Shown: positions 1-64,000 of the stretch, in pieces
How positions within the stretch are numbered: the stretch's first letter is position 1
Layout of the letters: each line of letters begins with the position of its first letter
Source: a virus
Reading direction: 5' to 3' (one strand)
DNA length: 64,000 bases
IMG/VR virus record: IMGVR_UViG_3300037247_001602
Span: 30,489 to 94,488 of that record
Program-made: the position numbers and the translations under genes
The notes under the pieces: generated by a model
The model's input: only the letters and a program-made list of their open reading frames with translations
Databases searched by the model: none
Told to the model about the DNA's origin: nothing

Positions 1-6
1 AACGCC

Positions 7-393
7 TTGCAACATGATGATATGGCCGTGCAGATTCTCGATGCGCTCTTCGAGAAGCGTGCCCGCATGGAGCCCGCAAAATTCGCTCAGTCCTTGGAAA
101 CATTCGATCAGATGTACGGCCTAAGCGATTACTGGGACTCCACGATCATTGATCCCTACCAGAGCACGTTCGGCGGAATCAAGGTAGAGAAGCCCATCTA
201 CGTGGCCGGCAGAGCCGTCTATCGCGATAAGATCGCTGCTCTGGCCACCGACGAGAAAGTTCTAAAGCACCACTTCAATTCCGATTTTGTCGAGCAATTC
301 CGTAAGGCCCCGATCGAGGTATTCCAGAAGTTGGCCACGCCCGATCAGGAACTCATGCTCGTTCTGATCGACGAGAAGGAAAATCGTAGGTGA
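7..393 (+). CDS. 5'-truncated hypothetical virion-associated protein
   Basis: ORF runs from the window edge in the structural block; contains FEKRA, DKIA and QKLA motifs; stop overlaps the next start. Confidence 0.6.
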   Translation: MQHDDMAVQILDALFEKRARMEPAKFAQSLETFDQMYGLSDYWDSTIIDPYQSTFGGIKVEKPIYVAGRAVYRDKIAALATDEKVLKHHFNSDFVEQFRKAPIEVFQKLATPDQELMLVLIDEKENRR

Positions 394-671
394 CCGTGAT
401 CGAGAAGATCGCGTATGTGGGCGGCAAGGGCCCCAAATTCAAGGTCTTGAGGGATGGCCGCGTAAATCTCGATCCGGAAGAACGCGCCTTGGTGATGAAG
501 CGCAAGGCTGTCTGGCACATGAACGGTGGAGGTCCAAGCTCAGCGGTATTCAAGTCGAATGTGAAGGGGAAAACCTGGTACACGACTCACACGCACAGAG
601 CCTATAATGTGACCCCCACGCTGAAGGGAACGATCAACCGCTTCCATAAATTCATAAAGGGCACATCATGA
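390..671 (+). CDS. small basic protein with N-terminal IEKIA tag
   Basis: Begins MTVIEKIA; AAGGA upstream; translationally coupled to both neighbours. Confidence 0.75.
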   Translation: MTVIEKIAYVGGKGPKFKVLRDGRVNLDPEERALVMKRKAVWHMNGGGPSSAVFKSNVKGKTWYTTHTHRAYNVTPTLKGTINRFHKFIKGTS

Positions 672-874
672 AGATGATCGAGAAGATCGCTCGCGAGATG
701 CCGAGCTTCACTAAGCAAAAGCGACCTGCCAAAGTGAAAGAGATCTACCGTGCGCTCAAGCGGGAGCACCCCGAGATGCCAGCAGCCATGAAAGCTCGCA
801 TCGCCGGTCGCCAGGGCAAAGTCGGAAAACAAGAAGTTGGACCTCCGTACACGGCTCCACTAAGTGGAAAATGA
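668..874 (+). CDS. small basic protein with N-terminal IEKIA tag
   Basis: Begins MKMIEKIA; ATGA overlap with the previous gene; K/R-rich. Confidence 0.75.
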   Translation: MKMIEKIAREMPSFTKQKRPAKVKEIYRALKREHPEMPAAMKARIAGRQGKVGKQEVGPPYTAPLSGK

Positions 875-880
875 CGACCA

Positions 881-1597
881 ATGAGAGCCGAACTGGTGAT
901 AGAGCCGCTAGACACCACTGGACGGATTAAATCTGCCGACGAATGTTTCATCGAAGCATTCCATAGTCCCGGTGCGAACGGATCTGTCAGAAAACTAGCC
1001 GCAGTCCAAAAGCCAGATTCGTGGGAAGCGGGTAGGCCTCCGGGATGGTACTCCCAGACTCTCATCAAGAAATACGATCGGCTCTGGTTCGAATGGGAGC
1101 CAGAAACTCTCTGGTCCACGATCGAGAAAGATTTCAATACCGCAGTTTCCGAACTGACGCGGAACAAGATCAACGCCGCGAAGCTCATTTACCTGACGGA
1201 TGCATTCTGGAAGGAGTGGCATGTCTTCGAGAAAGTAGTTCAGGCCTTCACTGATCACATTCCCGACTTCTTCTCCGTAGAGCCTCCCAGCCCGGCAGAG
1301 GTCGCATGGGGCGTTTACGAAGTCAACCGGATGCGACCCAATATCACATTCTCCGAGGAAGTCGCAAGTTACGTTCAGGGGATCTGCAAGGAGGCAGGAC
1401 TCGTTCTCTTTCCCGAAGAACTGGAATTCGCACAGCCGAAGCCGTTGGGAACGCTTGCGGCTGACGTGAGGGCCGGATGGCAGATGATCAAAGAGTTGAA
1501 AGAGATTGAAATCGTAGAGAATGAGATCGGCGTGAATCTTGTAAGATTACAGGCCATCCGTGCTTACGTGGAGGAGCAGTTCAGTGAGCATGAATGA
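881..1597 (+). CDS. hypothetical virion or morphogenesis protein
   Basis: 238-aa ORF in the structural operon; IKSA and RKLA motifs near the N-terminus. Confidence 0.7.
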   Translation: MRAELVIEPLDTTGRIKSADECFIEAFHSPGANGSVRKLAAVQKPDSWEAGRPPGWYSQTLIKKYDRLWFEWEPETLWSTIEKDFNTAVSELTRNKINAAKLIYLTDAFWKEWHVFEKVVQAFTDHIPDFFSVEPPSPAEVAWGVYEVNRMRPNITFSEEVASYVQGICKEAGLVLFPEELEFAQPKPLGTLAADVRAGWQMIKELKEIEIVENEIGVNLVRLQAIRAYVEEQFSEHE

Positions 1598-1871
1598 CCA
1601 GATAATCTCTGGATTCATCGACGAGATCGAGAAAGTCGCCCGCCTCACGGGAAAAGATATTGCTCGTGGAGCTGCTCTCGGAGCCTTGACTGGCATAACA
1701 GTAGGAACAGTCAAGGGTTATACAGAGAAGAAACTTGAAAAGAAACTTAAGAAAAAGTACGGGAAAAAGAGTGAGGTTCCTTGGGCAGCAGCCAGAGGCG
1801 TCACAAGCGCAGGAGCGGGTGCTCTTTATGCCTTGGCGCCACTGATTGCACTTGCTAAGATGAAGAAATAG
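1590..1871 (+). CDS. small membrane-like protein with GFIDEIEKVA leader and glycine-zipper helices
   Basis: ATG at 1590 follows GGAGGAG; two Gly/Ala hydrophobic segments. Confidence 0.7.
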   Translation: MNDQIISGFIDEIEKVARLTGKDIARGAALGALTGITVGTVKGYTEKKLEKKLKKKYGKKSEVPWAAARGVTSAGAGALYALAPLIALAKMKK

Positions 1872-1873
1872 CT

Positions 1874-3856
1874 ATGGCTGATCAAAGCCAATTCAATCTC
1901 GTCCGGCGTCGGGGTAATTTCAATTACCCTAGCCCGTACTTCGATATTTCCTCTACGTATGTTCCGCCGTCAGTCAAGGAACTGTTCAAGTGGTGCCGCT
2001 TCTTCTTTTACTCCCATTCGATCATTAGTCCGATTATCTACAAGATTTCGGAATATCCAATCACAGGACTGATCTATCAGAGCGTCGAATCTGATCAACC
2101 CCTACCTGAGCAGGCTAAGAGCAAATGGAAGACGCTGCTTGAGAGCACTCTTAAACTGAAGTCCAGACAGATCGAGATTCTTCTCGATTATAATACCTAC
2201 GGCAACGCATTCCTTTCGATCTTGTATCCGTTCAAACGCTATCTTGTCTGCGAGAAATGCGATACCAGATCAGCCATTGAGAAGACCTCCTATAAGTGGA
2301 AAGACCTGAAGTTCTACGGAGAATGTCAGAAGTGCAACCAACAAGTCGAATTCCAGATCAACGACGTAGAAGTCAAGAATAGATCGCAATGCCGTCTTAT
2401 TCGCTGGAATCCGTTCAATATAAGTATCGATCACTGTGGACCCACGGATGAACGAGTCTATGTATACAAAATCCCGTCCAAGGACAAGAAGTCCATTATT
2501 GCCGGGAAGAAATTTTGGATTGAACGCGCTCCATATGTCTTCATTGAAGCTGCGCGAAAGAACCAGGATATCGAACTAGATCCGAACAATCTATTCCACT
2601 TCAAGCGTCCTTCGATCGCCGATAATGATATGGGATGGGGAATGCCGATCGTTCTCCCTGTCCTGAAGGACGCCTATTGGCTTCAGATTCTACGTAAGGC
2701 GAACGAGGCGATCAGCCTGGAGCATATTGTCCCGTGGAGAATTATCTTTCCTGCGGCCAACGCAGATGCATCGCCTTATGTCAATCTGAACCTGAATTCT
2801 TGGAAGAATCAGATCGAGAAGGAGGTCAGGCGTTGGCGCCAGGACCCGAACCATATCTCGGTCATGCCGCTCCCGATCGGGAATATCAGCTTCGGTGGGG
2901 ATGCCAAGCTGCTTCTGGTTTGGCAGGAAGAGAAACTTATGCAAGGCCAAATCGCAGGTGGCCTTGGAGTTCCTCTCGAATTGGTATTCGGCGGACTCAC
3001 GTGGTCTGGATCATCGGTATCACTACGAGTGCTAGAGAATCATTTTCTCACAGATAGGGAATTGCTCGATGAATTCGTCAACGAATTCCTGATCCCGCGC
3101 CTGACGCGATATTTCCGGCTGCCGAAACTCAAAGTCAAGATGATTGAGTTCAAGATGGCCGATGATGTTCAGCAGAAACAGTTGGCCATGCAACTCAATC
3201 AGGCAGGGAAACTATCAGATACAACTCTTCTTGGCCAGTCGGGGTTCGACTTCGATGATGAAGTAAAACTCAGAAGGGCCGAGCAAATTCAGCTTATTGA
3301 GATGCAGAGAAAAGCCCTGATGCAACAGGCCGAACTTCAAGGAATGACACAGGTTGTCGGAGCCAAATACCAAGCTGTTGCTCAACTCGAAATGTCACGA
3401 GCGCAAAATGTGGCGAATCAGGAGGCCATGGAGGGGCAGTATGAATTCCAGAAAGGCGTCCAACAGGAACAGCAACAGCAGGCCACGCAGCAGATAGCCA
3501 TCGATCAGGCGCAAGGGCAGCAGGGCCAGGGGAAAGGCCAACAGTCGGCAGTTCCCATGGCACAAGGTGGTGTCGTCTCAGGACAAAAGCCAGGACAAAA
3601 GCCAGGGCAGAAATCAGATCAGAAGCCGGGCCAGATGCCGACGGTAAATACCATGGATATGGTTCGCTCCTGGGCACAGGGATTGATGTCACTACCAGAG
3701 GAACAGCGTGAGATGGCGCTCGGTTCCTATGAGCAAGAACACCCTGAGACAGTCGCGCTGATCCGTCAATTCATGAAGGAGATGTTGAAGCAGACGGCAG
3801 ACATGAGACCAAACCCAGAAGTAAAACCTCCAAGAAGAAAGAACACAACAGTCTAG
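1874..3856 (+). CDS. portal protein, with Zn-ribbon insertion and Q-rich C-terminus
   Basis: Portal-like patterns: YGNAF, LFHFKRP...WGMPIVLPVLK, IAGGLGVPLELVFGG; CEKC...CQKC insertion; head-gene context. Confidence 0.7.
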   Translation: MADQSQFNLVRRRGNFNYPSPYFDISSTYVPPSVKELFKWCRFFFYSHSIISPIIYKISEYPITGLIYQSVESDQPLPEQAKSKWKTLLESTLKLKSRQIEILLDYNTYGNAFLSILYPFKRYLVCEKCDTRSAIEKTSYKWKDLKFYGECQKCNQQVEFQINDVEVKNRSQCRLIRWNPFNISIDHCGPTDERVYVYKIPSKDKKSIIAGKKFWIERAPYVFIEAARKNQDIELDPNNLFHFKRPSIADNDMGWGMPIVLPVLKDAYWLQILRKANEAISLEHIVPWRIIFPAANADASPYVNLNLNSWKNQIEKEVRRWRQDPNHISVMPLPIGNISFGGDAKLLLVWQEEKLMQGQIAGGLGVPLELVFGGLTWSGSSVSLRVLENHFLTDRELLDEFVNEFLIPRLTRYFRLPKLKVKMIEFKMADDVQQKQLAMQLNQAGKLSDTTLLGQSGFDFDDEVKLRRAEQIQLIEMQRKALMQQAELQGMTQVVGAKYQAVAQLEMSRAQNVANQEAMEGQYEFQKGVQQEQQQQATQQIAIDQAQGQQGQGKGQQSAVPMAQGGVVSGQKPGQKPGQKSDQKPGQMPTVNTMDMVRSWAQGLMSLPEEQREMALGSYEQEHPETVALIRQFMKEMLKQTADMRPNPEVKPPRRKNTTV

Positions 3857-3865
3857 GGGCAGAAA

Positions 3866-6166
3866 ATGGCACTACATACAATCCCGACAAAGCAACTCGC
3901 TCCAGAAGTTCTGGAGGAGGGAGAAGATGCGGGCGGTCTCGGCTCGGGAGCTGCAACTGTTGGACAACTTCTTGAGGCGGACGGAGCAGGCGGCACCTCT
4001 TTCGAGGATATTGTAGATCACAAGGCTCGTCACGCTTCCGGCGGAGCGGATGCCTTCCTCGCGACGGACCTTCTTGAGGGGGTTGTCAAGCGGATTCAGA
4101 CGACGACCGGACCGACGATACTTGAGGTGGGTGCTATCGCCCTAGATGAGACGCTGGTCCGTGGACCTGGAAATACGATTGTCGGCAGCCCGCGTATAGC
4201 AGAGAACCTCTTTCTCAAAGCTCGCAACGAGACGGTCTCGATCATACCGAAAGATAAACTCGTTACCCCTATTGGTTTTGACGTAGGAACAGGCCGGATA
4301 TTGGTTGATCTGGCCGACAAAGATGATTCTGGGAAACGTCCGGCAGTGGGCATCACGACTGAGCCCATTGCCGCCAGCGGCGGCGAAACCGATCTCCTTC
4401 TCTCGGTGGGGACTGCCGTTGGCTTAAACACGTCGGCCTTTTCTGTGAACGATCAGTTGGTCTTGGGCAATGCTGGCGCGCTTTCTCGACCGCCGCCTGA
4501 AGTGGACCCCTTCACGGGAGAAATCCAGCTTATCGGGCAGGTGACACGTGTTGACGGATCAGACGGCCAAGTATTTGTCACTCTTTCTGCCGGACTATTG
4601 CCCACCACGGCTGCGCAGTTTTTTGCGACCAAGGAAATCACGCCGACCGGTGCTGTGACCGGTGGCGATGTCACGAGGGCATCGCCGCCGAGTCTAAACG
4701 TGGCCGTCGCTGCCGGGGAAGGTTTTGTCAACGACGATACTATGGCATCCCCCTTCCGTGTTGTATGGAGTTCTGTTTCAAGTCTCGCCCTCACAGCCAG
4801 CGATACGAACTTTATCACTGTCGATAAAGATGGCGTGGTGGCCGCCACCGTCAGCCCGCCCAACGAAGAAGACGTTATCATCCTTGCCGATGCGATCACC
4901 GATGGTTCGTCGGTCATTTTGTTGGCCAGTCACCGAGTCCTTTTGCAGGAGCGGTCGGCAAAAGCCCACGTATACGCGCAAGAGGTCATTGGCAATATAG
5001 TAGTCAGTGGGCTCATTACGACTGAGAATGCCGGCACTGATCTTCGTTTGGATGTTGATCTGGGAACCTTTTATACCCATGATTTCAGGGTCACCGTCCC
5101 GGCAACCGCCCCGATCCTCTTTACGTACTGGCATCGAGATAGCTTCGGCGGTTGGACACAGACGGCTGGTTCTACCCTAATCGATCAGAAGTGGGATGAC
5201 GACTCAGGCACATTGGTTGCCTTGACTGCGGGTGAGTTCAAGAAGGATTTGCTATTCGTCATCTTCACGGCGACGAACACTGTCGAGTACCACGTTTTTC
5301 ACGGTCAGGAAGTTTTCTCCTCTCAGTCGGAGGCCGAAGCGGGAGCCATTCCGGCAGCCGATTCGGACGTGATAGACAACGGCGTTCGATCCGGTGGGCT
5401 CGTGGTTGAAGGAGTCGTTGCCGCATCCCTAGCCCTCGTTTCTATCGTCGATCATCGGCCATTCCTCGGACAATTGGCACCGGGTGCCACGGCGGTGACG
5501 GACCACGGTCTTCTGAGCGGATTGGCTGATGACGACCATACTCAGTACCTGCTGACCAGCGGAAGGACGATGACTGGCGATCAGAATATGGGCGGCAACG
5601 CCATTACCAACGTCGGAAACGTCGATGGTGTGGATGTTAGCGCCCACGCAGGTCGTCACGAAAATGCCGGCGCGGACGAAATTAATGTGGGCGGCTTGTC
5701 AGGTGCCCTGGCCGACGATCAACCGGCCCAGGCCCATACCTTGGGTGGCGCCAAACACACTGCTGACACAATAGCAAATGTCGATGCGAAGGTGTCTGAT
5801 GCGACACTCGTTGCTGAAATCGAAAACACAACTACAACTACCACCGGAACGCCGTTCAATATCGCGACCATCGCCATCCCTGATGATACGGTCGTCCTGA
5901 TCGAAGTTAGGATTGTGGCACGACGAACCGATTCAGCCGGGCGAGCCACGTACATTCGCCATGCAGTGGTTTTTCGGGAAGCTGCCGGTGTGGCGACTCT
6001 TGAAGGCGCCGTGGATACACCATTTACCAGGGAATCCACTGGTGATTCAACTTGGGACGCGACGATATTGGTTGACGGCGGCAACAATGCACTTATAGAA
6101 GTTACTGGACAGGGCGCTAAGACAATCAACTGGAAATCTCTCCATCGAACAAGGCAGGTAAGCTAA
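3866..6166 (+). CDS. virion structural (decoration or fibre-like) protein
   Basis: 766 aa, rich in G/A/T/D/V; has HxxxHxxGG and DHGLLSGLADDDHTQY fibre-type motifs; shares modules with the paralogs at 44654-48704. Confidence 0.7.
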   Translation: MALHTIPTKQLAPEVLEEGEDAGGLGSGAATVGQLLEADGAGGTSFEDIVDHKARHASGGADAFLATDLLEGVVKRIQTTTGPTILEVGAIALDETLVRGPGNTIVGSPRIAENLFLKARNETVSIIPKDKLVTPIGFDVGTGRILVDLADKDDSGKRPAVGITTEPIAASGGETDLLLSVGTAVGLNTSAFSVNDQLVLGNAGALSRPPPEVDPFTGEIQLIGQVTRVDGSDGQVFVTLSAGLLPTTAAQFFATKEITPTGAVTGGDVTRASPPSLNVAVAAGEGFVNDDTMASPFRVVWSSVSSLALTASDTNFITVDKDGVVAATVSPPNEEDVIILADAITDGSSVILLASHRVLLQERSAKAHVYAQEVIGNIVVSGLITTENAGTDLRLDVDLGTFYTHDFRVTVPATAPILFTYWHRDSFGGWTQTAGSTLIDQKWDDDSGTLVALTAGEFKKDLLFVIFTATNTVEYHVFHGQEVFSSQSEAEAGAIPAADSDVIDNGVRSGGLVVEGVVAASLALVSIVDHRPFLGQLAPGATAVTDHGLLSGLADDDHTQYLLTSGRTMTGDQNMGGNAITNVGNVDGVDVSAHAGRHENAGADEINVGGLSGALADDQPAQAHTLGGAKHTADTIANVDAKVSDATLVAEIENTTTTTTGTPFNIATIAIPDDTVVLIEVRIVARRTDSAGRATYIRHAVVFREAAGVATLEGAVDTPFTRESTGDSTWDATILVDGGNNALIEVTGQGAKTINWKSLHRTRQVS

Positions 6167-6972
6167 TGAGTATTACGGGATCTACAGATCAAGGCGATGG
6201 GCGCAGAGACGTAACGGTCGATCATGACCCGCGTTCGACGGCTACTGACGTTCCCGCTGGGTCAGTCATTCTCTACGTCGGATCGCCCAGCGGCGATTTG
6301 TGGACGGGGTGTCAGTTCGTCAAACTGGACGACGGCGCGACGACCAATGTTCATTATGTTGGCGGGCGCCCAACACTGTCCGGTAGTTGGGACCTCACTG
6401 CGGGTACACCCGCCAATAAAAACATCCCTGACGCCAAAAAAATCAAGCGTATCACCCGTGCTCGGTTTTGGATCAGCCAGAGCGGATTCGACGTAGGAAC
6501 GAACACCGCTACTCGTATTATACTCCAATTTTTTAATACTGATGCTTTTACTCATGCCGAACTTGATACGGTTGGCGAAGTGGCACTTATTAAACAATAT
6601 GCTGAGTTCCAGTTTGCAAGCCAGGATGTTTTCGTGAACATCAACAATGGTGTTGGTGCCTTCGACATTGATTCTACGGCCTCGTTTGTAGTTGAAGACT
6701 TAGTGCGAATCCACGATGGTACGAATTGGGAGTTTCAGCGGATCGATGATGTGACGGACGCCGATACGTTGAGCATTTATAACACTATCCTGAGGGCTGA
6801 CGGAGATCCAGTGTGGTCTGCTGATGACGATGTTACGCGCGTATTGGAGATCCGAGACCTGGGATGTAATGATGAAGACTACTCTGACGAGATCCATCTG
6901 CGCTTACTCCCTCGCACCGGCGACAACAATTGTCGCCTGCATTATTGGATCGAGTATGAAGGAGCTGCCTAA
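6166..6972 (+). CDS. putative virion structural protein
   Basis: 268-aa acidic, beta-rich ORF; TAATG coupling to the upstream gene. Confidence 0.6.
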   Translation: MSITGSTDQGDGRRDVTVDHDPRSTATDVPAGSVILYVGSPSGDLWTGCQFVKLDDGATTNVHYVGGRPTLSGSWDLTAGTPANKNIPDAKKIKRITRARFWISQSGFDVGTNTATRIILQFFNTDAFTHAELDTVGEVALIKQYAEFQFASQDVFVNINNGVGAFDIDSTASFVVEDLVRIHDGTNWEFQRIDDVTDADTLSIYNTILRADGDPVWSADDDVTRVLEIRDLGCNDEDYSDEIHLRLLPRTGDNNCRLHYWIEYEGAA

Positions 6973-6979
6973 TTTTACC

Positions 6980-7007
6980 TTGCAAATACTGTGCGGCTGT
7001 GTAGTAT
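6980..7007 (+). promoter_or_regulatory. sigma70-like promoter
   Basis: TTGCAA-N16-TAGTAT (TG before the -10) in the intergenic gap. Confidence 0.5.
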
Positions 7008-7016
7008 GAGGCTGAT

Positions 7017-7268
7017 ATGGCTAGATCCGTTTCTGTTAGGAAAATGTCAGGTGATGTTCGAATCCTGAAGCTCTGCATGGATGCGAAGGAAGATCGCCAG
7101 ACATACGAGAAGATCAGGAACGATACGAACTGTGAGATTATTGATAAGCAGTATTTTTCGACGCCGAAAGGAGTCGTTTGGGCAGTTGTAGAATATCGAG
7201 ATCAGAAGACCGAAACCCAGTCGCCGGAACAGGTTTCCGGTGGCGTCTCTAATGAAGAGGAGGAATAA
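7017..7268 (+). CDS. hypothetical protein
   Basis: GAGG RBS; 83 aa. Confidence 0.6.
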   Translation: MARSVSVRKMSGDVRILKLCMDAKEDRQTYEKIRNDTNCEIIDKQYFSTPKGVVWAVVEYRDQKTETQSPEQVSGGVSNEEEE

Positions 7269-7270
7269 TC

Positions 7271-8224
7271 ATGGCCCTTATTCAGAACAGCAGCGGTGGT
7301 GAAATTCGTTTGTCTCGGGTGGGCAAGATTGGTCCTCCTAAACTCGAAGGCGTCAATATTGCCTTTGATGATACTGAGACGGCAACCGTCCCGGATGATT
7401 TTCTTCGTAGTGATGGAATGGTCGCGCTGGTGGCTGCCAATGACATTACAATCCTTCAGTTCGGCGCGGGAGATGAGGTTGTCGAGCAGGAATCGCTACA
7501 CCGATCTGCGTACAGTATATCCTTGGATAATACCCCGGCTGATATTGCCAACATAATGGTCGCTGCTGTCGATACTGGAGGTGCCGAAACCTACGATTTC
7601 AGCAACCCGGCAAATCGCAGCCTATCTATGGTTCTGAATGGAATTTCTGTTACCCACACTTTTGTAAGTGGGGATTTTTCAGATCAGGCCGCTGCGACGG
7701 CTGCCGAAGTAGTTACGTCATTGGCCGGGAACGCGGCGTTTGCAGCAGAAGCGGCTGCTGATGATAATGCCGGATCGATCCGTGTAACAAGCCTTGCGTT
7801 TGGAACGAGCAGCAACATTATCTTCAGTGGAACCGCGAATGCCATTCTTGCCCTCTCGGTGACTCAAGTCGATGGGACCATTGCCCCGAGTCTCGTCCAG
7901 GTTCTTGTCAAGGATTCTCGCGGGAATGCGATCCAGGGCGTGGACGTTGTCGCTGGCATTTGGGATACTGTAACCGGTGGAAGCCTCCTTGCTGACACTC
8001 AGATCCAGGAAGCCAGCAAGGGCTCGATCAAAACCGGGAAGTATACCAATACGGCCACGTTGACGACAAGTTCTACTGGCGAAGCTGATGTGGAAGTCGC
8101 ATCGGATATTTCCGGGGCCGACAGCCTTTTCCTTGATCTGGCTGCTCCGGCTGGTTTCTTCCTATCCGTTTCGGATAGAAAGGGAGTGGATAGCAGCAGA
8201 GAGCAGATCGACAAGAGTGCGTAG
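7271..8224 (+). CDS. virion structural protein (Ig-like C-terminus; N-terminal module shared with fibre paralogs)
   Basis: TVPDDF...ITILQFGAGDE resembles SLPDRFF...ITVLSFDAGDE of the 44654-48704 genes; VLVKDSRGNAIQGVDV is Big-1/Ig-like. Confidence 0.65.
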   Translation: MALIQNSSGGEIRLSRVGKIGPPKLEGVNIAFDDTETATVPDDFLRSDGMVALVAANDITILQFGAGDEVVEQESLHRSAYSISLDNTPADIANIMVAAVDTGGAETYDFSNPANRSLSMVLNGISVTHTFVSGDFSDQAAATAAEVVTSLAGNAAFAAEAAADDNAGSIRVTSLAFGTSSNIIFSGTANAILALSVTQVDGTIAPSLVQVLVKDSRGNAIQGVDVVAGIWDTVTGGSLLADTQIQEASKGSIKTGKYTNTATLTTSSTGEADVEVASDISGADSLFLDLAAPAGFFLSVSDRKGVDSSREQIDKSA

Positions 8225-8225
8225 T

Positions 8226-8275
8226 AAAGAAAAAGGGGTGGGGAGGATTACTCCTCCTCACCCTCTTCTTCTTCT
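8226..8275. terminator. bidirectional intrinsic terminator
   Basis: A-tract, then GGGGTGGGAGGA/TCCTCCTCACCCTC hairpin, then a pyrimidine tract, between convergent genes. Confidence 0.6.
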
Positions 8276-8883
8276 GCTGTCACGGGTCTCTCGAAGAGAC
8301 GCCACAGTCTTCCCGGAATATAATGCGGTGGGACCTCTCTTTCTTCCTGGGTTGGTTCCCAGAATATCACATCATCTACCTGGCCGTAGGTGTGAGTTAC
8401 ATAGGATCGGTCGCCATTTTTGAAGTCGCAATAAGAGACGAGCGCCTCGGGATGATTGGGATTGCCCAAAACCTGTTTAGATGGCTCCGATCTCAATTTG
8501 AATAGATGGGTTTTCGAAACCCAGCATCTCATGAGAAGTGCGTAGGCTCTGGAATCCATCTCACGGACCATCATTTCCATGGCGGCTTGGAGAAGATCAG
8601 GATCGAAGTCGATCATGGCCTGGACGTTTATCATCCGGCACATATCAAGGCCGTCTTTGACGTACCAGATGTAGAAATATGGGGCGACGTACCTGTTTTT
8701 GTTCATCTCGTCCTGGCCGAGTTCCAGGGTAATCTTATTGAATGCCCTGGGATCAATGCAATTATGGAAAAGGCTCTTGTCGGCGGGAACATCTTTTGTT
8801 TCAACGTGAATATGTTGCGCGACGGGGAATCTTTTGATAAGATTGCTTACTCTCGTGTAAGGAACACCTTGTGAAAAATCCAT
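8248..8883 (-). CDS. hypothetical early protein
   Basis: 211 aa; GGAGG RBS; GGTATAAG motif at 8928-8935 upstream. Confidence 0.7.
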   Translation of the reverse strand: MDFSQGVPYTRVSNLIKRFPVAQHIHVETKDVPADKSLFHNCIDPRAFNKITLELGQDEMNKNRYVAPYFYIWYVKDGLDMCRMINVQAMIDFDPDLLQAAMEMMVREMDSRAYALLMRCWVSKTHLFKLRSEPSKQVLGNPNHPEALVSYCDFKNGDRSYVTHTYGQVDDVIFWEPTQEEREVPPHYIPGRLWRLFERPVTAEEEEGEEE

Positions 8884-10028
8884 GGAATCCTCCCGTAGTA
8901 GACCTAGATAAGATCGCCGATGAGAATCTTATACCAAAAGGCGATCCCTGGTTGCACGTTCTTTTTGCTGCCGATGATCTCCACAGCCTGCTGAAACTTG
9001 GTATAGCCGATATGGATCGGCTCGTCTACGGAATATATCAGAATCGGGATCATGCGGAGATTCCGTGGCATGAGCTTGTTGGGCCAATCGAGGCGCAGCT
9101 CTACCATTGCGGATATCAGGCAGTCTGCGGCGGGAGGCAGTATGCTGAATCGTTCCGGACGGATCATACGAAAGTCGCACAGCTCCTCGATTGGAATTAT
9201 CGAAAAGACATAGAAGAAATGATTACGGGCATGGGATACCCAGCCTCGAAGAAGACTATGGATATTGTTCACGAGGCTCTTGGAGGCGCTCAGGCTCCTC
9301 CTATCCACGAACTGAATCAGCTCATGGCATTCGAGCAGGCGAAGGCAATCGCACGCACGGTGATGATGAATATCTATGTGAAATCCGCCCTGCGCAAGTG
9401 GCAGGAAGACGGAATCACAAGAGTCAAACGCATGGAGATGCGGGACAAGAAAACATGCCCGATTTGCAAAGCGCTAAACGGAAAAGAGTACGAGCTTGCT
9501 GATCTCATCAATTTGGTATATCCGTTGACGAACGATAGCCATCCTTCCTGCCGAGGGACCTTCATTCCGCTGATCTCTCTAGAGACCTACGATCCGAAAG
9601 TTCGTGAGATTCCGCTGGCCGTGGATTTCTCCGTTAGTGGAAACACGGCCAAGAATGTTCCCCTCGAAGTCAAGCCATGGCTCTACAGCTTCTTGAGAAA
9701 GCTCAAAGGACCGATCAGCGTGGAGTTCGATCCTACGATTACTGAGTCTTACACGTGGGGTCCTTTCGAGATCAGGATCAACCCCGATGCCCTGGAAGAC
9801 GAAGACGTGCGCGAGATCATTCTGGAATCCATTGCACATCAGATCTGGCCCACTTTCGAAGATAAATTCATCGCGGAATATATTCCGCTGATCCAATCCG
9901 GACTGGCGCATCCATCGAAGAGCTTTTCTAACAACAAAGAGTTATTCATCTATAACTACATCGCCCATAGGATGGGACAGGACCCAGATCCCTTCTCCAA
10001 TGCCTGGTGGCTCCAAAACGTAAAATAA
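8871..10028 (+). CDS. MuF/SPP1 gp7-like head morphogenesis protein with C-terminal extension
   Basis: IART...DKKTCPICKALNG...HPSCRG MuF signature; LDKIA near the N-terminus. Confidence 0.8.
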   Translation: MKNPWNPPVVDLDKIADENLIPKGDPWLHVLFAADDLHSLLKLGIADMDRLVYGIYQNRDHAEIPWHELVGPIEAQLYHCGYQAVCGGRQYAESFRTDHTKVAQLLDWNYRKDIEEMITGMGYPASKKTMDIVHEALGGAQAPPIHELNQLMAFEQAKAIARTVMMNIYVKSALRKWQEDGITRVKRMEMRDKKTCPICKALNGKEYELADLINLVYPLTNDSHPSCRGTFIPLISLETYDPKVREIPLAVDFSVSGNTAKNVPLEVKPWLYSFLRKLKGPISVEFDPTITESYTWGPFEIRINPDALEDEDVREIILESIAHQIWPTFEDKFIAEYIPLIQSGLAHPSKSFSNNKELFIYNYIAHRMGQDPDPFSNAWWLQNVK

Positions 10029-10260
10029 TGGGGTGGCCAGACAGGTTTCCCAGAATCCGACCACCCCTCTGGTGAGCAGTCAGAATCGATCTGACTACTC
10101 ATCCCCCCAGAGGAGATAGAGAGAAATATATCCTCAATCCATCTCCACTTTGCTTATACCTAAAAAGAGAGGCGAGATGGCATAGCCACCCGCCTCCCTT
10201 TCGCCGAGAGTGGACACAAGCGCTACGGGCGCGGTGTCCTGGAGGAAATCCATGTAGGTT

Positions 10261-10329
10261 TCAGTCTTTTGGTGATCGAGCGATAATTGAAAGGATGGCC
10301 AACACGAACTGGACTCCAAAGATGAACAT
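10261..10329 (-). CDS. putative 22-aa hydrophobic micropeptide
   Basis: MFIFGVQFVLAILSIIARSPKD; GGGGAG RBS 8 nt upstream; below the ORF-track cutoff. Confidence 0.35.
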   Translation of the reverse strand: MFIFGVQFVLAILSIIARSPKD

Positions 10330-10334
10330 ATTGT

Positions 10335-10580
10335 TTACTCCCCAATTGGGACCTTTTCGTCAGGAATCAATTCGCAGAATCCAGTAAAAACCTGAACTAG
10401 GCGAGGTAATCCATCTTCATTCATCTCGCCAAACCAAAGATCCACGTGTCCTCTGAAAACACCGCCACACGCCTCGTTGCGGATGATGACACCCATCTTA
10501 CCCTTGAGATCCGGATGCTTCTCCTCGCCATCATCCGGTACGCCTCGGTAGATCATGAAATCCCGAATTGTCATCACCAT
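10335..10580 (-). CDS. hypothetical protein
   Basis: GGAGA RBS; 81 aa. Confidence 0.65.
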   Translation of the reverse strand: MVMTIRDFMIYRGVPDDGEEKHPDLKGKMGVIIRNEACGGVFRGHVDLWFGEMNEDGLPRLVQVFTGFCELIPDEKVPIGE

Positions 10581-10728
10581 GTGAATTCTCCTGGCGAAAT
10601 TAGTTTATGAAATAGCGCGAGCCACCTGGATGATCCAGATGACTCGCGCTACCCGAACCAGGAGGCGCTTGCGGGCAAAGGGCTCTAGGCCTGCTTCTTG
10701 TTTTTTTCGCCTTCTGGGGGGGGTGCTG

Positions 10729-11106
10729 CTAGGCAGCCTTCTTGCTCTTCTTCATCTGTTCGACGGTCTCGCTGAGGCTCTCGAAGGAGTTCTTCAGGCC
10801 TTCCGCCAACTCGGCGAGATCGGTGACCGTCTTGTGCAGATCGGGCTGCTCGCCCTTGCCATCGGTCTCCGTCTCGGTCGTACCCTCTTCCTTCGCCTTC
10901 TCGGAGGAGGTCCAGTCGGCCACCTTGTTCGCGACGTACTGGACACCCTTGGCGGCGCCCAGAACACTCAGGTAGATGGCGCCCCCGACACCGGCGACGA
11001 TGGCGAGGCCCAGGCCGGCTGCGGCGCCCGCCTCCGCCACTTCACCCGTCATCTCGAAGAAGCCGATCTCAGCCGTCACTTTCCCCTTCTCGTCTCGAAT
11101 CTTCAT
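10729..11106 (-). CDS. GC-rich membrane-anchored hypothetical protein
   Basis: ATG at 11106 follows AGGAGGAG; one Gly/Ala transmembrane segment and a coiled C-terminus. Confidence 0.7.
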   Translation of the reverse strand: MKIRDEKGKVTAEIGFFEMTGEVAEAGAAAGLGLAIVAGVGGAIYLSVLGAAKGVQYVANKVADWTSSEKAKEEGTTETETDGKGEQPDLHKTVTDLAELAEGLKNSFESLSETVEQMKKSKKAA

Positions 11107-11194
11107 GGTTTCTCCTCCTTTGCCATGACAATGATGTGTAGGCAAGCCCTGCACCGTGCAGGACTTACAAGACTACACTTCTCTCGGTACTTTT

Positions 11195-11202
11195 CTTATA
11201 CC
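11195..11202 (-). promoter_or_regulatory. phage early promoter motif GGTATAAG (representative copy)
   Basis: Exact or near copies lie upstream of minus-strand units at 8928, 10153, 11195, 36194, 36385, 37080, 39061, 39120, 41652, 52420, 54443, 55111 and 61227. Confidence 0.7.
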
Positions 11203-11222
11203 GGATTTGGGCGTTGATTTTC

Positions 11223-11250
11223 TTGATTGTAAACCCTTACCATATATAAT
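11223..11250 (+). promoter_or_regulatory. sigma70-like promoter of the RNAP operon
   Basis: TTGATT-N16-TATAAT, 35 nt before the ATG. Confidence 0.6.
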
Positions 11251-11285
11251 TATATCCGAATTCCACCACCCGAGAAGGTCACGAA

Positions 11286-14200
11286 ATGCTCGACTTCGAA
11301 GCTCAGGCTAGGAACAGCGAGAAGAGTCTCGTCGCCGCCATCAAGGCGATATTCCCCTATGCCGGGAAGAAGCAGACTCTCATTGCAGAGCGTATTTGGA
11401 TCGACAAGGAAGCACGAACTTTCGGGGACTTTGGTTCTCAGAAAGAGGTGAAAGGCAAAGATAAAACTTGGGCAATGCCGATCTACGGCAAGTTTCGCCT
11501 CGTGGACAACGCCACCAATGAAGTCATCGATCGGATCGACAAGATGACCCTGGTGAACCTGCCTCTGGCTACCGCTCGCGGAAGCTATATCGTGCGCGGG
11601 AGCGAGTACCAGGTCGCCAATCAGTTCCGCCTGAAGCCGGGCGTCTACACAAGAATCCAGCAGAACGGAGAGCTTGAGTCCCAGGTGAATCTGGCGAAAG
11701 GCATGAACTTCAGGATTCTCCTGGCGCCCAACTCCGGGATCTTCTTCATGAAGCTGGGGGAGACGAAGATACAACTCTATCACCTGCTCACGGCATTCGG
11801 CGTATCCCGCAGCGCCATAGAATCGATATGGGGACCGGAATTGACAGCCAAGAATTCCAAGAAAGGAAGCCAAGATGGCGAGGTTAATAAAGCTTACAAG
11901 ATCATATTTAGGAAAGAACCGGAAAATCTAGCAGAGGCGATTTCGAGCCTTGAGACTTACTTTGCTGGCAATGTGATAGATCGGAGCACGACGAAGCTCA
12001 CGCTGGGCAAGGGATTCAAGAACGTCAACGCAGATCTATTACTGAGGACTTCTGCAAGGATATTATCTGTCTCTCGCGGAGAGGATAAGGCGGACGACCG
12101 GGACTCCCTGGAATTCAAGCAGCTCTTGTCGGTGGATGATTTCCTGAGAGAGCGCATCGATAAGAATGCGAATAAGATCAAGTTCAAGATGCGTTTCAAC
12201 ATCGATCGCAAGGACAACATCCGGGAGATTATGGGTCTTTCCACGTTCAATTATCCGATAGAGAGCTTCTTCACGGGCGGGGCAGAAGCATTCGGCGGCA
12301 ATACGGGGCTGTCCAGCACGCCTGAGCAGACGAATCCCCTGCATATGCTCTCGGAGACCTCGAAAGTTATCCTGTCGGGCTCCGGAGGGATCACCAACCC
12401 ATATCAAGTTACTGTCGAGGCCAGGGCCGTCCATCCATCCACCATGGGCTTTGTAGATCCCGTGCACACGCCGGAGTCGGATCGCATAGGTACAACACTT
12501 CAGCTTCCTCTTGGCATCAAGAAAAAAGGGCAGAAAATATTGGCGGGTTTCTATAGTGTCAAGACTGGGAAGGTAGTTGATCTAGCCCCCGATCAGGCTG
12601 CGGATTCAGTCGTTTCTTTTAGAGATCAGTATGACGAGAAGAATGGCAAGTTGAAGCCTAAAACACGGAACGTAAAGGCCTCTGTGAAAGGCAAAATATC
12701 CATAGTCCCAGCAAATGAAGTCGAATATGTCATCCCGTCGCCGCAAGCTATGTTCGGGATAGCAACAAACATGATTCCTTTCTTACAAAACGATCAGGGC
12801 AATCGCGCCATGATGGCTGGCAAGATGATGACGCAGGCGCTCCCTCTGGTAAATAGAGAAGCCCCTCTCGTCCGCGTCGTGGCTGGCAAAGGCGTGGTCT
12901 TCGAAAGTGTTGCCGGCCAGGGATTCTCGCACAGAGCGCCAGTATCCGGGACTATCACGAGCGCAACCGAGAAGGAAGTCGTAATCAAAGGGGCGGACGG
13001 CAAGCGCCATACCGTGTCTCTGTACGACAATTTCCCACTCAACTCAAAAACAGCATTCATCGATGCGGAAGTTGTCGTGAAGAAAGGAGATAAAGTCAAG
13101 AAAGGGCAACTGCTTGCCGATACGACATTTACGAAGGATGGAGACCTTTCGCTTGGAATCAACGCAACTGTCGCATATATGCCCTTCAAAGGCTATAATT
13201 TCGAGGACGGAATCGTCATCAGCGAGAGTTTCTCTAAGAAATTCACATCATCGCACCTCTACAAACTTACGACTTCAATAGACAAGCAGACTCTGATGAA
13301 CCTTGCCAAGTTCAAGGCTTACTATCCGGAAGCTCTGGATCTCGCTTCGGCCAGCCGACTCGACTCGGATGGCGTCATCAAGAAAGGCGAGATCGTGAAG
13401 TTTGGCGACACGGTAATGTCCGTATTGAGGAAGGAGGAGAAAGGCCCGGAGGATCTGATTCTTGGGAGACTGCACAGAGCATTCATTAAGCCGTACAAGA
13501 ACAAGTCGGTGTTATGGGAGGAGGAGGACGAGGGCGAAGTTGTCGATGTTATCAAAACGGCGAGGAAGATCGAGGTTCATATCCGTACTGCCGAGCCAGC
13601 GAAGATTGGCGATAAGCTGGCCGGCAGGCACGGAAACAAAGGCACGATCACTTTCATCGGCGGAGATGCCGAGATGCCCACTACGGCAGATGGCGAAGTC
13701 ATTGAAGTCCTTTTGAATCCCCATAGCATTCCTGGGAGAATCAATCCAGGCCAGATCCTCGAAACGGTTGCAGGCAAGATTGCCGACAAGCAGGGCCGGC
13801 CATTTGATGTGCGTAACTTCACTGGCAGAAATTATTTGGAGGACGTGGAGAGAGCCGCAAAGAAGGCAGGCGTTCAAGACAAAGAAGATCTCGTCGATCC
13901 GGTGACGAACCAGAGACTTCCTGGCGTTCTCGTCGGAAAGCAATATATGCTGAAGCTGGACCACCCGACGAGGAAAAAATTCTCTGCTCGCGCCCAGGGG
14001 AGTTACACAGCCGACTTGCAACCATCTCGTGGTAAACACGAGGGCGGGCAGTCGATGGACACCCTGACGCTCTACTCGATGCTGTCACACGGAGCAAAAG
14101 CAAACCTGAGAGAAATGGCCACGTACAAATCTGGGCGTAACGATGAAGTATGGCGCGCCCTCCAGCTTGGCCAAAGTCTTCCGGCTCCCGCTGTTCCTTT

Positions 14201-17200
14201 TGCCACCGAGAAATTCATCTCGATGGTGAAGGGTCTTGGCGTGGACGTGAAGAAAGACGGGAATACCCTGGCCCTGTCTCCGATGACGGATAAGAAGATC
14301 CTAGAATATAGTTCTGGATCTATCAAGAATTCAAAGATTGTGCGGGGCAAGGATCTGAGGCCGGAAAAGGGCGGATTGTTTGATCCGATCATCACGGGCG
14401 GTGTTGCGGGCACGAATTGGAATCATATCGAACTAGCTGAGCCGATGCCGAATCCGATATTTGAAAACGCGATCAAGGCTATCTTGGGAATCACGGGAAC
14501 AATCTACGAGGATATTATTTCCGGGCGGCGTTATGTGACTCCGGATGGACAAATCGTTCCTGAATCCACTGATGAGACGGAAACGGGTGGTATCGGCATC
14601 AAGATCTTGCTATCCAAGATCGATATGGACAAGAAGATCAAGGAGCTGTTGGTCCAAGCCAAGAAGAAAAAAGGCGCCGCCCTGGACAAGATCAACAAGG
14701 TTATTCGTTACCTGACAGCGCTCCAGAAGAATGGACTCAAGCCGACTGATTATATCATCAAAAACATACCCGTGATGCCGGCTCGTTTGCGCCCTGTCTA
14801 CCCGCTTCCGGATGGGAGCCTGAACGTAACCGAGGTGAACCATCTCTATAAGGATCTGATTGATCTGAGCGATCAGAATCGGGACTTTATAGCCCTGGAT
14901 ATGCCCGACCAAGATATAGCCCCGCTGAGGGAGAATGTCTACAAGGGCATGAGGGCTCTCGTCGGCCTGCAAGACCATCTCGGCGGAAGGGGATACAAGG
15001 GACTCATCGAGCAGATAAGAGGCAACACGAACAAGGAGGGATTCTTCCAGAACCGTATCATGAGCCGTCGCCAGGAATTCTCAGGGCGATCAACCATTGT
15101 CCCTGAGCCTGCCCTTGGCCTCGATGACGTAGCCATTCCCGAAGAGATGGCCTGGAAAATATATCGTCCGTTTATCGTCAGGGAGCTGGTTCGCCAGGGC
15201 TACAAAGACAGCGCCCTAGAGGCAAGGGAGGAGCTGGACAAGAAGACCCCCTTGGCTATGAGAGCCTTGCAGATAGCTATGGAAGACCGGCCTGTGATGC
15301 TCAACCGGGCTCCGTCGCTGCACAAATTCAGCATTATGTCATTCATGCCACAACTCACCACGGGTAAGGCAATTAAGATAAACCCCTTGGTGGTAAAGGG
15401 TTACAACGCAGATTTTGACGGGGACACAATGGCCGTCCATGTTCCGATCACAGAAGAAGCACGAAACGAATCGTTCAAAATGCTGCCGAGCAGAAATTTA
15501 TACAACCCGCGAAGCGGCGAACTGATGAACTATCCCACTCAGGAGGCGATTACCGGACTCTATCTATTCACGCAGAGCCCGAAGGGCAGAGCAACGCTCA
15601 ATGCCATTCTCCCTGCGGCGAAATACCACATCAAGGGACCATTGACTGCCAAGGAGATGATAAGCGTTCTGGATCGGATCTCGAAGGAAATGCCGAACCA
15701 ATTCACTAAAGTCGTCAATGCACTCAAAGATATTGGGAATAGAGCATCTTACGAAATGGGATTTTCTGTCGGTCTTGAAGATCTCAAGATGGATTATTCC
15801 TCCAGGGATAGGATATTTAACGAGGCCGAAAACGCAATCAAAAAAGTGAAAGGCGACAAGACACAAGCAATCATCGATGCTTATACAAGTGCGGCGAAGA
15901 AACTCGACGTAGCTCTTCTTGGGGACAAGCGACTAAGAGCCAACTCCTTCATGATTATGGCCAGATCTGGCGGGAAGGGAAATATAGGCCAAATCAGACA
16001 GATCTTGGCTGGGCCTGTCCTCGTCAAGGATGTTCATGATCGCACTATTCCGGTTCCGATTAAGAAATCATATTCAGAAGGGTTGGACTTGGCGGACTAT
16101 TGGGCGTCAATGGCTGGTGCCCGAAAAGGTATGATTGACAGATCCCTGCAGACTTCTATCCCTGGTGCATTCGCCAAGGAACTTCTCAATGTTACCGTGA
16201 ATCACGTCATCTCGATAGCTGACTGCAAGACTACACGCGGCGTTGAAATCCCAGTGGACGATTCTGACATTCTGGATCGTTATCTGGCGCGAGGGATCAA
16301 GGACGTAGCCAGAAGAAACTCGATCGTGACGGCATATGTGATCAAGAAGGCCAGAAAGAATAATGTGAAGACCCTGCTTGTCCGAAGTCCGCTGACTTGT
16401 GAGGCCGAACAGGGCGTCTGCCAAAGATGTTACGGGCTCTCGGATAATGGGAGGCCTCCTGAAATCGGGACGAATGTTGGAGTGGAGGCTGGCCAATCAA
16501 TGGCGGAGCCTGCCACCCAGATGGTTATGCGCAGTTTCCATACGGGAGGAGCCGCAGGAATGGCAGGCGGGATCGTATCTGGATTCACGAGAATCTCCGA
16601 TCTCCTGAAGATGCCCAAAATCCTGAAAAATAAGGCAACTCTATCCCGAGAGTCCGGGAAAATCACGAAGATAGACACCTCTCCGATTGGAGGATGGAAT
16701 GTCTGGGTTGATGACGAAGAGCACCATGTGCCTGCCGGAAGACGAGTTCTTGTCAAACAAGGCCAAACAGTCTCGATGGGCGACCGCCTCAGTGATGGCC
16801 CAATTAAGCCGCAGGAACTTCTCGAACTACGAAACATGCGTGAAACACAGGATTATATTGTAAATTCGCTCAAGGATGAATATTTGAATCAAGGCATCCA
16901 AATGAGGCGCCGCGTCCTGGAAACAGTCGTCCGCCCGCTGACAAATTCAGCCAGAGTAACGCATCCGGGTGGACACGAGGCATATGTGCCCGGCGATCAT
17001 GCCCCACTGACTATTCTCGATGCATATAACCGCAAAGCTAAACCTGAAGACAAGATCGAATATGAACCGATTATTCGGGGAATCAACACGGCGCCCTTGG
17101 CGAGCCAGGACTGGATCACGAGGTTGAATTTCCAGCGCCTCAAAGAAACGCTCATCGAAGGCCCCGCGCAAGGCTGGAAATCTGATATTGCCACAATCGG

Positions 17201-17306
17201 TGCACCCCTGGCCGCATATGCATATGGTCCACTGATCGGAAGAGAGCGCGAAAAAGCTGCTGAAGATACTGCCCAACTAGAGGAGATTGGCAGTGTCTCA
17301 GAATAG
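11286..17306 (+). CDS. rpoBC: single-chain fused beta-beta' DNA-directed RNA polymerase
   Basis: Beta motifs: HTPESDRIG, IPFLQNDQGNRAMM, GYNFEDG, GDKLAGRHGNKG, YMLKLDH. Beta' motifs: HIELAEP, NRAPSLH, NADFDGD (15405-15425), RSPLTC..CQRCYG, QSMAEPATQMVMRSFHTGG. Confidence 0.97.
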   Translation: MLDFEAQARNSEKSLVAAIKAIFPYAGKKQTLIAERIWIDKEARTFGDFGSQKEVKGKDKTWAMPIYGKFRLVDNATNEVIDRIDKMTLVNLPLATARGSYIVRGSEYQVANQFRLKPGVYTRIQQNGELESQVNLAKGMNFRILLAPNSGIFFMKLGETKIQLYHLLTAFGVSRSAIESIWGPELTAKNSKKGSQDGEVNKAYKIIFRKEPENLAEAISSLETYFAGNVIDRSTTKLTLGKGFKNVNADLLLRTSARILSVSRGEDKADDRDSLEFKQLLSVDDFLRERIDKNANKIKFKMRFNIDRKDNIREIMGLSTFNYPIESFFTGGAEAFGGNTGLSSTPEQTNPLHMLSETSKVILSGSGGITNPYQVTVEARAVHPSTMGFVDPVHTPESDRIGTTLQLPLGIKKKGQKILAGFYSVKTGKVVDLAPDQAADSVVSFRDQYDEKNGKLKPKTRNVKASVKGKISIVPANEVEYVIPSPQAMFGIATNMIPFLQNDQGNRAMMAGKMMTQALPLVNREAPLVRVVAGKGVVFESVAGQGFSHRAPVSGTITSATEKEVVIKGADGKRHTVSLYDNFPLNSKTAFIDAEVVVKKGDKVKKGQLLADTTFTKDGDLSLGINATVAYMPFKGYNFEDGIVISESFSKKFTSSHLYKLTTSIDKQTLMNLAKFKAYYPEALDLASASRLDSDGVIKKGEIVKFGDTVMSVLRKEEKGPEDLILGRLHRAFIKPYKNKSVLWEEEDEGEVVDVIKTARKIEVHIRTAEPAKIGDKLAGRHGNKGTITFIGGDAEMPTTADGEVIEVLLNPHSIPGRINPGQILETVAGKIADKQGRPFDVRNFTGRNYLEDVERAAKKAGVQDKEDLVDPVTNQRLPGVLVGKQYMLKLDHPTRKKFSARAQGSYTADLQPSRGKHEGGQSMDTLTLYSMLSHGAKANLREMATYKSGRNDEVWRALQLGQSLPAPAVPFATEKFISMVKGLGVDVKKDGNTLALSPMTDKKILEYSSGSIKNSKIVRGKDLRPEKGGLFDPIITGGVAGTNWNHIELAEPMPNPIFENAIKAILGITGTIYEDIISGRRYVTPDGQIVPESTDETETGGIGIKILLSKIDMDKKIKELLVQAKKKKGAALDKINKVIRYLTALQKNGLKPTDYIIKNIPVMPARLRPVYPLPDGSLNVTEVNHLYKDLIDLSDQNRDFIALDMPDQDIAPLRENVYKGMRALVGLQDHLGGRGYKGLIEQIRGNTNKEGFFQNRIMSRRQEFSGRSTIVPEPALGLDDVAIPEEMAWKIYRPFIVRELVRQGYKDSALEAREELDKKTPLAMRALQIAMEDRPVMLNRAPSLHKFSIMSFMPQLTTGKAIKINPLVVKGYNADFDGDTMAVHVPITEEARNESFKMLPSRNLYNPRSGELMNYPTQEAITGLYLFTQSPKGRATLNAILPAAKYHIKGPLTAKEMISVLDRISKEMPNQFTKVVNALKDIGNRASYEMGFSVGLEDLKMDYSSRDRIFNEAENAIKKVKGDKTQAIIDAYTSAAKKLDVALLGDKRLRANSFMIMARSGGKGNIGQIRQILAGPVLVKDVHDRTIPVPIKKSYSEGLDLADYWASMAGARKGMIDRSLQTSIPGAFAKELLNVTVNHVISIADCKTTRGVEIPVDDSDILDRYLARGIKDVARRNSIVTAYVIKKARKNNVKTLLVRSPLTCEAEQGVCQRCYGLSDNGRPPEIGTNVGVEAGQSMAEPATQMVMRSFHTGGAAGMAGGIVSGFTRISDLLKMPKILKNKATLSRESGKITKIDTSPIGGWNVWVDDEEHHVPAGRRVLVKQGQTVSMGDRLSDGPIKPQELLELRNMRETQDYIVNSLKDEYLNQGIQMRRRVLETVVRPLTNSARVTHPGGHEAYVPGDHAPLTILDAYNRKAKPEDKIEYEPIIRGINTAPLASQDWITRLNFQRLKETLIEGPAQGWKSDIATIGAPLAAYAYGPLIGREREKAAEDTAQLEEIGSVSE

Positions 17307-19314
17307 TTTGGACAGAATGCTTCTCATGCTCTCTGGCGATACACTTCAAGAGAAAATCGCGCAGTCAATCGTTGCGCCCACGCTTCAAGATACCAAAATC
17401 GAAACGGAGAAGATCGAACCAGGTCCAGGATTGAAAGAGGGCGTCCAGCTTACCCCGGCACAGATTGATTTCTCTAGATTCATCGCAGACCGTCGTGGGA
17501 TCGGAATCGCTGCTTGGAAACCTGGCGCCGGAAAGACACTTGGTACAATCGCTGCATTCCTGAATCTGAGGGCTCGGGGAGAGGCCAAGAAGGCAATCGT
17601 ACTTGTTCCCGCTTCATTGCGAGTGAACTTTGCTGAAGGAGGCGTCACTAAATTCACAGATGCCCAATATGGAATCATCGGGAACAAACAAGAAGCCGCA
17701 TCTTTCGCCGACATGGATGTTGAGCGCATGGGAGAGAAGGATTTTTATATCATCTCCCATGATATGTTTAGGGCTAACTCCGATTATTATTTGCAGAAAA
17801 CCGGCGCCGATACGGTCATCATGGATGAAATGCACCGTGTCAAAGATCCGCAATCCGTATTAAATGACGTAATCGAAAAGGTTGGCCCTACTGTCCGGAA
17901 TTTCATCGGCGCTACAGCAACGCCAGCAATGAATAAGCCCTTCGAGGCGATCGAGCTGAAAAATGTAATCAGTTCTCCCGAGGAACGATTCACGGAGAAG
18001 CAATTTACGCAAGCATTCATCGAGCGCGCTCCAAGAGATTTCTGGGAAAGAGTCCGAAGCTTGTTCGGAGGTAAACGCACCGGAGAGATCAAAGGATTCA
18101 AACGAAGGAAAGAGTTAGCCGAGCTGTTAGGTCGAACATTCCATTTTGCCGACCCTAAAGTTAAAGGGATGCCGAAGAAAGACGTTCAAATCATCGAAGT
18201 TCCGATGACCCCTACTCAGGAACAGAATTATCACGCGATCTTGAAGAAGAAACTGAACAGGCGCGAGCAACAGATTCTACGAGAGGGACAACTTTATCCT
18301 GATCGTGAAATGATCAAGATCCTCAACAAGGCCATGGCGACGCGCCAGCTATCAAACAACGCCAGGTGGGTTGAGGGCGATTTGCCAGAAAGAGCGGGAG
18401 CCGAAACGCCCAAAATACTGAGAATGACGAGAGACATTGAAGATCATATTAAGAGGCGACCTGATGCACAGATCATCATCGCATCGAACTTTGTTGGGTC
18501 TGGCGCGAAACTTATGGAGGCCATGCTCAAGCAGAGGGGTATATCATTCGGGAAATACTACGGGAAAGGCCAGGAGGGAATAACAGGGGAAACGAGAGAA
18601 CAGGCGATCAAGAACTATAACGCCGGCAAAGTCAAGGTTATGCTCATGACCGGCGCTGGCGCCGAGGGGCTGGATCTTCCGAATACGACGATGCACCTGA
18701 CGATGGACCCCCACTATAATCCCGAGAGAATCACTCAGCAAGAGGCTAGAGGAATCCGTCGTGGCGGGCAGGCTCATATTCCTCCCGAGAAGCGCAAAGT
18801 GATCGTGAAGCGCTATATATCAGTTCCCAGACAGGGATTCTCGATCGAGCGATCTATCTACCAGATCGCCGCAAAGAAGAAGGCCTTAGTCGATCAGCTA
18901 AAGCAGATCGGATTGGAAGCCCAGCAGGAGAGAGCGAGAAGAGATCCTGGACGCAGAAGGGCATTGGCCTTATTCTCTAGGCGCCAGCAGAAGCCTCAAT
19001 TACCCCAGGAGCCTGAGCGTCCCAAGCAGCCCATGATGAAAGCCGCTGGGAACGGGGGATATCTGAATGCTCGTGGTAATTTCGATGAGCACACAGTCCG
19101 ATTAATCGGTGGATCTCAGGCCGCATTCAATGTGGATTCAGGGGATACAATCGATCGAAAGTTCCATGCGCAAACTCGACTTGGGAAGTGGAGCAAGCGG
19201 AGAAAATCAACCTTGACGGGCAAGGAGCAGGCCCGGATGCGATTTACCGGGAAGACGGAAGGTAACCTAGGCCCGAACGAAAATGCCCAGCCGATAACAC
19301 GAGTAGGCTACTGA
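17287..19314 (+). CDS. SNF2/SF2 helicase-ATPase
   Basis: Walker A PGAGKT, DEMH, ATATP, GAEGLDL and QQEARGIR motifs; QEKIA near the N-terminus (true start may be GTG 17293). Confidence 0.9.
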   Translation: MAVSQNSLDRMLLMLSGDTLQEKIAQSIVAPTLQDTKIETEKIEPGPGLKEGVQLTPAQIDFSRFIADRRGIGIAAWKPGAGKTLGTIAAFLNLRARGEAKKAIVLVPASLRVNFAEGGVTKFTDAQYGIIGNKQEAASFADMDVERMGEKDFYIISHDMFRANSDYYLQKTGADTVIMDEMHRVKDPQSVLNDVIEKVGPTVRNFIGATATPAMNKPFEAIELKNVISSPEERFTEKQFTQAFIERAPRDFWERVRSLFGGKRTGEIKGFKRRKELAELLGRTFHFADPKVKGMPKKDVQIIEVPMTPTQEQNYHAILKKKLNRREQQILREGQLYPDREMIKILNKAMATRQLSNNARWVEGDLPERAGAETPKILRMTRDIEDHIKRRPDAQIIIASNFVGSGAKLMEAMLKQRGISFGKYYGKGQEGITGETREQAIKNYNAGKVKVMLMTGAGAEGLDLPNTTMHLTMDPHYNPERITQQEARGIRRGGQAHIPPEKRKVIVKRYISVPRQGFSIERSIYQIAAKKKALVDQLKQIGLEAQQERARRDPGRRRALALFSRRQQKPQLPQEPERPKQPMMKAAGNGGYLNARGNFDEHTVRLIGGSQAAFNVDSGDTIDRKFHAQTRLGKWSKRRKSTLTGKEQARMRFTGKTEGNLGPNENAQPITRVGY

Positions 19315-20054
19315 TGCTGATTGAGAAGATAGCTGTTTTTGGGGTCCGCGCTCAGGCACAAGTGCTGAAAGCCTTCAAGCGCAGGGCGCTACCTAAACAA
19401 TGGTATCGTAGGGTGGGCAAACCTTTAGTAGGCGTTGAGGGCCCTATAGGGGCTGCGTCGGAATTAGAAATGAAAAGAGCAACGAGAGCTGCCAACATGT
19501 TTGCTCCCATTCTTGGAGTGCCTCGCCTGAAATATGTAACTGCTCCGCACATTGGAAAAGCCTGGACTGCTGGAAAAGGAGATACTGTAACCCAACTAAC
19601 CAATTTCGTGTCTAAACATCGTCCTTCACGCGGAAAAACCTTAAGATCAATTGTTAAGACCATGAAACCTGAAGATCGGAAAGCGGTCAATGCGATCATT
19701 AAGGCTCATGAACTAGATGAACTTAATATACCTCTGAAACTACGCGAGAAAGGATATTTGGGCGCACTTGAACATTCTGGATTTGAAGTCATGTTTAGAG
19801 AAAGCAATAGAGTCAGGGCGCTTCCAAAAAGAATGAAGGCGGCTAAAACATTCATGAAAGAACTTCATCGGGGAACTACGGATGAACTTGCACTGAAGCC
19901 GGTTCCCGGATTCAGATATGGAGAGACAAAAATAAACAGATCGGCCAGGCGAAGGGCAATGGCTATTATTGTTAGGCATGATGAGGCCATACTAGAAGAT
20001 TATTCAAAATGGAGCGCATATATAAAGAAGCTTACGGAGATAAAAAAGAGTTAG
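19314..20054 (+). CDS. basic IEKIA-tagged protein with HELDE motif
   Basis: Begins MLIEKIA; AHELDE...LEH resembles a variant metal-binding motif. Confidence 0.7.
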   Translation: MLIEKIAVFGVRAQAQVLKAFKRRALPKQWYRRVGKPLVGVEGPIGAASELEMKRATRAANMFAPILGVPRLKYVTAPHIGKAWTAGKGDTVTQLTNFVSKHRPSRGKTLRSIVKTMKPEDRKAVNAIIKAHELDELNIPLKLREKGYLGALEHSGFEVMFRESNRVRALPKRMKAAKTFMKELHRGTTDELALKPVPGFRYGETKINRSARRRAMAIIVRHDEAILEDYSKWSAYIKKLTEIKKS

Positions 20055-20096
20055 ACTAGAAGCATATTTGGAGAGAGTGATTTAGAGGATGGGTGC

Positions 20097-21518
20097 ATGA
20101 ACTTTATCGAGAAAATAGCAAGGCGCAAACGCAAGAAGAAGGAATTTGCGCCTGGACTTCCCAGAAGAGAGCAGACGACGAATCCTCCCGTCACAGAAAA
20201 GCCGAAAATATGGGCTTCTGTTATTCAGCGACACGACGCCAGGCGAGCCGGAACTCATTTTGATTTCCGTCTTGGCGATCTAGAGACTGGGATAGGCCAC
20301 TCCTGGGCGATGCGTAAGCTTCCTGGACCTGGCGAGAAAGTCCTGGCTATCCAACAGCCCGATCATACGATCCCCTATTTCAAATTCACAGGCGAGATCC
20401 CTGTCGGTTATGGCGCCGGCGAAGTAGGGCGCCACAGCCTGCTCGACGCAGAGGTATTGGAATCCGATAAGAATCGTGTCATTTTCAACCGCTATGACGG
20501 GCGCGATACGCACGAATACGTCCTTCGCCGAATGGACGACAAGCATTGGCTCCTCATCAATCGCACTCCAACAGCCAAGTCAGAACCAATGCCTGAATCC
20601 AAGCCCAAATACAAAGAGATCAAGCCCGGCCAGGTTGATCCGAAGGCCCCAGGCAGATGGGATGCCAAGATCGACGGTGCGTCTCTGAACTATGTCATCC
20701 ATGATGGCAAGCCTATTCGGGCTTTCTCGTATCGCCGCAGTAGGCGAGGGCCGGCCCTGATCCAGCATACGCAACGAATTCCTACTCTACAGGGCGAGAA
20801 GGCACCCAAAGGGTACAAGAGGACGATCCTGAGAGGTGAAGTCTGGGCCACGAATCCCAAGACGAAGAAGGCGATTGAAGCACGGGAACTGGGAGCCTTA
20901 TTGAATTCTCATGTGCTGAGATCACGCAGGCTTCAGGAATCGAAAGGAAAACTTAAGAATATTATCTTCGACATTGTCATGCACAAAGGCAAGAATGTCG
21001 AAGGATTGCCTACGGAAGAAAAGCGCCGCCTGATCGACGAGGTGATCAAAGATTCCAGATTCAAGGGAATATTCGAGAAGCCGTCTTCTGCCACGACACC
21101 TTCTGCGAAAATGAAACTCTTCGAGAAGATCCGCAAGAAACAACACAAACAAACGAAGGAAGGAGTCATCATCCATTCCCCTGAAGGCGTGATGACGAAA
21201 GTGAAATTCAAACCCGAATGGGACGTTGAGATCTCCGGCATCTTCACGAAGCCTAAATCAAAGGCCAAGGGGCAAGCGGGAGGATTCACCTATCGCAAGC
21301 TAGATGGCAAGAGGATAAGCAGGCTGTCCCGTGTAGGAACAGGATTCAGTCGCAAATTACGCGAAGCGATGTATGAGAATCCGGAAGACTTTGTCGGCGT
21401 AGTAGCCAAAGTCACAGGGATGGAGCAGTATCCTTCTGGCGCGATCCGCACCCCTTCTTTCGTTGGATGGCATTTAGATAAGAACGAGCCGGCCATGATT
21501 CCGGAGATCAAAAAGTGA
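20097..21518 (+). CDS. LigD-like 3'-phosphoesterase fused to ATP-dependent DNA ligase
   Basis: PE domain: QRHDARRAGTHFDFRL, SWA, LAIQQPDH, YGAG. Ligase: KIDG, RGEV, FDIV, EGVII, KVK and OB-fold RVGTGFS. Confidence 0.9.
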   Translation: MNFIEKIARRKRKKKEFAPGLPRREQTTNPPVTEKPKIWASVIQRHDARRAGTHFDFRLGDLETGIGHSWAMRKLPGPGEKVLAIQQPDHTIPYFKFTGEIPVGYGAGEVGRHSLLDAEVLESDKNRVIFNRYDGRDTHEYVLRRMDDKHWLLINRTPTAKSEPMPESKPKYKEIKPGQVDPKAPGRWDAKIDGASLNYVIHDGKPIRAFSYRRSRRGPALIQHTQRIPTLQGEKAPKGYKRTILRGEVWATNPKTKKAIEARELGALLNSHVLRSRRLQESKGKLKNIIFDIVMHKGKNVEGLPTEEKRRLIDEVIKDSRFKGIFEKPSSATTPSAKMKLFEKIRKKQHKQTKEGVIIHSPEGVMTKVKFKPEWDVEISGIFTKPKSKAKGQAGGFTYRKLDGKRISRLSRVGTGFSRKLREAMYENPEDFVGVVAKVTGMEQYPSGAIRTPSFVGWHLDKNEPAMIPEIKK

Positions 21519-21688
21519 CCATCATCGAAAAGATCGCTCAAATCGGGGGTCTCCGAGCCATGGGGCACGGAGCCAGGATGAAGGCAGTGAAAGCCTTCCT
21601 CAGAAGTATAGGCAAGCAGCCGAAGAAGAGGACACTGATTGAAAGGTTGGCCAGAATTCAGAGGCAACTTCCCCAGCCTGCAGGCTAA
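21515..21688 (+). CDS. 57-aa basic IEKIA-tagged protein (missing from ORF track)
   Basis: GTG start overlaps the ligase stop and follows GGAG; reads MTIIEKIAQIGGLRAM...PAG*. Confidence 0.6.
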   Translation: MTIIEKIAQIGGLRAMGHGARMKAVKAFLRSIGKQPKKRTLIERLARIQRQLPQPAG

Positions 21689-21750
21689 AGCAAGCCGGCT
21701 TACTGCAAGCAAGGCGCGATATGAAACTTATACCGGAACCATCTTGAATG

Positions 21751-21778
21751 TTGACAATTGTAGCACATGAGGTAGAAT
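21751..21778 (+). promoter_or_regulatory. sigma70-like promoter with TGTAGCACA spacer element
   Basis: TTGACA-ATTGTAGCACATGAGG-TAGAAT; ATG 8 nt downstream (possibly leaderless). Confidence 0.7.
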
Positions 21779-21786
21779 CCTAACCT

Positions 21787-22902
21787 ATGGCAACGCCGCT
21801 ACATACAGCGCAGAGATTCGGATCGGATCGCCCGACTGAAGATCCGTACAATCAGTCGGCTACGCCGTTCCTGGAAGGGATTATCCGTGATGTGGATTCC
21901 GAGAAGTGGACATGTGAGGTTAAGACACTAGGCCTGGATCAGTCCCTCCAAGATGTCCGGATCATGTCGCCATATTTTAATTTTACGAATGGCCATGGAA
22001 TGTTCCAAATTCCAGAAATCGGCTCAATGTGCGTGGTTAGTCGCACGCAGTCTGATTGGTTCGTTGTCGGTTTCATACCGCCTTCCGATGTGGATGATAC
22101 TGAAGGTACGGAATCAGATGAGGCCACGACAGGCAGCCAGAACCTATCAGAGCCCTTCCTGGGCCAGGTAGCGGCCATTCAGAGCCGGCTACTAAAGCAA
22201 GAGCAAGGGGGAAACGGAATACCCAAACGGCACTCATTCAGATCTAACCGCGAAGGAGATATGATCCCTGGAGACGGATGCCTGAAAAGCCGGGCCGGAA
22301 ATAAATTCAAATGGTTTACAAATGGGAATCTTCTGGCCGAAGCATCGAAACTCTGCCAGAGAATATGGTCCCGATTGCAGAATCAGATCATAGATATTGC
22401 CGCCCGTTACAGTCTGCTCACTCCTGGAGTCCAGAAAGAGATCACCGTCTCTGATGAAACGCGGGAAGTCCTTGAGACGATTAAAGTTAGAAGAAAGACA
22501 GATGACGATACGCCGCAGATACAAATCAAGAGAGGATTCATCAATGGCCAAGAAGTCTATGAATTTATCGTTCAGGACAATAGCGGCGTAAAACACAGAA
22601 TCACCATTGGGACCGATGGTGAGCGCCTAGTCACAATTGGAGATCCCTCTTTCCCGGCAGTTAAGATTGAATCGAAACCATCAGGTGAGTATAATCTCAC
22701 CGCGACTACAGCGGTCAAAGTAGACGCTCCAAGCGTCATCGTAGGCGTGACAGGAGCCGAGGACTTTCTCGTGAAACTGAGTTCCTTGCTCGTCAAGTAC
22801 AACGCTCATACGCATAATGGGAATTTGGGGGCTCCGACTGGGCCAGTTCTTTCTGGTATCCTTGATAGTTCAGATGGAACGACAAAGCTGAGAGGCGGAT
22901 AG
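21787..22902 (+). CDS. baseplate central spike (gp5/gpV-like)
   Basis: N-terminal OB fold (GIIRDVD..IPEIGSMCVV..WFVVGF), a beta-helical region, and an apex HTH (YNAHTH) metal motif. Confidence 0.75.
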   Translation: MATPLHTAQRFGSDRPTEDPYNQSATPFLEGIIRDVDSEKWTCEVKTLGLDQSLQDVRIMSPYFNFTNGHGMFQIPEIGSMCVVSRTQSDWFVVGFIPPSDVDDTEGTESDEATTGSQNLSEPFLGQVAAIQSRLLKQEQGGNGIPKRHSFRSNREGDMIPGDGCLKSRAGNKFKWFTNGNLLAEASKLCQRIWSRLQNQIIDIAARYSLLTPGVQKEITVSDETREVLETIKVRRKTDDDTPQIQIKRGFINGQEVYEFIVQDNSGVKHRITIGTDGERLVTIGDPSFPAVKIESKPSGEYNLTATTAVKVDAPSVIVGVTGAEDFLVKLSSLLVKYNAHTHNGNLGAPTGPVLSGILDSSDGTTKLRGG

Positions 22903-22911
22903 GAGAAAATC

Positions 22912-24822
22912 ATGGATCTTTTCATCGAGACTCCGACTTTCGAGAAGACTGCATCGATCAAACTCTCGGAAGATATAAACGAGTGGCCTATACAGATCAC
23001 TCAGCATCTTCACGAAGAACATCCCTATCTCGTGGATGAATCATCGGAGGTCATCATCAAGAGATCCGATGCTCTTCGCGGCTACGGATATGGATTCGTG
23101 AAGATCGGAGAAAACGTGCGCGTGCCAGTTATCGTGAATCAATACGAGATGAGTCCCCTGGATGTTTGGCTTGATAAGAAGGGACTGGCCCATGTCCTCG
23201 ATGAAGATGCTGTCAGAGGAGCAACTCAGTCAACGACACTCGGCAAGGCTATCAAGCAACAGACCGATGGCTATGTCGATTCGCTGATCTACAGCAGAAC
23301 CTATCCGCCCTATGACGGCAAGTACGTATATGCTGCCGCCAACCACGAAACAGAAATAGCTGTCCACCCACGCCCATATGTTTCAGTTCTGTCCTCGATT
23401 CCGATGACGCCAGAGGAAAGGAAGGTTAACTTCGAGAAGCTGGCCCAATCCGTCGTGGCTGGATTTCATGCGAATGGAACGGACGTGACAGTTCTTAAAC
23501 CATGGCTCTCAGACGGATTCGAGAAGGTCGCCGCTGAACGGGACAAGCGTGCGAGCCCTATTGGAGCCTATTGCTCTGAGGATGCACCGATTCCCGATGC
23601 GATCATCAAGGAAGACATGAATACGGGCGATCCTCAGGTCGCCGACTCGTATGGTGACTACTTATGCGAAGGCAAGTCCGGAGAAAGATACATCGGTCAC
23701 GTTTTTCCCCATGTATACGATTTTGATCTCAAGCCCGTCGATCTTGCGATCTTCAAAGGCCGGTGGCAGCCGGATGTGAAACCAGGAGCAAGGTATCCAG
23801 TCGGACCAAAGATATGCTCCTCTGTCCAGGCCAGAATCGCCGGAATTAAGCTTCCAAAGAGCAGGAAACTACATGACGATCACGCCCGCTCGAATGAGCG
23901 CGGATTCTTCGTCAAAGAGAAGGGAGAGGCCGCAGTCGCCCTCATCCCCGTCACTATCCTGTCCGTGGCTCGGTCAAGAGAGCATCACGAGACGAAAAGA
24001 GAAAACGAGACTTATGACCGCCGAATCAAGATTGAAACAGATTATGAGATCACGAAATTCTATTGCAAGACCGATCTCGGCGAGGCGGTCACGATTGTGA
24101 AGTCGCCTAATACGACCGATGTGAAGCGGTCTGGATCGACAGTCTTCATCCCTGGATCGATGATCTTTTGCCGGCTAGAGACGCCGATCACGCTGAAAGA
24201 AGACCCGGAGATGATCAAGAAGGCTGCCCTGGCTGACTATGGCGTCAATGATATGAGGGTGAACCATATCGATGGCGTTTTCTCGTTCCACGGAACGAAT
24301 GTGGATGGCTATGAACTCCAAGCCGGCGTGCCAGAGAAAGAGGCGAGAGACTTTCTGGAACAAACGTGGACGAAGGAGGCTTCGGAGAAGATCATCAAGC
24401 GTGCCCAGCAGGGCAAGCCAGGAATCGCAACGACTATTCATGTCGCAATCGCGCCTCCTAAATTTGAAAAGACAGCTTCGGATCACATTGTCGAAGTGAA
24501 TGAAGAGGGGGTTGTCCTCACAGATCCGGAAGCGTTTGCGTTGAGGCTCCAGTATCTCACGCGGGATTTCGATAAGATTGCGGCAACGCTCCAAGATTCA
24601 GGACTCGTGGATTCCGTCTTGAGTCTGAAATTCATCAACAAAGAGAACATTGACAAATATGCTGAATTCGCTCCTCAGTTCGAAGAAGCCGTGAACCACT
24701 TGGCTGATTTGCTGATCGCATCTCGCGTCGGCCTTCAGATTCAGGAAGAAGCCGTCAAGACGGCCATGAAGAACATGGCCATCGTTGTGCGTGAGCTAAA
24801 GACGCTGAAAGGGATCAAATGA
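22912..24822 (+). CDS. large virion or head-core protein with multiple KxA sites
   Basis: 636 aa; FEKTA twice, FEKLA, FEKVA, DKRA, KKAA, FDKIA. Confidence 0.65.
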   Translation: MDLFIETPTFEKTASIKLSEDINEWPIQITQHLHEEHPYLVDESSEVIIKRSDALRGYGYGFVKIGENVRVPVIVNQYEMSPLDVWLDKKGLAHVLDEDAVRGATQSTTLGKAIKQQTDGYVDSLIYSRTYPPYDGKYVYAAANHETEIAVHPRPYVSVLSSIPMTPEERKVNFEKLAQSVVAGFHANGTDVTVLKPWLSDGFEKVAAERDKRASPIGAYCSEDAPIPDAIIKEDMNTGDPQVADSYGDYLCEGKSGERYIGHVFPHVYDFDLKPVDLAIFKGRWQPDVKPGARYPVGPKICSSVQARIAGIKLPKSRKLHDDHARSNERGFFVKEKGEAAVALIPVTILSVARSREHHETKRENETYDRRIKIETDYEITKFYCKTDLGEAVTIVKSPNTTDVKRSGSTVFIPGSMIFCRLETPITLKEDPEMIKKAALADYGVNDMRVNHIDGVFSFHGTNVDGYELQAGVPEKEARDFLEQTWTKEASEKIIKRAQQGKPGIATTIHVAIAPPKFEKTASDHIVEVNEEGVVLTDPEAFALRLQYLTRDFDKIAATLQDSGLVDSVLSLKFINKENIDKYAEFAPQFEEAVNHLADLLIASRVGLQIQEEAVKTAMKNMAIVVRELKTLKGIK

Positions 24823-25472
24823 CCACAGGAACCTTAGCCACACCCGTTAATTCACTTACAGAATGTCAGACCGCTGGAGCAAATAGCTCTATACCCCCAA
24901 TGCCAACGTTTGTCGGTCATGATTATACAGTGGTGGAGAGCACAACGACGGCAGGTACATCAGAGCAGATTGTTAGCCACCCAGCCGCCTTTCCTTCCGT
25001 CGTAAATACACCTATCGTGATGCCGAGTCCTATATACTCCGCTCCTTCGTATGGCGGACAGTTTAATGCTGGACAATCCAAGGGAGACCTGATTCTAGAG
25101 CGCTTGGCCGAATTTGATTCAGGGAAGATTCATGAGTTCATCCGAAGGAACCGCAAGACAATCACTAGCCTGGAAGAGATGATTGTCAATCTTCTTAAAG
25201 ATGCCGATCTCATGGCCTATGAGATCTTGAAGCCTCTGATGGTGGCCAAGGATGAGGCCTATAATATGATCAAATACGCACTGCACACTTTAGAGCAGCG
25301 CTGCGCGCCCGTTAATGATCTTCAGCCGGTGGTAGCGCAGGAATTCCGGGTTGAATTGTCAAATGAGGACTGTGCCCGGATAACGGAAACTATAGCTGCT
25401 GGAAGTAAAGCAGTAAGCGTGAGTTGCGCTAATTCAACATATATTCACCCTCGCATAGTAGCTGGTAGTTGA
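24819..25472 (+). CDS. hypothetical protein
   Basis: ATGA coupling; 217 aa. Confidence 0.6.
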   Translation: MTTGTLATPVNSLTECQTAGANSSIPPMPTFVGHDYTVVESTTTAGTSEQIVSHPAAFPSVVNTPIVMPSPIYSAPSYGGQFNAGQSKGDLILERLAEFDSGKIHEFIRRNRKTITSLEEMIVNLLKDADLMAYEILKPLMVAKDEAYNMIKYALHTLEQRCAPVNDLQPVVAQEFRVELSNEDCARITETIAAGSKAVSVSCANSTYIHPRIVAGS

Positions 25473-25491
25473 CAAGAAGGAGGACGCAGGT

Positions 25492-25683
25492 ATGGCGACG
25501 ATTATAGGCACTCAAACATCCGAGACCCCCAAAGATAAGACTGTAACCCTGAAAGGAGAGGCGGTCCTGAATCCTGCGGACGCAGCATTACAGATCGATA
25601 TTCCTATCGATCATCAGGCTCCAACCGGAAGGCGACTGAAAGTATCGTGGACAGTCACGATTCTTGAAGAGGATAATACTTAG
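25492..25683 (+). CDS. hypothetical protein
   Basis: AAGGAGG RBS; 63 aa. Confidence 0.65.
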   Translation: MATIIGTQTSETPKDKTVTLKGEAVLNPADAALQIDIPIDHQAPTGRRLKVSWTVTILEEDNT

Positions 25684-26153
25684 TGAGGGTTATTGAGAAA
25701 ATCGCTGATGCACCGAAGGCAAAGAAGAATCTCCAAGGCTCTCTTCCGAAGACCTGGGGAGTTCTCTATGCACATCCAAATCCAGACGGGTCCCGCAAGA
25801 AGTGCGACAATTGCATGATGTTTATTTCTGGCGAGAAGCAATGCGAAATCCATGATATAAACATTGTCGTTACGAAAGAGGATGTTTGTGGCTACCATGT
25901 TTACGGCAAGACGCATCCCAAGCGGATGCACAAGCCTGACAATGTTCACCTTCAGGCCGTGGACCCGAAGCATAGCGGACTGGCGAAAGTCCCTGGCGGG
26001 ACTTCGTGCGGCACATGTGAATACTTTAAGAACTCGAAGAACGGGAAGGGGACGTGCATCGTTGTCCAGGAAGGGGTTGGAGAGGATGAATCGACGGGCA
26101 AGCTAGCCACTGTTGAAGCACTTGGATGTTGCGCAAGATGGAAATCCAAATGA
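25683..26153 (+). CDS. IEKIA-tagged protein with two HiPIP-like 4-Cys domains
   Basis: CDNCMMF..C..VCGYH and CGTCEYF..C..GCCARW. Confidence 0.65.
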   Translation: MRVIEKIADAPKAKKNLQGSLPKTWGVLYAHPNPDGSRKKCDNCMMFISGEKQCEIHDINIVVTKEDVCGYHVYGKTHPKRMHKPDNVHLQAVDPKHSGLAKVPGGTSCGTCEYFKNSKNGKGTCIVVQEGVGEDESTGKLATVEALGCCARWKSK

Positions 26154-26436
26154 GAAGCCAGACTAGGACGATTTTGAGCAAAAGGGGTGAACATCTCAAT
26201 GCCCTTGCATTAAGGCGGAAAATAGTTGCCTTACAAGAACGGGGCACCTTGGGAATCAGAATCTTCTTGTTCCTCATCAATGAGGATCTAGAGCCAGACG
26301 CCAGAGAACAGATGGACCTTGCTCTGGTTCTCGCCAAACAGCGTTTCAATAAACACACGCATGTCAGCAGATGGCCTGGACTGCGCGGCCCGTACAGCGA
26401 CTTCGGTAGGAGAAGGAGGCTCATCGGAGCGAAGGC

Positions 26437-26664
26437 ATGAACAGCATTATATCTACATTTGGTCTTTCTACTAGCAATCCAGCTAGTGCACTATTGCAAA
26501 GAGCCCTACACGTAATCGAAAGCCAAGCCTATGAAGACCAGATGAGATATTATAGATTTAGAGACTTGACGAACAAGGACTACACTAGAGTTGTTTCGCG
26601 CGCCGAATCCATATCCGCCCCGAGAAACCTGGGCAAACGAATCCTCCAGTTCCTCTACTTCTAG
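26437..26664 (+). CDS. hypothetical protein
   Basis: GGAG RBS; 75 aa. Confidence 0.45.
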   Translation: MNSIISTFGLSTSNPASALLQRALHVIESQAYEDQMRYYRFRDLTNKDYTRVVSRAESISAPRNLGKRILQFLYF

Positions 26665-26726
26665 CGGTATAAGAGCCCTACAGTTGGTTTTAGAAGGAGT
26701 CCTGAAGGAAATTGTGGGAGACCGGC

Positions 26727-27143
26727 ATGACACTCGGAGAGAGAATCACCGATTTTTACTATTGGGATTATGTTCAACCACATGTAGACAAGTGTATCAA
26801 AAGGGCGGCGAAAGATGGATTTCGCCCAATGCCCCTTACAGAAGAGAAGAAATTCTACAATGACCCAGCGTTCAGAGTCACAATGGCAATGCCGAGATTA
26901 TCGATCCGGATTATTCTACAAATGATGCATCGAGAGCAAGGCGAATATTACTACGACAATGTCACCATCATCTTCTTCGAACAGGTCATGACGGCTCTAT
27001 ATATTCTGGAAGGCTTACGCGCCTGGTGCTGCCATCGAGGCGAGGACATTCCTATGATCGGGACAGATAAGAAACAACGAATGGCTGAATGGATAGAATG
27101 GGGTAAGCAAAGAGGCTACATCCATGACGAATCTCTTGTATAA
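26727..27143 (+). CDS. hypothetical protein, divergent paralog of the next gene
   Basis: GGAG RBS; ends W.EWGK.RGY. Confidence 0.6.
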   Translation: MTLGERITDFYYWDYVQPHVDKCIKRAAKDGFRPMPLTEEKKFYNDPAFRVTMAMPRLSIRIILQMMHREQGEYYYDNVTIIFFEQVMTALYILEGLRAWCCHRGEDIPMIGTDKKQRMAEWIEWGKQRGYIHDESLV

Positions 27144-27513
27144 TACGCCTTTCCCTCAGGGAGGGTTGGCGATGAGAGCATCAGATCATCTTCTCATGGC
27201 TGAGTTTATGACCTTAGCGGAGAAGTGGGTTGAGGAAACTAAGGATATAAAGAATACCGAGAAGTACTTCGATCGGAATTATGCCAAAATCGTTGAAATG
27301 GGAGATCGGATAATTCCCATTCTTCTCGATGAGATTGTGGGAGAATTGGGAATGTCGAAAGGAGAACCCAGCAAATGGTTTTGGGCACTCAAGTTGATCA
27401 CAGGAGATAATCCAGTTCCTGAGCGGTTCAGGAACAAGCCTAAAAAGGCTGCATCATGTTGGTTACATTGGGGAAAGACTCATGGATTCGAAACAGAATT
27501 CCCAGAAGACTGA
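27124..27513 (+). CDS. conserved-type hypothetical protein (WFWAL..ITGDNPV...WGK)
   Basis: Pattern resembles a widespread uncharacterised bacterial family; start may be the GGAGG-preceded ATG at 27172. Confidence 0.65.
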   Translation: MTNLLYNTPFPQGGLAMRASDHLLMAEFMTLAEKWVEETKDIKNTEKYFDRNYAKIVEMGDRIIPILLDEIVGELGMSKGEPSKWFWALKLITGDNPVPERFRNKPKKAASCWLHWGKTHGFETEFPED

Positions 27514-27691
27514 ACGGACATTCAGTTCTCTGAAAGATTTCTCGGACGCCTTCTTTCGAGAGCATGTCAAGAAGGGAGGAGCCACCCAAAAGAAAAGGGC
27601 CGGCGCACGCAAGAAACGCGCAACGCCTGTCAGTGGCAAGACATAGCAAGTTATTGCCGGGACTAAATTCCGGGACATAGAGCCGCACGGT

Positions 27692-27725
27692 AAAGAAAAA
27701 GGGCCTTAGCCCTTCTTCTTTTTAC
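27692..27725. terminator. bidirectional terminator at the strand switch
   Basis: AAAGAAAAAGGGC-CTTA-GCCCTTCTTCTTTTT. Confidence 0.6.
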
Positions 27726-28602
27726 CTTTCTTCTTGGCCTTGGATCTTTCGTCGTGCACTCCGTATGCAAAGGCATGGAGAGATTCTGCGAATATGAAAA
27801 TGGCGACTTGACGAACATAGGGTGATTCCTTTCCTTTCCTTCGCACTACAAATACCTTCATTGGAGAAAGCTCTACTTCATATCCCAGGCGTTCGAGTTT
27901 TTTTACGGATGCGAGATATAGATTTACGACGGTGCAGTCTTCCATCCTATACCTCCTTGAGATCAGTGATGAGAAGCAGAACGAATGCTTCGGGTAGCGC
28001 GTCAATCCTTACCGTGTTCAGTTTTTTGTACTGTTTCAGGTTCATTTTCTTCCTCCTGAATTCTCTTCGGGCTTCTGAACGAGAATGACACACTTGTGGC
28101 CATTTCGAAGTTGTGGCCGCATTCGCAGCAGTGTGCATCATGATCTCCGTCAGCCAGGAGATCGTAATTCTCGCATGCCATCGGGTCCCAGAGGTGTCCA
28201 CACTTCGGGCAGCGCAAAAACGAGTCATGCCAGAATTCCTCTGTCCCCCCAGCCTTTCTGCACTGGTGGCAAAGGGCTGGATGCCCCCTGCTAAACATGA
28301 TATGACCATGGCACTTCTGGCAGTTCTCGCCGTTGTCTATCTGCGCCTGGTGTAAAGCGCGCCAATCGATTTTACCATTTGCTTTCCTGAAGCTATCCAT
28401 CTTGACTAGGCTCATCGCTCCCCCCTTTCCCAGCGAAGACTTTGCGAATGTGGTGGTAGTTTGCGAGAAACAGGAATATCGCCCAGGCCGCCACAACAAC
28501 CCACCATTCCATATACGGGGACCAGAGCAGCATGAGGAATCCGATTGTTATTATGATCTGCGCCATCACTTCCTCCTTTCTTTTTAGCTATATCATCCCT
28601 AC

Positions 28603-28989
28603 TCATTCTATCCTTTCAATCCTTGCAATCTCGAACCCATCTCTGAGCTTCACGACCATTCTGCCCACAGTCTTGACTGCTTCTTGTTGCGAAAAACCGT
28701 CCGGGTCCCACTTGTCAATCTCTACGATGGCCTCTCGCAACACCTTAATTTTAGCCTCGTGGATGGCATCGGCATTTTTCTTCCAGTGCCAGATCCCCAA
28801 GAACGCCGTGTACAGATAGGCCGTGAACAGCCCCGCAGCCGCCCACTGTTCGTGCCAGCAGAAGTATACGATCCATCCGGTGTTGCCTGGAACCCAGCAG
28901 TAGAATCCCTCGATTCTCTTCTTGGCGATGAGCCACGCCCCAGCGATACCCAGTGCCGTACAGGTCCAGGATAGGATTTCCCAGAGCAT
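28603..28989 (-). CDS. PnuC-like small membrane protein
   Basis: Three transmembrane helices; W..ALGIAGAWL.AKK..GF..W...N and G.W.W PnuC-repeat pattern. Confidence 0.55.
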   Translation of the reverse strand: MLWEILSWTCTALGIAGAWLIAKKRIEGFYCWVPGNTGWIVYFCWHEQWAAAGLFTAYLYTAFLGIWHWKKNADAIHEAKIKVLREAIVEIDKWDPDGFSQQEAVKTVGRMVVKLRDGFEIARIERIE

Positions 28990-30053
28990 TATTTTTTCCT
29001 CCTAATCAGGCGCATTCTCTCCAATGCTGCCTTTGGTTTGCATCTTCTTGATCTTGGCGAGGGCCTTGTCCAGCACCTGACGAGCATCGCTGGGAGTGCC
29101 TAGAGACCCAATGAGCAGCGTGCCCGCACTTTCCATTGCCGTCCGCGCCACGTCCAGCCGTTCCTCGCAATCACTCAGACATTCACACGTCACATCCAGA
29201 CTTCTTTGTAGATTCGTATTGCTGAGATTCATTTTCCCCACCGCCGTGCATATGGCGTCGGCGATATGTTCCGTCGAACGCACGATTCTGTCCTTAACCA
29301 TCTCGTCGGTGCACCCCAGGATAGACGGCCCTCTGTTACACTTCTTCGCCGCTTCCCGCGCCAGTTCCTCAATGCGTGCGTCATCCTCGGTGATCTCGAT
29401 GGGCTCGTTCACGGCTGATTCTCCTTGTTTGGCCTCACGGGCGGCGGCGATAACTGCCTGAGAAGGCGGGAAATTGCCGAACACGGCGATGCGTAGATCC
29501 GCCAGAGATTGCAGGTGAGCCAATTCGCGTTCTTTACTCTCATCTAATCCATTCTTGATCTGGGCTTCAATCAACACGATACGCCTAGCATTTGTCGCGT
29601 CCCAATTCCTCGTCACGGCCAACACCGCCTTAACCGTGTCCTTCTCCACCGGCTCCAGTTTCGCCGCCAGTTCCTCGACGAGGGGAGAGACATGACGGTA
29701 AATAGCCTGAGCCTTAGAAACCATTCCGTCGGCTGCCTTCAAACATGCATCCGCCAACCGTTTACGGATTTCGTCCTTTTCCTTATTCATCCTCATTCTC
29801 CACCAACAATTCCATGAGTTCTTGTATCTTCTCCCGGCTGAATTCTGGATTTTGCCGCTCATCCTGTCCACTGATCATTGCTTGGATGATCTTCTCTGCG
29901 GCACAGTTATAGGCCCCCCCTGCCTCTTTGGTGGCGAATAGATCCAAGTGGATTAGTCTCTCGCCCTTTGGAAGAAATTTGAAGGGGATTGTCTCTTTGC
30001 AGGCGGGGCACAACATCGCTGCCGCCGTCATCATTCCCCTGTAGAATGCGTAT

Positions 30054-30392
30054 TCAAGGAGCTGGATCGTCGGTTGGTTGAAGTGCCGCTCCCTCTCCTC
30101 GAACTTCTCCTGAAACTGCTGATCGTATAAGTCCATCGTTATCCTCCTCGAAGCGAACAACATCATTATGACCTGGTGGAATAACTTCTTCGTAGGGATT
30201 CCCATCGAAGAGTTTAGCAACAGGAATGAGTTCGTAGCCTTCTTTTTCGTCCGGATTGTAGTTTACTGCACAGATTACATAGATCTTTTCGCCGTCAGCT
30301 TTTCTGGTGCATTCTACGAGAGCAAGCATCCCGTCATCAGCCGCCTGTACCATCGTATTAAAGTTGGCCTTGTAGCCTTCTGGGATCGCCAT
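30054..30392 (-). CDS. DUF6117-like protein
   Basis: NF.T...AA.DG.LALVEC...VICAV...P.AKLFDGNPYE pattern, recalled from memory. Confidence 0.5.
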   Translation of the reverse strand: MAIPEGYKANFNTMVQAADDGMLALVECTRKADGEKIYVICAVNYNPDEKEGYELIPVAKLFDGNPYEEVIPPGHNDVVRFEEDNDGLIRSAVSGEVRGEGAALQPTDDPAP

Positions 30393-33300
30393 GGATCACC
30401 TCTCTTCGTCTGGCAGTTTGGCGCAAACAGGGCAAGCCAAACCGATGAGTTCATAGCTATCGGAATCTACCTCTCTCCAGCCATCCGCATAGAGACGTTT
30501 TGCTAGTTTGTTGCCTAAATTTATGGAATCAATGAGGCCGTAAGGAATCATTCCTTCATCTTTCTCTTCACAGAACACACACTCTGCGTTCGCGAGTAGG
30601 AAGAAATCGATATGTTCGCGAATTAGTTTGATTCTTTCATGCTTTTTGGGTGAAGGCCTGCCGCCTTTCTTGGCCTTTTTCTTCTTCTTTTTAGCCATAA
30701 CCTTGCTCCTTCGCACGTGCCCGCACGGTTTTCGAGCGCTTGAGAGCCTCCTCCTGCGTTTTGTATTCGAATCTGCCTTCTTCCTCAAACTCATCGACGA
30801 GATCTCGCAGTTCTCTATCCGATGGAAACCAGTTGTATGGCGTTCCATGGCTCGTTAGAATTTGGATCGCATGCCATATATTCGCCTCGAATAGATCCAG
30901 GCGCTTTGTGTCCTTGTCTCGCTCTGCATTCTTGAACGAGACGCCGATACCGATACCTATGAGAATGGACAGTGGAATCAAAAACACCATATCACTCCTC
31001 CTTCCTCGCTCTCTCATGCTCCTTTATCTCGCGCAGTTGTCCTTCCGAGGGTTTAACCAATTTAGTTCTGTCTTTTGGAGGCAATTTCAAGAAGCAGCGT
31101 ATACACATCAAGGCCTCGCCACCTGAGTGGATTAGACTGGCCTTGCTGGCCCAAACGTCTTTCCTACATGTGTCGCATTTCTTGATGAGGCTGCCTCCCG
31201 CTACATGCTCAAGAGGTATGTCAGCCACGCGATGGCAAACCAGAACTGATTTTTCTGTCATTCTTAAGCTCCTTATACCGTTCTCATTGGTCATCTAACC
31301 TGTTTGGTTCGTGTTTGATGATGGCGACTGCTCTATGTCTAAACACAGCCACGTATCTTTCGCCCTCATATTTGATCTCGTAGATTTTGTAATCCCCCAC
31401 TGTGCCAATTAGCTTGGCCTGGGCTGGCTGTTCATTAATAATGTTCGGTTGAGACTTCTCGGTAGCATTCAGCGCTAAAGCCAATCCGAATCCCAATATG
31501 GCAATCAGCGAGATGCTTAGAAGGGCCTTTGCTACATAATTGTCCATGTTATCCTCCCATGAAACTCTTGATGATGTGCCAAATGAATGAAATGAAGAAG
31601 GCCAGGGCGCCGATGCTGACTCCGCAGGATGCTATTATTGCCATGGCCGATCCGACTATGACCGCGCCAGGTCTCTTACCTTCGAATGCCACTATGATCA
31701 CTGCTCCCAGTAGACCTAGCACAAGCGAACTTGTAATTGTGATAGCCGTCCATTTCATCATCATCGCAGAAGTTACTTCTTCCATCGTCTTACCCCTCTC
31801 TTGTACTTAGGTGACAACCTCGTCTTGCTCCACCTGGTTTTGGAAGAACTCAACCACCTCGTTATATACTTTCTCTGGATTATCAGGCTCCAAAATACAG
31901 AAGAACTCGCGATCTTCCCAGTAGATTTCGACGCCCAACTCCTGGGATAGATGATCATCATAGGTATCTTCCAAGCCTTCATCCGCGATATTCTGTGGCG
32001 GAAATTCAGGGAATTCGATCGTGACATTTCCATCTTCAGTGAGCGAAATTGTCGGGTCCCAACCCGATTGCTCATCGAATCCTTCAATCGTCTGGCTTTT
32101 GCTGACCATTTTGATCTTCCTTTTTTCCGTTGGTTTCAGGTTCTCCAGCATCTGATTTTCATTGTTCTCGATGAACTCTTCGAGTTCATGATAGATTTCC
32201 CTCTCAACATCCATAATTAGCCGGACGAACAATCGGCGCCTGTCCATGGAACAGAATTGTCCAACAAGCCTTTTTATAATGCTGACTCTGGCAGATTGGA
32301 TGAGTTGATTTCCATGCATATTTACATATTCTTTGAAAGCGCCTTCGACAATCATATTCACAAAATTGCGAATCTTCTGTTCGGCCTGAGGACGCCCTTG
32401 GCGCTGAATCAATTTGATTCGTTCATTTTTCTTTCTCAGAATATATTTAAGTCTTTCTACTTCCTCTTGCGGATTTTGCGGACTTGCGGGGCTTTGATCC
32501 ATTTTCTCCTCCTTGAACGCACTGCGGATCATCATATCGCCCAGCGCTATGTTCAGAGCGTCAGAAATGCCTGTCTTTTGGGGATTACGCATTGGCCATT
32601 GCCTCCAGTGTCTCGCCCAGGACAGCATCCAGATTCATACTGATGGCCATAGGCTCTTTCGTATACAGAATCTGGAGCTTCCGCTTGGCATCAGCAGACA
32701 GACGTAGCGAAGCGTTCAGCATGATCTCCAGCAGGGCGGCATCGGAACCAAAGGCATCCTCTTCGAGGTACTTGACATAGGTCCGCTGCGCTGGCAGAGG
32801 CACCGGCATTTTCTCTTGCTTGGACGTTGTGACTGCACGAGAAAGAGCATCATCGATGGCTCTTGGCAGCTTGTTCGGATCTGTGAGATTCATGGTGTTT
32901 CTCCATATCCGCCAGCATCTGCCGGCGCTCTTCTTCTAGTTTCTCTTTGTCGATGCCGAGGAACTCCAAGATCAAGTCCTCGCTCTTGGCATTTGCGGGA
33001 GTCAGCCATTTACAGCCTGGCTCAAAGTACGCCAATTCGTAGGCCTGATCGCGCTCTTCTGTCAGCCACACCATAAATCGGCGTAGATCCTTTATATTTG
33101 AGTGGCGCAGCTTTTCGGTTTCGGGGTAACTGGGCATCAGTCCTCCTTCTTCACCATCAGGCCTTTGATCACAGCCACTAGATCAGAAATGTCCAGCCTG
33201 CGCCCGAACTTCGTCGTGAAAAGTGAGCTTTGCAGGTAGTCCGTAATCTCGCGATCGAGAAAACCGTCGGCGAACATAGAGGCAATCCATTCGGCAAGTT

Positions 33301-34863
33301 TCTTTCGATTTTCAGAGTTCATCTGGCCCTCCTCTTTTTCAGGATCAATCCTCTTCCTATGTCGCCTTCGCAAACCCATTTGGGATTCTCTTTGGCGTCG
33401 ATATAGAAGACATTGAATCTCTCCCTGTACTTGGGGCGGACTATATCTTTGACATTTCGCGCCCAGATTTCCAGTAACACCCGATTGTCGCGCAGAAGCA
33501 CCTTAATCACCATCCTATCGACGCAATCACCGAAGCGAAGAAGTTTTGATTCTTTGATCAGTTTGTGCACATCAGGGTTATCACCCCGATATACTCGAAG
33601 CCAGATCCCTTTTCGGTAGCGCCTTCTATTTTGATCCTTCAAGAAAAACCATGACATACTTTCCTCCCTGGCAAAAAAGGAGGGGGTTAAGCCTCCTTCT
33701 TGGCTTCCTCCTTTGGGTGCAAGATCTGGATGTACGGCATGCCGCCAGGGCAAATCTCCTTGGGCGGGAACTCGCACACCTTCATCAGGCCGAGCGCTAT
33801 TCCTAGGCAGATCAGATGATCCATGTCCCGGTGTTCGCCCCACTGACGATCATTCTTGTCCATACACATATTGAGGAAGGACCAGCCTCCACCCTTGCTT
33901 TCGTGGAACTGATCTGGTAGCAGATCGAGCATTTGGGATACCTCTTCCCTGCGCGCCTGCAGCCTCTCAGAGTGGAATCCGAAGTTGCCCAGGAGGCCCT
34001 TCCCGACCACCATAACAAGGCCTTCCTTCGGTTTCCCGGCCTCGATCTCGTCCTCATTGAACAGGCATTCGCGAATGATTTCCTCAATTAGCTCTGTCGA
34101 AATCGTGTCCATTATACACTCCTTTCATGATCGTGTTTCTTTAACCAATTTGTTTCGACATGACGCACAGAGCCGGATCTGGGTAGTACGCATCGTGATC
34201 ACCCATACGCGCCAGTGATTGGAATTGCAGGCGCTGCACCCACCTGCTTCTTTTCTCTCCTGTTTGCAGACGTGCATTCTTCTCATCTCACACCGCCCAT
34301 CCGTTGCGTGGAGCCTGGATTGCGATTCCTGCTGCTTCTTCAAGCTCGACTCCCGCCCCTAGCAGGAATCCGAGTAGCACGCCCTCCCAGATGAAATGCA
34401 GTCCTGGATCTACTTCGACGCTGCGGTTCCACACTTCCTTATGCCAGCGATCTTGGATCTTCTGTAACTGCGGGGTTGCCGCCATTTGTTTTGCCATCGG
34501 CTTTCTCCAAATATAGGGCGTAATCTACGTCCCATCCAAGGTTCTGACACGTCAGCAGCCACACATCAGGTGTTTTCTCAAGGGACAACTTGAGCACCCG
34601 ACGAAATATTGTGCTCATATCGCCAATCAGCTCGAATTTCTTATTCTTCTCCACGGAGATTCGAACCAAAGCATTAAACTTATCATCCTGCTCTCGGATG
34701 ACTGCCAAAGTCGATTCTCCGCGCTTTATTCGTCTGGCCTTAACGATTGTGCTGATTTCTCGAACCATCTCTTGCGCGCAGTCAACCAGGCCGTCGATCA
34801 GGGCGTCCTTGGACGGATCATCCTCCGGACGAATTTTGTGCTTGGCTGCCAGATCTTTGGCTT

Positions 34864-35253
34864 TCATGGGCTTCTCCCTTGAAGATTCTCCTCTTTTTTG
34901 CAGCCCAATTCCTCCATCGCGTGCTGCAAGTCGGCCACCAGGAGAGGTTTCTGGAGAATGGTGAATGGGCCAGTATCGCAGTCGATGTGCCCTCGGGCCA
35001 GAGCGGGTTCACTAGTCACCATGATGAATGGAATCTTTTTGTCTTTCCGCCGAACAAATCTGAGGAATTTGGCCCCGTTCATCCTAGGCATCATGAAATC
35101 GGAAATGATCAGATCGAATTTTCCCTCCTCGAATTTCCTGCTTCCTTCGGCACCATTCGCGGCCTCTATAATCTCATGCTCTCCAATCATTGTGAGCATC
35201 ATAGAAACCAGATTCCGAATACAAAGATCGTCGTCCACCAGTAGAATTTTCAT
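34864..35253 (-). CDS. single-domain response regulator receiver (CheY-like)
   Basis: ILLVDDD, DLIISDFMMPRMNG, MVTS, QKP: all phosphorylation-site residues are present. Confidence 0.9.
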   Translation of the reverse strand: MKILLVDDDLCIRNLVSMMLTMIGEHEIIEAANGAEGSRKFEEGKFDLIISDFMMPRMNGAKFLRFVRRKDKKIPFIMVTSEPALARGHIDCDTGPFTILQKPLLVADLQHAMEELGCKKEENLQGRSP

Positions 35254-35285
35254 GACAAGCTCCTTCTCTCTGGGGGAATAAGTTC

Positions 35286-35699
35286 TTACTCTGTTCTGCC
35301 ATCCATCTTCGGCATCTTACCGAACGCCACAAAGCGCTTTGCGGCCTCTAGGGCGTCCTGCTTCCGCCTCCAGCCCGATCCACAGAAGACTTCTTCCATC
35401 GTTTGCACTCTGGTAAGCGCATACACTCTGAGGCCCCACGTTCGTTTGGTACGGGCGTTCTTATATAGCTCGGCCCTACGTTCGGTCCACAGCGCATCGA
35501 CAGCGAGATCACCAATTACGCCATGTACGCACAAGGCCTTACCCTCGAAAATCTCAGTGACCCTATAAATAATTTCATACTGCTTCCGCGCTTTGCTTTC
35601 GCGTCTGTCCGCTTTGGTCCAGGCCTTGCTGGCTCGCCTGTACTCAGTACAGATTTTTTTACGGTTCTTGAGCAGCTTGATAGCTTGCTTGTTCGTCAT
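35286..35699 (-). CDS. hypothetical protein, tandem paralog B
   Basis: Begins MTNKQAIKLL; near-identical to 35696-36151. Confidence 0.75.
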   Translation of the reverse strand: MTNKQAIKLLKNRKKICTEYRRASKAWTKADRRESKARKQYEIIYRVTEIFEGKALCVHGVIGDLAVDALWTERRAELYKNARTKRTWGLRVYALTRVQTMEEVFCGSGWRRKQDALEAAKRFVAFGKMPKMDGRTE

Positions 35700-36151
35700 T
35701 TGTTTTCTCCTTCCATCTTCGGCATTTTGCCGAATGCCACGAATCGTTTTGCGTCCTCCAGAGCGTCCTGTTTGCGTTTCCAGCCCGAGCCACAGAAGAT
35801 TTCTTCCATCGTTTGCACTCTGGTGAGCGCATATATCCGAAGACCCCATGTTCGTTTGGTGCGAACGCTCTTATACAGTTCGGCCCTGCGTTCGGTCCAC
35901 GGCGCGTAGACAGCGATCTTGCCTATATACACAGCTTTACCTTTGAAGACTACACTATTGACGATTTCGTCATTACCTACGTACAAAGCCTTACCTTCGA
36001 AGATCTCAGTGACTTCACGGGCAACCTCATACTGCTTCCGCGTCTCGTCCATTCGCTTACGTGCTCTGTCCCATGCTGCCTTGGCCTTCTTGAGCTGAAC
36101 CTTGATCTTCTTACGGTTCTTGAATAGCTTGATGGCCTGCTTGTTTGTCAT
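35696..36151 (-). CDS. hypothetical protein, tandem paralog A
   Basis: Begins MTNKQAIKLF; first gene after GGTATAAG at 36194. Confidence 0.75.
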   Translation of the reverse strand: MTNKQAIKLFKNRKKIKVQLKKAKAAWDRARKRMDETRKQYEVAREVTEIFEGKALYVGNDEIVNSVVFKGKAVYIGKIAVYAPWTERRAELYKSVRTKRTWGLRIYALTRVQTMEEIFCGSGWKRKQDALEDAKRFVAFGKMPKMEGENK

Positions 36152-37127
36152 TTGATTTCTCCTTTTCTCGGGCAGAATATTCTCTACATGATACTTATAC
36201 CGAATTCCAGGCTAAAAAAAAGAGGGGAGGAAAACCTCGACCCTCTTTTTCGCAACATCTAGGGTTCTTCTGGGAAAGGCAGTTCCTCACCCTTACGCTA
36301 GTCCATGACTCTTCTCCTTCCTGGCTTTCGCCAAACAACGGTCAGGCGGGGTTGGCCGGCATGCAAACTCTCATCGCTATTATCTTTATACCAGAAAAGA
36401 AAAGGAGGTTAGGCCTCCTCCTCTTCTTCTCCGGTCGCCTTAAGTATCATCTCAGATAGCTCCCGAAGCTCTTTCCCGACTTCCCGAATCATTATCTCGC
36501 ACTCCCCGGAATCTGTCATTCTCTGGCAGCGAAGAACATCGTTGCGCAGACTCGCCAACCTGTCTCTGATTCTCTCTATGTTGAGCTTCTTGAACTTGGT
36601 TTGCAGCTCGCTGTCGCGCATCGTCTCCTCCTCATGCCGCAAGGTGTAGCACTTCAGTGCGGAACTTCTCCCAACTGAGCCGGCGTTTCTCGCACATGGC
36701 CTCATGGGCGACCTGGAGAGCCTGTAGCATGATCAGTTCGAACTGTCCACGCTGCTTGACGGTGATCTGATGCTTCAGCCTCAGTTCATCACCCAAATCA
36801 TCATAGTATTTCATGCAGGCCCTTCTGTACCCAGTCCAGATCTCGCAGAAAATGAAATCCATCACAGACTGGTATCTGCCCATGTTCTTGCGAGCCGCCA
36901 CGTATTCCAGCGACTTCCACATCTCCGTGGAACCGTTCAACAAGTTCTCGACAGCAGGAAATATCGAGTCTGTGGCGCCGCCAGAAATCTTCAGTCCCTG
37001 CTCCATCGCCATACCTAGATTCATGCCCATCATGATTGGTCCTCCTATGCTCTCGGCACGATAAGTTTCCTCTGCAAATCTTATACCTTAAAAAAGAGAG
37101 GAGGGGGCGAGCCCCCCCTCTCTCTCC

Positions 37128-37889
37128 TCAAGGACTGTTACGGTCCTCTTCGATTTCCTCGCAGACTCTGCGTCTGCCGGTTAGGAGCCACTGGCTCAGG
37201 CGCTTGCGGAGCGCTTCTTCTTGTTTTGAGTGTGGATAGCCTTGGATCTGGGCCTCTACCGTGAACATTTTTCCTGCTTCGATCTTATAGCTTTTCCACA
37301 CTGGGACAGAGGTCTTCACATAATGACCTCTGGGGCTAACCGACACTAAGTGATGAAGACCGAGTATGCTGTTCCACGCAAGTCGCAGCATCCTCTGGAA
37401 CTCAACATCTAATTCCACGTCCTTTTTCAGGGCTTCGCAGAAATCGCTGTAGGAAACCTTGCCTACGCAAGTCGTTCCCGGCCCTCCCCGATTTCCGTAG
37501 ATGGCCATGACGAGAAATCCTCCCGGCTTTACAAGTTTCCGCCGTAGGATAACTTGAGCATCAAAGGTAATCACGGAATTCAGGTTGGTCATATAATCAA
37601 GATAGATCAAATCAAATGGATTTGCCTCCTGTAAGAGGTAGTCCGAGCTGTGTTGCCTCACTATCTTGACTCTTTTGTCTTCGTGCCACTGTATCTCCTC
37701 GACAATAGTTGGGACTATTTCGAGGCCGACAATCTCGGAGACCTCTTTGTATTGGGAGAAGAAGTCCAGATCCCAAACCTCCTCTCCGGGGAGACACAGT
37801 ATCCGTATCTTTTTGCGGTTTTTCAATGTGGCCATGATCTTAGTTAGAACGAGATTCTGCAATGCTCGCTTTGCAGGTACGAACTCCAC
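37128..37889 (-). CDS. putative SAM-dependent methyltransferase-fold protein
   Basis: ILCLPG, IVGLE, FDLIYLDY and LVKPGGFLV Rossmann-like motifs. Confidence 0.55.
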   Translation of the reverse strand: MEFVPAKRALQNLVLTKIMATLKNRKKIRILCLPGEEVWDLDFFSQYKEVSEIVGLEIVPTIVEEIQWHEDKRVKIVRQHSSDYLLQEANPFDLIYLDYMTNLNSVITFDAQVILRRKLVKPGGFLVMAIYGNRGGPGTTCVGKVSYSDFCEALKKDVELDVEFQRMLRLAWNSILGLHHLVSVSPRGHYVKTSVPVWKSYKIEAGKMFTVEAQIQGYPHSKQEEALRKRLSQWLLTGRRRVCEEIEEDRNSP

Positions 37890-37916
37890 AGGAGTCCTCC
37901 TTTCTGCGTATTGCGG

Positions 37917-39014
37917 TTACTCGCCAAGAGTCTTGAGAATAGTGCTCGCAGCACGCTTGGCGCCTACAAAGCTCGGATAGGGCTCACTCGCCTTCCTGGA
38001 GAGTTTCAGGCGCCCCTTGCTCCGAGCGTTAGTCACGAATAGATTCCAGGAAACGATCACGGCCTCCAGGCACTGCTCCAGGAATTTATTCTTCCTTTCT
38101 TCGGATGCCTTCTCACCGAGCCAGTTGCGCAAAGCCAAGACCGGGCTCGCTGAACCGAGATTAGCACCACTCGCGAGTCCATCCCAGAATTCCGATGCCT
38201 TGCCTTTGTCCGACGCTGAGGTGAAATACATCGCTGAGATTGCTATTCCTGGGGTCAGACCAAGCACCTTCTTGAAGACATTCTTGTACTCTGGGCATTG
38301 GTACCACCTGCACAACTCTGCAAATTGCGGATGGTCATTGAAGACAGCCTTGGGGTGTCTGGGTTTCGTTTTCTCCCTACCGAGTGTGACTCCCTTTCTC
38401 TTGATCGCCTGAGCATACCGGATGGACGTATTGATCGCATCCGTCAGCATCCCTGTAAAGTCCAGGGGATTCCCCTTCTTGTCTCTCCAACTCTCCATGA
38501 CATGCTTGGCGCTTCGGGCGATACCGTTGTCTATGAACTCGAAGTTCTTGTGTGGTATCCCTTGCACGACAAGTACTTCCATTGGTATCCCCGTCTCGAT
38601 TACTGCGCCGATTCTGTTTTGTCCGTCAAGAAGGCGACCAGTATCATCGATGATTATGCACTGCCCTGTGAGCATCCACGAACCAAGTTCAAGCTCACTG
38701 GCGTAAGTGCGCATAGCCCTCGGGACGATTCGCCGGTTTGCCCTGCGGTACGGAAGGAGAAGTACGGCCAACGCGGGGGTAATGATCGCCCAACGCATTG
38801 TGACATTTTCGGACTCCTTCATCTTCTTATATCCCTGTTCCAATAGTTTCAAGACCGCTTTCTTGTATGAAGGTTTGATGGATGATGATGGGAATTCCTG
38901 GGGGATAACAGACTTTTTAATGAATCTCATCTCTACTTTGCTGTGTACTGCTACTTTTGAGAAATCCCATTTGTCCTTCGACAACATACTTGTTCCATAG
39001 AGGCTCTTGGCCAT
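37917..39014 (-). CDS. ParB/Srx-like N-terminal domain protein
   Basis: NRRI...IIIDDTGRLLDGQNRIGAV...FIDNG.AR. Confidence 0.7.
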   Translation of the reverse strand: MAKSLYGTSMLSKDKWDFSKVAVHSKVEMRFIKKSVIPQEFPSSSIKPSYKKAVLKLLEQGYKKMKESENVTMRWAIITPALAVLLLPYRRANRRIVPRAMRTYASELELGSWMLTGQCIIIDDTGRLLDGQNRIGAVIETGIPMEVLVVQGIPHKNFEFIDNGIARSAKHVMESWRDKKGNPLDFTGMLTDAINTSIRYAQAIKRKGVTLGREKTKPRHPKAVFNDHPQFAELCRWYQCPEYKNVFKKVLGLTPGIAISAMYFTSASDKGKASEFWDGLASGANLGSASPVLALRNWLGEKASEERKNKFLEQCLEAVIVSWNLFVTNARSKGRLKLSRKASEPYPSFVGAKRAASTILKTLGE

Positions 39015-39207
39015 GCCAATCTCCTTGCTTCTCGGTTGAATGTGATAAGATCCCGTGATTTTTATACCTAGAAAAGAAGAAGATCAATTTGGCTAGAGTT
39101 AAGGTTCTCCTCCATGATTCTTATACCGAAAAAAGATAAAAGATAGAGGTAGCACTTGGAGGACCCAAGCTGCTTGTCGCTACCTCTGGGGGGATGTTGA
39201 GGATTGA

Positions 39208-39675
39208 TTAGGTGGGAGTATTGCCGATCGTGACTTCGACCTTTGTGTGTGTCGTGATTTCTGCGAGAGGCCCAGCCACGAAAGCCACAAACGGAACTCT
39301 GGCCAGCGTTTTCTTGGCGATCTCACGCTCCCACTCTCGCTTGTCCTGCGTGGCCATATAGCGGGTGTAGGCCACGTCGTGTGCATGATACCCATGTCCA
39401 GGAGCGTCCCTGGATCTCTGATCTCCTGGCACATGATAACTGGAGAACTCCAGAATCACGAAATGCTTGCCCCTGAACATGTCTTCTGCTTTTGTGATGG
39501 TTTTCATGGTTTTCTTCCTTTCCTCCAGCGCTTCTTTTGCCTCCTTCAACGTTGTCCTGAACACCGCTCGGTGTATCTTGAGTGCCTCGATCAGCTTGTT
39601 AGCAGCCATCAACCGATGGATCTCCGCCCACGCCTCTGCATTGTTCAGATTGGCATCGTCCTCTCCCGTTGGCAT
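39208..39675 (-). CDS. protein with ribosomal L7/L12 C-terminal-like helix pair
   Basis: KLIEALKIHRAVFRTTLKEAKEALE. Confidence 0.4.
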   Translation of the reverse strand: MPTGEDDANLNNAEAWAEIHRLMAANKLIEALKIHRAVFRTTLKEAKEALEERKKTMKTITKAEDMFRGKHFVILEFSSYHVPGDQRSRDAPGHGYHAHDVAYTRYMATQDKREWEREIAKKTLARVPFVAFVAGPLAEITTHTKVEVTIGNTPT

Positions 39676-40224
39676 CGCCTCCTCCTTTCTCGACTTCACC
39701 AGGATCAATCACGAAACTGTTTCAAGTGTCACGTAGTTGCCTCCTAGTGTCAATTATCTCAATTGCCTTGACAAGGGCCAGTCTGTCTTTCGCCTCTTGC
39801 CACAAATAATTGAGGCGACAATCAGATACGTGATCGCCACCAGACACCGTGCCACCGCACGTGCAATACGGGTTGAGACTCAAGTATTCCCGTATTAGTT
39901 GCTCCATGATTCTCCTCCTTTCTCGTCTCTCGCCAGTCCTCTAGCTCCCCGTCCTTTGCTTTTTGATTCGCTGCCGATACGCCAGATTCTTGTTCGTGTC
40001 ATTGCTGGACGGTGGAGAGTCCGTCTCGAAATAACAGATCGGGCAAGTCGCGCGATTCTGTGATGTAACCTTGGGATCATATTGCAGTCGCTCTCCAGTC
40101 TTCGATCGCATGGTGTAGCCTAGCCCCACGGCGTGCCTCCACATCCTTTCACAGGCAGGGCATTCTACTAAGCGGGTTTCCATGATCTCAGCCCTCCTTT
40201 CTCGTCTCTCGTCTCGATTTTCGC

Positions 40225-40953
40225 CTAATTGCTCAGGCTGAATATGTCGGACTCAGCAGGAGGCCCAACCAAGCCACCAGGAATCTCCGCATGAAGTCGA
40301 ATCTGGTAGTCATTGGCAGTGATACCCGCCTCATCAATGGACGCCTCCCAATAAGCCCGGTGTCGTCCTGCCGGCCACAGTATTCCCGGATTCGTCATCG
40401 TTGCTGGGACCCAGGATGAGATAGCCGAACCTCCCCGATACTCCATGATTGCATATACACTGAGGCCAGCAGTCCAAATGTCGTAATTGACCGTGACGTT
40501 TCCCGTTCCGGAATTTTCAATGGAAGCGATCGTGATATACGGAGGCGGTGACCCTGTGCTGAAAACCACGATAGGCATGCCCCTGTAACCGGCCTTGACG
40601 GCCTGATTTGTGCCATCGTCGATCACGCCATAGACATAATACAGCCCGTCCGCGACGCTGGTAACATCCCAACTGAACTTCGCGGTTTCATCGTTTTCGT
40701 TTTTAGTACCGATTTGCCATCCGTCAAAGCCCTTGTTGTCATAATCGGCGAAGAACGTAATGATCGCTTGATCATCCGGATCAGAAGCAACATAAGTGAT
40801 AAGCGCTGTTCCTCTCGCCTGTGTAAGCTTCGATTCATCTATCAAAGTGAGGGTCGGAGGAGAATTGGCACTGATGGGAGACGAGCTATCGGAACATCCC
40901 CCGATGCAGAACAATAAGGCGATCGTCAGAACAAAGGGTTGGGGTATACTCAT
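40225..40953 (-). CDS. lipoprotein with Ig-like domains
   Basis: Hydrophobic signal peptide ending IGGC, followed by a Ser-rich linker; beta-sandwich pattern. Confidence 0.65.
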   Translation of the reverse strand: MSIPQPFVLTIALLFCIGGCSDSSSPISANSPPTLTLIDESKLTQARGTALITYVASDPDDQAIITFFADYDNKGFDGWQIGTKNENDETAKFSWDVTSVADGLYYVYGVIDDGTNQAVKAGYRGMPIVVFSTGSPPPYITIASIENSGTGNVTVNYDIWTAGLSVYAIMEYRGGSAISSWVPATMTNPGILWPAGRHRAYWEASIDEAGITANDYQIRLHAEIPGGLVGPPAESDIFSLSN

Positions 40954-41318
40954 AATTTCGCTCCTTCTTGAAGATGTGCCTTAAGTTTCTTTCGCGACTT
41001 TTACCAGCCTCAGATCGGCCTTGTATTCTGGGCCCGTGTCATAGTAAATCCTGAAGACTTTGTAGTAGCCAACGTACTTGCCACTACGGAACGCAGGGAT
41101 CAGGGCCTTTCTGTCCTTCAGGATCGTTTCGTAGGGGTTGAACATGAATATCCCTTCGATTGGATATTTCACGGGAGCGCTATTGTCTTCCCTATGATAT
41201 TTCCTCCTCTCCATTCGTACCATGTCTTGATAGCAGTACCAACCGATGCAAAACGCCCACCCGAACTTGAACATGGGCATTTTCCCCCAGGCCATGAGCC
41301 ATCTTATCAGATCCATGA

Positions 41319-41609
41319 TCATGGCGCTCTCCCTGTCTGCTTGTAGGCCTCCAGTTCGGCTCTGAGGCGTTCGATCTCATCCAGAGCCTCAGGCATGGCC
41401 GTGCGGGAAGCGGCGATGAATTCGTCACCTGCGAACGATCCTGGGTTTTGCAGAATGGCGACAACCTGATACCATTGTGCCTTCTCGGCGTCCGTAACAA
41501 CAAACCGCATGGCTCCGAACCCTATGAGCTGGCATGCCCTCCAGGGCCCAGGTGTTGCCTCGTTACACAGTCTCCGAAGTTCCTTGATCCGCTTGGGCGT
41601 CATGCTCAT
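41319..41609 (-). CDS. Ead/Ea22-like protein
   Basis: ATPGPW...EFIAASR..PEALDEIERLR. Confidence 0.65.
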   Translation of the reverse strand: MSMTPKRIKELRRLCNEATPGPWRACQLIGFGAMRFVVTDAEKAQWYQVVAILQNPGSFAGDEFIAASRTAMPEALDEIERLRAELEAYKQTGRAP

Positions 41610-41747
41610 TTACATCTCCTTTCTCGACTTATGAATAGTTCCTTCAGTAGTCTTATACCCGGATTGGTTGCTGAAATAGTCTGGACAATCGGGCGCACCT
41701 AAGTTATATTAGGTTCCCACGAAGTGTAAGTAGAGTAAGTAGGCGGG

Positions 41748-42917
41748 ATGAAACGCGACAATAACGGCAAACCCACCGTTGCAAGACCGTTGCAGCTCAG
41801 CAATGGTAATGCAATGGTAACGGTACCCCTTGAGCGTAGCTGGGTTACAGTATCTGAGTTCTCCAGGATCACCCACATTGCGATCAAGACAGTCAGAGAT
41901 TACATCCGACAGGGCCGGATCGCTACCAAGGCTCACCCTCACGTCAACAGACGCAGAGTCATCCCCGTAAGAGAACTCAATCGGACGATGATGAACCCTG
42001 CTGGGGCTCTCATCCCGTACCACGGCAGGATGTACCCACACAGCTTCTACATCTTTTACTGCTTGGCCAGCTATGGCAGTCGGTTCGAGATGATTAAGAG
42101 AGACCTGGAACGATACCGTGTAGTCGTGCCTCCGATGAGCGTGCTGAGAGCAATGGAAGAGGCCATATTCGAGACAGCGCCGAAAATCATCAAGAGAAAG
42201 CATAGGCTAGGATTCAGATACAACACGCTCATTGAATTCGAGAATTGGATGGAGATCTTAGGCTTCAAAGAAATATATGAAGATCCGCTTGGCTATATCC
42301 CTGCCAGAATTCTAAATTCGCAACGACTCCGGATGGTAATGGAAGTCATGGCGAGCGCAGGATTTAGACCATACGAGATCTCTGACAAGCTCCATGAGGT
42401 AACTGATGTTCTTGTAGATCCGTCGATTATTAGTAATTACCTCCTCATGTTCTTTTACCACAGGCAGATGGAGGATGATGACTGGTATGACTATCTGATA
42501 GATGTTCGCGCAGTAAATGCAATGGAGGCCAAGATCAGGGATGAGTGCGCGGACAGTAAAGTCGCCGTATACCAGCACTTAGGGCTTACCGGCGGCATAG
42601 ATATCCTTACTGAATTTGAGAAAAACCTCTATGTCGCCACGAATCTATACCGAAAAATGGCCACCTCTGAAGACTTCATGCATCAACAGGCAAGCGTGGC
42701 ACAAACCAGGGCAATGGGTAATCTTGTAGCCATCATGATGAAGTGGAAAGAGATTCACACCAAGGAGTCTGCCGAATTGCAGCAGCGGAGACAAGCTGCA
42801 CAGGGCCAAGGCCTGAATCCAGCCAATATCCCGGAGAAATCTGCCGAGGATAATGACGAAGTATTTGAGGAAGTGATCCAGAAGGAAGCCGAAGATGAAT
42901 CCGTTTCAAGCGCGTGA
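41748..42917 (+). CDS. HTH protein, candidate terminase small subunit
   Basis: N-terminal excisionase/MerR-like HTH; directly upstream of and overlapping TerL. Confidence 0.5.
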   Translation: MKRDNNGKPTVARPLQLSNGNAMVTVPLERSWVTVSEFSRITHIAIKTVRDYIRQGRIATKAHPHVNRRRVIPVRELNRTMMNPAGALIPYHGRMYPHSFYIFYCLASYGSRFEMIKRDLERYRVVVPPMSVLRAMEEAIFETAPKIIKRKHRLGFRYNTLIEFENWMEILGFKEIYEDPLGYIPARILNSQRLRMVMEVMASAGFRPYEISDKLHEVTDVLVDPSIISNYLLMFFYHRQMEDDDWYDYLIDVRAVNAMEAKIRDECADSKVAVYQHLGLTGGIDILTEFEKNLYVATNLYRKMATSEDFMHQQASVAQTRAMGNLVAIMMKWKEIHTKESAELQQRRQAAQGQGLNPANIPEKSAEDNDEVFEEVIQKEAEDESVSSA

Positions 42918-44589
42918 AACCTGTGCATACTTGGATGGTAAGTCCAGGGCATGTGATATACAGCCTCCGGCTGAAGTGAATGGCCTCAAACCAGATGACG
43001 ATGCCCAGATGGCCCAGTTCGGACTCACCCACTCCGAATGGTGCGAGAAGTATGTTGTGCTCAACGGAAGGGCCTTCAGCCTGAGGCAGAGGCCGTATCT
43101 GCGGCCCATCTATGATCGCCTTCAAGTCCGACACAAAAGGATGATAATCAAGGCTGGACGCCAGGTGGAGAAGTCGACTACCTTGGCCAATAAGATTTTG
43201 CTGAATTCCTGTCGCCGCCCGAATTTCAAGGCAATTTACGTGGCGCCGCGAGGAATGCAGTCTCGTCAGTTCAGCATCGATAGAGTCAAGCCGGTGATTC
43301 GTTATTCTCCCTTTATCGCCACATTTATAGACAAGTCCTGCGTGGACCAGGTGTTCGACAAGACCTTCAACAATGGCTCGTCGCTATATTTCAGATCGGC
43401 ATTCTTGAATCCGGATTCCTGTCGTGGCTTGAGTGGCGACTTACTCAATGTTGACGAGATTCAGGACATTCTGCCCGAGAATATTCCTGTCATCGAGGAG
43501 TGCCTATCGCACTCAATATATAAATTCTTCCTGTACTCAGGCACGCCTAAGACTACCGACAATACGATGGAGCATTACTGGAAGCTCAGTACGCAGCGAG
43601 AGTGGTTAGTCACATGCCGCACCATGGGTTGCCGTTACATAAACTATCTCGACGAAGAATCCATTGGTACCACTTCGCTTATCTGCAAAAAGTGTGGCAA
43701 GACAATTTATCCGCAGGATGGGAAGTGGTACATCTTCAACAAGAAAGCCACCTGGGAAGGATACAGGATTTCCCAACTGATTGTCCCCTGGGTGAAGATC
43801 TTTGACCCGACAGGAGGAGAAGAGTCGGTCATAGATAAACGGAATCGTTACTCGCCGGCTAGATTCCACAACGAGGTTCTTGGCCTACCATATGACCTGG
43901 GCCAGAAGCCCATCACAGAAGCCGAGGTCATTGCATGCTGCACCCTCAAGCATCCCGAGACGGGGAATCCATGTCCCAATACTGTCTCGTCTGAGCCCTG
44001 GATCGCGAAGTATCCCTGCTTTGCTGGGATTGACTGGGGAACTGGATCTGGCGAGAACCCTGCTTACACGGTCCTCACCATCGGCGCCTGGCTCGATCCT
44101 GGGAGATTCTGCCCATTCTACATCAAGCGCTTCATCGGAAGAGAGGCCAACCTAGCGACCCAGCCTGAGGCAATCAGCAAGATATGCGCTAGATACAATG
44201 TCCAGCTCATGGGCTCTGACTGGGGTTTCGGCGCCGCACAGAATGCGATCCTGAGAGAGACATGGCGCATCGAGCGCGTCATGGAATTCCAGTATGTCGG
44301 GGATCAGCGAGTCCCGATTAAATTTGACAAGTCTACTCTAAGATATACTGTGAATAGAACTTCCATCATGACGGAGTTCTTCCGAAAGATCCAAAGGCAG
44401 GAATACAGATTCTTCCGCTGGGAAGAGTTCGAGAATTTTGGCAAAGACATTCTGGCTATCAATGTCGAGTACAATGACACCAGGCAAGTCATCCATTATA
44501 CGCACAGCAGCCAAAACCCCGACGACGCAGCGCACTCAATCATCTATGCTGATCTGGCGGCAATGTACTATATAGGGAAGTACAGATAG
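42895..44589 (+). CDS. terL: terminase large subunit (GpA-like)
   Basis: KAGRQVEKST Walker A, RGLSGDLLNVDE Walker B, SGTP, Cys cluster, nuclease GIDWG...PDDAAH. Confidence 0.9.
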   Translation: MNPFQARETCAYLDGKSRACDIQPPAEVNGLKPDDDAQMAQFGLTHSEWCEKYVVLNGRAFSLRQRPYLRPIYDRLQVRHKRMIIKAGRQVEKSTTLANKILLNSCRRPNFKAIYVAPRGMQSRQFSIDRVKPVIRYSPFIATFIDKSCVDQVFDKTFNNGSSLYFRSAFLNPDSCRGLSGDLLNVDEIQDILPENIPVIEECLSHSIYKFFLYSGTPKTTDNTMEHYWKLSTQREWLVTCRTMGCRYINYLDEESIGTTSLICKKCGKTIYPQDGKWYIFNKKATWEGYRISQLIVPWVKIFDPTGGEESVIDKRNRYSPARFHNEVLGLPYDLGQKPITEAEVIACCTLKHPETGNPCPNTVSSEPWIAKYPCFAGIDWGTGSGENPAYTVLTIGAWLDPGRFCPFYIKRFIGREANLATQPEAISKICARYNVQLMGSDWGFGAAQNAILRETWRIERVMEFQYVGDQRVPIKFDKSTLRYTVNRTSIMTEFFRKIQRQEYRFFRWEEFENFGKDILAINVEYNDTRQVIHYTHSSQNPDDAAHSIIYADLAAMYYIGKYR

Positions 44590-44596
44590 AAAGATC

Positions 44597-44624
44597 TTGA
44601 CAACTGTAGCACATCCTGCATAAT
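44597..44624 (+). promoter_or_regulatory. sigma70-like promoter with TGTAGCACA spacer element
   Basis: TTGACA-ACTGTAGCACATCCTG-CATAAT; near-copy of the 21751 promoter. Confidence 0.7.
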
Positions 44625-44653
44625 TGAACCGTCCCTAATAAGAGGGCTCCAAT

Positions 44654-45967
44654 ATGCTCATCCGAAGCGAAGTCACCGGAAAATACGTCCTTGACCTGAA
44701 AGATCCTGCCGTTGGGCTCGCTCTTGGAACAGAAACTCGAAAACAGATTGTCTTCACGGCAGCTCTACAAACAAAAAGCCTACCGGACAGGTTCTTTCAG
44801 ACTGTCGATTTGCAGAATGCTGTCACTTTATCGCGTATTACCGTCCTAAGCTTTGACGCTGGCGATGAATATCAGGCGGGATCTGAGCCCGTGGAGAACT
44901 TGGCCACAGCGGGAGGTTCCGGAACGGTTCCGATATCAGATGGCGCTGGCGGCTTGACGATGGCCGCTCCTGCTGGAGCCGCACATAAAGACACTCACAA
45001 AAGCGGCGGCTCGGACGCTTTCTTTCCCGCCGATATTCTCGATGCCACAATTCAGCGCCTGGTAACAACGGATGGTCCAACGACCCTATTGATGGGCGCT
45101 GTTGCCGACGGAGAACTACTGAAAAGAAGCGGAACGGGTATCGTTAGTGATGTTGCTCCTGCCGGCTTCTTCACAGATGGCGCCGGAGTAGATGCCGCGA
45201 TTGGCAAGGGGGCCACGCCTCCTACGGCTGCCGGTGATAACTCGTTTGCTCAAGGACATTACACTTACACAGATGTCAACGGGGACAACTCCTTTGTATT
45301 GGGTAACGAATGTTTCTGCAAGGCTGCAAATTCATTTGCACTAGGAAGACAGGCTTATGTAAGTGCAGCCGGGGGTTCGTCTTTTGCGCAAGGGAGTTAT
45401 GTCGACGCCTACGGCACGTATGCTTTCGCACAGGGAAAGAATATTATTGCCAGTGGAAGTAGCTCCTTCGGACAAGGGGAGTTTAATACCGTAGCTCAAG
45501 ATAGAGCTTTTGGTCAAGGTCGCAGGGTCGTGACTTCCCGAGAAGACCAGAAGGCTTGGGGATCAAATAGGAGTATTGCCGGATCACAATTCAGTCACAT
45601 GGCAAAACATTTGCAGACCGGGGACGATACTCCGGCAACCCTCATCGATTTGACTCTTGAAGAAGATAGAAGCTACGTAATCTGGGTTCACGTAGTTGCC
45701 CGGAACACGACAACGGATGCGGAGACCGCCTCATTCTTCCTGAATCAGGCAACCGCTTATCGAGATACCGCAGGGGCGGCTGTACTTGTTGGCTCTCCGA
45801 CATTCACAAAAGAAAACACGACAGGCGGTCCTGCAGGCGGAGCGTTTACTGTGGCTATTTCCGCGAGTTCAAACAGCATCCTGATCCAGGTAACAGGCGA
45901 ACCAGGAGCAGAAGTACAAACTTACGAATGGACTGGGACGATCATGTTCACAGAATCTAGTGGATAA
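44654..45967 (+). CDS. fibre or adhesin protein with YadA-head-like SFAQG repeats, paralog 1
   Basis: ~14-residue SFAQG repeats between conserved N- and C-terminal modules. Confidence 0.75.
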   Translation: MLIRSEVTGKYVLDLKDPAVGLALGTETRKQIVFTAALQTKSLPDRFFQTVDLQNAVTLSRITVLSFDAGDEYQAGSEPVENLATAGGSGTVPISDGAGGLTMAAPAGAAHKDTHKSGGSDAFFPADILDATIQRLVTTDGPTTLLMGAVADGELLKRSGTGIVSDVAPAGFFTDGAGVDAAIGKGATPPTAAGDNSFAQGHYTYTDVNGDNSFVLGNECFCKAANSFALGRQAYVSAAGGSSFAQGSYVDAYGTYAFAQGKNIIASGSSSFGQGEFNTVAQDRAFGQGRRVVTSREDQKAWGSNRSIAGSQFSHMAKHLQTGDDTPATLIDLTLEEDRSYVIWVHVVARNTTTDAETASFFLNQATAYRDTAGAAVLVGSPTFTKENTTGGPAGGAFTVAISASSNSILIQVTGEPGAEVQTYEWTGTIMFTESSG

Positions 45968-46023
45968 CCGAGAGCTAAAAATTCTAATTGTGAATGAGCC
46001 GTCCCTAACAGGAGGGGGCCGAT

Positions 46024-47331
46024 ATGCTTATACGGAGTGATGTTACCGGAAAATATATCCTCTATTTGAGAGATCCCGCCGTTGGGCTTGCGCTCGGGGC
46101 GGCAAATCGAAAGCAGATTGCCTTTACGGCATCCGGACAGACTAAAAGCCTGCCGGACAGATTCTTCCAGACTGTCGATTTGCAGAATGCTATCACTCTA
46201 TCACGCATCACTGTTCTCAGCTTCGATGCTGGTGACGAGTACCAGGCGGGATCTGAGCCGGTTGAAAACTTGGCCACAGCAGGGGGCTCTGGAACAGTTC
46301 CAGTATCAGATGGCTCTGGTGGCTTGACAATGGCCGCTCCTGCGGGCGCTGCACACAAAGACACTCACAAAAGCGGCCAGTCAGACGCCTTTCTTGCTGC
46401 TGATACGCTTAACGCCACGGGCAAGCGCCTGGAAACAACCACGGGGCCAACGACTCTATTGATAGGCGCTGTCGCCGATGGGGAATTCCTGAAGAGAAGC
46501 GGAACGGATATTATTGGTGATGACGGCGGCAGCTTCTTCACGGATGGCGCTGGAATAAACGCAGCTCTCGGCAAGGGTAGTGGCACATCCGAAGCGGCTG
46601 ATGGCAGAAATTCACTTGCTCATGGTCGCAATTGTTACACGAGTGCGACTGGAGATCAAGGTTTTGCATTGGGTAACGAATGTCATGTTACGGCTGCTAA
46701 TGGGTTTGCACAAGGGAATCAGTGCTACGCAAACGGAATTGCATCTTTCGCACAAGGCTTTAGTACTCAAGCTAATGGCGCGTATTCTTTTGCGCAAGGA
46801 GGATATAATCGCTCCTTGGGAAGTAATTCTTTCACGCAAGGACAAAATTGTAAGGCGGAACAAGATAGGACTTTCGCTCAAGGACGCCGGGCCGTAACTT
46901 CCCGAGAAGACCAAAAGGCTTGGGGAACCAATAGGGCTGTTGAGGGATCACAGTTCAGTCACATGGCGAAATATCTACAAACTGGAAACGACACCCCGAC
47001 GACTCTCATTGATGTGACTCTTGAGGCGGACAGAAGTTATGTGATGTGGATTCATGTAGTTGCCCGAAATACGACAACGAATGCGGAAAGCGCCTCATTC
47101 TTCTTGAATCGGGCAACTGCTTATCGAGATACGGCAGGCGCGGCTGTGCTTATTGGCGCTCCGACATTCACAAAAGAAAACACGACAGGTGGTCCTGCAG
47201 GTGCAGGATTTACCGTAACTATCTCCGCAAGTTCAAACAGCATCTTGATTCAGGTGACAGGCGAAGCAAGCGGCGAGTCACAGACTTACCAATGGACTGG
47301 GACCGTCATGTTTACAGAATCTAAGGGATAA
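46024..47331 (+). CDS. fibre or adhesin protein, paralog 2
   Basis: Collinear with paralogs 1 and 3. Confidence 0.75.
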   Translation: MLIRSDVTGKYILYLRDPAVGLALGAANRKQIAFTASGQTKSLPDRFFQTVDLQNAITLSRITVLSFDAGDEYQAGSEPVENLATAGGSGTVPVSDGSGGLTMAAPAGAAHKDTHKSGQSDAFLAADTLNATGKRLETTTGPTTLLIGAVADGEFLKRSGTDIIGDDGGSFFTDGAGINAALGKGSGTSEAADGRNSLAHGRNCYTSATGDQGFALGNECHVTAANGFAQGNQCYANGIASFAQGFSTQANGAYSFAQGGYNRSLGSNSFTQGQNCKAEQDRTFAQGRRAVTSREDQKAWGTNRAVEGSQFSHMAKYLQTGNDTPTTLIDVTLEADRSYVMWIHVVARNTTTNAESASFFLNRATAYRDTAGAAVLIGAPTFTKENTTGGPAGAGFTVTISASSNSILIQVTGEASGESQTYQWTGTVMFTESKG

Positions 47332-47387
47332 CTGGGATCTAAAACTTCTAATTGTGATTGAGGTATCCCTAACAGGAGGGAACCAAT

Positions 47388-48704
47388 ATGCTTATTCGAA
47401 GTGAAGTGACTGGGAAATATATCCTCGATCTGAGAGATCCTGCCGTTGGGAGCGCTATTGCGGCAGCAAATCGAAAGCTGATTATCTTTACAGCATCCGG
47501 GCAGACCAAGACCTTACCGGACAGATTTTTTCAAACTGTCGATTTACAGAATGCCGTCACTCTATCACGCATCACTGTGCTCAACTTCGATGCTGGCGAT
47601 GAATATCAGGCGGGATCTGAGCCCGTGGAGAACTTGGCCACAGCGGGAGGTTCCGGAACGGTTCCGATATCAGATGGCGCTGGCGGCTTGACGATGGGTA
47701 CGCCTACGGGAGCTGCACACAAAGACACTCACAAAAGCGGCCAGTCAGACGCCTTTCTTGCTGCTGATATTCTCGATGCCACAATTCAGCGCCTGGTAAC
47801 AACGGATGGTCCAACGACTCTATTGATAGGCGCTGTCGCCGATGGGGAATTCCTGAAGAGAAGCGGAACGGATATTATTGGTGCTGCCGTCGCCGGCTTC
47901 TTCACGGATGGCGCTGGAACGGATGCGGCAGTCGGTAAAGGGGCTGTACCTCCTACCGCTGCCGGTGATAATTCATTTGCTCAAGGCTCTAACTGCTTTA
48001 CGACTGCAGCCGCCGACAATGGTTTTGCATTGGGCAACTCATGCTCCGCTAGAGCTATAAACGGATTTGCACAGGGCTTATATACCTATGTAGATACAGG
48101 CGGGATTTCGGCGTTTGCACAAGGTGCCAATAACTATGCCTCCGGTGCATATTCTTTTGCGCAGGGAACGTATAATAATGCCGGTGGAAGTAGTTCCTTC
48201 GCGCAAGGAGAACGTAATCTAGCATCGCAAGACAGGGTTTTTGCCCAAGGATTGCAGGTTACGGCCACCCGAGAAGACCAAAAGGCTTGGGGAACTAATA
48301 AGGCCAATCAGGGCTCACAGTTCAGTCACATGTCGAAACATGTGCAAACTACAGATAATCCTATAACGACTCTTATCGATTTGACCCTTAGTCAGGACCA
48401 CACTTATGTAATCTGGGCTCACGTAGTTGCTCGGAATACGACAACGAATGCGGAGACTGCCTCATTCTTCTTAGCCCAGGCAACCGTTTATCGAGATCAA
48501 GGAGGAGCGGCTGTACTTATCGGCTCTCCGGCATTCACAAAACAAGACACAGGGCAAGATCCTGGACCTGGGAATGCATTATTTACCGTAGCTATTTCCG
48601 CAAGCGGGAACAGCATCCTGATCCAGGTAACAGGCGAACCAGCCGCCCAGTCAGCCACTTACGAATGGACTGGGACTATTATGTTTACAGAATCTAAGGG
48701 GTAA
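47388..48704 (+). CDS. fibre or adhesin protein, paralog 3
   Basis: Collinear; nucleotide mosaic of paralogs 1 and 2. Confidence 0.75.
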   Translation: MLIRSEVTGKYILDLRDPAVGSAIAAANRKLIIFTASGQTKTLPDRFFQTVDLQNAVTLSRITVLNFDAGDEYQAGSEPVENLATAGGSGTVPISDGAGGLTMGTPTGAAHKDTHKSGQSDAFLAADILDATIQRLVTTDGPTTLLIGAVADGEFLKRSGTDIIGAAVAGFFTDGAGTDAAVGKGAVPPTAAGDNSFAQGSNCFTTAAADNGFALGNSCSARAINGFAQGLYTYVDTGGISAFAQGANNYASGAYSFAQGTYNNAGGSSSFAQGERNLASQDRVFAQGLQVTATREDQKAWGTNKANQGSQFSHMSKHVQTTDNPITTLIDLTLSQDHTYVIWAHVVARNTTTNAETASFFLAQATVYRDQGGAAVLIGSPAFTKQDTGQDPGPGNALFTVAISASGNSILIQVTGEPAAQSATYEWTGTIMFTESKG

Positions 48705-49508
48705 TTGGTGAATGTCATTACGGGGCTGCCTCGTAGTGGCAGCACACTTCTGTGCAATATCTTGAATCAGAATCCCCGATTCTGGGCAAGCAGCACTAGC
48801 ACTCTAGCCGTACTCTGTGCCAATCTAATAAGTACATGGAGTACATCAGCCGAAGTCAAAGGAGACCTGCAGCAAGATCGTGACGAAACAGAACAGCGAC
48901 TAATGCGATCTCTCAAGGTCTTCTGCGAAGCCTGGCATAAAGACAGGAAAGAAAAGATCATTTTCGACAAGTCTAGGCCTTGGATGCATCATTTGCTTCC
49001 CCTTCGTCAAGTATTCCCCGAGAGCAAAGTTATTGTCTGTGTCAGGGATCTTCGAGACGTATTTGCTTCGGTGGAGAAACAGCATCTCAAAAATCCAATT
49101 CTGGATGATGCCCGGAATCCTCAGGCAAAAACCCTACATGGCCGTGCGGACACAATGTTCTCGCCAGATGGATTCATTGGGAGTCCTCTCAATGGCCTTT
49201 CAGACGTAATCAGAAGAAGGCAAAGCGTCTACTGGTTTAAGTATGAGACTTTCGTCGAAAGGCCCAAAGCCACGATGAAAGAGTTATATGAATATCTCGA
49301 AGAAAAGGAATTCGATCATGACTTCGAGAACATCGAAAACACAGCGACAGATCCAGATGCTTTCTATCTAAATAAATTCCCGCATGAAGGAAATGGAAGA
49401 GTTGAAGTTCAGAGTCCGAATGGCTGGAAAGAGTTTCTCTCTAATGATATAGCCGCTGCAATTATGACCAAGTTCCCCGAATACAATCAGTTCTTCCACT
49501 ACGCATAG
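48705..49508 (+). CDS. PAPS-dependent sulfotransferase
   Basis: 5'-PSB loop ITGLPRSGSTLL; 3'-PB motif VCVRDLRDVFAS; KYE.FV..P. Confidence 0.9.
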   Translation: MVNVITGLPRSGSTLLCNILNQNPRFWASSTSTLAVLCANLISTWSTSAEVKGDLQQDRDETEQRLMRSLKVFCEAWHKDRKEKIIFDKSRPWMHHLLPLRQVFPESKVIVCVRDLRDVFASVEKQHLKNPILDDARNPQAKTLHGRADTMFSPDGFIGSPLNGLSDVIRRRQSVYWFKYETFVERPKATMKELYEYLEEKEFDHDFENIENTATDPDAFYLNKFPHEGNGRVEVQSPNGWKEFLSNDIAAAIMTKFPEYNQFFHYA

Positions 49509-49509
49509 C

Positions 49510-49534
49510 TAAAAAAGGGGCTTCATAGCCCCTC
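49510..49534 (-). terminator. intrinsic terminator at the strand switch
   Basis: AAAAAAGGGGCT-TCAT-AGCCCCT on the plus strand. Confidence 0.6.
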
Positions 49535-50186
49535 ACCTTGTAAGACCTTTCATGTAAACCTCATGGGCGAGACCCTGTGCTCGCTTAGGGTCGTTGGTTA
49601 GAGCGAGGAAGTATCCGTAAGACAGAGCCTCCCAGGAGTACTCTTTATTGGGATCTATATCATCAGCTTTCTTATACACACTCGCCTCCCACTGCTTAAT
49701 TAACTGTTCGTTATACCTTCTTTGCGGCATTCTTATTCCTCCGCTCCCTTTTCCGTTCGCGACGCTGGCGGATTTTTCTGAATCTCTTTTTCATCTCCTC
49801 GTCGGTTTCCTGTCTCACCCCATAAGGCACATACGAGGTTCCGTCGTAATCGCCTTCCTCACGGAAGTGAACGTGCGTGTAACCAGCATAGAGAGCTTTT
49901 GAGGCGAATCCCGTTAGCGTTCTCACTAGGTCCTCGATTGGGCCCTCAAACAAACCCCCAGGGCCCCACTCACAATCAATATCTACGTGGGCAATAATGA
50001 ACATTCTCCTCAAGCGGTCTTCTCGTTTGAGGGGCAACCTCCTTCTTGTCTTTGCTCCGGAGTGGAGGCCATATAGGTCTCCGTATTGATTGCAGTAATC
50101 GCATAGATACGTTCCCTTGCCATACGATCCTACGCCACACGAGAATCTGTCTTCGTAGTATCTATTGATGCATTCTTCGCAAATTC

Positions 50187-50612
50187 TCATGGCAAGGTCT
50201 CCCTTACCAGTTCGAGGATCTTTCCAAGGTGATTTGCTCCTTGTCCATTAGAGACGCCAAAATACGTGTCGCCCCACCAATTCCCCTCGATCAATTGGGC
50301 ATCGCCTGTCTCTTTGAGCTTCTCAGCCAAACGAGGATTCTTATGGAATTTGGTCCACACAATGTCGAACATGATTCCCCATTTAAGTTTGTCCCAATCA
50401 GGGCGTTGATCGACTTTTCGCCCCATCTTCTTTGCAGCACTCGGGGACTTTGCGGCCAAAATCTCGCGCCTAACAGCGGGATCTAACGTCTTTGCTGCCT
50501 GATAGGCATGTTCGGCTGATGGGTATTCATAGCCGCAGTATTCGACTTTGGCCAATGCGAAATTGGACAGGAATCGATGATCTCCATCGAAGGTTTCAAT
50601 CGGTATTGTCAT
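50187..50612 (-). CDS. NADAR family protein
   Basis: FLSNF, SAEHAYQAAK, KF..NP.L..L..TG...LIE...DTYFG..G.N.LGKIL..VRE. Confidence 0.9.
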   Translation of the reverse strand: MTIPIETFDGDHRFLSNFALAKVEYCGYEYPSAEHAYQAAKTLDPAVRREILAAKSPSAAKKMGRKVDQRPDWDKLKWGIMFDIVWTKFHKNPRLAEKLKETGDAQLIEGNWWGDTYFGVSNGQGANHLGKILELVRETLP

Positions 50613-53600
50613 CTTCTTTCCTTCTCCTCTCGCGGCTCATCTCATCAACCTGGGATTTGAGTTTGCTTTCCGCCAATTGGTTGGCAATTTCCTTCTCTTT
50701 CTTTCGCTGTTTTATCTCCAGACCTAGCAGTTCATGCGCGATATTCCAGGAAGTTCTGGCGATCATTTTAACAGGTTCAGCGAAGTCTTGCTGTAGATAT
50801 TTTGCCGCCACTGCTGGCACTACGGCCTTTATAAACCCCGTTCTCATCTCGGACAAGAGCCTTGGACTATGTTCTTCAGTCATCATGGTACTCCCGCTGC
50901 TGATTTAATGCGCTGAATAATACCAGCGACAGTTCCAATAAAGTAGTAGGCCGACTCGTCATGATCCACTCGGAAAATCTGGTGGTTTCCTGCCTTTTGG
51001 GCAAGTTCTAATCCTTCTTCGAATAGCCCGACTTCATTTACTCTGTCCTCAGAGTCGAATTGCACCCATGCATCCGCAATTTCCCATAATTCTAGAGATG
51101 CATCAGAGAGAATCTGTCGTCTGTCTAGATCTCTCAGTAATTTATCCAATTGTGGATTTGTTTTCATATTCCCTCCCAGCTAAAAGGGAGCGGATGCTCC
51201 CTGGGAAACTATGGATTAACCGCAGCTTTTTCCAAGATCTTGTGATAGCGAATTCCTGCTCTGGCGGAGATTGGAGACTTTCCCCAACCAACTCGCAGGA
51301 CATTGTAGACGTATTCGATTTGGATCGTTCCGTAGCGGTAGCGCCAGTATGCCTCGTGCCACCCATCCCCTTTGGGGTCATCGGAGTCATCGGCCAGTTC
51401 GGAGTCATCGCCCGCATCGGCGCGGGCCAGGAGACTGAATTCTTGTTCGCTCCTCCAACTGATTGTGCGTTCGAACTGTCTCGCAGTATCCAGAGTCCGG
51501 CAGGCCTCGAACCCCTCGATAGATCCCTCCAGTTTTGCTCCCTCGAACTCTTGTTTCACGCTGGCGATTCCCTCGGTGATGAGGATCTCTTTAAGCGCTT
51601 CAAGTGTCATTATGAGTTTCCCCCGTAGGTGCCTGTCTGTAGATAAACATCTTTTCACGGAAAAGATTGTCACCAAGCACCATACTATATTCAAGAATGT
51701 CGAGTTCTGGCGTGGCCTCGACAGTGCTGAAAACCAGATCCTGGAATTGCTTGGCATCGGTAAAAGCTTTGCATCGCGCATCTCTTTCGATGAGGGCGGT
51801 GATCAGCGCAATGAGTTTGATTCCTCCGCTATTGCCGTCAACGATTTGGAGGATCAGTTTCGCAAGATCCTGTTCCTTTTCCTGTGGCATCGTAAATCCT
51901 CCTTTCGTCAGGGCTTAGAGATGATCTGGTGAGTCCGTGTTCTTTGTATACGAACTGAGCGAGCTGTCCGAGTTCCCGTTCAACGTCCTTGAGGGTGATT
52001 GGATGGTCAACAGCCTCTTGAGTAACGGCAGCAATTGCTGCATCTTCACCATGCCTCTCCTCGATGGCCTCAGCGGCTATTATGGCCCTGTGGTAATCGA
52101 TCATCTCCGGATCATCCCCGAGCTTCCTGATGAGATCCGCCATATTGTCTTCGTCATGACTTTCGAGGAATCTAGCGCAGACCTCGAAAGCCTCCCGTAG
52201 AGACTTGCCCTGGTGGACACAGGCAGCACAGACAAAATCTGCCGCGAAGATCCCATCTAAAGGAGTAGCGTTTTCCACAAAATGCCCGCAAGGAAGCTTG
52301 GGGTGTCTATTGATTGAATCAACGGCTTCCTCCTTTTCTTCCTCCGGGCTATCAGAGTTTTTAAGAGCCATCTTCCACAACCTCCTTGTCTCGGTGAACA
52401 TGTTAACTTCTCCACTCTACTTATACCCCTAAAGCGGAGGGTTCTTGAGCGATTCGGCCAATCTGATTCTCCAAATATTATATCCCTGCGCCCATTTCTT
52501 TCCTTCGCCGCCCAGAAGGACTACCTCACAGAACAACGGCGGCTTCGGGGCTTCTAATGCGATTTGGACGATTTCCTTCAGGACCTCATACTCTCTAGCG
52601 CCAGCATCTTCTACGGCGAAAGAGAGTCTTGCCCGCAGACCTGTGAGAGCAGAATGCATTGGGCCATCGGCGAGTCCGTTTTCGTCGAGTGTCATAGCCA
52701 TAAGTGCGGCGATCTTCTCCAGTTCCTCCTGGACTTTAATAATGACTGCCCGGTGCAAGTCCCAGGGTTTAGGAGCCTTGTCGCCACTGCATTTGAGGCA
52801 GATCCCTCCACGATGCCATGTGGTGCCGCCGCCAGAGCAAAAAGTACATTTATCCATGATCTCTGTTCCATCGCCCCAGCAAGTAAGGCAAGATTTCGAG
52901 GCATATGACACACCATGAGGGCAAGTAGGAAATTGCACTTCAGCTTTTAGAAGCTCTATTTCCTCCTCCTTGCGCTGCAGTGATAGTTCTAATTCTCGGA
53001 TCTCTTCCATCGCACACTCTTTGTCCGAAGTCGTAGGTTCTGTCGAAGACTTGGATTCTTGATTCAATGTCATCAATCACCTCCGTTCGGATGGGAATCC
53101 ACTCTAGTGGTTTGCCCATAACGGCCTCGTAGAAGCGCCTCTCGATTAACAAATCATCGTATACCAGCGTCAGGAAGGATGTCAGTGACCTGATATGGGG
53201 TAGAGTGCGTGAGTCCTGAATAGTAAGCAGCTTCATCTCTTCTATAGAGTGAACAAGACCCAATCCTTTCTTCAAGTCGTCCATGAGAAGATTCAACAAC
53301 TTTCCCAATCTAGCCAATTGGGCGTAGGCTTCGTCTCTCTCCTTGATGATGTTCGTGATGTTCCTCGGATGCTTGGGGTAGCCGTCCAACCGGGTGAATT
53401 CGACGGCCCATTCTAGATCTGCTTCTAGTTTTTTGATTTTCGTCCTCAGCTTATCGTTCTCAGCATTCAGATTTTTGATAACAACTCTGCTATATTGGTC
53501 TGGATCAGATCCGTCATTATCAGGAAGCCAATCATGAACTGGCTCTAGCTTATCAGATTCTGGCATTACTTCTCCTTTGTCAGGCCTGGGACTACTTCCG

Positions 53601-55457
53601 CGAGGCTGGCAACATGTTTGAAAACCTTCCTGCCAGGCATTGCCGCCCACAAATGGTACTTATCCGCGTCTGTGAAATAGTTCCAGCCTCTTTTAATCGT
53701 CATGGTCGATACAAGTGTTGGGGAATCGAAGGTAACAAGGTAATCCGGCTTCTTCTGGCGTCTCTTTTCCGGATGAACTTTGCTTGCGTACACTGAAGAG
53801 GCAATGAAACGGTGTGCACTATTCCCATTGATGAAGATTTTTCTCCCTTGGAGATTCCTCAGGAAGTTAACTACTTTAATGCTGCGAAGACTTCTGAAGT
53901 ACGTGCCGAGCTGATAGATGATGGCGAGCTTAACAACGAATACCCACGGCATTGGGGAAGTCCCTTCGCTTGCTGTTTTTATCAGTGCCGCCCTACGTAT
54001 GATGGAACTTCTTTTGTCAAATATTGTTGCAAGATCTACCCGGAACATGAAGAGAGATAGACTCTTGTCTACCCGAACTGAGACCTCGACTACGTTTTCT
54101 CGCATAGTATTGTTCGCGAGAAACCCCCGATCTATATTTGGACCCACATATTCGATTTCGGGAAGCGGTTCATGGTAGTTATCCGTCATATATTCCAGCA
54201 TTCTTAAATATTGAGTCAGGGTATCGTGATGCATCTCGACGCTTCTTTTGAAATGTAGGGCGGGACGTACCATTTCCCCGCCAAGCTGCTTGTGATAGTC
54301 CTTTCCCTTCATAAGAGTTTTGGTTAGATTCTTCTTGCTTTGTTCGATGAGGTCACGGGTGCGTTGCATGTCTTTGCTGAGATCTTTGCGGCACCTTCTG
54401 AGCAATTCGCCGTAAGTAATCATGATCTACCTCCACGCCCTCCTTATACCTAAAGAAAGGGCGCAGGCCCTTTCAGAGATGCGATACGATGAACCGGGCA
54501 ATCACCCCTTCCCAGGTCACGACATGGCGATGCTTGGCCACTGGGAGATTCTCGAAGTTATGCAGTATATATTTTAGTTCATCGCCACCAGCCTGGACCT
54601 TCTCGACGAACTCGACGAGTACTCCCGAGGCAGCAACTGGCAAAGATTCGCCCACATGCCATTCGTATGTTTTCCCCGATCGATCTATAATGACAAGCAT
54701 GCTAGTCTCCCTTCAGTTGTGCGAGTGATTGTCCCTCAAACGGCCACACCACTTCTCCCGGATTGTCGGCCTCGTATGCTCGTGCGCATTCGAAGCAAGG
54801 ATGTTCCCAATACCCATTGTCGTTCAGTTCGCCGCTGCCGAATGTCAAACCGCTAACAACTCCTGTACTCACGCCACATTCTGGATTTCCGCAAGCCGCT
54901 CCAGTTGCAGTCCGCTCCGTCTGTTCACACTGATGACAGCGCGGCTTGGATGCATTATACAAACCGCAATAGTTACAGGTATATTCGTTGTCGCCCGGAT
55001 GCTGCTTAACCCACTCGCAGACACAATCAAAACCAAGGCTGGGATTGCCGCATGTGCAGTTTGCCATTGGAGTTCCTCCTTCTCCCGGCAAAGTTAATCG
55101 TTCTACTACTCTTATACCTAAAAAAAGCCGGGATCAGATTGAATCCCGGCTTTGGCATTTAACGTGCAGATACCCATTTGCCCTTACGAAGCCGCGCAAG
55201 AATCTTGCAGCACCAGTAATTCTTCTCGTCATGTGTTGTCTGTATCCTGGGCCTTCGCCACGTCAACCAAAACGTTCCTGCAATCGCCTGTAGCCACACG
55301 CAGTTCTTCGGCAACAAGTTTTCGATATTTTCAAAATCCGCCTGCTTGTCCCATTTGACGGTCTTCTGATGCCGCCAATTGTGATAGTACCTCCTGAATG
55401 CTTCACGTAACTTTTTCGACAGTCGTATTTTACTCATTCTCCATTCCTCTTGTTGGG

Positions 55458-55769
55458 CTACCACTCGTCCCAACCTCGCAGTTCGTGGGGCTTCTGACAG
55501 TACGCAGACGTACACGTCCACGTGTGCTCACGGAACTCCCACCTGCGGCAAGGATCGTCGCTCGTGTAGGTCACAGCACGATACGAACCTTCGTAGCAGT
55601 AGTACGTGTATTTAACTCTACTATAAGAGGTTTCCCTTATGTCTGTCATTGTCTCATCGGGAGCGCCGTAGGGCGGGTAAGGTACATCATCTCGTTTGCA
55701 GTTCTTGCAGCCCCCAGCAGCGAGACCAAGGATGAGGATTACGCTGATCTTTAATCGTGTTTTACTCAT
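55458..55769 (-). CDS. Cys-rich lipoprotein
   Basis: MSKTRLKISVILILGLAAGGC signal peptide and lipobox. Confidence 0.55.
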   Translation of the reverse strand: MSKTRLKISVILILGLAAGGCKNCKRDDVPYPPYGAPDETMTDIRETSYSRVKYTYYCYEGSYRAVTYTSDDPCRRWEFREHTWTCTSAYCQKPHELRGWDEW

Positions 55770-56298
55770 TTGTCATTTTCCTTGCTTGGTAAATGGCAGG
55801 AGGGGCAAGAGCTTCAATTCATCAAACAGCTTCCAAGACTTCGTTCTCAGTAATAAGGCGTGTATGTTGCACCATCCGAACTCTCACGACCTGAAATTTA
55901 TGCCTCACGCGCTGCATATGTTTCTTATGGAAGCCAGGATCGAATGTATCCCACGCCCCCTGGTCATCGAGTTGTTTTGCTCGCTTTAGGGCCTTCAGTG
56001 CATACTTGATGTCATGCCACCCATGCCGCCCTGTGTGTCGAAATGTATACTCAAAATCATCATGAGCCCTCGGGGCTTTGTATCTGGGGTAGCCGTCCTT
56101 GTCGCAGGTAGACGGGTCTACGGCCTCGGCCCATGAATCCGGTCCGCAATCAAACCAGCCCTTAGCATCAGGTCCTTTTGCCCATTCAAACGGGCTGTCT
56201 GGATAGCCCCACTCTTTGGTTTCACGCTCAAGTTGCCATTGAAGGACGTAGATCGTATATTCCCCGTCAAGCATCGGCATCTCTCCTCGTCTGGTAAA

Positions 56299-56388
56299 TG
56301 GCGGAGCAGGAGGGAATCGAACCCACAGCCCCTTTCAGGGCAACAGTTTAGCAAACTGCCCCAGCTAACCAATATCTGGCTCTACTCC
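56299..56388 (-). tRNA. tRNA-Ser(GCT)
   Basis: Cloverleaf; anticodon arm CAGTT-TGCTA-AACTG; long variable arm; G73; CCA. Confidence 0.9.
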
Positions 56389-56599
56389 TAACTGTCTATC
56401 GGGTAGATTTCATCCACGAGCCGTTTCGCCCTCGTATGAGTCCGGAACCTGTTCTTTTCAAGAAGGAACTGTCCATCTGCCCCCTTGATGAGCCACTGTC
56501 CGGCAAGGCGATACACAATGATACCATCGGATCGGACGAAGATGTTCTTGCTTTTGCGATCCCACGGCCCGCAGCCATTAGTTCCATTAGTCTTCATAT

Positions 56600-57031
56600 C
56601 TATCTCCCTGTTGAGCCAAACCCTGCATCTCCTCGTGAGGGACTTGTAGGTCTCTCGGAGATCTCGTGCACGCCCATCTCGTAAACGGGCTTAGGTACGG
56701 CCTGAGCAATCCTATCACCAATGTGGACTTCAAACACCTCTTTGCCAAGATTCACGAGCATAACCTTCACATCGCCCGTGTAGGTTTGATCGATTGTTCC
56801 AGGCGCATTGATTACTGTGATCCCCCTCGCAGCCATACCGCTACGGGGACGTATCTGCACCTCCCAGGCACGAGGAAGTTGCAATACGATTCCAGTAGAT
56901 ATGATCTCTACTTCCCCAGGATCTATGAATCGATGTTCAACAGAATAAAGATCGTAACCAGAATCAGTTGGATGAGATTTTGCTGGCACTTTGGCCTTAG
57001 AATGAGCCAGGAATACTCCGATTGATCTCAT
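56600..57031 (-). CDS. dut: trimeric dUTPase
   Basis: SGYDL, RPRSG, GTIDQTYTG, RIAQ, RGDAGFGSTG; ATG at 57031 follows AGGAG. Confidence 0.95.
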   Translation of the reverse strand: MRSIGVFLAHSKAKVPAKSHPTDSGYDLYSVEHRFIDPGEVEIISTGIVLQLPRAWEVQIRPRSGMAARGITVINAPGTIDQTYTGDVKVMLVNLGKEVFEVHIGDRIAQAVPKPVYEMGVHEISERPTSPSRGDAGFGSTGR

Positions 57032-57046
57032 AACGACTCCTTGAAA

Positions 57047-57138
57047 TGGCGGAGAGCAAGAGAATCGAACTCTCAGCCCATGTTTCAGGGCACCTGTTCT
57101 CCAAACAGGCCCGGCGAACCAATATCCGGCTACTCTCC
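57047..57138 (-). tRNA. tRNA-Ser(GGA)
   Basis: CCTGT-TTGGAGA-ACAGG; long variable arm; CCA. Confidence 0.9.
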
Positions 57139-57147
57139 TCCGTAGAT

Positions 57148-57199
57148 GAACCACAGAATCCTGGCGCCAAGTGTCCGAGTCATGTCGAGCCAAGATTTT
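57148..57199 (-). ncRNA. structured element family B, copy 1
   Basis: Minus strand AAAATCTTGGCTCG...CTTGGCGCCAGGATTCTGTGGTTC; ends pair; repeated at 57401. Confidence 0.4.
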
Positions 57200-57400
57200 C
57201 TATTTATAACTCGTAACCGTGCAAGGCCATTGGTATGCCTCATCACTTACTCTCCTCTTTTGTCCCAGTCGTCTGGATGCCAAATGAAGAAAAGAATCCC
57301 TGCACCGAGAGACTTGGTATCTCGCCAGCGAAAATAGATGCCGCATATGATATTCCATCTGTCACGAGTATCTAGTTTCATCTGTTCACTCTCCATACAA

Positions 57401-57473
57401 GAACCACAGAATCCCGGCGCCGAGCGAATTAGCGGATCTCCAGCATATACTGATCATTGCGAGCCAAGACTTC
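57401..57473 (-). ncRNA. structured element family B, copy 2
   Basis: Minus strand GAAGTCTTGGCTCG...CTCGGCGCCGGGATTCTGTGGTTC. Confidence 0.4.
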
Positions 57474-57768
57474 AAACCGTTTTCAGCGTGTGGATGTTTC
57501 CTCGCATAATGATCCACTAGCCTACGATCGAGCGTCTTTTGCATGATTGTCTCCGCTGAGGATTCTTCTCCTCCGGAATATGTGCATTTTGCCGCATACG
57601 CATCTTACCATGTTTATCCTTAGGGACATTGGCGCGAGAAAACCCCCACACCTAGTACAGGAACCCCCTCGTGAGGCGTTGGAAATAATGCCCGCAGGAC
57701 AGAAGTCACCAATTATGTAGATGAATCTGTGTAGCATGATTCCGAGAGTCATGGGAATCCCCTAAAAA

Positions 57769-57854
57769 TGGCGGAGCTGGAGGGACTCGAACCCCCGAGG
57801 CATTGCTGCCCACCTATTTTCAAAATAGGCCCCTCGTCCAGCCGGACCAGCTCC
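57769..57854 (-). tRNA. tRNA-Ser(TGA)
   Basis: CCTAT-TTTGAAA-ATAGG; long variable arm; CCA. Confidence 0.9.
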
Positions 57855-58786
57855 TCATAGCCCCCCTGGAATCGTAAATCCATCTACCTTGCGGACTTCT
57901 ATTATATCCGAATAAACAAATTCCGCTCGGCACTGATAGCATCTGTCATGGGCGTTCAGTACGGAGCCTGTCTTTCTCACCATCAGCAAAGGCCCTATGC
58001 GGCAAACTGGACATATTGATGCAAGCCTACCTCCACTGTATCTTTGTAGTTCGCCATGTTTGACAATGACGACTTCAGCGTCTAGCCCCATCTGGAAGTA
58101 GTGAATCGATCTTCCTACGCTCATCGTATATGGCATCCTTCCATGGTTTCAACGGCGCCGATATTCATATCGAAGAATGTGCAGATCACGAATCGATTTC
58201 TCCTCATTTGATCTGCGGGGAAAGCGCATCTTACAAAATTGCACTGTAAGAATTCACAATTGGTCACTTTGCTTAGGTCTACATCTGTGAAATGGCATGT
58301 GTCAATTCCCATCAGGTTCAATACAATTTTACCGCCAGTGAATGATCCATTGCTAAAAAGGCCACACTCATAGAAGTCTACGAGTTTTGCTCCTAGTGTA
58401 TTCATCTCTTCTCCGGTGGCGCCACTTCGCCCACTCCTGATTCCAGCACGGTTCCGCAGTGGGAGCAAAGGAAGAAGAAGGGGGAGGTTTTCGATGGGAG
58501 ATGCATTCCCCTGGGTGCTAGCATATGGACATTCTTTTCACAATGTGGGCAATAGCTCTTTTCTGCCTTTTGGAGAGCATAGTCGCTAAGATCGATGAGA
58601 TGTGTTTCTTGAAGAACCTCTTTGCAGGTAGCGATCATGAGTTTCCTGTTCTTTTCTGGGACATTCTTCCAGGCGACAGCCGACTCATCACGAGTCTTAT
58701 ACCCATATCTAGACGCTAAGCGCTCGTATATCCCGTGAAACTTCTTTGCTAGTTCTCCTGGCGTCATTATTTTCTCCTCCCAGAGA

Positions 58787-58875
58787 TGGCGGAAGCGGGG
58801 AGAGTCGAACTCCCAAGGCCTATTAAGCTCGTCCGGTTTCGAACCGGGTGCCGTCGCCAATCGGCTTGCGCTTCC
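58787..58875 (-). tRNA. tRNA-Ser(CGA)
   Basis: CCGG-TTCGAAA-CCGG; long variable arm; CCA. Confidence 0.9.
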
Positions 58876-59046
58876 ATCCCTCAAAGATCAGGCTCAGGCG
58901 GATATGGGAATTTCATCCATTTGCTTTGGTAGTAGTCTCTGATCTTTCGCCCATTCTTGGTTCGACGGGCGCGAGGCCTGCCGTGAATGAGCAGGAACAT
59001 CTCGCCCAGGAAGAAATACCAGAAACGAAGGAGGAAGACGATCATG

Positions 59047-59610
59047 CTAATCTCCTACAAAGTTCCGCCACACTTTCCTGCCACCGATCTTAGCCCTGAG
59101 TAGTTTCATCGGTTCAGGTCTAGATGGTGTGCTCCGCAACTTCATGCCTACTTCATCTGGGGTTGCATTGGCCTTGTTCGCGTTACATGGCTCACAGGAC
59201 GTAACACAGTTGTCCCAGGCAGTCTTTCCCCCACGTGACTTTGGTAGGACGTGATCGATCGTCACACGCTCCCTACCAGGCTGGGAGCCGCAGTATTGGC
59301 ACGTGTACTTGTCGCGCTTGAAGATACTGAATTTGGAGTAGTTCATGTGCCTGAGAGGAACTTCACCATACTCAGAGAGTACGACGATCTCTGGCACCTG
59401 GACCGGGTAACTCGGCGTTTTCACGAAAAACTGTCCTTCCTGGACGCCCCGCTCAACCCACTTCCCAAATCTAAATACCTCATAGGTTACAACATCGACA
59501 GCGAACGCCTTGCTCTGGTACATTTTGGTAAGAGCATCAGCGGCGTTGGAGACAGCGACCGGATACCAATTTTTATTCAAAACGAGGACGGATCGTTCTA
59601 AAGCGTTCAT
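59047..59610 (-). CDS. HNH endonuclease
   Basis: VLVLN...IFKRDKYTCQYCG...TIDHVLPKSRGG..WDNCVTSC..CN..K. Confidence 0.92.
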   Translation of the reverse strand: MNALERSVLVLNKNWYPVAVSNAADALTKMYQSKAFAVDVVTYEVFRFGKWVERGVQEGQFFVKTPSYPVQVPEIVVLSEYGEVPLRHMNYSKFSIFKRDKYTCQYCGSQPGRERVTIDHVLPKSRGGKTAWDNCVTSCEPCNANKANATPDEVGMKLRSTPSRPEPMKLLRAKIGGRKVWRNFVGD

Positions 59611-60179
59611 CGGATCTCCTTTTCTCAGGCAGGCTTTTTGCTGTAGTGATTGTAGCCAGCTTCTACGAGGTCCTTGCGAGCTAACTCTAAGATCCACGCA
59701 AGAAAGCCTTCCAGGAACTCATCCTCTTCGGCGTGATCTAGCACGGCTCCTAGCTTCCGCAGATCATCAACCCCGCATCTTTCGCTGGTGCCGCCCTTGA
59801 GTATGCCACGATAGCGACACAAGGCTATCATCATAGGGCCGTTGAGTGTTTCTAGGGGCATTGTCTTTCTCCTTTACAACTGGGCGTTTCTAGGGTTATC
59901 GGATCTCTCCTCCACAACCGCCATCAGCGATATGTTTTCGATACCACTTGGCCCAGGACTTGTAGTTTACCCAATCAGTGTAATCGTGTCCACACTTTGG
60001 GCAGAGTGTTTCTCCTGCTCCTCCGCTCGTCCGCGAGATTTTGAAGTCAGGTGGTCTTGGATCTTTTCTATACCCCTGCCATTCGAAGTTGCATTTTCTG
60101 CAGCGATACCTACAATCAGGAAATTCCTTCCGTTTCTTCTTCTTTTTTCTAGCCACTCATGTGGTTCTCCCTAAGGTAA

Positions 60180-60262
60180 TGCGAGTGGAGGGATTCGAAC
60201 CCTCATGCCCGAAGGCAACGGATTTTAAGTCCGTCGTGTATGCCAGATTCCACCACACCCGC
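60180..60262 (-). tRNA. tRNA-Leu(TAA)
   Basis: ACGGA-CTTAAAA-TCCGT; long variable arm; A73; no encoded CCA. Confidence 0.9.
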
Positions 60263-60446
60263 TTATGTTTTCACATCATCAACATGTTGCTCGACGATAT
60301 AAATGGCTTCGTGTTGTTTTGCGACTTCCCTCTCAAAGGCTTCGTTCTGATCGAGAAGATCTGCTTCGAGTGCATTTTCGCGAGCCAGATCGAGAACGAC
60401 TACCAAAGCTTCTGCCAATGTCATTGTGATCTCCCTGAATTAGAGA

Positions 60447-60530
60447 TGGTAGGACGGGACGGAGTTGAACCGCCACAGCCGAAGCGTCGCGTTTACAGCG
60501 CGGTGGGCTCTCCACATGCCCAGCCGTCCC
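60447..60530 (-). tRNA. tRNA-Tyr(GTA)
   Basis: CGCG-CTGTAAA-CGCG; long variable arm; ACCA. Confidence 0.88.
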
Positions 60531-60534
60531 ATAA

Positions 60535-60625
60535 CCGGGATCGTAGCATCGCAAGCCACCCATTATTGGTGGTCCGCATTTTCCGCCTATTTATGACGGC
60601 TGCGTTTTTAATGCGGCTCCCCCGG
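60535..60625 (-). ncRNA. structured RNA family A, unit 1
   Basis: CCGGG-GGAGCCGC...GCGATGCTACGAT-CCCGG. Confidence 0.65.
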
Positions 60626-60635
60626 AAATATAAAA

Positions 60636-60718
60636 CAGGATCATAGCATCGCCGAGGCCATAGGTTCAGCCCCTCAGCTCCTCCCGGTTAGAGCCGGGTA
60701 CTACGGGCGGCTCCCCTG
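60636..60718 (-). ncRNA. structured RNA family A, unit 2
   Basis: CAGG-GGAGCCGC...GCGATGCTATGAT-CCTG. Confidence 0.65.
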
Positions 60719-60726
60719 ATGTTTTC

Positions 60727-60827
60727 AGCTCAGATCATAGCATCGCGGCATTGGCAGTTTCAGGCCACCAATGTTTGTCCTGGTCGCGTCGGGGTATAAG
60801 CCCGATGACCTGGCGGCTCCCTGAGCT
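60727..60827 (-). ncRNA. structured RNA family A, unit 3
   Basis: AGCTCAG-GGAGCCGC...GCGATGCTATGAT-CTGAGCT. Confidence 0.65.
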
Positions 60828-60839
60828 TTGTTTCCTTAG

Positions 60840-60923
60840 TACGGGTGACTGGATTCGAACCAGCATGAGCTAAGCTCACAGCGCCCTTAACGCTGCGCGT
60901 CTACCAAGTTCCGCCACACCCGC
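60840..60923 (-). tRNA. tRNA-Leu(AAG)
   Basis: CAGCG-TTAAGGG-CGCTG; Leu-type D and variable arms; A73. Confidence 0.85.
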
Positions 60924-60930
60924 ATTATAC

Positions 60931-61197
60931 TTACTGGTCCTCGCCGTCGCCCTCTTCTGATTCAGTCATAGCGTCAGCCCAAGGGCCTTCGGCTGGAATC
61001 AGCATAATCATGGGGACCATTTCTTCCTGTGCTTGCCCGTCAGGATCAATTCCAGATGGTTCTTTAGTTTCCATCTCCTCGATGACAATCTCTTCGGAGT
61101 AAAGAAACTCGTCATCCGAATCTTTCCCGCAGGGGACACCTATCTCAATATGGTCCGGATACTTCTCAAGTGCTTCAATGAGATCTCGTTTTGTCAT
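60931..61197 (-). CDS. acidic hypothetical protein
   Basis: Begins MTKRDLIEALEKYPD; GGAG RBS; promoter motif at 61227. Confidence 0.7.
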   Translation of the reverse strand: MTKRDLIEALEKYPDHIEIGVPCGKDSDDEFLYSEEIVIEEMETKEPSGIDPDGQAQEEMVPMIMLIPAEGPWADAMTESEEGDGEDQ

Positions 61198-61241
61198 GGT
61201 CAGACTCCGGTATGATTCCTATTTGAATTATACCAGAAAGC

Positions 61242-61317
61242 TGGTTGGGCGCTCGGGAGTTGAACCCGACACGCAGACTTTATAAGAATCCGCAGATCAA
61301 CCGGATCGTCGCGCCCA
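61242..61317 (-). tRNA. atypical tRNA-Ile(TAT)
   Basis: 7-bp acceptor TGGGCGC/GCGCCCA, ACCA, T arm TCGGG-TTCAACT-CCCGA, loop CTTATAA; D arm non-canonical. Confidence 0.75.
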
Positions 61318-62051
61318 TTCCTTTCCTTCTATGCCAGTGCCCATTCAGTCCACAGGTGGCTGTAAGCATCTAAAGAGTAATCGAGCAGCATACTTCCTGC
61401 AAGATAACTCCAGAAATTGTTGCACTCAATATATGTCGCCATATACTTCGATGGAGAAGTTACCGTATTAGACATAATAGAGTCTGTGCGCGTGAGTTGG
61501 TTTTCGAAGATATGATAGCCGCAGTTGTGGCAATAGAGATGCCTGCCTCTGCCTGGGAATAAGACGCCCCAGGTTCCGATCAAAGAGCCCTGTTGCACGC
61601 GTATTTTGGTCTTGGTGATATATTGTGGATCGAAGCAATTTGTACAAAACACAATGGATCTAGCCGGAATCTGACTCCTTTCGTTAGGTAGTCCCAGCCT
61701 GACTGTGGTGATCATAGGTATTTGGTGTTGGAGAATACCCAGTCGCGCTTCCAGTCCCATTCATCCTGGACATAGCAACAGAACTGATCTCTGTTCAGGG
61801 AAATTGTCTCGTCCTCGCACATTTCTAGCATCCCGATGACTGTGGTATATGCATCAAGATGGCTGGATGGCTCGTCGAAAACAGCAGCCAGCAGAGGATG
61901 CCTTTTCCCGCCTCTAGCCCCACGTCCATGATTAGGGCTGATTTCTTTGAGCGTCCCCTCGCTAGCTTCAGCAACAACTTTCTTGGCCTCTTCGGCGACA
62001 TCCCTGCGCCAGTTCCTCATGGCCTTCTGGTAATCGGATCGATGTTGCTCT

Positions 62052-62330
62052 TTATTTGCCATGAGTACTGAAAGAAGTTTGTCCTTCTTGATCATCACCG
62101 ACATTGGACTTGGGCTTGGCATCATTTTCCTCCCTATTGGGCGACCATGGTTGCAGGTGAATCGTAACAGGTGTCCAGCTAGTAGCAGCTATGACCATTT
62201 TGACAGCTTGTTCGCAGTTATATTTCTGCGTGTATCCTCTCGGTGAGATCGCGATGATTTGTCCGTTCTTCCCTTTGAGAATCCAATTCCACCGTGATTC
62301 CAAAGTCTCTTGATAGACAACGAACTTCAT
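62052..62330 (-). CDS. YegP/DUF1508-like protein
   Basis: KFVVY....RWNWILKGKNGQIIA.S.RGY..K..C..AV..V. Confidence 0.65.
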   Translation of the reverse strand: MKFVVYQETLESRWNWILKGKNGQIIAISPRGYTQKYNCEQAVKMVIAATSWTPVTIHLQPWSPNREENDAKPKSNVGDDQEGQTSFSTHGK

Positions 62331-62349
62331 GATGTTCCCCAAGGGCTGG

Positions 62350-63129
62350 TCATGTTTCATCTGATCCCATCCATCCCCAGGATATTTCTGCGAGAGCCAT
62401 ATCCGTGCAGTACCACTCGCCTCGAACATCCCAGAGCCAATCGATACTCCACTTTCCGTCGAAGTGCTGAGCGACCTGATAAGTCAGATCCGTGAGAATA
62501 CCAACCTCCTCGCCGCTTTCCTCATTGAGTTGTGCGAGTTGCTCCCGCCAATCATCTGGAATGTCTGTCTTTTTCGGAGGCGGCAGTTCGCCTTCGACTC
62601 CGAATATATCTAGATCTTGCGGCTCTGCCCATTCGGCGATCGCCCCTTCCGGCCAGTAGGGAATGTGTCCAACGACCTTGCGATCCTGGATAAAGTAGCG
62701 TCGCTCTTTGCTGACGGGGAATTTCCCCACGAATGCGGTAAAGGCGATCTCTGGCTGGAGCATTTCCCGGATGACCCATACATCATGGGGCAAGCCCATC
62801 ATATGTACGAGATGGCTCCATTCAATGAGTTTCCCCATATGGGAAAGCAGGTCATCGGCCTTCTTGACGAAGCACGTATCCTTCCACTCATGCTTTCCAG
62901 CTCCCTGGCCCGTGCGGAGGAAGAGTGGGTAGCCAATCTGAGACTTGGCGGCATTCTTGATATTCTGGATGAAATCGTCGATTCCATCAGGCCTGTGGCC
63001 GTCAAGGACTCTCACAAGATCGATGCTGGTTTGGAAGATGATCGTCTTCGGTGTCTTCACGCCCGACGCTTTAAGTTTTGGATACCAGTAAGATAGGCAA
63101 CACTTCTTACGGTCTTCCACTTCCTTCAC
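62350..63129 (-). CDS. ATP-grasp-fold protein
   Basis: V.TPKT...YPLFLRT...KH.W...WVIRE...ERRYFI...WSIDW...WYCTDMA; GTG at 63129 follows GGAGA. Confidence 0.55.
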   Translation of the reverse strand: MKEVEDRKKCCLSYWYPKLKASGVKTPKTIIFQTSIDLVRVLDGHRPDGIDDFIQNIKNAAKSQIGYPLFLRTGQGAGKHEWKDTCFVKKADDLLSHMGKLIEWSHLVHMMGLPHDVWVIREMLQPEIAFTAFVGKFPVSKERRYFIQDRKVVGHIPYWPEGAIAEWAEPQDLDIFGVEGELPPPKKTDIPDDWREQLAQLNEESGEEVGILTDLTYQVAQHFDGKWSIDWLWDVRGEWYCTDMALAEISWGWMGSDET

Positions 63130-63325
63130 GGGATTCTCCCTTGATCCTGTACTGAGTCCTGCGGTGACGCTTCCAGCAGCGATCATCGAAATCGCTGCGA
63201 AGAATATCATCCCAAGCACAAACTAAATGCTTGGGTTTACGACGCCCACGGACTGGCCAATTCTGGTTAGCCCTCTTCTCCTGAAGCGTCCGTGGGTGCT
63301 TCATCAGGCTTTCGATCCGTCCCAT
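63107..63325 (-). CDS. small basic phage protein
   Basis: HPRTLQEKR...RGRR...AWDD...WKRHRRTQY; GGAGG RBS. Confidence 0.6.
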   Translation of the reverse strand: MGRIESLMKHPRTLQEKRANQNWPVRGRRKPKHLVCAWDDILRSDFDDRCWKRHRRTQYRIKGESREGSGRP

Positions 63326-63491
63326 GTTGTCCCTCCTTAGGTTGATTACCTAGGGGGGATGCATTGTCTCCATCATCTGGCTTCTCCTTTGGAACGTAGT
63401 CGGAACAGTCCATTATGACGCCGCAGTTCATGCAGCGCACCTGGCAAGGAAGTTCGATCGTTTCGTGGCCGCAGAATTCGCAGATCAAAAG

Positions 63492-63564
63492 TACCCCCGG
63501 CAGGACTCGAACCTGCATGATCCGGGTAGAGGCCGGACAGTTTATCCGATTAGCTTACGGGGGC
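63492..63564 (-). tRNA. tRNA-Arg(TCT) with C33
   Basis: TCCGG-CCTCTAC-CCGGA; D loop GGATA (A20, Arg identity); T arm GCAGG-TTCGAGT-CCTGC. Confidence 0.8.
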
Positions 63565-64000
63565 TCATTCGATCAGCCCTTCCTTCTTGAGTAGATAGAG
63601 AAGATCGATTTGGCTTTTGACCGAGCAGCAGATCAACGCTCGTGGGGCGTTGTTCCAGATATTTGAATTCGTACCATCATCATTATAGGGGTCTTCGATT
63701 GGGTTTCCACCTGTGTTTCTGATATATTTTCGATATTTTTCCATCCATTCAGGCATCTTCCAGGTCTTCTTGGCTTTGGCTACCATGAGCAAGTGAACCT
63801 CACTATAGAAACATGCAAGGGGAGTTTTGAGGTATCGACTTCAAAGCCAGTCGTGTCATCTCGGCTGTATTTCTTAAGCCAACAAGGAAGATCCTTTGCC
63901 ATATCATACCGTGACCAGGACCCCACCCCAACGCCTGCTTCATCTGGGTCCTCATGATTGAAATACTTCTCGACTTCTTCGGGAATCGCAATCCCTGCTG

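Follow-up and report, generated by a model that had tools for sequence, protein, structure and literature searches.

In the 64,000-nucleotide window analyzed here (positions 30,489 to 94,488 of IMG/VR virus record IMGVR_UViG_3300037247_001602), a plus-strand late block carries the genes for a portal protein, a MuF-like minor head protein, and an RNA polymerase together with six ORFs whose products bear the exact peptide IEKIA within residues 3–8 (Table 1). An earlier note on this DNA had drawn attention to the peptide, and reading of the ORFs combined with a degenerate DNA-pattern scan confirms all six tagged N termini; the scan found no seventh site in the six frames of the 94,488-base record, and a reversed control gave 0. 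The variants that the note had listed near other N termini, EIEKVA (ORF at 1590), LDKIA (8871), QEKIA (17287, within LQEKIA), and FEKTA (22912), are all present, as is a lone internal LEKIA on the minus strand (at 52722). The EKAA near the C terminus of the RNA polymerase, proposed as one more variant, is a poor match to the motif.

Table 1. Motif-bearing and neighboring genes of the window
Feature	Position	Strand	Basis or detail
C-terminal third of 363-aa scaffold-like protein	1..393	+	Gene start 698 bases before window
Tagged 93-aa basic protein, MTVIEKIA, pI 10.6	390..671	+	IEKIA codons 399-413
Tagged 68-aa basic protein, MKMIEKIA, pI 10.5	668..874	+	IEKIA codons 677-691
93-aa protein, GFIDEIEKVA at residues 8-17, glycine-rich hydrophobic segments	1590..1871	+	Longer motif form
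Portal protein	1874..3856	+	Annotated portal of Salmonella phage Arash (gp204), 32% identity, E = 1e-74
MuF-like minor head protein, LDKIA at residues 11-15	8871..10028	+	Pfam Phage_Mu_F, PHROG
Single-chain beta-beta' RNA polymerase, 2006 aa, untagged	11286..17306	+	Pfam Rpb2 and Rpb1 domains
SNF2 helicase, LQEKIA ~20 residues from first start codon	17287..19314	+	Pfam SNF2-rel_dom and Helicase_C
Tagged 246-aa protein, MLIEKIA	19314..20054	+	IEKIA codons 19320-19334
Tagged LigD-type 3'-phosphoesterase and ATP-dependent DNA ligase, MNFIEKIA	20097..21518	+	IEKIA codons 20106-20120
Tagged 57-aa very basic protein, MTIIEKIA, pI 12.0	21515..21688	+	IEKIA codons 21524-21538
636-aa protein, five motif copies	22912..24822	+	FEKTA, FEKLA, FEKVA, FEKTA, FDKIA
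Tagged 156-aa Cys-rich protein, MRVIEKIA	25683..26153	+	IEKIA codons 25692-25706

The portal is 35–37% identical to its counterparts in relatives, and it gives a weak PHROG portal match. The MuF-like protein scores 30.7 bits against Phage_Mu_F (cut-off 29.6) and matches the PHROG minor head protein with E = 5e-11. Approximately 7.4 kb downstream of the portal, in the same block and with six ORFs between, lies the RNA polymerase (34–50% identity to relatives); the two genes are directly adjacent in relatives G003, L011, and L015 and nearly so in Arash. The SNF2 protein matches helicase profiles 986–1881 positions long and, weakly, a 2269-position profile labeled DNA methyltransferase, and the ligase has the domains of a LigD-type enzyme, with Pfam LigD_N at 40.0 bits against a cut-off of 31.1 and DNA_ligase_A_M at 40.9 bits against one of 26.2. 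When 25 kb was compared with GenBank phages by megablast, nothing matched; IMG/VR scanned with the helicase or the 246-aa protein as single queries likewise gave no match, and PDB sequence searches with the 317-, 268-, 766-, and 437-aa ORFs returned nothing useful.

IEKIA Is Under Selection as a Peptide

From amino-acid composition, 0.04 copies of IEKIA are expected in the proteome, and six are observed. No other 5-mer of the genome occurs in as many distinct ORFs (six), and the single 5-mer that outnumbers it in copies is confined to three tandem paralogues. The IEKIA codons vary at five nucleotide positions, each of them the third of its codon; averaged over pairs, identity is 83% across the 15 nt of the tag, 37% across the 30 nt upstream, and 25% downstream. 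Because variation is confined to third positions and the flanking sequences are unrelated, IEKIA is under selection as a peptide, which bears out the claim of protein-level conservation that had been made from the synonymous codon differences.

These data also bear on whether the conserved 15 nt might instead act as a nucleic-acid element, in translation initiation or regulator binding on the mRNA of coupled genes. Such a role would fit the overlap of five of the six tagged starts with the upstream stop codon (GTGA, ATGA, TGATG, TAGTG), but the variation is synonymous throughout, and in relatives the same peptide motif stands internally, C-terminally, and at module borders in fused proteins and is encoded by other codons in other lineages. 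Synonymous-only variation and reuse of the motif with other codons leave this explanation close to refuted, and we regard it as extremely improbable.

Within the first 30 residues, the loose pattern hydrophobic-x-K-hydrophobic-A occurs in 9 of the 26 plus-strand late-block genes vs. 2 of the 106 genes elsewhere (Fisher p = 5e-6). The six tagged proteins have pI values of 8.9–12.0 and are thus all basic, as expected of proteins packed with DNA. The three smallest (93, 68, and 57 aa) are without detected homologues and were placed by context; for the 93-aa protein at 390..671, there was no match in Pfam or PHROG and no lead from ESM Atlas.

A Wider Motif With a Lys-x-Ala Core

IEKIA is a local form of a wider motif, hydrophobic-x-K-hydrophobic-A, in which the lysine usually falls at residue 6 and the alanine at residue 8. 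In other phages, the motif persists in orthologues of four of the proteins: the ligase, the SNF2 helicase, the 246-aa protein, and the Cys-rich protein of 156 aa. Eight full-length ligase orthologues (63–83% identity) open with [LIF]EK[IM]A; in orthologues that have no tag, the protein starts exactly at EFAPG[IL]P, and more distant ligases either start there or carry a helix ending L-x-K-L-A just before it. Motif density over the first 35 residues is 17 times that found elsewhere. The SNF2 orthologues start with MMDLKKFA (L007), MNLRKFA (L008), MDKLAQF (G003), and MKYFTKLA (G005). Close orthologues of the 156-aa protein begin MKNIEKIA, MTKLIEKLA, MNLIEKLA, or MNLITKIA, and distant ones, one of which contains a Pfam HiPIP domain, are untagged. 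Logan contigs of 117–186 kb carry orthologues of this protein.

The E of IEKIA is often S, T, A, or another residue in relatives; the K is near-invariant and the A largely kept. Cleavage in the style of T4, after a Glu in L/I-x-E, therefore does not fit. Lineages differ in the flavor of the motif, with the core common to all: in relative G005, 18 genes within 10 kb begin MKYFxKxA, including those for the helicase and the 246-aa homologue, and many proteins of relatives have at their head a longer form, F-x-D-E-hydrophobic-x-K-hydrophobic-A. Comparison across orthologues and lineages thus supports the proposal of a portable, protein-level tag with a K-x-A core. The companion statement that the tagged proteins are otherwise unrelated holds for the six differing proteins as a set, with the qualification that in the 246-aa family the motif is a near-invariant and ancestral part of the N terminus.

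In that family the tag K is kept in at least 90% of members, and the motif lies within a longer conserved N-terminal region, so that a family-specific role is possible. The 246-aa protein is all-helical, and its family has an invariant H-E-x-x-E, H, and G and a near-invariant E. It is possibly a zincin-like hydrolase; relative to the HExxH of zincins, it has HExxE with a further conserved H and E. It has no match in Pfam, PHROG, PDB sequences, or Foldseek, and tblastn against GenBank phages gave none. Zincin peptidases, among them DPP III, ArdC, selecase, jannalysin, SprT, and BepA, account for approximately 10 of the best 50 structural rows, although every structural match is weak (Z ≤ 3.6).

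These features raise the question of whether the 246-aa protein could itself be the reader of the tag, a metalloprotease that would cut the motif, perhaps after injection, and so release cargo or activate enzymes. The conserved residues and the zincin rows are in keeping with such an activity, the family almost always bears the motif itself, and in the closest IMG/VR relatives, L007 and L008, a small canonical HExxH protein (HEAGH, HEIGH) adjoins the helicase. However, the structural matches are weak, with none from Foldseek, and a tag on the protein fits a cargo role equally well. Moreover, the family is absent from the complete genome of Arash, which keeps the motif-rich head proteins and a protease similar to T4 gp21. 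On account of Arash the idea was demoted; we consider it very unlikely, and the 246-aa protein is most likely cargo.

The Motif on Head Proteins of Related Phages

Two proteins of the window carry the motif in multiple copies. The 363-aa protein, with three (FTKVA, VKTAA, and FQKLA), is homologous to scaffold-like, multimotif proteins that adjoin the portal in relatives, and its C terminus matches a 330-aa ORF of the complete relative G003 that has nine copies. The 636-aa protein has five (FEKTA at residue 10, FEKLA at 174, FEKVA at 203, FEKTA at 518, and FDKIA at 553), and its homologues come after the polymerase in G003 (a 671-aa ORF with six copies), L007, and L033; tblastn with it against GenBank phages gave no match. 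A relationship of the 636-aa protein to the head protease family described below was ruled out (BLASTP E = 0.055; hhalign probability 0.4%).

In relatives that have portal, RNA polymerase, helicase, and terminase in common with this phage, the motif is found on the central components of the head. The major capsid protein carries it at residues 11–25 (FFDKVA in L035 and L036; LEKVA in G005 and L037), that of Arash has the K-x-A variant LVKEA, and scaffold-like proteins have 7–9 copies each. In a head protease family, the mean is 6.1 copies per 564 aa, with sites near residues 27, 240, 260–320, and 460–520. This protease matches the PHROG head maturation protease (E = 8e-7), and the best structural match of its AlphaFold model is T4 gp21 (Z 7.7, rmsd 3.6 Å, 131 residues), with the varicella-zoster protease next (Z 4.9). 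Public metagenomes contain over 1,700 members of the family, for which Pfam has no model, and the Pfam models Peptidase_S78, ClpP, and S49 have no match in G000, G003, or G005. It is encoded by G003–G009 and by Arash, the exceptions being the fragmentary G001, G002, G010, and G011. In the L036/Arash gp222 family, the protease domain spans about residues 35–235, which include the Ser166 and His109/110 equivalents. The motif flanks the catalytic domain on both sides, with only 2 of ~730 sites inside it, and near-invariance marks the site that directly follows the domain (GADKTAKVMAKLA); in the AlphaFold model, pLDDT falls below 50 in the flanks that bear the motif, which are thus flexible. Complex prediction with the protease domain of L036 and the first 45 capsid residues gave a score of 0.00, which speaks neither for nor against binding.

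The earlier note had advised looking for the prohead protease elsewhere in the genome. The 94-kb record, rated 52% complete by CheckV, contains neither a protease nor a recognizable major capsid gene, and the 317-aa ORF has no similarity to the capsid protein of relatives. The link between tag and reader is for this reason drawn through the relatives.

The placement of the motif on head proteins weighs on two further explanations. The peptide might be an amphipathic docking helix that, in the manner of encapsulin cargo-loading peptides, binds a single prohead component (the scaffold, the portal, or the inside of the capsid) and stays, uncut, on the mature protein. The hydrophobic spacing (−4, −3, 0, +3, and +4 around the motif) fits such a helix, the strict N-terminal register K6/A8 in two lineages would suit an end-recognizing pocket, multicopy motif proteins could serve as multivalent glue, and the loss of only 6–8 residues by cutting seems pointless. 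In the protease, however, the motif flanks the catalytic domain and falls in low-confidence, flexible segments, a layout that reproduces the self-processing-site pattern of T4 gp21 and SPN3US gp245 (PMC10052503), and in the ligase it abuts the start point of untagged orthologues, as expected of a removable extension. We therefore judge an uncut docking helix to be unlikely. Less likely still is a shared handle that acts outside the particle, where the peptide would bind some other shared partner, such as DNA, the polymerase, or a chaperone or protease of the host, and coordinate replication and repair proteins. The tagged helicase and ligase do act on nucleic acids and adjoin the polymerase, and the window by itself does not prove that the tagged enzymes enter the particle, but such a handle would leave unexplained the motif at capsid N termini, around the protease domain, and in scaffold-like proteins, as well as the position of the tagged genes among portal and head genes.

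Discussion

The present analysis suggests that a short peptide shared by unrelated proteins of the late block serves as a capsid address and prohead-protease site, as in T4 and phiKZ-like phages, with a different code. We lean toward this interpretation, and hold it to be the most likely, because related phages bear the motif on capsid, scaffold, head-protease, and cargo proteins. Under this model, the motif would mark proteins for entry into the assembling head, and a prohead protease of the assemblin fold, similar to T4 gp21, would recognize and cut it. The tagged proteins would then reside inside the head and enter the host together with the DNA and the virion RNA polymerase, a cargo that may comprise the SNF2 helicase, the end-healing ligase, the zincin-like 246-aa protein, the Cys-rich protein, and three small, very basic proteins. 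We infer that cutting occurs at the motif and that the tag brings cargo into the prohead; the protease of this phage would be encoded in the missing half of its genome.

The internal proteins IPI–III and Alt of T4 bear a capsid targeting sequence, and the prohead protease of that phage, gp21, acts at the motif L/I-x-E. The resemblance to the present system is threefold: one short N-terminal peptide is common to unrelated late- and head-block proteins (six exact copies and four variants), which are here predicted internal head proteins; the same predicted cutting motif occurs in capsid, scaffold, and protease, here those of relatives; and the protease of relatives has the gp21 fold. In contrast to T4, the motif is hydrophobic-x-K-hydrophobic-A, in which Glu is not conserved, the tag has only 8 residues, the predicted cargo includes a helicase and a ligase, and the relatives' protease contains a Cys-rich insertion and ends in a long region where several sites lie.

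Encapsulin cargo-loading peptides are another case in which a short, portable terminal peptide sends unrelated enzymes inside an HK97-fold shell. Unlike the tag described here, they are usually C-terminal, are not cut, work without a protease, and are unrelated in sequence. Iyer, Aravind, and co-workers reportedly described, in 2017, polyvalent proteins of phages and conjugative elements, in which MuF, SNF2 helicase, and metallopeptidase modules are delivered with DNA. In this phage, by contrast, each module is encoded by a gene of its own and bears its own tag, and fused forms in relatives bear the motif at the borders between modules.

SPN3US, phiKZ, and 201phi2-1 (gp245 / gp175) resemble the phage as modeled here in that their heads hold a multisubunit RNA polymerase and many ejected proteins, and in that N-terminal propeptides leave a subset of head proteins. 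Their cutting follows A/S/G-x-E, a code that differs from the motif found here; in addition, their propeptides span 20–254 residues and are not one uniform tag, and their polymerase subunits are split and of another lineage. In SPN3US-type giant phages, the prohead protease also removes its own C-terminal propeptide (PMC10052503). Known propeptides have 10–254 residues, and the removal of only 6–8 would fall far below this range, a disparity that we count against the main interpretation.

A broader proposal is more tentative. Phages of ~180 kb that package their own RNA polymerase form a large, globally distributed clade, and it is possible, although doubtful at present, that they share a hydrophobic-x-K-hydrophobic-A code, with K6/A8 at the N termini of cargo, that is cut by a gp21-like, Lys-Ala-specific protease. 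Among the members of the clade are the cultured Salmonella phage Arash and Vibrio phages D69, D148, and D181, which makes the idea directly testable. If the code is real, sequence alone could suffice to predict the injected proteome, and an eight-residue tag could carry foreign proteins into the head. For the phage studied here, it would predict injection of a helicase, an end-healing ligase, a zincin-like protein, an iron-sulfur-like protein, and DNA-binding peptides with the virion RNA polymerase, and it would give the T4/herpesvirus-type capsid protease family a new specificity, for Lys/Ala rather than Glu.

Particle proteomics of Arash allow part of this model to be weighed. Arash particles contain polymerase beta, which has the highest spectral count, beta', the helicase gp217, and the motif-rich gp220–225, with beta and beta' among the most abundant proteins and the helicase likewise abundant (PMC10585845). 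The particle proteome is not clean, since 116 proteins are listed, including ribonucleotide reductase, and the proteins were digested with trypsin (PMC10585845), to which a cut after Lys would be invisible. The helicase and polymerase of Arash are packaged although they have no such tag; the tag is thus not the sole route into the particle, nor, given that the polymerase of the present phage is likewise untagged, is it required for every cargo. The earlier view of the tag as an address for head loading and cleavage accordingly stands in part: it agrees with the motif on capsid, protease, and scaffold-like proteins of relatives and with the polymerase and helicase in Arash particles, and it must accommodate the packaging of untagged Arash cargo. 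As a minor observation, the "structural protein" labels of the Arash record disagree with the table in the paper.

A short peptide at the N-termini of late-block proteins

The source record, an IMG/VR virus of 94,488 bases of which the window is the final 64 kb, is 52% complete according to CheckV. An earlier note, made from the sequence alone, had pointed to six otherwise unrelated ORFs that open with the peptide IEKIA, and this observation was borne out: a degenerate DNA pattern finds exactly six IEKIA sites in the whole record, all at the tagged ORFs, compared with 0.04 copies expected from amino-acid composition, and the reversed control pattern finds none in the same record. Among the 5-mers of the genome, IEKIA is present in the most distinct ORFs, the sole 5-mer with a higher copy number being confined to three tandem paralogues. 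All five variable nucleotide positions within the IEKIA codons are third codon positions, and mean pairwise nucleotide identity falls from 83% in the tag to 37% over the 30 nt before it and 25% after it. Because variation is limited in this way and the flanks are dissimilar, IEKIA is under selection as a peptide. A comparison of late with other N-termini finds the wider motif, hydrophobic-x-K-hydrophobic-A, commoner in the late block, where it lies in the first 30 residues of 9 of 26 plus-strand genes versus 2 of 106 others (p = 5e-6).

Downstream of the SNF2 helicase, the late block encodes a tagged 246-aa protein, a tagged LigD-phosphoesterase/ATP-ligase fusion, a tagged 57-aa protein, a 636-aa multi-motif protein and a tagged, Cys-rich 156-aa protein; two further small proteins with the tag, of 93 and 68 aa, are encoded on the plus strand upstream of the portal gene. 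All six tagged proteins are basic (pI 8.9-12.0).

Features of the window, in window coordinates
Feature	Position	Strand	Remarks
Tagged ORF	start 390	+	MTVIEKIA
Tagged ORF	start 668	+	MKMIEKIA
ORF with looser copy	start 1590	+	GFIDEIEKVA near start
Portal		+	late block; 32% identical (E = 1e-74) to the portal annotated in Salmonella phage Arash
766-aa protein behind portal	3866-6166		75 residues resemble tail fibre gp42 of Haloferax tailed virus 1 (E = 4e-6)
MuF-like minor head protein	start 8871	+	late block; LDKIA near start
RNA polymerase, single-chain beta-beta', 2006 aa	11286-17306	+	late block
SNF2 helicase	start 17287	+	late block; LQEKIA near start
Tagged 246-aa protein	start 19314	+	MLIEKIA
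Tagged ORF	start 20097	+	MNFIEKIA
Tagged ORF	start 21515	+	MTIIEKIA
371-aa protein	21787-22902		kept beside polymerase/helicase/636-aa module in relatives' loci L007, L033, L034
636-aa protein	start 22912	+	FEKTA near start; five copies altogether
Tagged 156-aa protein	start 25683	+	MRVIEKIA
Three tandem paralogues, ~437 aa each	44654-48704		directly behind large terminase; only similarity found, weak (E = 0.005), to pore-forming toxin monalysin

Conservation of the K-x-A core

Eight full-length ligase orthologues (63-83% identity) start with [LIF]EK[IM]A, and more distant ligases either start at a conserved EFAPG[IL]P or have a longer N-terminal helix that ends in L-x-K-L-A just ahead of it. 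Several ligase orthologues carry an extra motif copy directly behind the core of the enzyme, where it forms either a tail or the link to added domains, and motif density in the first 35 residues of the ligases is 17 times that of the remainder. In the 156-aa family, close orthologues begin with MKNIEKIA, MTKLIEKLA or MNLITKIA and distant ones have no tag. The SNF2 orthologues of four other phages start with MMDLKKFA, MNLRKFA, MDKLAQF and MKYFTKLA. For the 246-aa family, the strict motif is found in the first 35 residues of about half of the homologues (44 of 90) and a variant in many others; at least 90% of the aligned members retain its K, and at least 90% of the sequences in a 30-sequence alignment its A. 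Longer, fused relatives of the 246-aa protein have internal motif copies at module borders. Thus, comparison of orthologues indicates that the tag is both portable and conserved. In all of these sets IEKIA often has another residue (S, T, A and others) in place of its E, while the K hardly changes and the A is largely kept, so the earlier guess of a K-x-A core was right and a T4-like cleavage after the Glu does not fit.

A LigD-type phosphoesterase domain also occurs on its own, with no ligase attached, a few genes upstream of that for the portal in several relatives (loci L011 10007-10570, L015 3163-3651, L013 and L014); in the window this domain is joined to the ligase and encoded downstream of the polymerase.

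The motif also has lineage-specific forms. In G005, a 53-kb fragment of another, unrelated-looking phage, 18 neighbouring genes within 10 kb (locus L020, 6136-16340) all open with MKYFxKxA, among them those for an SNF2 helicase and a homologue of the 246-aa protein, most of the others having no known family. Here K is residue 6 and A residue 8, the register of five of the six window tags. Such uniformity within a genome and divergence between genomes would be expected of a signal with one co-evolving reading partner.

Head genes and a gp21-like protease in relatives

Loci and genomes of relatives reached from the ligase and from the 246-aa protein have the portal, polymerase, helicase, terminase, 363-aa and 636-aa proteins in common with this phage. 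In the complete, 182.7-kb genome G003, a 330-aa homologue of the 363-aa protein (nine motif copies) is followed by the portal, the polymerase, a 671-aa homologue of the 636-aa protein (six copies), a tagged helicase, the terminase, a protease-like gene and the major capsid gene. Loci L035 and L036 encode a major capsid protein, with a match to the PHROG major head protein (E = 2e-8), that has FFDKVA or FFEKVA in residues 11-17. A homologue of the 246-aa protein is encoded immediately downstream, and a 573-aa protein encoded upstream matches the PHROG head maturation protease (E = 8e-7).

The protein database contains over 1,700 proteins of this head protease family, for which Pfam has no model. 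In a set of 120 of them the motif averages 6.1 copies per 564 aa; these lie near residues 27, 240, 260-320 and 460-520, with 2 of ~730 sites in residues 60-220. The site GADKTAKVMAKLA, which directly follows the catalytic domain, hardly varies. In an AlphaFold model of residues 1-266 the core is confident, and the motif lies in the flexible flanks. In structural comparison this model is closest to gp21, the capsid assembly protease of T4 (Z 7.7, rmsd 3.6 A over 131 residues), followed by the varicella-zoster protease (Z 4.9), and the top three Foldseek rows are likewise gp21. His109/His110 and Ser166 are invariant, at a spacing like that of the His-Ser pair of T4 gp21 (~55 residues).

Some head protease genes are interrupted: in G005, a 1372-aa ORF at ~37.1-41.2 kb (L021, L012) has its protease similarity broken into three pieces, and Pfam domains of the Hint/intein and homing-endonuclease kinds are present in some members of the family in the database. 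Proteins P0223, P0269 and P0306 belong to the same observation. Prohead proteases with inteins seem likely.

In phage SPN3US, gp245 strips N-terminal propeptides off eight head proteins and removes its own C-terminal propeptide (PMC10052503). As in T4 and SPN3US, the relatives' sites flank the catalytic domain, sit at the capsid N-terminus and repeat in scaffold-like proteins. The earlier proposal that the tag directs proteins into the head and is cleaved there gains partial support, of a comparative kind, from the K-x-A core and from the head context in relatives; the 94-kb fragment itself contains neither a gp21-like protease nor a recognisable capsid gene. Judging from every complete or large relative examined, both genes are expected in the missing half of the genome. 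Head loading with cleavage is, on this comparative footing, the best available explanation and a somewhat probable one; its main rival, a docking peptide that stays uncut, we consider unlikely. The proposed system resembles capsid targeting and proteolytic maturation of the T4/phiKZ type in its overall scheme, with another code, a very short tag and an uncommon set of predicted cargo enzymes.

Particle proteins of a cultured relative

Matches to the window portal, polymerase and helicase and to the L036 capsid are found in Arash (180.8 kb) and in Vibrio phages D69, D148 and D181. Arash gp222 is a homologue of the protease (41% identity), motif copies number seven in gp220, four in gp222, three in gp223 and four in gp225, and the capsid protein has LVKEA close to its start. 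In the Arash particle proteome, which is not clean (116 proteins), polymerase beta gp206 has the highest spectral count, and beta' gp216, helicase gp217 (38 unique peptides), gp218 and gp220-225 are also present (PMC10585845). Cleavage after Lys would not be visible in such tryptic data. The proteome supports carriage of the clade's polymerase and helicase inside the particle. The Arash helicase and polymerase have no tag, and therefore the tag is not the sole route into the head. Two sigma-like factors are also among the Arash particle proteins. Beta and beta' form one fused polymerase chain in the window and in most metagenomic relatives; Arash encodes them in two separate genes ~6.8 kb apart.

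The 246-aa protein

In the 246-aa family H-E-x-x-E, H and G are invariant and a further E is near-invariant. The model of the 246-aa protein is all-helical and confident (pLDDT 84.6), with no match in Foldseek; in a wide structural search Z was at most 3.6 throughout, and about 10 of the top 50 rows were zincin peptidases. In the nearest IMG/VR relatives a small HExxH protein adjoins the SNF2 helicase (L007 9274-10023, 249 aa, HEAGH; L008 7548-8234, 228 aa, HEIGH), a position held in this phage by the H-E-x-x-E protein. As a reader of the tag the 246-aa protein was demoted, since the complete genome of Arash, which encodes the motif system and a gp21-like protease, lacks this family. For that reason the more likely role is that of tagged cargo, and the protein may be a metallohydrolase that is injected.

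Follow-up and report, generated by a model that had tools for sequence, protein, structure and literature searches.

A strict -10-type word, GGTATAAG, as the probable promoter core of non-structural genes in a phage clade with its own RNA polymerase

In phage N4, early promoters carry a hairpin that is recognised by the virion polymerase, and the late genes are transcribed by the host sigma70 polymerase. The late promoters of T4 have TATAAATA at -10 and are read by gp55 with the host core; T4 gp55 and SPO1 gp28 are both phage sigmas that redirect the host core polymerase. Extended -10 promoters that work without a -35 box are established in bacteria. The early promoters of phiKZ-like phages, which were discovered bioinformatically, each have a conserved, AT-rich stretch of roughly 10 nt with its centre at -10, which the virion polymerase reads (PMC7598289), and the sigma-28 (FliA) promoter has the form TAAA-N15-GCCGATAA (PMC12784957). 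For Salmonella phage Arash (OQ632216), mass spectrometry of virions detected the polymerase beta subunit (with the most spectra of any protein), beta', the sigma factor gp10 and the helicase gp217, with the authors' caution that abundant enzymes may contaminate particle preparations; the word "promoter" has no occurrence in that paper (PMC10585845).

We compared these systems with GGTATAAG, a word that recurs in a 64,000-nt stretch of viral DNA (the window) from a 94-kb contig. As in the phiKZ/AR9 type, the word is strict, AT-rich, near -10 and without a -35, in a phage that encodes a cellular-type polymerase. However, the word itself differs, and the subunits of phiKZ/AR9-type enzymes are split and no sigma70-family factor accompanies them, whereas the present enzyme is one chain near bacterial beta/beta' and the clade has sigma70-family genes; polymerase in particles is known, in this clade, for Arash only. 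The likeness to sigma-28 promoters lies in an 8-nt -10 region in which a G/C dinucleotide (extended -10) is combined with an ATAA core, GG-TATAA-G aligning with GC-CGATAA over ATAA, from -11 to -8. The two differ in the base at -12 (G/T), in the conserved G at -7 here and in the TAAA -35, which is needed there, whereas an A-rich box accompanies 3 of 26 sites here against a background of 6%. Weak A-rich or GTTMAAY boxes are seen upstream in Arash and in the relatives G002 and D69.

T4 late promoters likewise have a strict 8-nt -10-type word, no -35 and a reduced phage sigma (as proposed here), but they form a late class read with the host core, whereas non-structural genes and the phage's own core would be involved here. 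With N4 the present phage would share a packaged polymerase for early genes and a similar two-class layout, but it has no conserved hairpin at a fixed distance and its enzyme is of another family. Arash has the same 8-mer on its non-structural strand, the same downstream A/T/G pattern, short leaders and a common gene layout of portal, polymerase, SNF2 helicase and particle genes. It differs in that its polymerase is in two genes, its sites are mostly T-preceded with a stronger TAAAGTGTAA after them and almost never terminator-fused, and its particle genes are under CTAAAATA rather than TTGACA-N16-TAnAAT. This T4-late-like CTAAAATA also heads the particle genes of D69, and not those of the present phage.

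Distribution and strictness of the word

We ran the enrichment check that the initial annotation had proposed. The window holds 15 exact copies of GGTATAAG (13 minus, 2 plus), whereas dinucleotide-preserving shuffles average 0.82 and never exceed 3. The whole contig holds 20 (18 minus, 2 plus), against 3 and 2 copies of the reversed word used as a control. Single-mismatch variants were hardly enriched, with 27 besides the exact copies against about 25 expected. Specificity was also seen position by position: among matches to NNTATAAG the GG pair occurs 20 times and every other pair at most 3 times, and among matches to GGTATAAN G occurs 20 times and each alternative base 3 times. The same annotation had described the word as mostly intergenic and upstream of starts, which the contig bears out, since 17 of the 20 exact copies lie in the 16% of DNA that is intergenic (binomial p 2e-11) and a co-directional start codon lies 19-105 nt 3' of 11 of them (median 46 nt). 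The strand bias is better described as one of gene orientation, the copy at 26666 preceding a plus-strand gene. The sites in the window are as follows.

8928..8935, minus: GGTATAAG core at a divergent junction; the 211-aa gene 8248-8883 starts 44 nt on
10153..10160, minus: GGTATAAG core fused to the upstream terminator; the predicted unit is a small structured RNA with no ORF
11195..11202, minus: GGTATAAG core for gene 10729-11106; the RNA polymerase gene promoter lies back-to-back with it
21727..21734, minus: orphan or antisense GGTATAAG; the -35 of a plus-strand promoter is 16 bp away, and downstream there is no gene on the minus strand
26666..26673, plus: GGTATAAG; small plus-strand genes 26712-27646 begin 38 nt on
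31272..31279, minus: GGTATAAG overlapping a Shine-Dalgarno sequence (TAAGGAG), ATG 10 nt on; doubtful promoter
36194..36201, minus: GGTATAAG core; gene 35696-36151 is 42 nt on, terminator 13 nt upstream
36385..36392, minus: variant GGTATAAA, abutting terminator hairpin 36393-36432
37080..37087, minus: GGTATAAG core; gene 36632-37033 is 46 nt on, hairpin 37090-37128 is 2 nt upstream
39061..39068, minus: variant GGTATAAA, the proximal of two tandem promoters, preceding gene 37917-39014
39120..39127, minus: GGTATAAG, the distal one of the tandem pair; preceded by hairpin 39147-39185 with a T-rich tail of 19 nt
41652..41659, minus: GGTATAAG core for gene 41319-41603; the terminase-operon promoter lies back-to-back with it
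52420..52427, minus: GGTATAAG core upstream of gene 51838-52371
54443..54450, minus: GGTATAAG core; ATG of gene 53566-54423 is 19 nt on, terminator hairpin 54455-54474 upstream
55111..55118, minus: GGTATAAG core; gene 54702-55067 is 43 nt on, terminator hairpin 55124-55153 upstream
58696..58703, minus: GGTATAAG copy downstream of tRNA-Ser, possibly within an ORF; status uncertain
60793..60800, plus: GGTATAAG copy antisense to a tRNA/structured-RNA region, no gene downstream; probably chance
61227..61234, minus: variant GGTATAAT directly after tRNA-Ile; gene 60931-61197 is 29 nt on

Thirteen of these had been listed before, all at correct coordinates, with exact copies at 8928, 10153, 11195, 36194, 37080, 39120, 41652, 52420, 54443 and 55111 and correctly named variants at 36385, 39061 and 61227. 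The exact copies at 21727, 31272 and 58696 (minus) and at 26666 and 60793 (plus) are additions to that list.

The word heads non-structural minus-strand units, the retron RNA array among them, and these include units that need fresh starts: four divergent junctions, about eight post-terminator units and one small-RNA unit. Of 26 sites, 20 have G at -7, and T and A each occur there in 3; A-11 and G-14 are invariant, and the base at -15 is mixed and not T in this phage. We also sought a -35 element, and no position upstream of the motif reached 0.5 bit except a T 4 bases upstream, a signal that is due to T-tracts. This agrees with the earlier description of a promoter lacking a conserved upstream box. 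TATAAG would be the -10 element (-12 to -7), with GG at the extended -10 position (-14/-13) and no -35 box required.

Transcription is predicted to start about 7 nt past the motif, at a purine after T (T-1/G+1). Among RNA runs, none was found to contain this DNA. A at the second base and T at the sixth base after the motif are common to five phages, and G stands at the seventh base in the present phage, Arash and D69, the three phages informative there. The leader of 19 nt at site 54443 would limit the start to about 7 nt after the motif and, together with a Shine-Dalgarno sequence 10 nt past the motif in D69, would leave no room for a start further downstream. The small RNA led by site 10153 fits the same geometry, its first hairpin starting with the G seven bases past the motif, which is the predicted +1.

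10022..10146, minus: predicted 125-nt RNA with three hairpins and a U-tract after the last, by folding

The fold of this RNA has an energy of -69.8 kcal/mol (z -7.7), and 0 of 200 shuffles were equally stable.

Conservation in relatives

In an unbiased k-mer search of upstream regions, GGTATAAG came first in the present contig, Arash and G002, and it was also first in G006 when k-mers were ranked by enrichment over expectation; G002 and G006 are uncultured. The top word of the Vibrio phage D69 was the one-base variant GTTATAAG, and G002 uses GGCATAAG too. Exact copies number 1 plus and 30 minus in Arash (reversed control word 2 and 3), 2 and 27 in G006 (4 and 7), 4 and 13 in G002 (0 and 1) and 2 and 15 in G009 (2 and 8), and the intergenic share of copies is 79-95% in each of five genomes (p 1e-11 to 1e-17). 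The word was missing from the genomes of three clade members in which it was counted, G003, G007 and G008.

Close relatives allowed individual sites to be followed. In L147, whose polymerase is 82% identical, none of the three sites that precede the polymerase gene has been lost: the orthologue of 8928 keeps the motif and has lost the T-tract, that of 10153 is kept in an alignment of the motif and RNA region, and 11195 is an island of identity in a three-way alignment that also includes L146. In the latter (60% polymerase identity), GGTATAAGA stands as an island of identity within a diverged spacer. Conservation spans phages of 37-61% GC whose hosts include Salmonella and a marine-sediment organism. 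Because the word is kept within diverged flanks and across distant relatives and hosts, a phage-encoded reader is most likely, as the initial annotation had supposed.

The candidate reader and alternatives to it

We consider GGTATAAG to be probably a promoter core specific to this phage clade, read by a phage sigma together with the phage's own beta-beta' polymerase. The candidate enzyme and its neighbour are encoded on the plus strand.

11286..17306, plus: single-chain beta-beta' bacterial-type RNA polymerase, 2006 aa, by Pfam
17293..19314, plus: SNF2-type helicase whose gene overlaps the stop codon of the polymerase gene; homologous to Arash gp217, which is present in virions

The fused polymerase matches Rpb2_6 (8.9e-59) and Rpb1 domains 1-5, and has more than 1300 homologues. 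It retains a segment resembling the beta flap tip, so that it could bind a sigma. No second polymerase was found beside it; a search for a T7-like single-subunit polymerase (PF00940) gave no match, this being a weak search in which control genomes likewise gave none.

No sigma gene was found on the 94-kb fragment. The contig begins just beyond the position that a gp10-type gene occupies in relatives, and it is through this boundary and the relatives that the motif is linked to a sigma. Among five complete relatives there are two sigma paralogues in each of Arash, D69, G003 and G006 and one in G002, and the gp10-type gene always sits at the same point of the structural module. Arash gp10 matches Sigma70_r3 (9e-9); its best scores are with FliA/WhiG models, matched over regions 2-3 only and far under the family cut-offs (45 bits vs 326). 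The paralogue gp196 aligns with RpoD regions 2-4. Since only regions 2 and 3 of gp10 are recognisable, it suits a promoter that consists of -10 and extended -10 elements. The reader would be a FliA-like, gp10-type sigma working with the single-chain polymerase. By analogy with Arash, whose particles hold polymerase, gp10 and SNF2 helicase, this holoenzyme is probably delivered with the DNA, in which case these would be early or pre-late promoters.

It is unlikely that GGTATAAG serves the host's primary sigma holoenzyme as an extended -10 while the phage polymerase transcribes other genes. TATAAG is only one base off TATAAT, and T is favoured at -15 in Arash, D69 and G006 (TGnTATAAG, with TGG or TGT in Arash and D69), where sigma70 could read the word as an extended -10. 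However, the sites of this phage do not match the sigma70 features of T at -7 and TG at -15/-14: G stands at -7 in 20 of its 26 sites and in 31 of 36 in Arash, and -15 is not T, whereas the -35-bearing promoters of the same genome keep T-7, one of two bases that sigma region 2 accommodates in pockets (cited in PMC7598289). The exact word also persists across 37-61% GC and disparate hosts, with a one-base variant fixed in D69.

The involvement of a phage sigma on the host core, with the phage's own beta-beta' uninvolved, we regard as quite improbable. Capture of the host core by phage sigmas is well established (PMC7598289), and the sequence ties the motif to no particular core enzyme. On the other hand, the clade always encodes its own core beside the portal gene, core and gp10 are both abundant in Arash particles (PMC10585845), and the flap tip-like segment would allow the fused enzyme to take a sigma itself.

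That the word is no promoter at all, and marks instead an RNA-processing site, part of a ribosome-binding site or a DNA modification or binding site, is very doubtful. The Shine-Dalgarno overlap at 31272 and the few coding or antisense copies would suit such a role, but the four copies at divergent junctions have no upstream transcript to process, the distance to the start codon ranges over 19-105 nt, one copy heads a small RNA with its own terminator, and the word resembles a -10 box with a Y-1/R+1 start context.

Upstream hairpins and promoters of the opposite strand

At six sites (10153, 36385, 37080, 39120, 54443 and 55111) the initial annotation had noted a hairpin and T-tract directly before the motif, and all six fold. 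Site 36194 and one site beyond the window show this arrangement too, with a gap of 13-15 nt. One of the six hairpins belongs to the gene preceding the small-RNA unit.

10163..10202, minus: intrinsic terminator hairpin of gene 10335-10580, -28.3 kcal/mol, z -5.7; its T-run stops 1 nt short of GG

In total, about 8-9 of 26 sites in this phage, roughly one third, have an upstream hairpin. The corresponding counts in relatives are 0 of 36 for Arash (one when judged by eye), 0 for both G006 and G002, and 3 of 19 for D69. These hairpins are G+C-rich stem-loops with T-runs of 4-8, each past a stop codon, as in intrinsic terminators, with energies of -13 to -28 kcal/mol (z -2.3 to -5.7); their stems are 8-17 bp, their loops 3-8 nt and the stem-to-motif distance 0-19 nt. 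As all have T-tracts and sit at gene ends, we read them as terminators of the preceding genes only, and the term "terminator-promoter cassettes" suits about eight sites. The genome is compact, and the T-run often stops 0-2 nt ahead of GG; it may give a weak, dispensable T-rich upstream preference.

The suggestion that a polymerase recognises the hairpin, as in N4, is not supported and can be set aside as scarcely credible: a hairpin and T-tract do end 0-19 nt before the motif at six window sites, but most sites here and nearly all in relatives have none, stem, loop and distance vary, the 8928 orthologue in L147 has an intact motif without the T-tract, and the enzyme is a beta-beta' fusion rather than of N4/T7 type.

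The plus-strand particle genes have promoters of the form TTGACA-N16-TAnAAT, and four of these stand back-to-back with GGTATAAG sites. Intergenic sigma70-like promoters that possess a -35 number six; every one lies on the plus strand and has T at -7, in contrast to G in the GGTATAAG class.

11223..11250, plus: sigma70-like TTGATT-N16-TATAAT for the RNA polymerase gene, 20 bp from GGTATAAG; conserved in L147
21751..21778, plus: sigma70-like TTGACA-N16-TAGAAT upstream of gene 21787-22902
41682..41710, plus: sigma70-like TGGACA-N17-TATATT ahead of 41748 (HTH protein, then large terminase)
44597..44624, plus: sigma70-like TTGACA-N16-CATAAT ahead of 44654

The particle and polymerase genes on this strand would use the TTGACA-N16-TAnAAT class, read either by the host holoenzyme or with the phage's RpoD-like second sigma. 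Going back to a phage sigma and the phage's own polymerase as the reader of GGTATAAG, we tentatively suggest, as a possibility short of an expectation, that a clade of ~180-kb phages imports its own holoenzyme (beta-beta' plus a FliA-like sigma), keeping GGTATAAG nearly unchanged across host phyla, with host-type promoters for the particle genes in the present phage. If so, host-type -35/-10 particle promoters would sit 16-22 bp from early promoters, back-to-back, with the two polymerases in competition for overlapping DNA and each junction serving as an early/late switch, in a clade that is very large and barely described. Arash has about 10 host-like TTGACA-N17 promoters on its GGTATAAG strand, so the word could mark a middle rather than an early class.

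The word and its setting in the phage genome

We found that the eight-letter word GGTATAAG, GG followed by TATAAG, very probably marks a promoter in this phage. The window contains 15 copies where 0.82 would be expected, 13 of them on the minus strand, and the whole contig contains 20 (18 on the minus strand). The word is strict, since one-mismatch variants stay at chance level and each of its positions favors one base by 20 to 3 or better. Seventeen of the 20 copies on the contig are intergenic (p 2e-11), a co-directional start lies 19-105 nt downstream of 11 copies, and an unbiased count over upstream regions ranked GGTATAAG first among all 8-mers. The 13 coordinates listed in the initial annotation were all correct, three variant sites included, and five further copies had been overlooked. 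Its description of a promoter without a -35 box was also borne out, as positions upstream of the motif carry no information except for T stemming from T-runs. On the minus strand, window 39061-39127 holds tandem promoter copies 59 nt apart, GGTATAAG then GGTATAAA, with a single gene behind them encoding a 365-aa protein whose function is not known (PHROG 5931).

The source contig (94,488 bp, 50% G+C, marine sediment), of which the window covers bases 30489-94488, is rated 52% complete. Two DNA sequencing runs match window 35000-42000, both from marine sediment, and no RNA runs are listed for that segment. According to our gene calls, which are home-made, the strand alternates between gene blocks along the contig. 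Plus-strand blocks carry the portal, the large terminase, other particle genes, a SNF2 helicase and a 2006-aa protein, and minus-strand blocks carry small genes mostly without a family match, nine tRNAs, and non-coding RNAs. The 2006-aa protein contains Rpb2 domain 6 and Rpb1 domains 1-5 and is therefore a single-chain bacterial-type beta-beta' RNA polymerase. Its homologues number more than 1300, are mostly about 2000 aa long and come from contigs whose length reaches about 190 kb; protein P0001 is among the closest database relatives (75% identity). Cultured relatives are Salmonella phage Arash (34% identity) and Vibrio phages D69, D148, and D181 (31%), which share with this phage the gene order of the polymerase neighborhood.

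Two further features of the plus-strand genes were observed. A 358-aa protein without a family match (L005:1633-2709, plus strand) extends into window 1-393, upstream of the portal gene; it lies 4-11 kb upstream of the polymerase gene and is kept in more than 20 clade members. We considered it as a sigma factor on the basis of a weak tblastn match to gp196, one of the two Arash sigma paralogues (E 0.4), and rejected it as a separate clade-conserved protein. In addition, seven plus-strand proteins, with genes at 390, 668, 1584, 17293, 19314, 20097, and 25683 (span 390-26153), have the motif (I/Q)EK(I/V)A among their N-terminal 20 residues. They include the SNF2 helicase as well as a ligase-like protein; the polymerase lacks the motif, which may be a capsid-targeting or prohead-protease tag.

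Predicted transcription starts, and terminators

Assignment of GGTATAAG as a promoter rests on where its copies lie. Four copies (8928, 11195, 41652, and one immediately to the left of the window) occupy divergent junctions, where transcripts have to start, and about eight copies stand behind a terminator, so that transcription has to begin anew. No ORF follows the copy at 10153; in its place is a 125-nt sequence (window 10022-10146, minus strand), whose predicted RNA forms three hairpins and finishes with a U-run (-69.8 kcal/mol, z -7.7), the first hairpin starting at the seventh base past the motif. This RNA has no Rfam match, and it is present in the close relative L147 (82% RNA polymerase identity) with stems that are altered yet still pair. 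The stretch from the 36385 promoter to the next terminator folded no better than shuffles (z -0.3). Outside the window, a copy of GGTATAAG heads a retron RNA array.

Downstream of the motif, the second base is A and the sixth is T in this phage, Arash, D69, and the uncultured relatives G006 and G002, and the seventh is G in this phage, Arash, and D69. If TATAAG is read as -12 to -7, these conserved bases would be A-5, T-1, and G+1. We also considered a register in which the downstream nAnnnT is the real -10. This would place the start within or past the Shine-Dalgarno sequence at short-leader sites and is excluded, because the Shine-Dalgarno sequence begins 9 nt after the motif at 54443 and 10 nt after it in D69.

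At each of the six sites named in the initial annotation, folding confirmed a hairpin and T-run immediately in front of the motif, and two further sites have them with a gap of 13-15 nt to the motif. These hairpins are terminators, each a G+C-rich stem with a T-run behind it, located after a stop codon; the calls rest on folds at individual sites, a genome-wide scan being too noisy to give a rate. The suggestion that the hairpin is itself recognized as part of the promoter did not hold. It is absent at two thirds of the sites here, and relatives have between none (Arash, G006, and G002, by the criterion used) and 3 of 19 (D69); moreover, stems range from 8 to 17 bp, loops from 3 to 8 nt and the distance to GG from 0 to 19 nt. 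The L147 orthologue of the 8928 site has also lost the T-run and retains the motif. At six sites, 0-2 nt separate the end of the T-run from GG, and a weak T preference just upstream of the motif is also seen in G006 and D69. A T-run in this position may thus be tolerated or mildly useful at those six sites.

Conservation of the word and its likely reader

We found 31 copies of GGTATAAG in Arash, 30 of them on the strand of the non-structural genes, against 2-3 for a control word (the reversed sequence). The other relatives had, on the plus and minus strands respectively, 2 and 27 copies (G006, 37% G+C), 4 and 13 copies plus 11 of GGCATAAG (G002, 61% G+C), and 2 and 15 copies (G009). D69 has no excess of GGTATAAG and carries 19 copies of GTTATAAG with the same downstream pattern, and in G003 no clear motif was found, just a few GGCATAAG. 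Copies are intergenic in all five genomes examined in detail (p 1e-11 to 1e-17). The close relatives give a footprint of the motif: L147 retains the three sites upstream of the polymerase gene, and in L146 (60% RNA polymerase identity) GGTATAAGA is an island of identity inside an otherwise diverged spacer.

This clade-wide conservation is the decisive result on what reads the word. Its retention in phages with hosts from Salmonella to a sediment organism points to a phage-encoded reader, and so does a G where T is required in sigma70-type promoters. Because GGTATAAG has this G whereas the six intergenic -35-bearing promoters of this genome all end in T, two recognition specificities coexist. 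Mass spectrometry of Arash particles assigned the polymerase beta subunit the most spectra of any protein and also detected beta', the sigma factor gp10 and the SNF2 helicase gp217, although abundant enzymes may, according to its authors, be contaminants of particle preparations (PMC10585845).

Among five complete relatives, Arash, D69, G003, and G006 each encode two sigma paralogues and G002 encodes one. The gp10-type gene has a constant location in the particle module, where it precedes the homologues of gp13 and gp14 by a few genes. Its product matches Pfam Sigma70_r3 at 9e-9, and against FliA/WhiG models it aligns over regions 2-3 only, far under the family cut-offs. The gp10-type sigma is the candidate reader, and a match over regions 2-3 fits a promoter that lacks a -35 and is made of a -10 element plus an extended -10 of two bases. 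The second type (gp196, D69 0246), whose alignment with RpoD extends through region 4, could read the -35/-10 class, as could the host enzyme. No sigma gene was found on the contig with Pfam r2 and r4, TIGR02937, or tblastn with the sigmas of three relatives, nor with a clade-specific HMM at maximum sensitivity in all six frames. The left end of the contig falls at the gp13 homologue, just beyond where the gp10-type gene would be expected, and the contig lacks half of the genome. A fused polymerase lacking the beta flap tip would be barred from reading a -35; the one encoded here has a flap-tip-like segment, and this feature therefore does not discriminate.

Plus-strand promoters and comparison with known systems

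Six intergenic promoters have a -35 (TTGACA-N16-TAnAAT), all on the plus strand and all ending in T. Four GGTATAAG sites form back-to-back pairs with plus-strand -35/-10 promoters, and in these the -35 hexamer is 16-22 bp away from GG.

Back-to-back promoter pairs
11195/11223, -/+, GGTATAAG and TTGACA-type promoter
21727/21751, -/+, GGTATAAG and TTGACA-type promoter
41652/41682, -/+, GGTATAAG and TTGACA-type promoter
815/785 nt left of the window, GGTATAAG and divergent TTGACA-type promoter

Since the upstream halves of the paired promoters overlap, their occupancy could be mutually exclusive. Three plus-strand promoter regions (21751-21768, 44597-44614, and one located about 25.1 kb to the left of the window) have TGACAAnTGTAGCACA in common, which covers the -35 hexamer and half of the spacer and exceeds what a plain sigma70 promoter needs. 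Its conservation may reflect the action of an extra factor or of a phage sigma.

In its logic, the GGTATAAG class resembles phiKZ-like early promoters, in which a strict AT-rich word at -10, found computationally, is read by a packaged polymerase (PMC7598289), and also T4 late promoters; in sequence, it is closest to sigma-28 -10 regions (GCCGATAA). The class lacks defining features of each of the three. In Arash and D69, particle genes and operons (L012-L021 and L136-L145, respectively) have CTAAAATA in front of them, a word similar to the T4 late promoter and absent from this phage. In Arash, CTAAAATA directly adjoins three divergent GGTATAAG sites. Arash also has about 10 TTGACA-N17 promoters on its early strand, so GGTATAAG may be a middle rather than the earliest class in that phage.

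We found no paper describing promoters of this clade; the Arash and polymerase-clade papers do not mention promoters, and a search for the word itself returned unrelated primer sequences only. The present window adds terminator-fused sites, back-to-back junctions, and the close-relative footprint. If the proposed reading is true, the clade has a portable, host-independent transcription system that would consist of a single polymerase chain, a single small sigma, and a promoter of 8 bp and would be conserved among phages of Salmonella, Vibrio, and marine-sediment hosts. For genomes composed mostly of genes of unknown function, the word provides a direct annotation rule, pointing out transcription units and revealing small RNAs (the 125-nt RNA and the retron RNA array, for example). 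It is also a simple setting in which to ask how a sigma reads G rather than T at -7, and with Arash in culture this promoter class is testable now.

Two gene clusters were also observed. Window 44654-48704 (plus strand) holds three tandem paralogous genes (437, 435, and 438 aa) with near-identical N-termini (MLIRSEVTGKY...) and leaders (CCGTCCCTAACAGGAGGG). A tRNA cluster at window 56299-63564 (minus strand) comprises nine genes (four Ser, two Leu, Tyr, Ile, and Arg) among small ORFs; the promoter variant at 61227 directly follows tRNA-Ile, an arrangement also seen for promoter copies in Arash.

Follow-up and report, generated by a model that had tools for sequence, protein, structure and literature searches.

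We report here a compact, single-chain RNA polymerase of bacterial type that is encoded by a phage and is devoid of the beta' zinc ribbon. Public databases already contain its large, uncharacterised family, which comprises hundreds of phage enzymes of this design. These almost certainly act together with a sigma factor of the phage and are probably packaged in the virion. The window, i.e. the whole stretch of 64,000 nucleotides that was analysed, derives from an uncultured marine-sediment phage.

Architecture of the polymerase

The gene is one unbroken ORF of 2006 aa on the plus strand, at 11286-17306, with an ATG start and a GAGAAGG sequence 7 nt upstream of it. Pfam places Rpb2_3 and Rpb2_6 within aa 347-918, and Rpb1_1 to Rpb1_5 within aa 1113-1785. 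The features of the chain are as follows:

11286-17306, plus strand: single-chain beta-beta' RNA polymerase gene (P0001), 2006 aa; the N-terminus fits the family consensus M.(F)D..QF...FP..GK
11286-14249, plus strand: beta moiety, aa 1-988, collinear with minimal bacterial beta
12303-12389, plus strand: rifampicin-pocket region, in which almost all contact residues are substituted
13446-13484, plus strand: beta flap-tip helix, retained, aa 721-733 (helix 721-729 in the model)
13608-13643, plus strand: beta active-site motif GDKLAGRHGNKG, aa 775-786; K777 and K785 are the equivalents of E. coli K1065 and K1073
14229-14300, plus strand: fusion junction, made up in succession of KGLGVDV (beta C-terminus), KKDGNT and LALSPMTDKKI (beta')
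14250-17303, plus strand: beta' moiety, aa 989-2006, without zinc ribbon and SI3 (E. coli mapping)
14400-14423, plus strand: GVAGTNWN, eight residues (aa 1039-1046) replacing the Cys4 zinc-binding domain
14832-14963, plus strand: beta' clamp helices (coiled coil), retained, aa ~1183-1226 (helices 195-215 and 220-238 of the beta' part in the model)
15405-15425, plus strand: catalytic NADFDGD, aa 1374-1380, with the Asp triad D1376, D1378 and D1380
16224-16430, plus strand: second, C-terminal zinc site, retained, with ligands C1647, C1705, C1712 and C1715

When mapped onto the E. coli subunit, the beta moiety is devoid of insertions i4, i9 and i11 and of about 50 aa of the lobe. By HMMER, its residues 53-984 match residues 69-1050 of cyanobacterial beta (E = 8e-90), and the beta' moiety matches the Thermus and Clostridioides subunits with E = 1e-116. 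The AF2 models of the two moieties each have a pLDDT of 83.8, and their Foldseek TMq values are 0.78-0.80 against bacterial beta and 0.81-0.86 against bacterial beta'. The chain keeps intact its fold and both double-psi barrels, together with the Asp triad that binds Mg, the bridge helix, the trigger loop and the second zinc site. It has neither the N-terminal zinc ribbon nor the lineage-specific insertions. NADFDGD is invariant in 41/41 family rows and 32/32 bacterial rows of the alignment. The catalytic residues, the full-length collinearity and the fold match to solved bacterial beta and beta' are those of a bacterial-type two-barrel core. In this respect the ORF call, Pfam and the residue mapping agree with the preliminary description, which had reported a 2006-aa ORF carrying all catalytic motifs.

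In the rifampicin pocket we observed the changes Q513S, F514T, D516E, H526E, R529K, S531I and L533S (E. coli numbering). Since nearly all the drug-contact residues differ, the polymerase is predicted to be insensitive to rifampicin, a prediction that rests on the known resistance hot spots.

Fusion junction and zinc sites

KGLGVDV lies at 14229-14249 and LALSPMTDKKI at 14268-14300, and beta passes into beta' without a linker. KGLGVDV is aligned to the point where E. coli beta naturally ends, and the beta' N-terminus is short by only 9 residues; the junction coordinates and the mapping on E. coli thus support the direct joining of the two subunits, as had been described. To our knowledge, the N-terminal zinc finger of beta' is normally universal. 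In the phage protein, GLFDPIITG (aa 1030-1038) is followed after 8 residues by HIELAEP (aa 1047). In the HMMER alignment, residues 8-52 of the beta' part pair with Taq beta' 9-53, and residue 58 pairs with Taq 91. E. coli beta' residues 67-98, which contain C70, C72, C85 and C88, correspond to a gap in 41/41 family rows, whereas all four cysteines are present in 31 of the 32 bacterial rows. The deletion of the Cys4 finger proposed earlier is therefore confirmed. The whole polymerase contains only four cysteines (1647, 1705, 1712 and 1715), which are the ligands of the second zinc site. The junction, G(V/I)(D/N)V-K..G, and the zinc-ribbon deletion are kept in 85/85 aligned family members.

A phage family outside the sampled bacteria

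Fused homologues form at least 120 protein clusters (39-75% identity) with a common fusion point and zinc-ribbon deletion. They are found on phage contigs of up to ~190 kb and are widespread in marine, sediment and other metagenomes; 253 IMG/VR stretches encode a relative. The nearest homologue, P0002, is 75% identical, most members end in ...FGKGKEGKY, and each near-complete relative has a single polymerase gene. Four members of the clade are cultured, Salmonella phage Arash and Vibrio phages D69, D148 and D181. Arash (gp206 and gp216, with sigma gp10 and SNF2 protein gp217; OQ632216, PMC10585845) and the three Vibrio phages fall in the same monophyletic family as the window polymerase, with 31-35% identity to it, and share with it the fusion point and the zinc-ribbon deletion. 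In Arash and D69, unlike in the window, beta' is split after the catalytic barrel (1525 + 606 aa), and in the tree this split form is nested inside the fully fused form.

The window protein groups with Arash and D69 apart from bacteria with a support of 100% (FastTree) or 99% (IQ-TREE LG+C20). The family clade is supported at 99-100% and the bacterial clade at 96-100%, and the family is not nested within bacteria. A recent capture or an assembly chimera, a possibility raised in the preliminary description, is refuted, because the trees put the family outside all sampled bacteria. A position outside bacteria could also reflect a long-branch effect of fast viral evolution.

Sigma factors and docking surfaces

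As the preliminary description stated for the window, we found no alpha, omega or sigma gene there, nor in the whole 94.5-kb contig, which is 52% complete according to CheckV. For sigma, nothing was detected in the contig with Pfam r2/r4, with Arash gp10, with the sigmas of five relatives or with their profile. We attribute the lack of a sigma gene to the fact that the contig represents about half a genome. Indeed, all five near-complete relatives (95-100% complete) encode a sigma70-family protein, and so does Arash, whose gp10 shows Sigma70_r3 (9e-9) and a weak, sub-threshold r2 signal. The profile of the relatives' sigmas matches RpoS and SigA structures at 1e-13, spanning regions 2-4. By extrapolation from these relatives, this phage would carry a sigma gene as well. 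The ORF at 21787-22902, located 3' of the ligase gene, was considered as a hidden sigma on the model of relative G004, in which sigma follows ligase, and was rejected with an hhalign probability of 0.2%. A second sigma-like ORF, weak in relatives G001 and G002, has no homologue in the contig.

The flap-tip helix is the docking site of sigma region 4 and the clamp helices are that of region 2. Both persist in the window polymerase; in the flap tip, PEDLILGRLHRAF is aligned with PEEKLLRAIFGEK. In the clamp helices, residue mapping shows that R275 and E295, two contacts invariant in bacteria, are both replaced by Leu. We also predicted the complex of relative G003, where its sigma is placed on its clamp helices with a score of 0.74, the best of 3 controls scoring 0.00. 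At least 37% of the contacts agreed between runs, and the pLDDT of the partner was at least 72. This 0.74 mark is reached by 58 of 80 solved complexes and by 2 of 110 mismatched pairs, which are rough counts (own alignments used); as the interface is the textbook one, the pass shows likeness to solved holoenzymes, not binding by this copy. The model thus supports a predicted docking of the G003 sigma on the G003 clamp helices. The sigma independence suggested previously is not supported, given the sigma70-family gene of all five near-complete relatives and Arash, and structure prediction of the flap tip and the clamp helices, whose persistence was to be examined, also goes against it.

Concerning the other subunits, alpha (PF01000) was found in 0/5 near-complete relatives and omega (PF01192) was above the cut-off in 0/5, with positive controls detected in 14/14 genomes. 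What holds of the alpha independence proposed earlier is this absence of alpha and omega genes. Use of the host alpha by the polymerase is compatible with the sequence data.

Promoters

Two promoter-like elements lie back to back upstream of the polymerase gene:

11195-11202, minus strand: GGTATAAG promoter-like motif, pointing leftwards
11223-11250, plus strand: sigma70-like promoter TTGATT-16-TATAAT, 10/12 matches, ending 35 nt before the ATG

The score of the sigma70-like promoter is matched by 1% of shuffles of the 150-nt upstream region. This element, which had been reported before, is real in the window, but it was not found 5' of the polymerase gene in the loci of 13 relatives. Throughout the contig, sigma70-like sites are not enriched (18 vs 15 in shuffles). 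The promoter of the polymerase gene would be just as compatible with early expression driven by the host polymerase.

The GGTATAAG motif occurs 18 times on the minus strand of the contig and twice on the plus strand, about 1.4 copies being expected per strand, and the copies sit 5' of minus-strand non-structural genes. Similarly, in 16 kb of Arash, it is present six times on the minus strand, each time 5' of a minus-strand gene. Over 60 family loci the over-representation of the exact motif is modest, with 21 minus-strand and 6 plus-strand copies vs ~13 expected per strand. The window polymerase has its strand and promoter type in common with the virion gene blocks at -785, 21751, 41682 and 44597.

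Neighbouring genes and virion proteins

Two genes of the window are of particular relevance here:

1874-3856, plus strand: portal protein, homologue of Arash gp204
17287-19314, plus strand: SNF2-family ATPase, homologous to Arash gp217 (27% identity, E 2.5e-34); the start of its gene and the polymerase stop overlap

The portal, SNF2 and terminase proteins of the window are homologues of those of Arash, and a Mu F-like head protein gene is also flanking. In most family loci the portal and polymerase genes are linked, mostly within ~1.5 kb. The two are adjacent in Arash, whereas in the window the portal gene is located 7.4 kb upstream on the same strand, with other genes and a strand switch in between. 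In most family loci the SNF2 gene is not kept next to the polymerase gene.

In sucrose-gradient-purified Arash particles, gp206 gives the most spectra (3516), followed here by gp216 (1210), SNF2 gp217 (1148) and sigma gp10 (467), and the polymerase spectra exceed those of the major capsid protein; these spectral counts are not copy numbers and come from a relative at 34% identity (PMC10585845). The same preparation contained 116 proteins, ribonucleotide reductases and RNA ligases among them, and its authors allow for carry-over of abundant proteins (PMC10585845). Based on the Arash proteomics and the conserved portal linkage, packaging of the polymerase in the virion appears plausible. The C-terminal EKAA (aa 1989-1992), formerly taken as fitting packaging, is not conserved in the family, which rules it out as a maturation or packaging mark. 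The N-terminal IEKIA tag of neighbouring proteins is absent from the polymerase.

Comparison with known polymerases

Phage RNA polymerases of cell type are known mainly from phiKZ- and AR9-like giants. These are enzymes of the two-barrel cellular type without alpha or omega, made of 4-5 polypeptides in two paralogous sets, one of which is packaged for early rifampicin-resistant transcription, and without a sigma homologue by sequence (PMC7598289, PMC7824862). In these phages, the polymerase genes are also in genomic linkage with a SNF2-type helicase (PMC7824862). The phiKZ and AR9 enzymes are split and far more divergent, whereas the window polymerase is a single chain that can be aligned full-length to the bacterial subunits. 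In addition, phiKZ has separate virion and non-virion sets, while the window family has one copy per genome and, in the relatives, a canonical sigma70-family partner. The unbroken ORF, the single polymerase gene of each relative and the sigma homologue in relatives set the enzyme apart from the phiKZ/AR9 type.

In RpoBC of Helicobacter and Wolbachia, the natural termini of beta and beta' are joined head-to-tail; these cellular enzymes group with their host phyla, work with alpha2 and omega, and have the zinc ribbon. The fusion is alike in the phage family, but the latter has no ribbon and is a clade of its own, outside the 32 bacterial beta' sequences that were sampled, none of which is from Helicobacter or Wolbachia. 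Rhizobium phages of the Kleczkowskaviridae (e.g. RHph_Y65), with genomes of ~200 kb, also have bacterial-like large subunits. However, their beta' is a separate protein of 1127 aa, 35% identical to proteobacterial beta' and 24.5% to the window protein, and falls outside the clade of the window family. As in the window, GGTATAAG of Arash lies 5' of opposite-strand genes, and Arash has portal, SNF2 and terminase homologues.

A possible mechanism and its alternatives

We consider it likely that the polymerase is the phage's own transcription core, independent of the host, free of alpha and omega, guided by a phage sigma, made late, packaged and injected. The steps are given in falling order of confidence, host-independent transcription and rifampicin insensitivity coming first. 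The polymerase would transcribe phage genes independently of the host polymerase. It would need no alpha or omega subunit, and the covalent fusion may substitute for the assembly role of the alpha dimer. Promoters would be found via a phage-encoded sigma70-family factor, whose gene is expected on the missing half of the genome and which would bind the polymerase at the clamp helices and the flap tip, both of them retained. Host sigmas are probably a poor fit, because the bacteria-invariant R275 and E295 are replaced. The holoenzyme would be made late with the head proteins, packaged within the capsid and delivered by injection; it would then start early transcription, probably from the strand-specific GGTATAAG promoters, extended -10-like and common with the distant Arash. 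A more specific form of this proposal can be offered tentatively and is itself rather doubtful as a whole: an orthogonal holoenzyme of two polypeptides, beta-beta' and a small sigma, free of alpha and omega, blind to host sigmas, rifampicin-resistant, injected, reading GGTATAAG family-wide, and of a lineage that split before the radiation of the sampled bacteria.

It is less probable, in our opinion, that the polymerase is a non-virion enzyme, in which case the host enzyme would transcribe its gene early, the phage enzyme and its sigma would run middle and late transcription by a T7-like logic, and the abundance in Arash would be due to carry-over. The sigma70-like promoter immediately upstream of the gene (11223-11250) fits such a scheme, as do the single polymerase gene per genome and the many non-structural enzymes of the Arash particle proteome, for which its authors named carry-over. 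However, the spectra of the Arash polymerase exceed those of the major capsid protein, with the sigma and the SNF2 protein found alongside, the polymerase gene stands beside the portal gene across the family, and the window polymerase has the strand and promoter type of the virion gene blocks. Moreover, GGTATAAG promoters serve non-structural, early-looking genes, so that these promoters would require the phage enzyme at a time when its gene could not yet be expressed.

Two further explanations can be weighed against the packaged, sigma-guided polymerase. A self-sufficient chain, recognising promoters alone or through the adjacent SNF2 ATPase, appears very unlikely: the 94.5-kb contig has no sigma gene, the zinc ribbon is lost and the SNF2 gene overlaps the polymerase stop, but the contig is 52% complete, a sigma70-family gene is found in 5/5 near-complete relatives and in Arash, the docking surfaces for sigma are still there, the G003 model supports sigma on the clamp helices (0.74 vs 0.00 for controls, a matter of likeness), and SNF2 adjacency is not kept in most family loci. 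The probability is negligible that the gene was recently captured from a host rpoBC, that it is an assembly chimera or that the contig is contaminated with bacterial DNA. The identity to any bacterial beta or beta' does not exceed ~30%, vs 34-75% inside the family; the family as a whole keeps the junction and the deletion; family and bacteria are separate, well-supported clades; and the flanking phage portal, Mu F-like head protein, terminase and SNF2 genes are homologous to those of Arash. All that speaks for such an origin is the general similarity of the polymerase to bacterial subunits and the binning of some family contigs into bacterial MAGs.

Significance of the family

We did not find the fused family in the reviews of phage multisubunit polymerases that we consulted (PMC7598289, PMC7824862, PMC13282480), and in the literature we found only the annotation and the particle proteome of Arash. 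Its design is the opposite of that of phiKZ and AR9, with one chain readily aligned to the bacterial enzyme and a recognisable sigma70-family partner. If it works without alpha and omega, this would be the simplest bacterial-type holoenzyme known. In that case, the family would also offer a natural test of what omega, the alpha dimer and the zinc ribbon of beta' contribute, and would be a candidate orthogonal transcription module. Since four members are cultured, these predictions are directly testable.

A single-chain beta-beta' RNA polymerase with a minimal bacterial core

The window encodes a fused beta-beta' RNA polymerase, whose residues 1-988 and 989-2006 are called here the beta part and the beta' part.

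Features of the polymerase
11286-17306, plus strand: single-chain beta-beta' RNA polymerase, 2006 aa, uninterrupted open reading frame
14229-14249, plus strand: KGLGVDV, end of the beta part (from the sequence)
14268-14300, plus strand: LALSPMTDKKI, near the start of the beta' part (from the sequence)
aa 721-733 of the polymerase: flap-tip helix, kept
beta' part helices 195-215 and 220-238: clamp-helix coiled coil, kept (AlphaFold model)

The reading frame starts with an ATG, 7 nt downstream of GAGAAGG, and the N-terminus agrees with the N-terminal consensus of the homologues. Pfam places the beta domains Rpb2_3 and Rpb2_6 in aa 347-918 and, after them, the beta' domains Rpb1_1 to Rpb1_5 in aa 1113-1785. 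Residues 53 to 984 of the beta part align with cyanobacterial beta (E 8e-90), and the beta' part aligns with beta' from Thermus, Clostridioides and Bacillus (E about 1e-116 to 1e-110).

The preliminary description had located the fusion between KGLGVDV and LALSPMTDKKI, and the junction is indeed found there. KGLGVDV stands opposite the natural C-terminus of E. coli beta (SLGINIELEDE), and just the first 9 residues of E. coli beta' are absent from the beta' part, so the two subunits are fused directly end to end without a linker. The proposed deletion of the beta' Cys4 zinc ribbon was also borne out: in a HMMER alignment beta' residues 8-52 correspond to Taq beta' 9-53 and residue 58 to Taq 91, and E. 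coli beta' 67-98, which carries C70, C72, C85 and C88, is a gap in all 41 rows from the family of Arash-type single-chain phage polymerases, named after a cultured Salmonella phage. All four of these cysteines are present in 31 of the 32 bacterial rows of the same alignment. The whole 2006-aa protein has only four cysteines (1647, 1705, 1712 and 1715), and these correspond to the zinc ligands of the second site, C814, C888, C895 and C898 in E. coli.

AlphaFold models of both halves were made from 38-row family alignments. They have a mean pLDDT of 83.8 for either half, with a pTM of 0.80 for the beta part and 0.71 for the beta' part, and in structure they most closely resemble bacterial beta (TMq 0.78-0.80) and bacterial beta' (TMq 0.81-0.86). 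When mapped on E. coli, the beta part lacks the lineage-specific insertions i4, i9 and i11, roughly the first 25 residues and, in the lobe, some 50 aa (362-419). The beta' part lacks the zinc ribbon, SI3 of the trigger loop and a handful of short loops. The protein is therefore as compact as a minimal bacterial core from which the zinc ribbon has also been removed. It keeps the bridge helix, the trigger loop, the Asp triad and the beta lysines equivalent to K1065 and K1073. The sigma-binding surfaces, whose persistence had been left to structure prediction, are both there, as the flap-tip helix and the clamp helices.

The rifampicin contacts are nearly all substituted (Q513S, F514T, D516E, H526E, R529K, S531I and L533S), and this region is conserved inside the family in a form unlike that of bacteria. 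Since the contact residues differ at established resistance hot spots, the polymerase is predicted to be insensitive to rifampicin.

A large family outside the bacterial clade

At least 120 homologous clusters, nearly all of fused beta-beta' type and with 39-75% identity, were found in a collection of 5.8 billion proteins, and at least 253 IMG/VR stretches encode a relative of the polymerase. Among the matches listed, the proteins have about 2000 aa, or 2300-3000 aa with inserted inteins, and the contigs reach 191 kb; several contigs of 160-180 kb have been assigned by binning to MAGs of bacteria from unrelated phyla. All 85 aligned members keep the junction and lack the zinc ribbon. The only cultured members are Salmonella phage Arash and Vibrio phages D69, D148 and D181, in which the polymerase is split into beta plus beta'N (1525 aa) and a separate beta'C (606 aa). 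A literature search found no paper describing the family. The enzyme is an uncharacterised form of phage-encoded cell-type RNA polymerase, and it belongs to a large family whose members already stand in public databases under generic names.

Many members have 2300-3760 aa and contain inteins or LAGLIDADG homing endonucleases (PF14890, PF14528, PF03161) inside the polymerase, at more than one site (for example proteins P0003, P0004, P0007, P0014, P0017 and P0020, and the encoding stretches L026, L033, L047, L061 and L121). The window polymerase has no intein.

Beta' trees were built with FastTree (91-95 rows) and with IQ-TREE under LG+C20 (42 rows). Their rows were drawn from the family, from 32 bacteria that span at least 10 phyla and include CPR lineages, and from further beta'-like proteins of viruses, with giant viruses as outgroups. 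In both trees the family is a single clade (support 99-100), the bacteria are a single clade (support 96-100), and the family lies outside the bacterial clade, not nested in it. With two separate, supported clades, a recent capture and a chimeric assembly are excluded. The position outside bacteria may reflect a deep origin or fast viral evolution; the trees do not tell the two apart, given their long branches and a limited, biased choice of bacteria. The split polymerases of Arash and D69 form a subclade inside the fused members, so that the fused state probably came first and the split arose later. Rhizobium phage RHph_Y65 has a beta' of a different lineage, nearer to bacteria.

Two IMG/VR stretches, L017 (IMGVR_UViG_3300000172_000001) and L024, form a basal pair in the family. 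L017 has beta' as a separate 1030-aa ORF and L024 has a beta-beta'N ORF of just 1257 aa, layouts which may be secondary fissions or frameshifts. Other IMG/VR stretches (L052-L058, L060 and L063-L068) form a separate, well-supported viral clade with beta'-like proteins of 770-1420 aa, which groups weakly (80) with the fused family and not with bacteria.

The source genome

The IMG/VR record, from a marine-sediment metagenome, has 94,488 bp and is 52% complete (CheckV), consistent with a complete genome of about 180 kb, a size like that of its relatives. The portal, the SNF2 ATPase, the large terminase and two structural proteins of this contig are homologues of Arash proteins. At 20097-21518 an ATP-dependent DNA ligase is fused to a LigD-type 3'-phosphoesterase domain; its homologue in the relative G004 lies directly 5' of the sigma gene. 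Six window proteins carry (I/Q)EK(I/V)A in their first 30 residues.

Proteins with (I/Q)EK(I/V)A in the window
390-671, plus strand
1560-1871, plus strand
17287-19314, plus strand
19314-20054, plus strand
20097-21518, plus strand
25683-26153, plus strand

Four of the six start M-x-x-I-E-K-I-A or M-x-I-E-K-I-A. Two of the six are the SNF2 ATPase and the LigD-like ligase, both 3' of the polymerase. The expected number of EK[IAVL]A matches at any position across all ORFs is about 3. The motif, which is missing from the polymerase, could serve as a tag for capsid targeting or for processing.

Sigma, alpha and omega partners

No sigma, alpha or omega gene was found in the window or in the whole 94,488-bp contig, itself 52% complete. 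Arash gp10 belongs to the sigma70 family (Pfam region 3, 9e-9), and all five relatives rated 95-100% complete (178-196 kb) encode homologues of it; one of the five, G002, falls within the subclade of the window protein. A profile of the relatives' sigmas matches RpoS and SigA structures at 1e-13 over regions 2-4. In the same five genomes, each with one polymerase gene, no alpha was found, and no omega above the cut-off, with positive controls in 14 of 14 genomes. An enzyme independent of both alpha and sigma had been suggested; the gene absence in the five relatives supports the alpha half of this proposal, and the sigma half finds no support, as Arash and all five relatives have sigma70-family proteins and the docking helices are retained.

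For the relative G003, a predicted complex supports binding of its own sigma to its own beta' clamp helices, with a score of 0.74 and a best score of 0.00 among three controls. Among solved complexes, 58 of 80 came up to this mark, and among mismatched pairs 2 of 110 did; the counts are rough because our own alignments were used. The runs share at least 37% of contacts, the partner pLDDT is at least 72, and beta' residues 186-233 contact sigma region 2. The interface is a textbook one, so the pass shows likeness to solved holoenzymes and is not proof. Clamp-helix R275 and E295, which E. coli needs for sigma70 binding, are invariant across the 32 bacterial rows; their equivalents are leucines in the window protein and hydrophobic in most of the family. 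From the relatives' sigma genes, the predicted G003 interface and these altered residues, we infer that the enzyme uses its own sigma, probably not that of the host.

Probable packaging in the virion

In Arash particles that were pelleted after sucrose-gradient purification, gp206, which with gp216 makes up the polymerase, has the highest spectral count of all proteins (3516), followed in this set by gp216 (1210), the SNF2 ATPase gp217 (1148) and the sigma gp10 (467) (PMC10585845). The same preparation contained 116 proteins, including ribonucleotide reductases and RNA ligases, and its authors allow for carry-over (PMC10585845). The gene order in the family gives independent genomic support for packaging: in most family loci with enough 5' sequence the portal homologue ends no more than about 1.5 kb from the polymerase start. 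The window has 7.4 kb between its portal and polymerase genes, which share a strand. Overall, we favour by a modest measure a polymerase packaged in the virion.

Promoters and the GGTATAAG motif

The polymerase gene is the first of its own rightward unit.

Promoter-like features (window coordinates unless stated)
11223-11250, plus strand: sigma70-like promoter TTGATT-16-TATAAT, 10/12 consensus positions
-785, 21751, 25648, 41682 and 44597, plus strand: similar sigma70-like sites before plus-strand blocks
11195-11250, 21727-21778, 41652-41710 and, on the contig, -815 to -757 relative to the window: divergent promoter pairs
3433, 3616, 3894, 13467, 14966 and 15243 of Arash stretch L001: GGTATAAG, 5' of minus-strand genes

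The score of TTGATT-16-TATAAT is equalled in 1% of shuffles of the 150 nt 5' of the polymerase. No similar promoter was found 5' of the polymerase gene in 13 relatives, and sigma70-like sites show no overall enrichment in the contig. Four of the listed sites stand back to back with a minus-strand GGTATAAG, 24-30 nt apart, a spacing at which the two promoters of a pair would share -35 regions. Each divergent pair reads as a minus-strand GGTATAAG and, 24-30 nt later, a plus-strand TTGACA-like -35 box with a -10 box. The plus-strand ORF of 195 aa at 10630-11217, 5' of the polymerase, is probably no gene; opposite it lies 10729-11106 (minus strand), with AAGGAGGAGAAACC-ATG at about 11106 and GGTATAAG at 11202-11195, and the local GC skew is negative.

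The contig has 18 copies of GGTATAAG on its minus strand and 2 on its plus strand, with about 1.4 copies expected per strand; the copies lie 5' of minus-strand genes, mostly small ones of unknown function, and also a dUTPase and an HNH endonuclease. The 16-kb Arash stretch (124156-140565) has it six times on the equivalent strand, each 5' of a minus-strand gene. The Arash copies are followed by a conserved GTGTAAAC-like stretch. The motif also adjoins the polymerase gene in the relatives G001 and G003, and 60 family loci taken together show a modest signal (21 copies on the minus strand vs 6 on the plus strand, about 13 expected per strand). Judged by its letters, GGTATAAG looks like an extended -10 element with G for the near-universal T at -7.

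GGTATAAG is thus common to phages whose polymerases are 34% identical, one of them infecting Salmonella, and this is best explained if it is the cognate promoter of a shared phage holoenzyme, a reading that we hold to be about evenly poised. If it is true, the non-structural genes would need the phage enzyme, which would favour its delivery with the particle.

What the first reader, a model, noticed from the sequence alone, without database searches (positions are those of the whole stretch)
60535..60827. Tandem array of three novel structured RNA units with invariant core and covarying closing stems
Seen: three units lie between tRNA-Leu(AAG) and tRNA-Tyr, separated by 8-10 nt spacers. On the tRNA strand each reads stem-GGAGCCGC-(variable interior with two hairpins)-GCGAUGCUAYGAU-stem'. 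The closing stems differ completely (CCGGG/CCCGG, CAGG/CCUG, AGCUCAG/CUGAGCU) yet each is perfectly complementary, which is covariation. The constant core can form CGC/GCG and AGC/GCU helices, an AU bulge and an asymmetric GG/AYGAU loop. Interior hairpins include anticodon-like loops: UCGGG-CUUAUAC-CCCGA in unit 3 and CCCGG-CUCUAA-CCGGG in unit 2. These resemble the neighbouring Ile (CUUAUAA) and Arg (CCUCUAC) loops. The unit 3 loop is also the complement of the GGTATAAG promoter motif (60793-60800 on +). Inference: a constant protein-binding handle with an exchangeable payload. Possible roles are Y-RNA-like tethers, decoys for anticodon nucleases, antitoxin mimics or guide RNAs. I do not recognise a described family.
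Basis: partly seen in the sequence, partly recalled or inferred. Interest (0 to 1): 0.9.

Follow-up and report, generated by a model that had tools for sequence, protein, structure and literature searches.

The report
Kink-turn-handled small RNAs in phage tRNA array
Three small folded RNAs sit between two tRNA genes of an uncultured marine-sediment phage; all share a near-invariant kinked "handle" under a changeable top, related phages keep them through compensating mutations, no catalogued RNA family matches, and their job is unknown.

Summary
Three units lie on the tRNA strand at 60727-60827, 60636-60718 and 60535-60625. Each has the exact cores GGAGCCGC and GCGAUGCUAYGAU, which appeared in none of 100 shuffles, and a private, perfectly complementary closing stem.

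The same triplet sits just upstream of tRNA-Tyr in two distant relatives, whose nearby proteins are only 38-74% identical. A fourth relative is visible only as a contig from a public run. Across nine units the closing stem and core helix are 98% paired, with six doubly compensated pairs (0 of 500 shuffles).

The constant core reads as a standard kink-turn: a 3-nt bulge, tandem G·A/A·G, and C:G at -1b:-1n. Above it is a 5-bp helix with an AU bulge, then usually a three-way junction with two hairpins.

- The tops differ completely between some orthologues and are nearly deleted in one.
- Rfam gives nothing.
- L7Ae, Ro60 and RtcB are absent from the available phage fragments.
- The anticodon-like loops are not conserved.

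Most likely these are processed small RNAs whose handle docks an unidentified protein. Earlier notes from this scan, which I did not check, report similar kink-turn handles in other phages' tRNA arrays.

The parts
60727..60827 (-). Closing stem 60821-60827 pairs with 60727-60733. 5' core GGAGCCGC is at 60813-60820 and 3' core GCGAUGCUAUGAU at 60734-60746. Hairpin 1 spans 60782-60810 and hairpin 2 spans 60749-60773.
   Evidence: It has orthologues in G001 (L008:18745-18851) and L111:513-614. Of 30 modelled pairs, 93% of cells are paired and 12 pairs show a double change, with 0/500 shuffles reaching this. The X3 contig adds further compensatory changes.
60636..60718 (-). Closing stem is CAGG/CCUG. 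5' core is at 60707-60714 and 3' core at 60640-60652. The interior has two hairpins.
   Evidence: The orthologue at L111:622-702 keeps both hairpins through compensatory changes. The orthologue at L008:18658-18731 has an unrelated 33-nt single-hairpin interior.
60535..60625 (-). Closing stem is CCGGG/CCCGG. 5' core is at 60613-60620 and 3' core GCGAUGCUACGAU at 60540-60552. The interior has two hairpins of 5 bp with 7-nt loops. The unit ends 4 nt before tRNA-Tyr.
   Evidence: In L111:708-798 hairpin 2 is fully compensated (CCACC/GGUGG becomes CUGUC/GACAG). In G001 the inner helix CGC/GCG becomes CUA/UAG. In the X3 contig, 60553-60607 is replaced by 3 nt.
60839..60923 (-). tRNA-Leu(AAG), directly upstream of unit a on the same strand.
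   Evidence: ARAGORN and Rfam tRNA at 45.1 bits. It is absent at this position in L111, where the 88-aa ORF abuts unit a.
60447..60530 (-). tRNA-Tyr(GUA), 4 nt downstream of unit c. It follows the triplet in all three relatives that have sequence in hand.
60931..61197 (-). Conserved acidic 88-aa ORF upstream of the RNA block, preceded by a TGGTATAAT promoter-like site near 61225-61233. It is probably part of the same transcription unit.
   Evidence: 67% identical in L111 and 49% in G001. In L111 its stop codon lies inside unit a's closing stem.

Best explanation
The three units are paralogous small non-coding RNAs of about 83-101 nt. They are transcribed with the phage's tRNAs and are probably released by cuts in the short AU-rich spacers.

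Each unit is built on one constant handle:
- a terminal helix made from its own 5' and 3' ends;
- a kink-turn, with bulge U-A-Y, G1b·A1n, A2b·G2n, 3b:3n = U·G and -1b:-1n = C:G;
- a 5-bp helix interrupted by an AU bulge.

On the handle sits a lineage-variable top, usually a three-way junction with two hairpins.

I infer that the handle folds into a sharply bent platform that docks a protein, still unidentified and from either host or phage. The variable top would then give each RNA its own specificity or cargo.

Shown here: the structure, its conservation, its modularity and its strand. Inferred: that it is processed, that the kink actually forms, that it binds a protein, and any downstream role.
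For: Conservation:
- The exact cores occur 3 times against 0 in shuffles.
- The same triplet lies upstream of tRNA-Tyr in G001 and L111. Neighbouring proteins in those relatives are only 38-74% identical, and blastn aligns little besides the tRNAs.
- A covariance model of the handle finds exactly nine units in 230 kb.

Structure:
- Handle pairs are 98% paired, with 6 doubly changed pairs, 0/500 shuffles reaching this, and 34-51% pairing in the slid controls.
- Unit a: 12 of 30 pairs are doubly changed.
- A fourth relative shows more compensation and keeps an intact handle around a deleted interior.
- The common architecture lies within 0-4.3 kcal/mol of the minimum free energy in all nine units.

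Fit to the kink-turn definition and folding rules in PMC8191799:
- 3-nt bulge in 9/9 units; G1b, A1n and A2b in 9/9; G2n in 7/9; -1b:-1n = C:G in 9/9.
- 3n = G with 3b = U in 7/9, which the rules predict will fold in Mg2+.

The modelled helices contain G·U pairs, which fixes the strand.
Against: - There are no expression data, and no RNA run holding this DNA is listed.
- No partner protein was found. L7Ae, TROVE and RtcB are absent from G000, G001 and G002, and Pfam scans of 115 ORFs showed no RNA-binding family. However, these records are only 28-52% complete and the host is unknown.
- Two G001 units have U or C at 2n and a Watson-Crick 3b:3n pair. They are non-standard kink-turns at best.
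- The invariance of the C helix and the AU bulge goes beyond what a kink-turn alone needs, so the core could be something else.
- Only four genomes are known, all from one small clade.
Confidence: 0.45

Rival explanations
1. The units are cis-acting processing or stability modules of the polycistronic tRNA transcript. On this view they are folded spacers that guide or block RNase E, RNase P or exonucleases, and protect the upstream 88-aa ORF message or the tRNA-Tyr leader. They would have no role as free RNAs.
For: - The block always lies directly ahead of tRNA-Tyr, by 2-6 nt.
- The spacers are AU-rich.
- In L111 the upstream ORF's stop codon is inside unit a's closing stem.
- The payload can be lost while the handle stays.
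- Earlier, unchecked notes from this scan report kink-turn hairpins a few bases ahead of tRNAs in other phages.
Against: A stability hairpin does not need about 20 invariant nucleotides, three tandem copies, or payload hairpins kept by compensation across phages whose proteins are about 50% identical.
Confidence: 0.22
2. The units are base-pairing regulators. The hairpin loops would act as seeds against phage or host RNAs, as in the P1/P7 C4 RNA, and the handle would serve only as a stabilising scaffold.
For: - Several payload hairpins have 5-bp stems with exposed 6-7-nt loops.
- The hairpin-2 loop of unit a is semi-conserved: CCUGAAA, CUUGAAA and CUGAGAA.
Against: - Most loops change freely between orthologues.
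- The interiors of units b and c are replaced wholesale, and one is deleted.
- I found no conserved complementary target by inspection. I ran no systematic search.
Confidence: 0.1
3. The units are a new self-cleaving ribozyme that cuts the array transcript into pieces.
For: - They have a small conserved core of internal loop plus bulge next to a multi-helix junction, in tandem copies inside a tRNA array. Hammerhead and HDV-like ribozymes are known from similar contexts (my own knowledge).
Against: - No match to any Rfam ribozyme model at E<=10.
- The core reads cleanly as a kink-turn.
- The junction is dispensable in one relative.
Confidence: 0.05
4. The units are Y-RNA-like or tRNA-mimic decoys or tethers, for Ro60/Rsr or for anticodon nucleases.
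For: - The architecture of a terminal helix plus variable modules is loosely like a Y RNA.
- One loop in the window, CUUAUAC, resembles the tRNA-Ile(UAU) anticodon loop.
Against: - The units have no GNCGAA motif and no T or D arms (PMC4201824).
- The units give no RF02553 or tRNA hit.
- There is no TROVE or RtcB gene.
- The anticodon-like loops are not conserved.
Confidence: 0.05
5. The constant 3' core is a DNA signal, not RNA. TGCTATGAT would be an extended -10 promoter that fires the next unit.
For: The consensus scan flags CTGAAA-18-TATGAT with an upstream TG inside unit a. All six cores in the window and in L111 read TGnTAYGAT.
Against: - Two of the three G001 cores have C at the critical last -10 position (TATGAC, TACGAC). 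That change is neutral for RNA, turning G·U into G-C.
- A promoter does not explain the covarying closing stems or the 5' core.
Confidence: 0.03

Closest known systems
Standard (simple) kink-turns such as Kt-7 of 23S rRNA, and kink-turns in bacterial non-coding RNAs (drum, HOLDH, RAGATH-18, Actinomyces-1; PMC8191799)
   Same: A three-nucleotide bulge is followed by G·A and A·G. The -1b:-1n pair is C:G and 3n is G. The motif is flanked by a Watson-Crick C helix and a non-canonical helix that continues as ordinary pairs.
   Different: Here the motif is the constant part of a modular family. The C helix (GC, AU bulge, CGC) is itself almost invariant. Two copies have U or C at 2n. None of the Rfam families that carry kink-turns matches.
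Box C/D and H/ACA guide RNAs and the U4 5' stem-loop (L7Ae/15.5K sites)
   Same: All are small RNAs in which a kink-turn serves as the protein-docking platform. The bulged strand here reads UGAU, as a C box does.
   Different: - The orientation is reversed. Here the terminal helix is the non-canonical helix and the bulged strand is on the 3' side.
- There is no D-box CUGA, no guide or ACA elements, and no L7Ae gene in the phage fragments.
- The host is bacterial, since relative G001 encodes a tmRNA.
Phage T4 RNAC and RNAD (species 1 and 2 RNAs)
   Same: These are small stable RNAs encoded with a phage's tRNA genes (my own knowledge), and their function is still unknown (PMC9697503).
   Different: No sequence similarity was seen: a blastn search of 50,697 phage records found only tRNA matches. 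No kink-turn handle or tandem modular design is described for the T4 RNAs.
YrlA-type bacterial and phage Y RNAs (RF02553; PMC4201824)
   Same: Both are modular small RNAs closed by a terminal helix that carries a protein-binding site, and both occur in phages.
   Different: The units have no GNCGAA motif, no tRNA-like T and D arms, no Ro60 neighbour and no model match.

Membership tests
Kink-turn (standard k-turn motif) | A three-nucleotide bulge between two helices | tested here: met
   U/C-A-Y is unpaired on the 3' strand in 9/9 units. The flanking helices are supported by covariation.
Kink-turn (standard k-turn motif) | Tandem G:A and A:G pairs directly after the bulge (PMC8191799) | tested here: inconclusive
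   At sequence level, G1b, A1n and A2b are present in 9/9 units. G2n is present in 7/9; G001 units b and c have U and C. The sheared geometry cannot be tested with these tools.
Kink-turn (standard k-turn motif) | Preferred -1b:-1n = C:G, and a 3b:3n pair compatible with folding | tested here: met
   -1b:-1n is C:G in 9/9 units. 3b:3n is U:G in 7/9, and the 3n = G rule predicts ion-induced folding. It is C:G in 2/9, which predicts poor folding without a protein.
Kink-turn (standard k-turn motif) | A tightly kinked three-dimensional conformation with A-minor contacts | not testable with these tools
   This needs FRET, chemical probing or a solved structure.
Box C/D sRNA (L7Ae RNP) | C box RUGAUGA near the 5' end and D box CUGA near the 3' end, guide segments, and L7Ae/Nop5/fibrillarin partners | tested here: not met
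   The bulged strand is on the 3' side, and the 5' strand reads GGA, GUA or GCA. PF01248 is absent from G000, G001 and G002. No Rfam C/D family matches the units themselves: nothing was found in the 316-nt scan. The two faint C/D-box hits in the 4.5-kb scan lie near 62.5-63.4 kb, outside the units.
YrlA / Y RNA | GNCGAA(N)G Rsr-binding motif, tRNA-like T and D arms, and a neighbouring Ro60 (TROVE) gene | tested here: not met
   The motif and arms are absent from the units. There is no RF02553 hit on the units. TROVE and RtcB are absent.
tRNA or tRNA-like | Cloverleaf with a T loop, detectable by ARAGORN or RF00005 | tested here: not met
   There is no call on the units at E<=10.
Known self-cleaving ribozymes (hammerhead, HDV-like, twister, twister-sister, pistol, hatchet) | A match to the family's covariance model | tested here: not met
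   cmscan against all 4227 Rfam 15 models at E<=10 found nothing. Catalysis itself was not tested.
Type III antitoxin repeat arrays (ToxI-like) | Near-identical repeats of about 36-45 nt next to a ToxN-type toxin gene | tested here: not met
   The units are 74-107 nt and their interiors are unrelated. No ToxN family appeared in the Pfam scans of 115 ORFs.

The most novel reading that the evidence does not exclude
The handle is an address tag. On this reading, large tRNA-rich phages attach one kink-turn handle to several different RNA cargos in their tRNA islands, so that a dedicated and still unknown protein can collect, protect, modify or deliver them. That would be a phage RNP system with no described counterpart in bacteria. 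Unchecked notes from this scan describe comparable handles in unrelated phage lineages, which would make it a general feature of phage tRNA islands.
Probability: 0.25. Interest if true: 0.85.

Novelty: new variant of a known kind. Interest (0 to 1): 0.62.

Why it matters
Phage tRNA arrays are usually read as codon-supply or anti-defence kits, and the small RNAs that travel with them have no known function. T4's RNAC and RNAD remain unexplained.

This family is a clean case to work on. It has an almost invariant, sequence-defined handle that fits the best-understood RNA protein-docking motif, joined to tops that evolve, swap and can be deleted. That makes the open question directly testable:
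- synthesise a handle of about 40 nt and ask whether it kinks;
- ask which protein it captures.

If a partner exists in a bacterial host or in the phage, it would extend kink-turn RNP biology, so far described mainly in archaea and eukaryotes, to phage infection of bacteria. The design is also a ready-made natural scaffold for RNA engineering.

Tried and rejected
Searches for a known family or for relatives:
- Rfam at gathering and at E<=10 gave nothing on the window, on the 316-nt region or on the relatives.
- blastn against 50,697 phage records found only tRNA matches.
- Exact-core scans of IMG/VR at two gap ranges gave 0 hits.
All lacked a closing stem except L111, so true hits beyond the limit may have been missed.
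- Tandem-pattern scans found only G001 in IMG/VR. In 185,579 species genomes they found only chance coding repeats plus one unrelated 52-nt array.
- A tRNA-Tyr D-arm 22-mer scan hit an unrelated phage with no units.
- The model hit at L011:18625-18690 lies inside an ORF and is chance.
- A copy of the 3' core at L009:~19734 lacks a handle, at 6.9 bits.

Searches through neighbouring proteins:
- The 88-aa ORF found only itself.

Candidate partner: the Zn-ribbon protein gave an AlphaFold pLDDT of 54 and no PDB relative, so I dropped it.

Expression: no RNA holder is listed.

Ideas dropped:
- Inter-unit kissing loops, SD or CsrA-site mimicry, and tiny ORFs in the core. I checked these by eye only and none was conserved.
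- A coding reading. Indels between orthologues are not multiples of three, and all three frames contain stop codons.

Full report
**What is there.** The window is the last 64 kb of a 94.5-kb IMG/VR virus record that is about 52% complete. DNA holding it comes from a marine-sediment metagenome. On the minus strand a tRNA array runs from about 56.3 kb to the end of the record.

Three units lie between tRNA-Leu(AAG) (60839-60923) and tRNA-Tyr (60447-60530), at 60827-60727, 60718-60636 and 60625-60535. Each reads: private stem, GGAGCCGC, an interior of 54-66 nt, GCGAUGCUAYGAU, complementary stem. Spacers are 8 and 10 nt. The two-core pattern occurs three times in the window and never in 100 shuffles. 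The description is therefore accurate. Single-sequence folding energies are not unusual, with z from -1.8 to +0.6, so the argument has to come from comparison.

**Relatives.**
- A terminase search found an IMG/VR contig, G001, with 80% terminase identity. It has a syntenic array of 33 tRNAs plus a tmRNA. It carries three units in the same gap ahead of tRNA-Tyr.
My script showed that all lack a closing stem except one, L111, a 2.9-kb contig with the same triplet ahead of tRNA-Tyr.
- Laying public contigs on the region revealed a fourth relative in a marine run, X3.
- Proteins around the units are 67-74% identical in L111 and 38-62% identical in G001. At nucleotide level, blastn aligned only the tRNAs, part of the HNH gene, unit a, and the stretch from the 53-aa ORF through tRNA-Tyr into the end of unit c. 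The cores are nearly unchanged.
- Further scans of IMG/VR and of 185,579 species genomes found nothing else. The family, as far as these tools can see, belongs to one small phage clade.

**Structure.** A covariance model of closing stem plus core finds exactly the nine units in 230 kb. One weak extra hit lies inside an ORF.
- On the nine-unit alignment the 11 handle pairs are 98% paired. Six pairs changed on both sides, no shuffle of 500 reached this, and partners slid by 1-3 columns gave 34-51% pairing.
- The inner helix CGC/GCG becomes CUA/UAG in one G001 unit and CGC/GUG in one L111 unit.
- For unit a, 12 of 30 pairs are doubly changed across three phages. The X3 contig adds G-C to C-G in hairpin 1, and three more compensations in hairpin 2.
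- The shared architecture lies within 0-4.3 kcal/mol of the free minimum in all nine units.
- Ten of 81 modelled pairs in the window are G·U, so the fold exists only on the tRNA strand.

**The core is a kink-turn by sequence.** Take the 5' strand as the non-bulged strand (3n-G, 2n-G, 1n-A, then G-C). Take the 3' strand as the bulged strand (G-C, bulge U-A-Y, 1b-G, 2b-A, 3b-U). [quoted passage not shown]
- G1b, A1n, A2b and the C:G pair are invariant in nine units.
- 3b:3n is U·G in seven units, which the 3n = G rule predicts will fold in Mg2+.
- Two G001 units have U or C at 2n and a C:G pair at 3b:3n. They are non-standard and, by the same rules, would need a protein to fold.
- The orientation is opposite to box C/D RNAs: here the terminal helix is the non-canonical helix.
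- The C helix (GC, AU bulge, CGC) is more conserved than a kink-turn alone requires. That points to sequence-specific recognition.

**Modularity.** Unit a's top is homologous in all relatives. The tops of units b and c are homologous between the window and L111, but unrelated in G001, where unit b is a single 33-nt hairpin. In X3, unit c's interior (60553-60607) is replaced by three letters. That leaves stem, handle and an 8-nt loop. The anticodon-like loops are not: the loop is CUUAUAC in the window, CUUGUAA in X3, AAUUGUA in G001 and nine nucleotides long in L111.

**What it is not.**
- Rfam 15 gives nothing at E<=10, so no tRNA, Y RNA, ribozyme or kink-turn-bearing family matches.
- The YrlA hallmarks (GNCGAA motif, T and D arms, a Ro60 neighbour; PMC4201824) are absent, and TROVE and RtcB are not encoded.
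- L7Ae is not encoded in any of the three fragments.
- Pfam scans of 115 ORFs gave NADAR, dUTPase, a receiver domain, HNH and AAA, but no RNA-binding family.
- A conserved basic Zn-ribbon ORF lies nearby at 59896-60156. It could not be modelled (pLDDT 54) and has no PDB relative. It also occurs in G002 without units.
- The 3' core resembles an extended -10 element, but two G001 cores lose the critical last T through a change that is neutral for RNA pairing.

**Most likely mechanism.** The units lie in one orientation with an upstream ORF and the tRNAs, and are separated by AU-rich spacers. I infer co-transcription and release by the tRNA-processing nucleases. The handle would then kink into a docking platform for an unknown protein, with the top supplying individuality. 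I put this at about 0.45. The main rival, at about 0.2, is a purely cis-acting processing or stability element ahead of tRNA-Tyr.

**Context from this scan.** Earlier notes, which are AI-written and which I did not check, report kink-turn hairpins or 'handles' in the tRNA arrays of several unrelated phages. If the same logic applies, this is one lineage's version of a wider phenomenon.

Noticed in passing
window 57146-57544 (-): The 'second two-copy structured element' noted earlier on this window falls in the C-termini of tandem small paralogous ORFs. One ends ...KSWLAMISICWRSANSLGAGILWFLYGE*, one ends ...TKSLGAGILFFIWHPDDWDKRGE*, and a third reads ...KSWLDMTRTLGARILWF.... A repeated coding sequence explains the motif better than an RNA does.
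   Followed up: partly
L009:19540-19830 (-), relative G001: Upstream of tRNA-Asp, at the head of G001's array, lie three T-arm-bearing tRNA-like pieces that ARAGORN and Rfam do not call as tRNAs. One gives a faint YrlA hit (17 bits, E 0.8). A 13-nt copy of the handle's 3' core, GCGAUGCUACGAC, sits there without a proper handle (6.9 bits).
   Followed up: partly
L012:6365-6441 (+), relative G002: This is a tRNA with a CUA anticodon; ARAGORN labels it 'Pyl'. It is an amber-suppressor-type tRNA, which hints that this related phage may read TAG as sense.
   Followed up: no
L008 and L009 (relative G001): G001 carries 33 tRNA genes and a tmRNA (tag ADNGYRMAA) over about 30 kb, interleaved with small ORFs and HNH endonucleases. 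The tmRNA implies a bacterial host.
   Followed up: partly
L137:3405-4507 (Gracilibacillus xinjiangensis chromosome): A tandem array of 21 copies of a 52-nt unit lies between an M23 peptidase gene and an AimR-like regulator gene. By coincidence its consensus carries GGGAGCC, then 10 nt, then GAUGCUAUGAC. Not all copies keep the pairing, so it is probably unrelated to the phage handle.
   Followed up: partly
window 27700-42917, 49711-59861 and 60263-63792: Pfam scans of the ORFs in these ranges show a NADAR domain, a response-regulator receiver domain, an NMN transporter and a dUTPase. I did not work out which ORF carries which domain.
   Followed up: no
window 60447-60530 (-): The phage tRNA-Tyr scores only 25.8 bits against RF00005, below the gathering score of 29. 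Its D-arm region is unusual, and a 22-nt stretch of it is shared exactly with G001.
   Followed up: no
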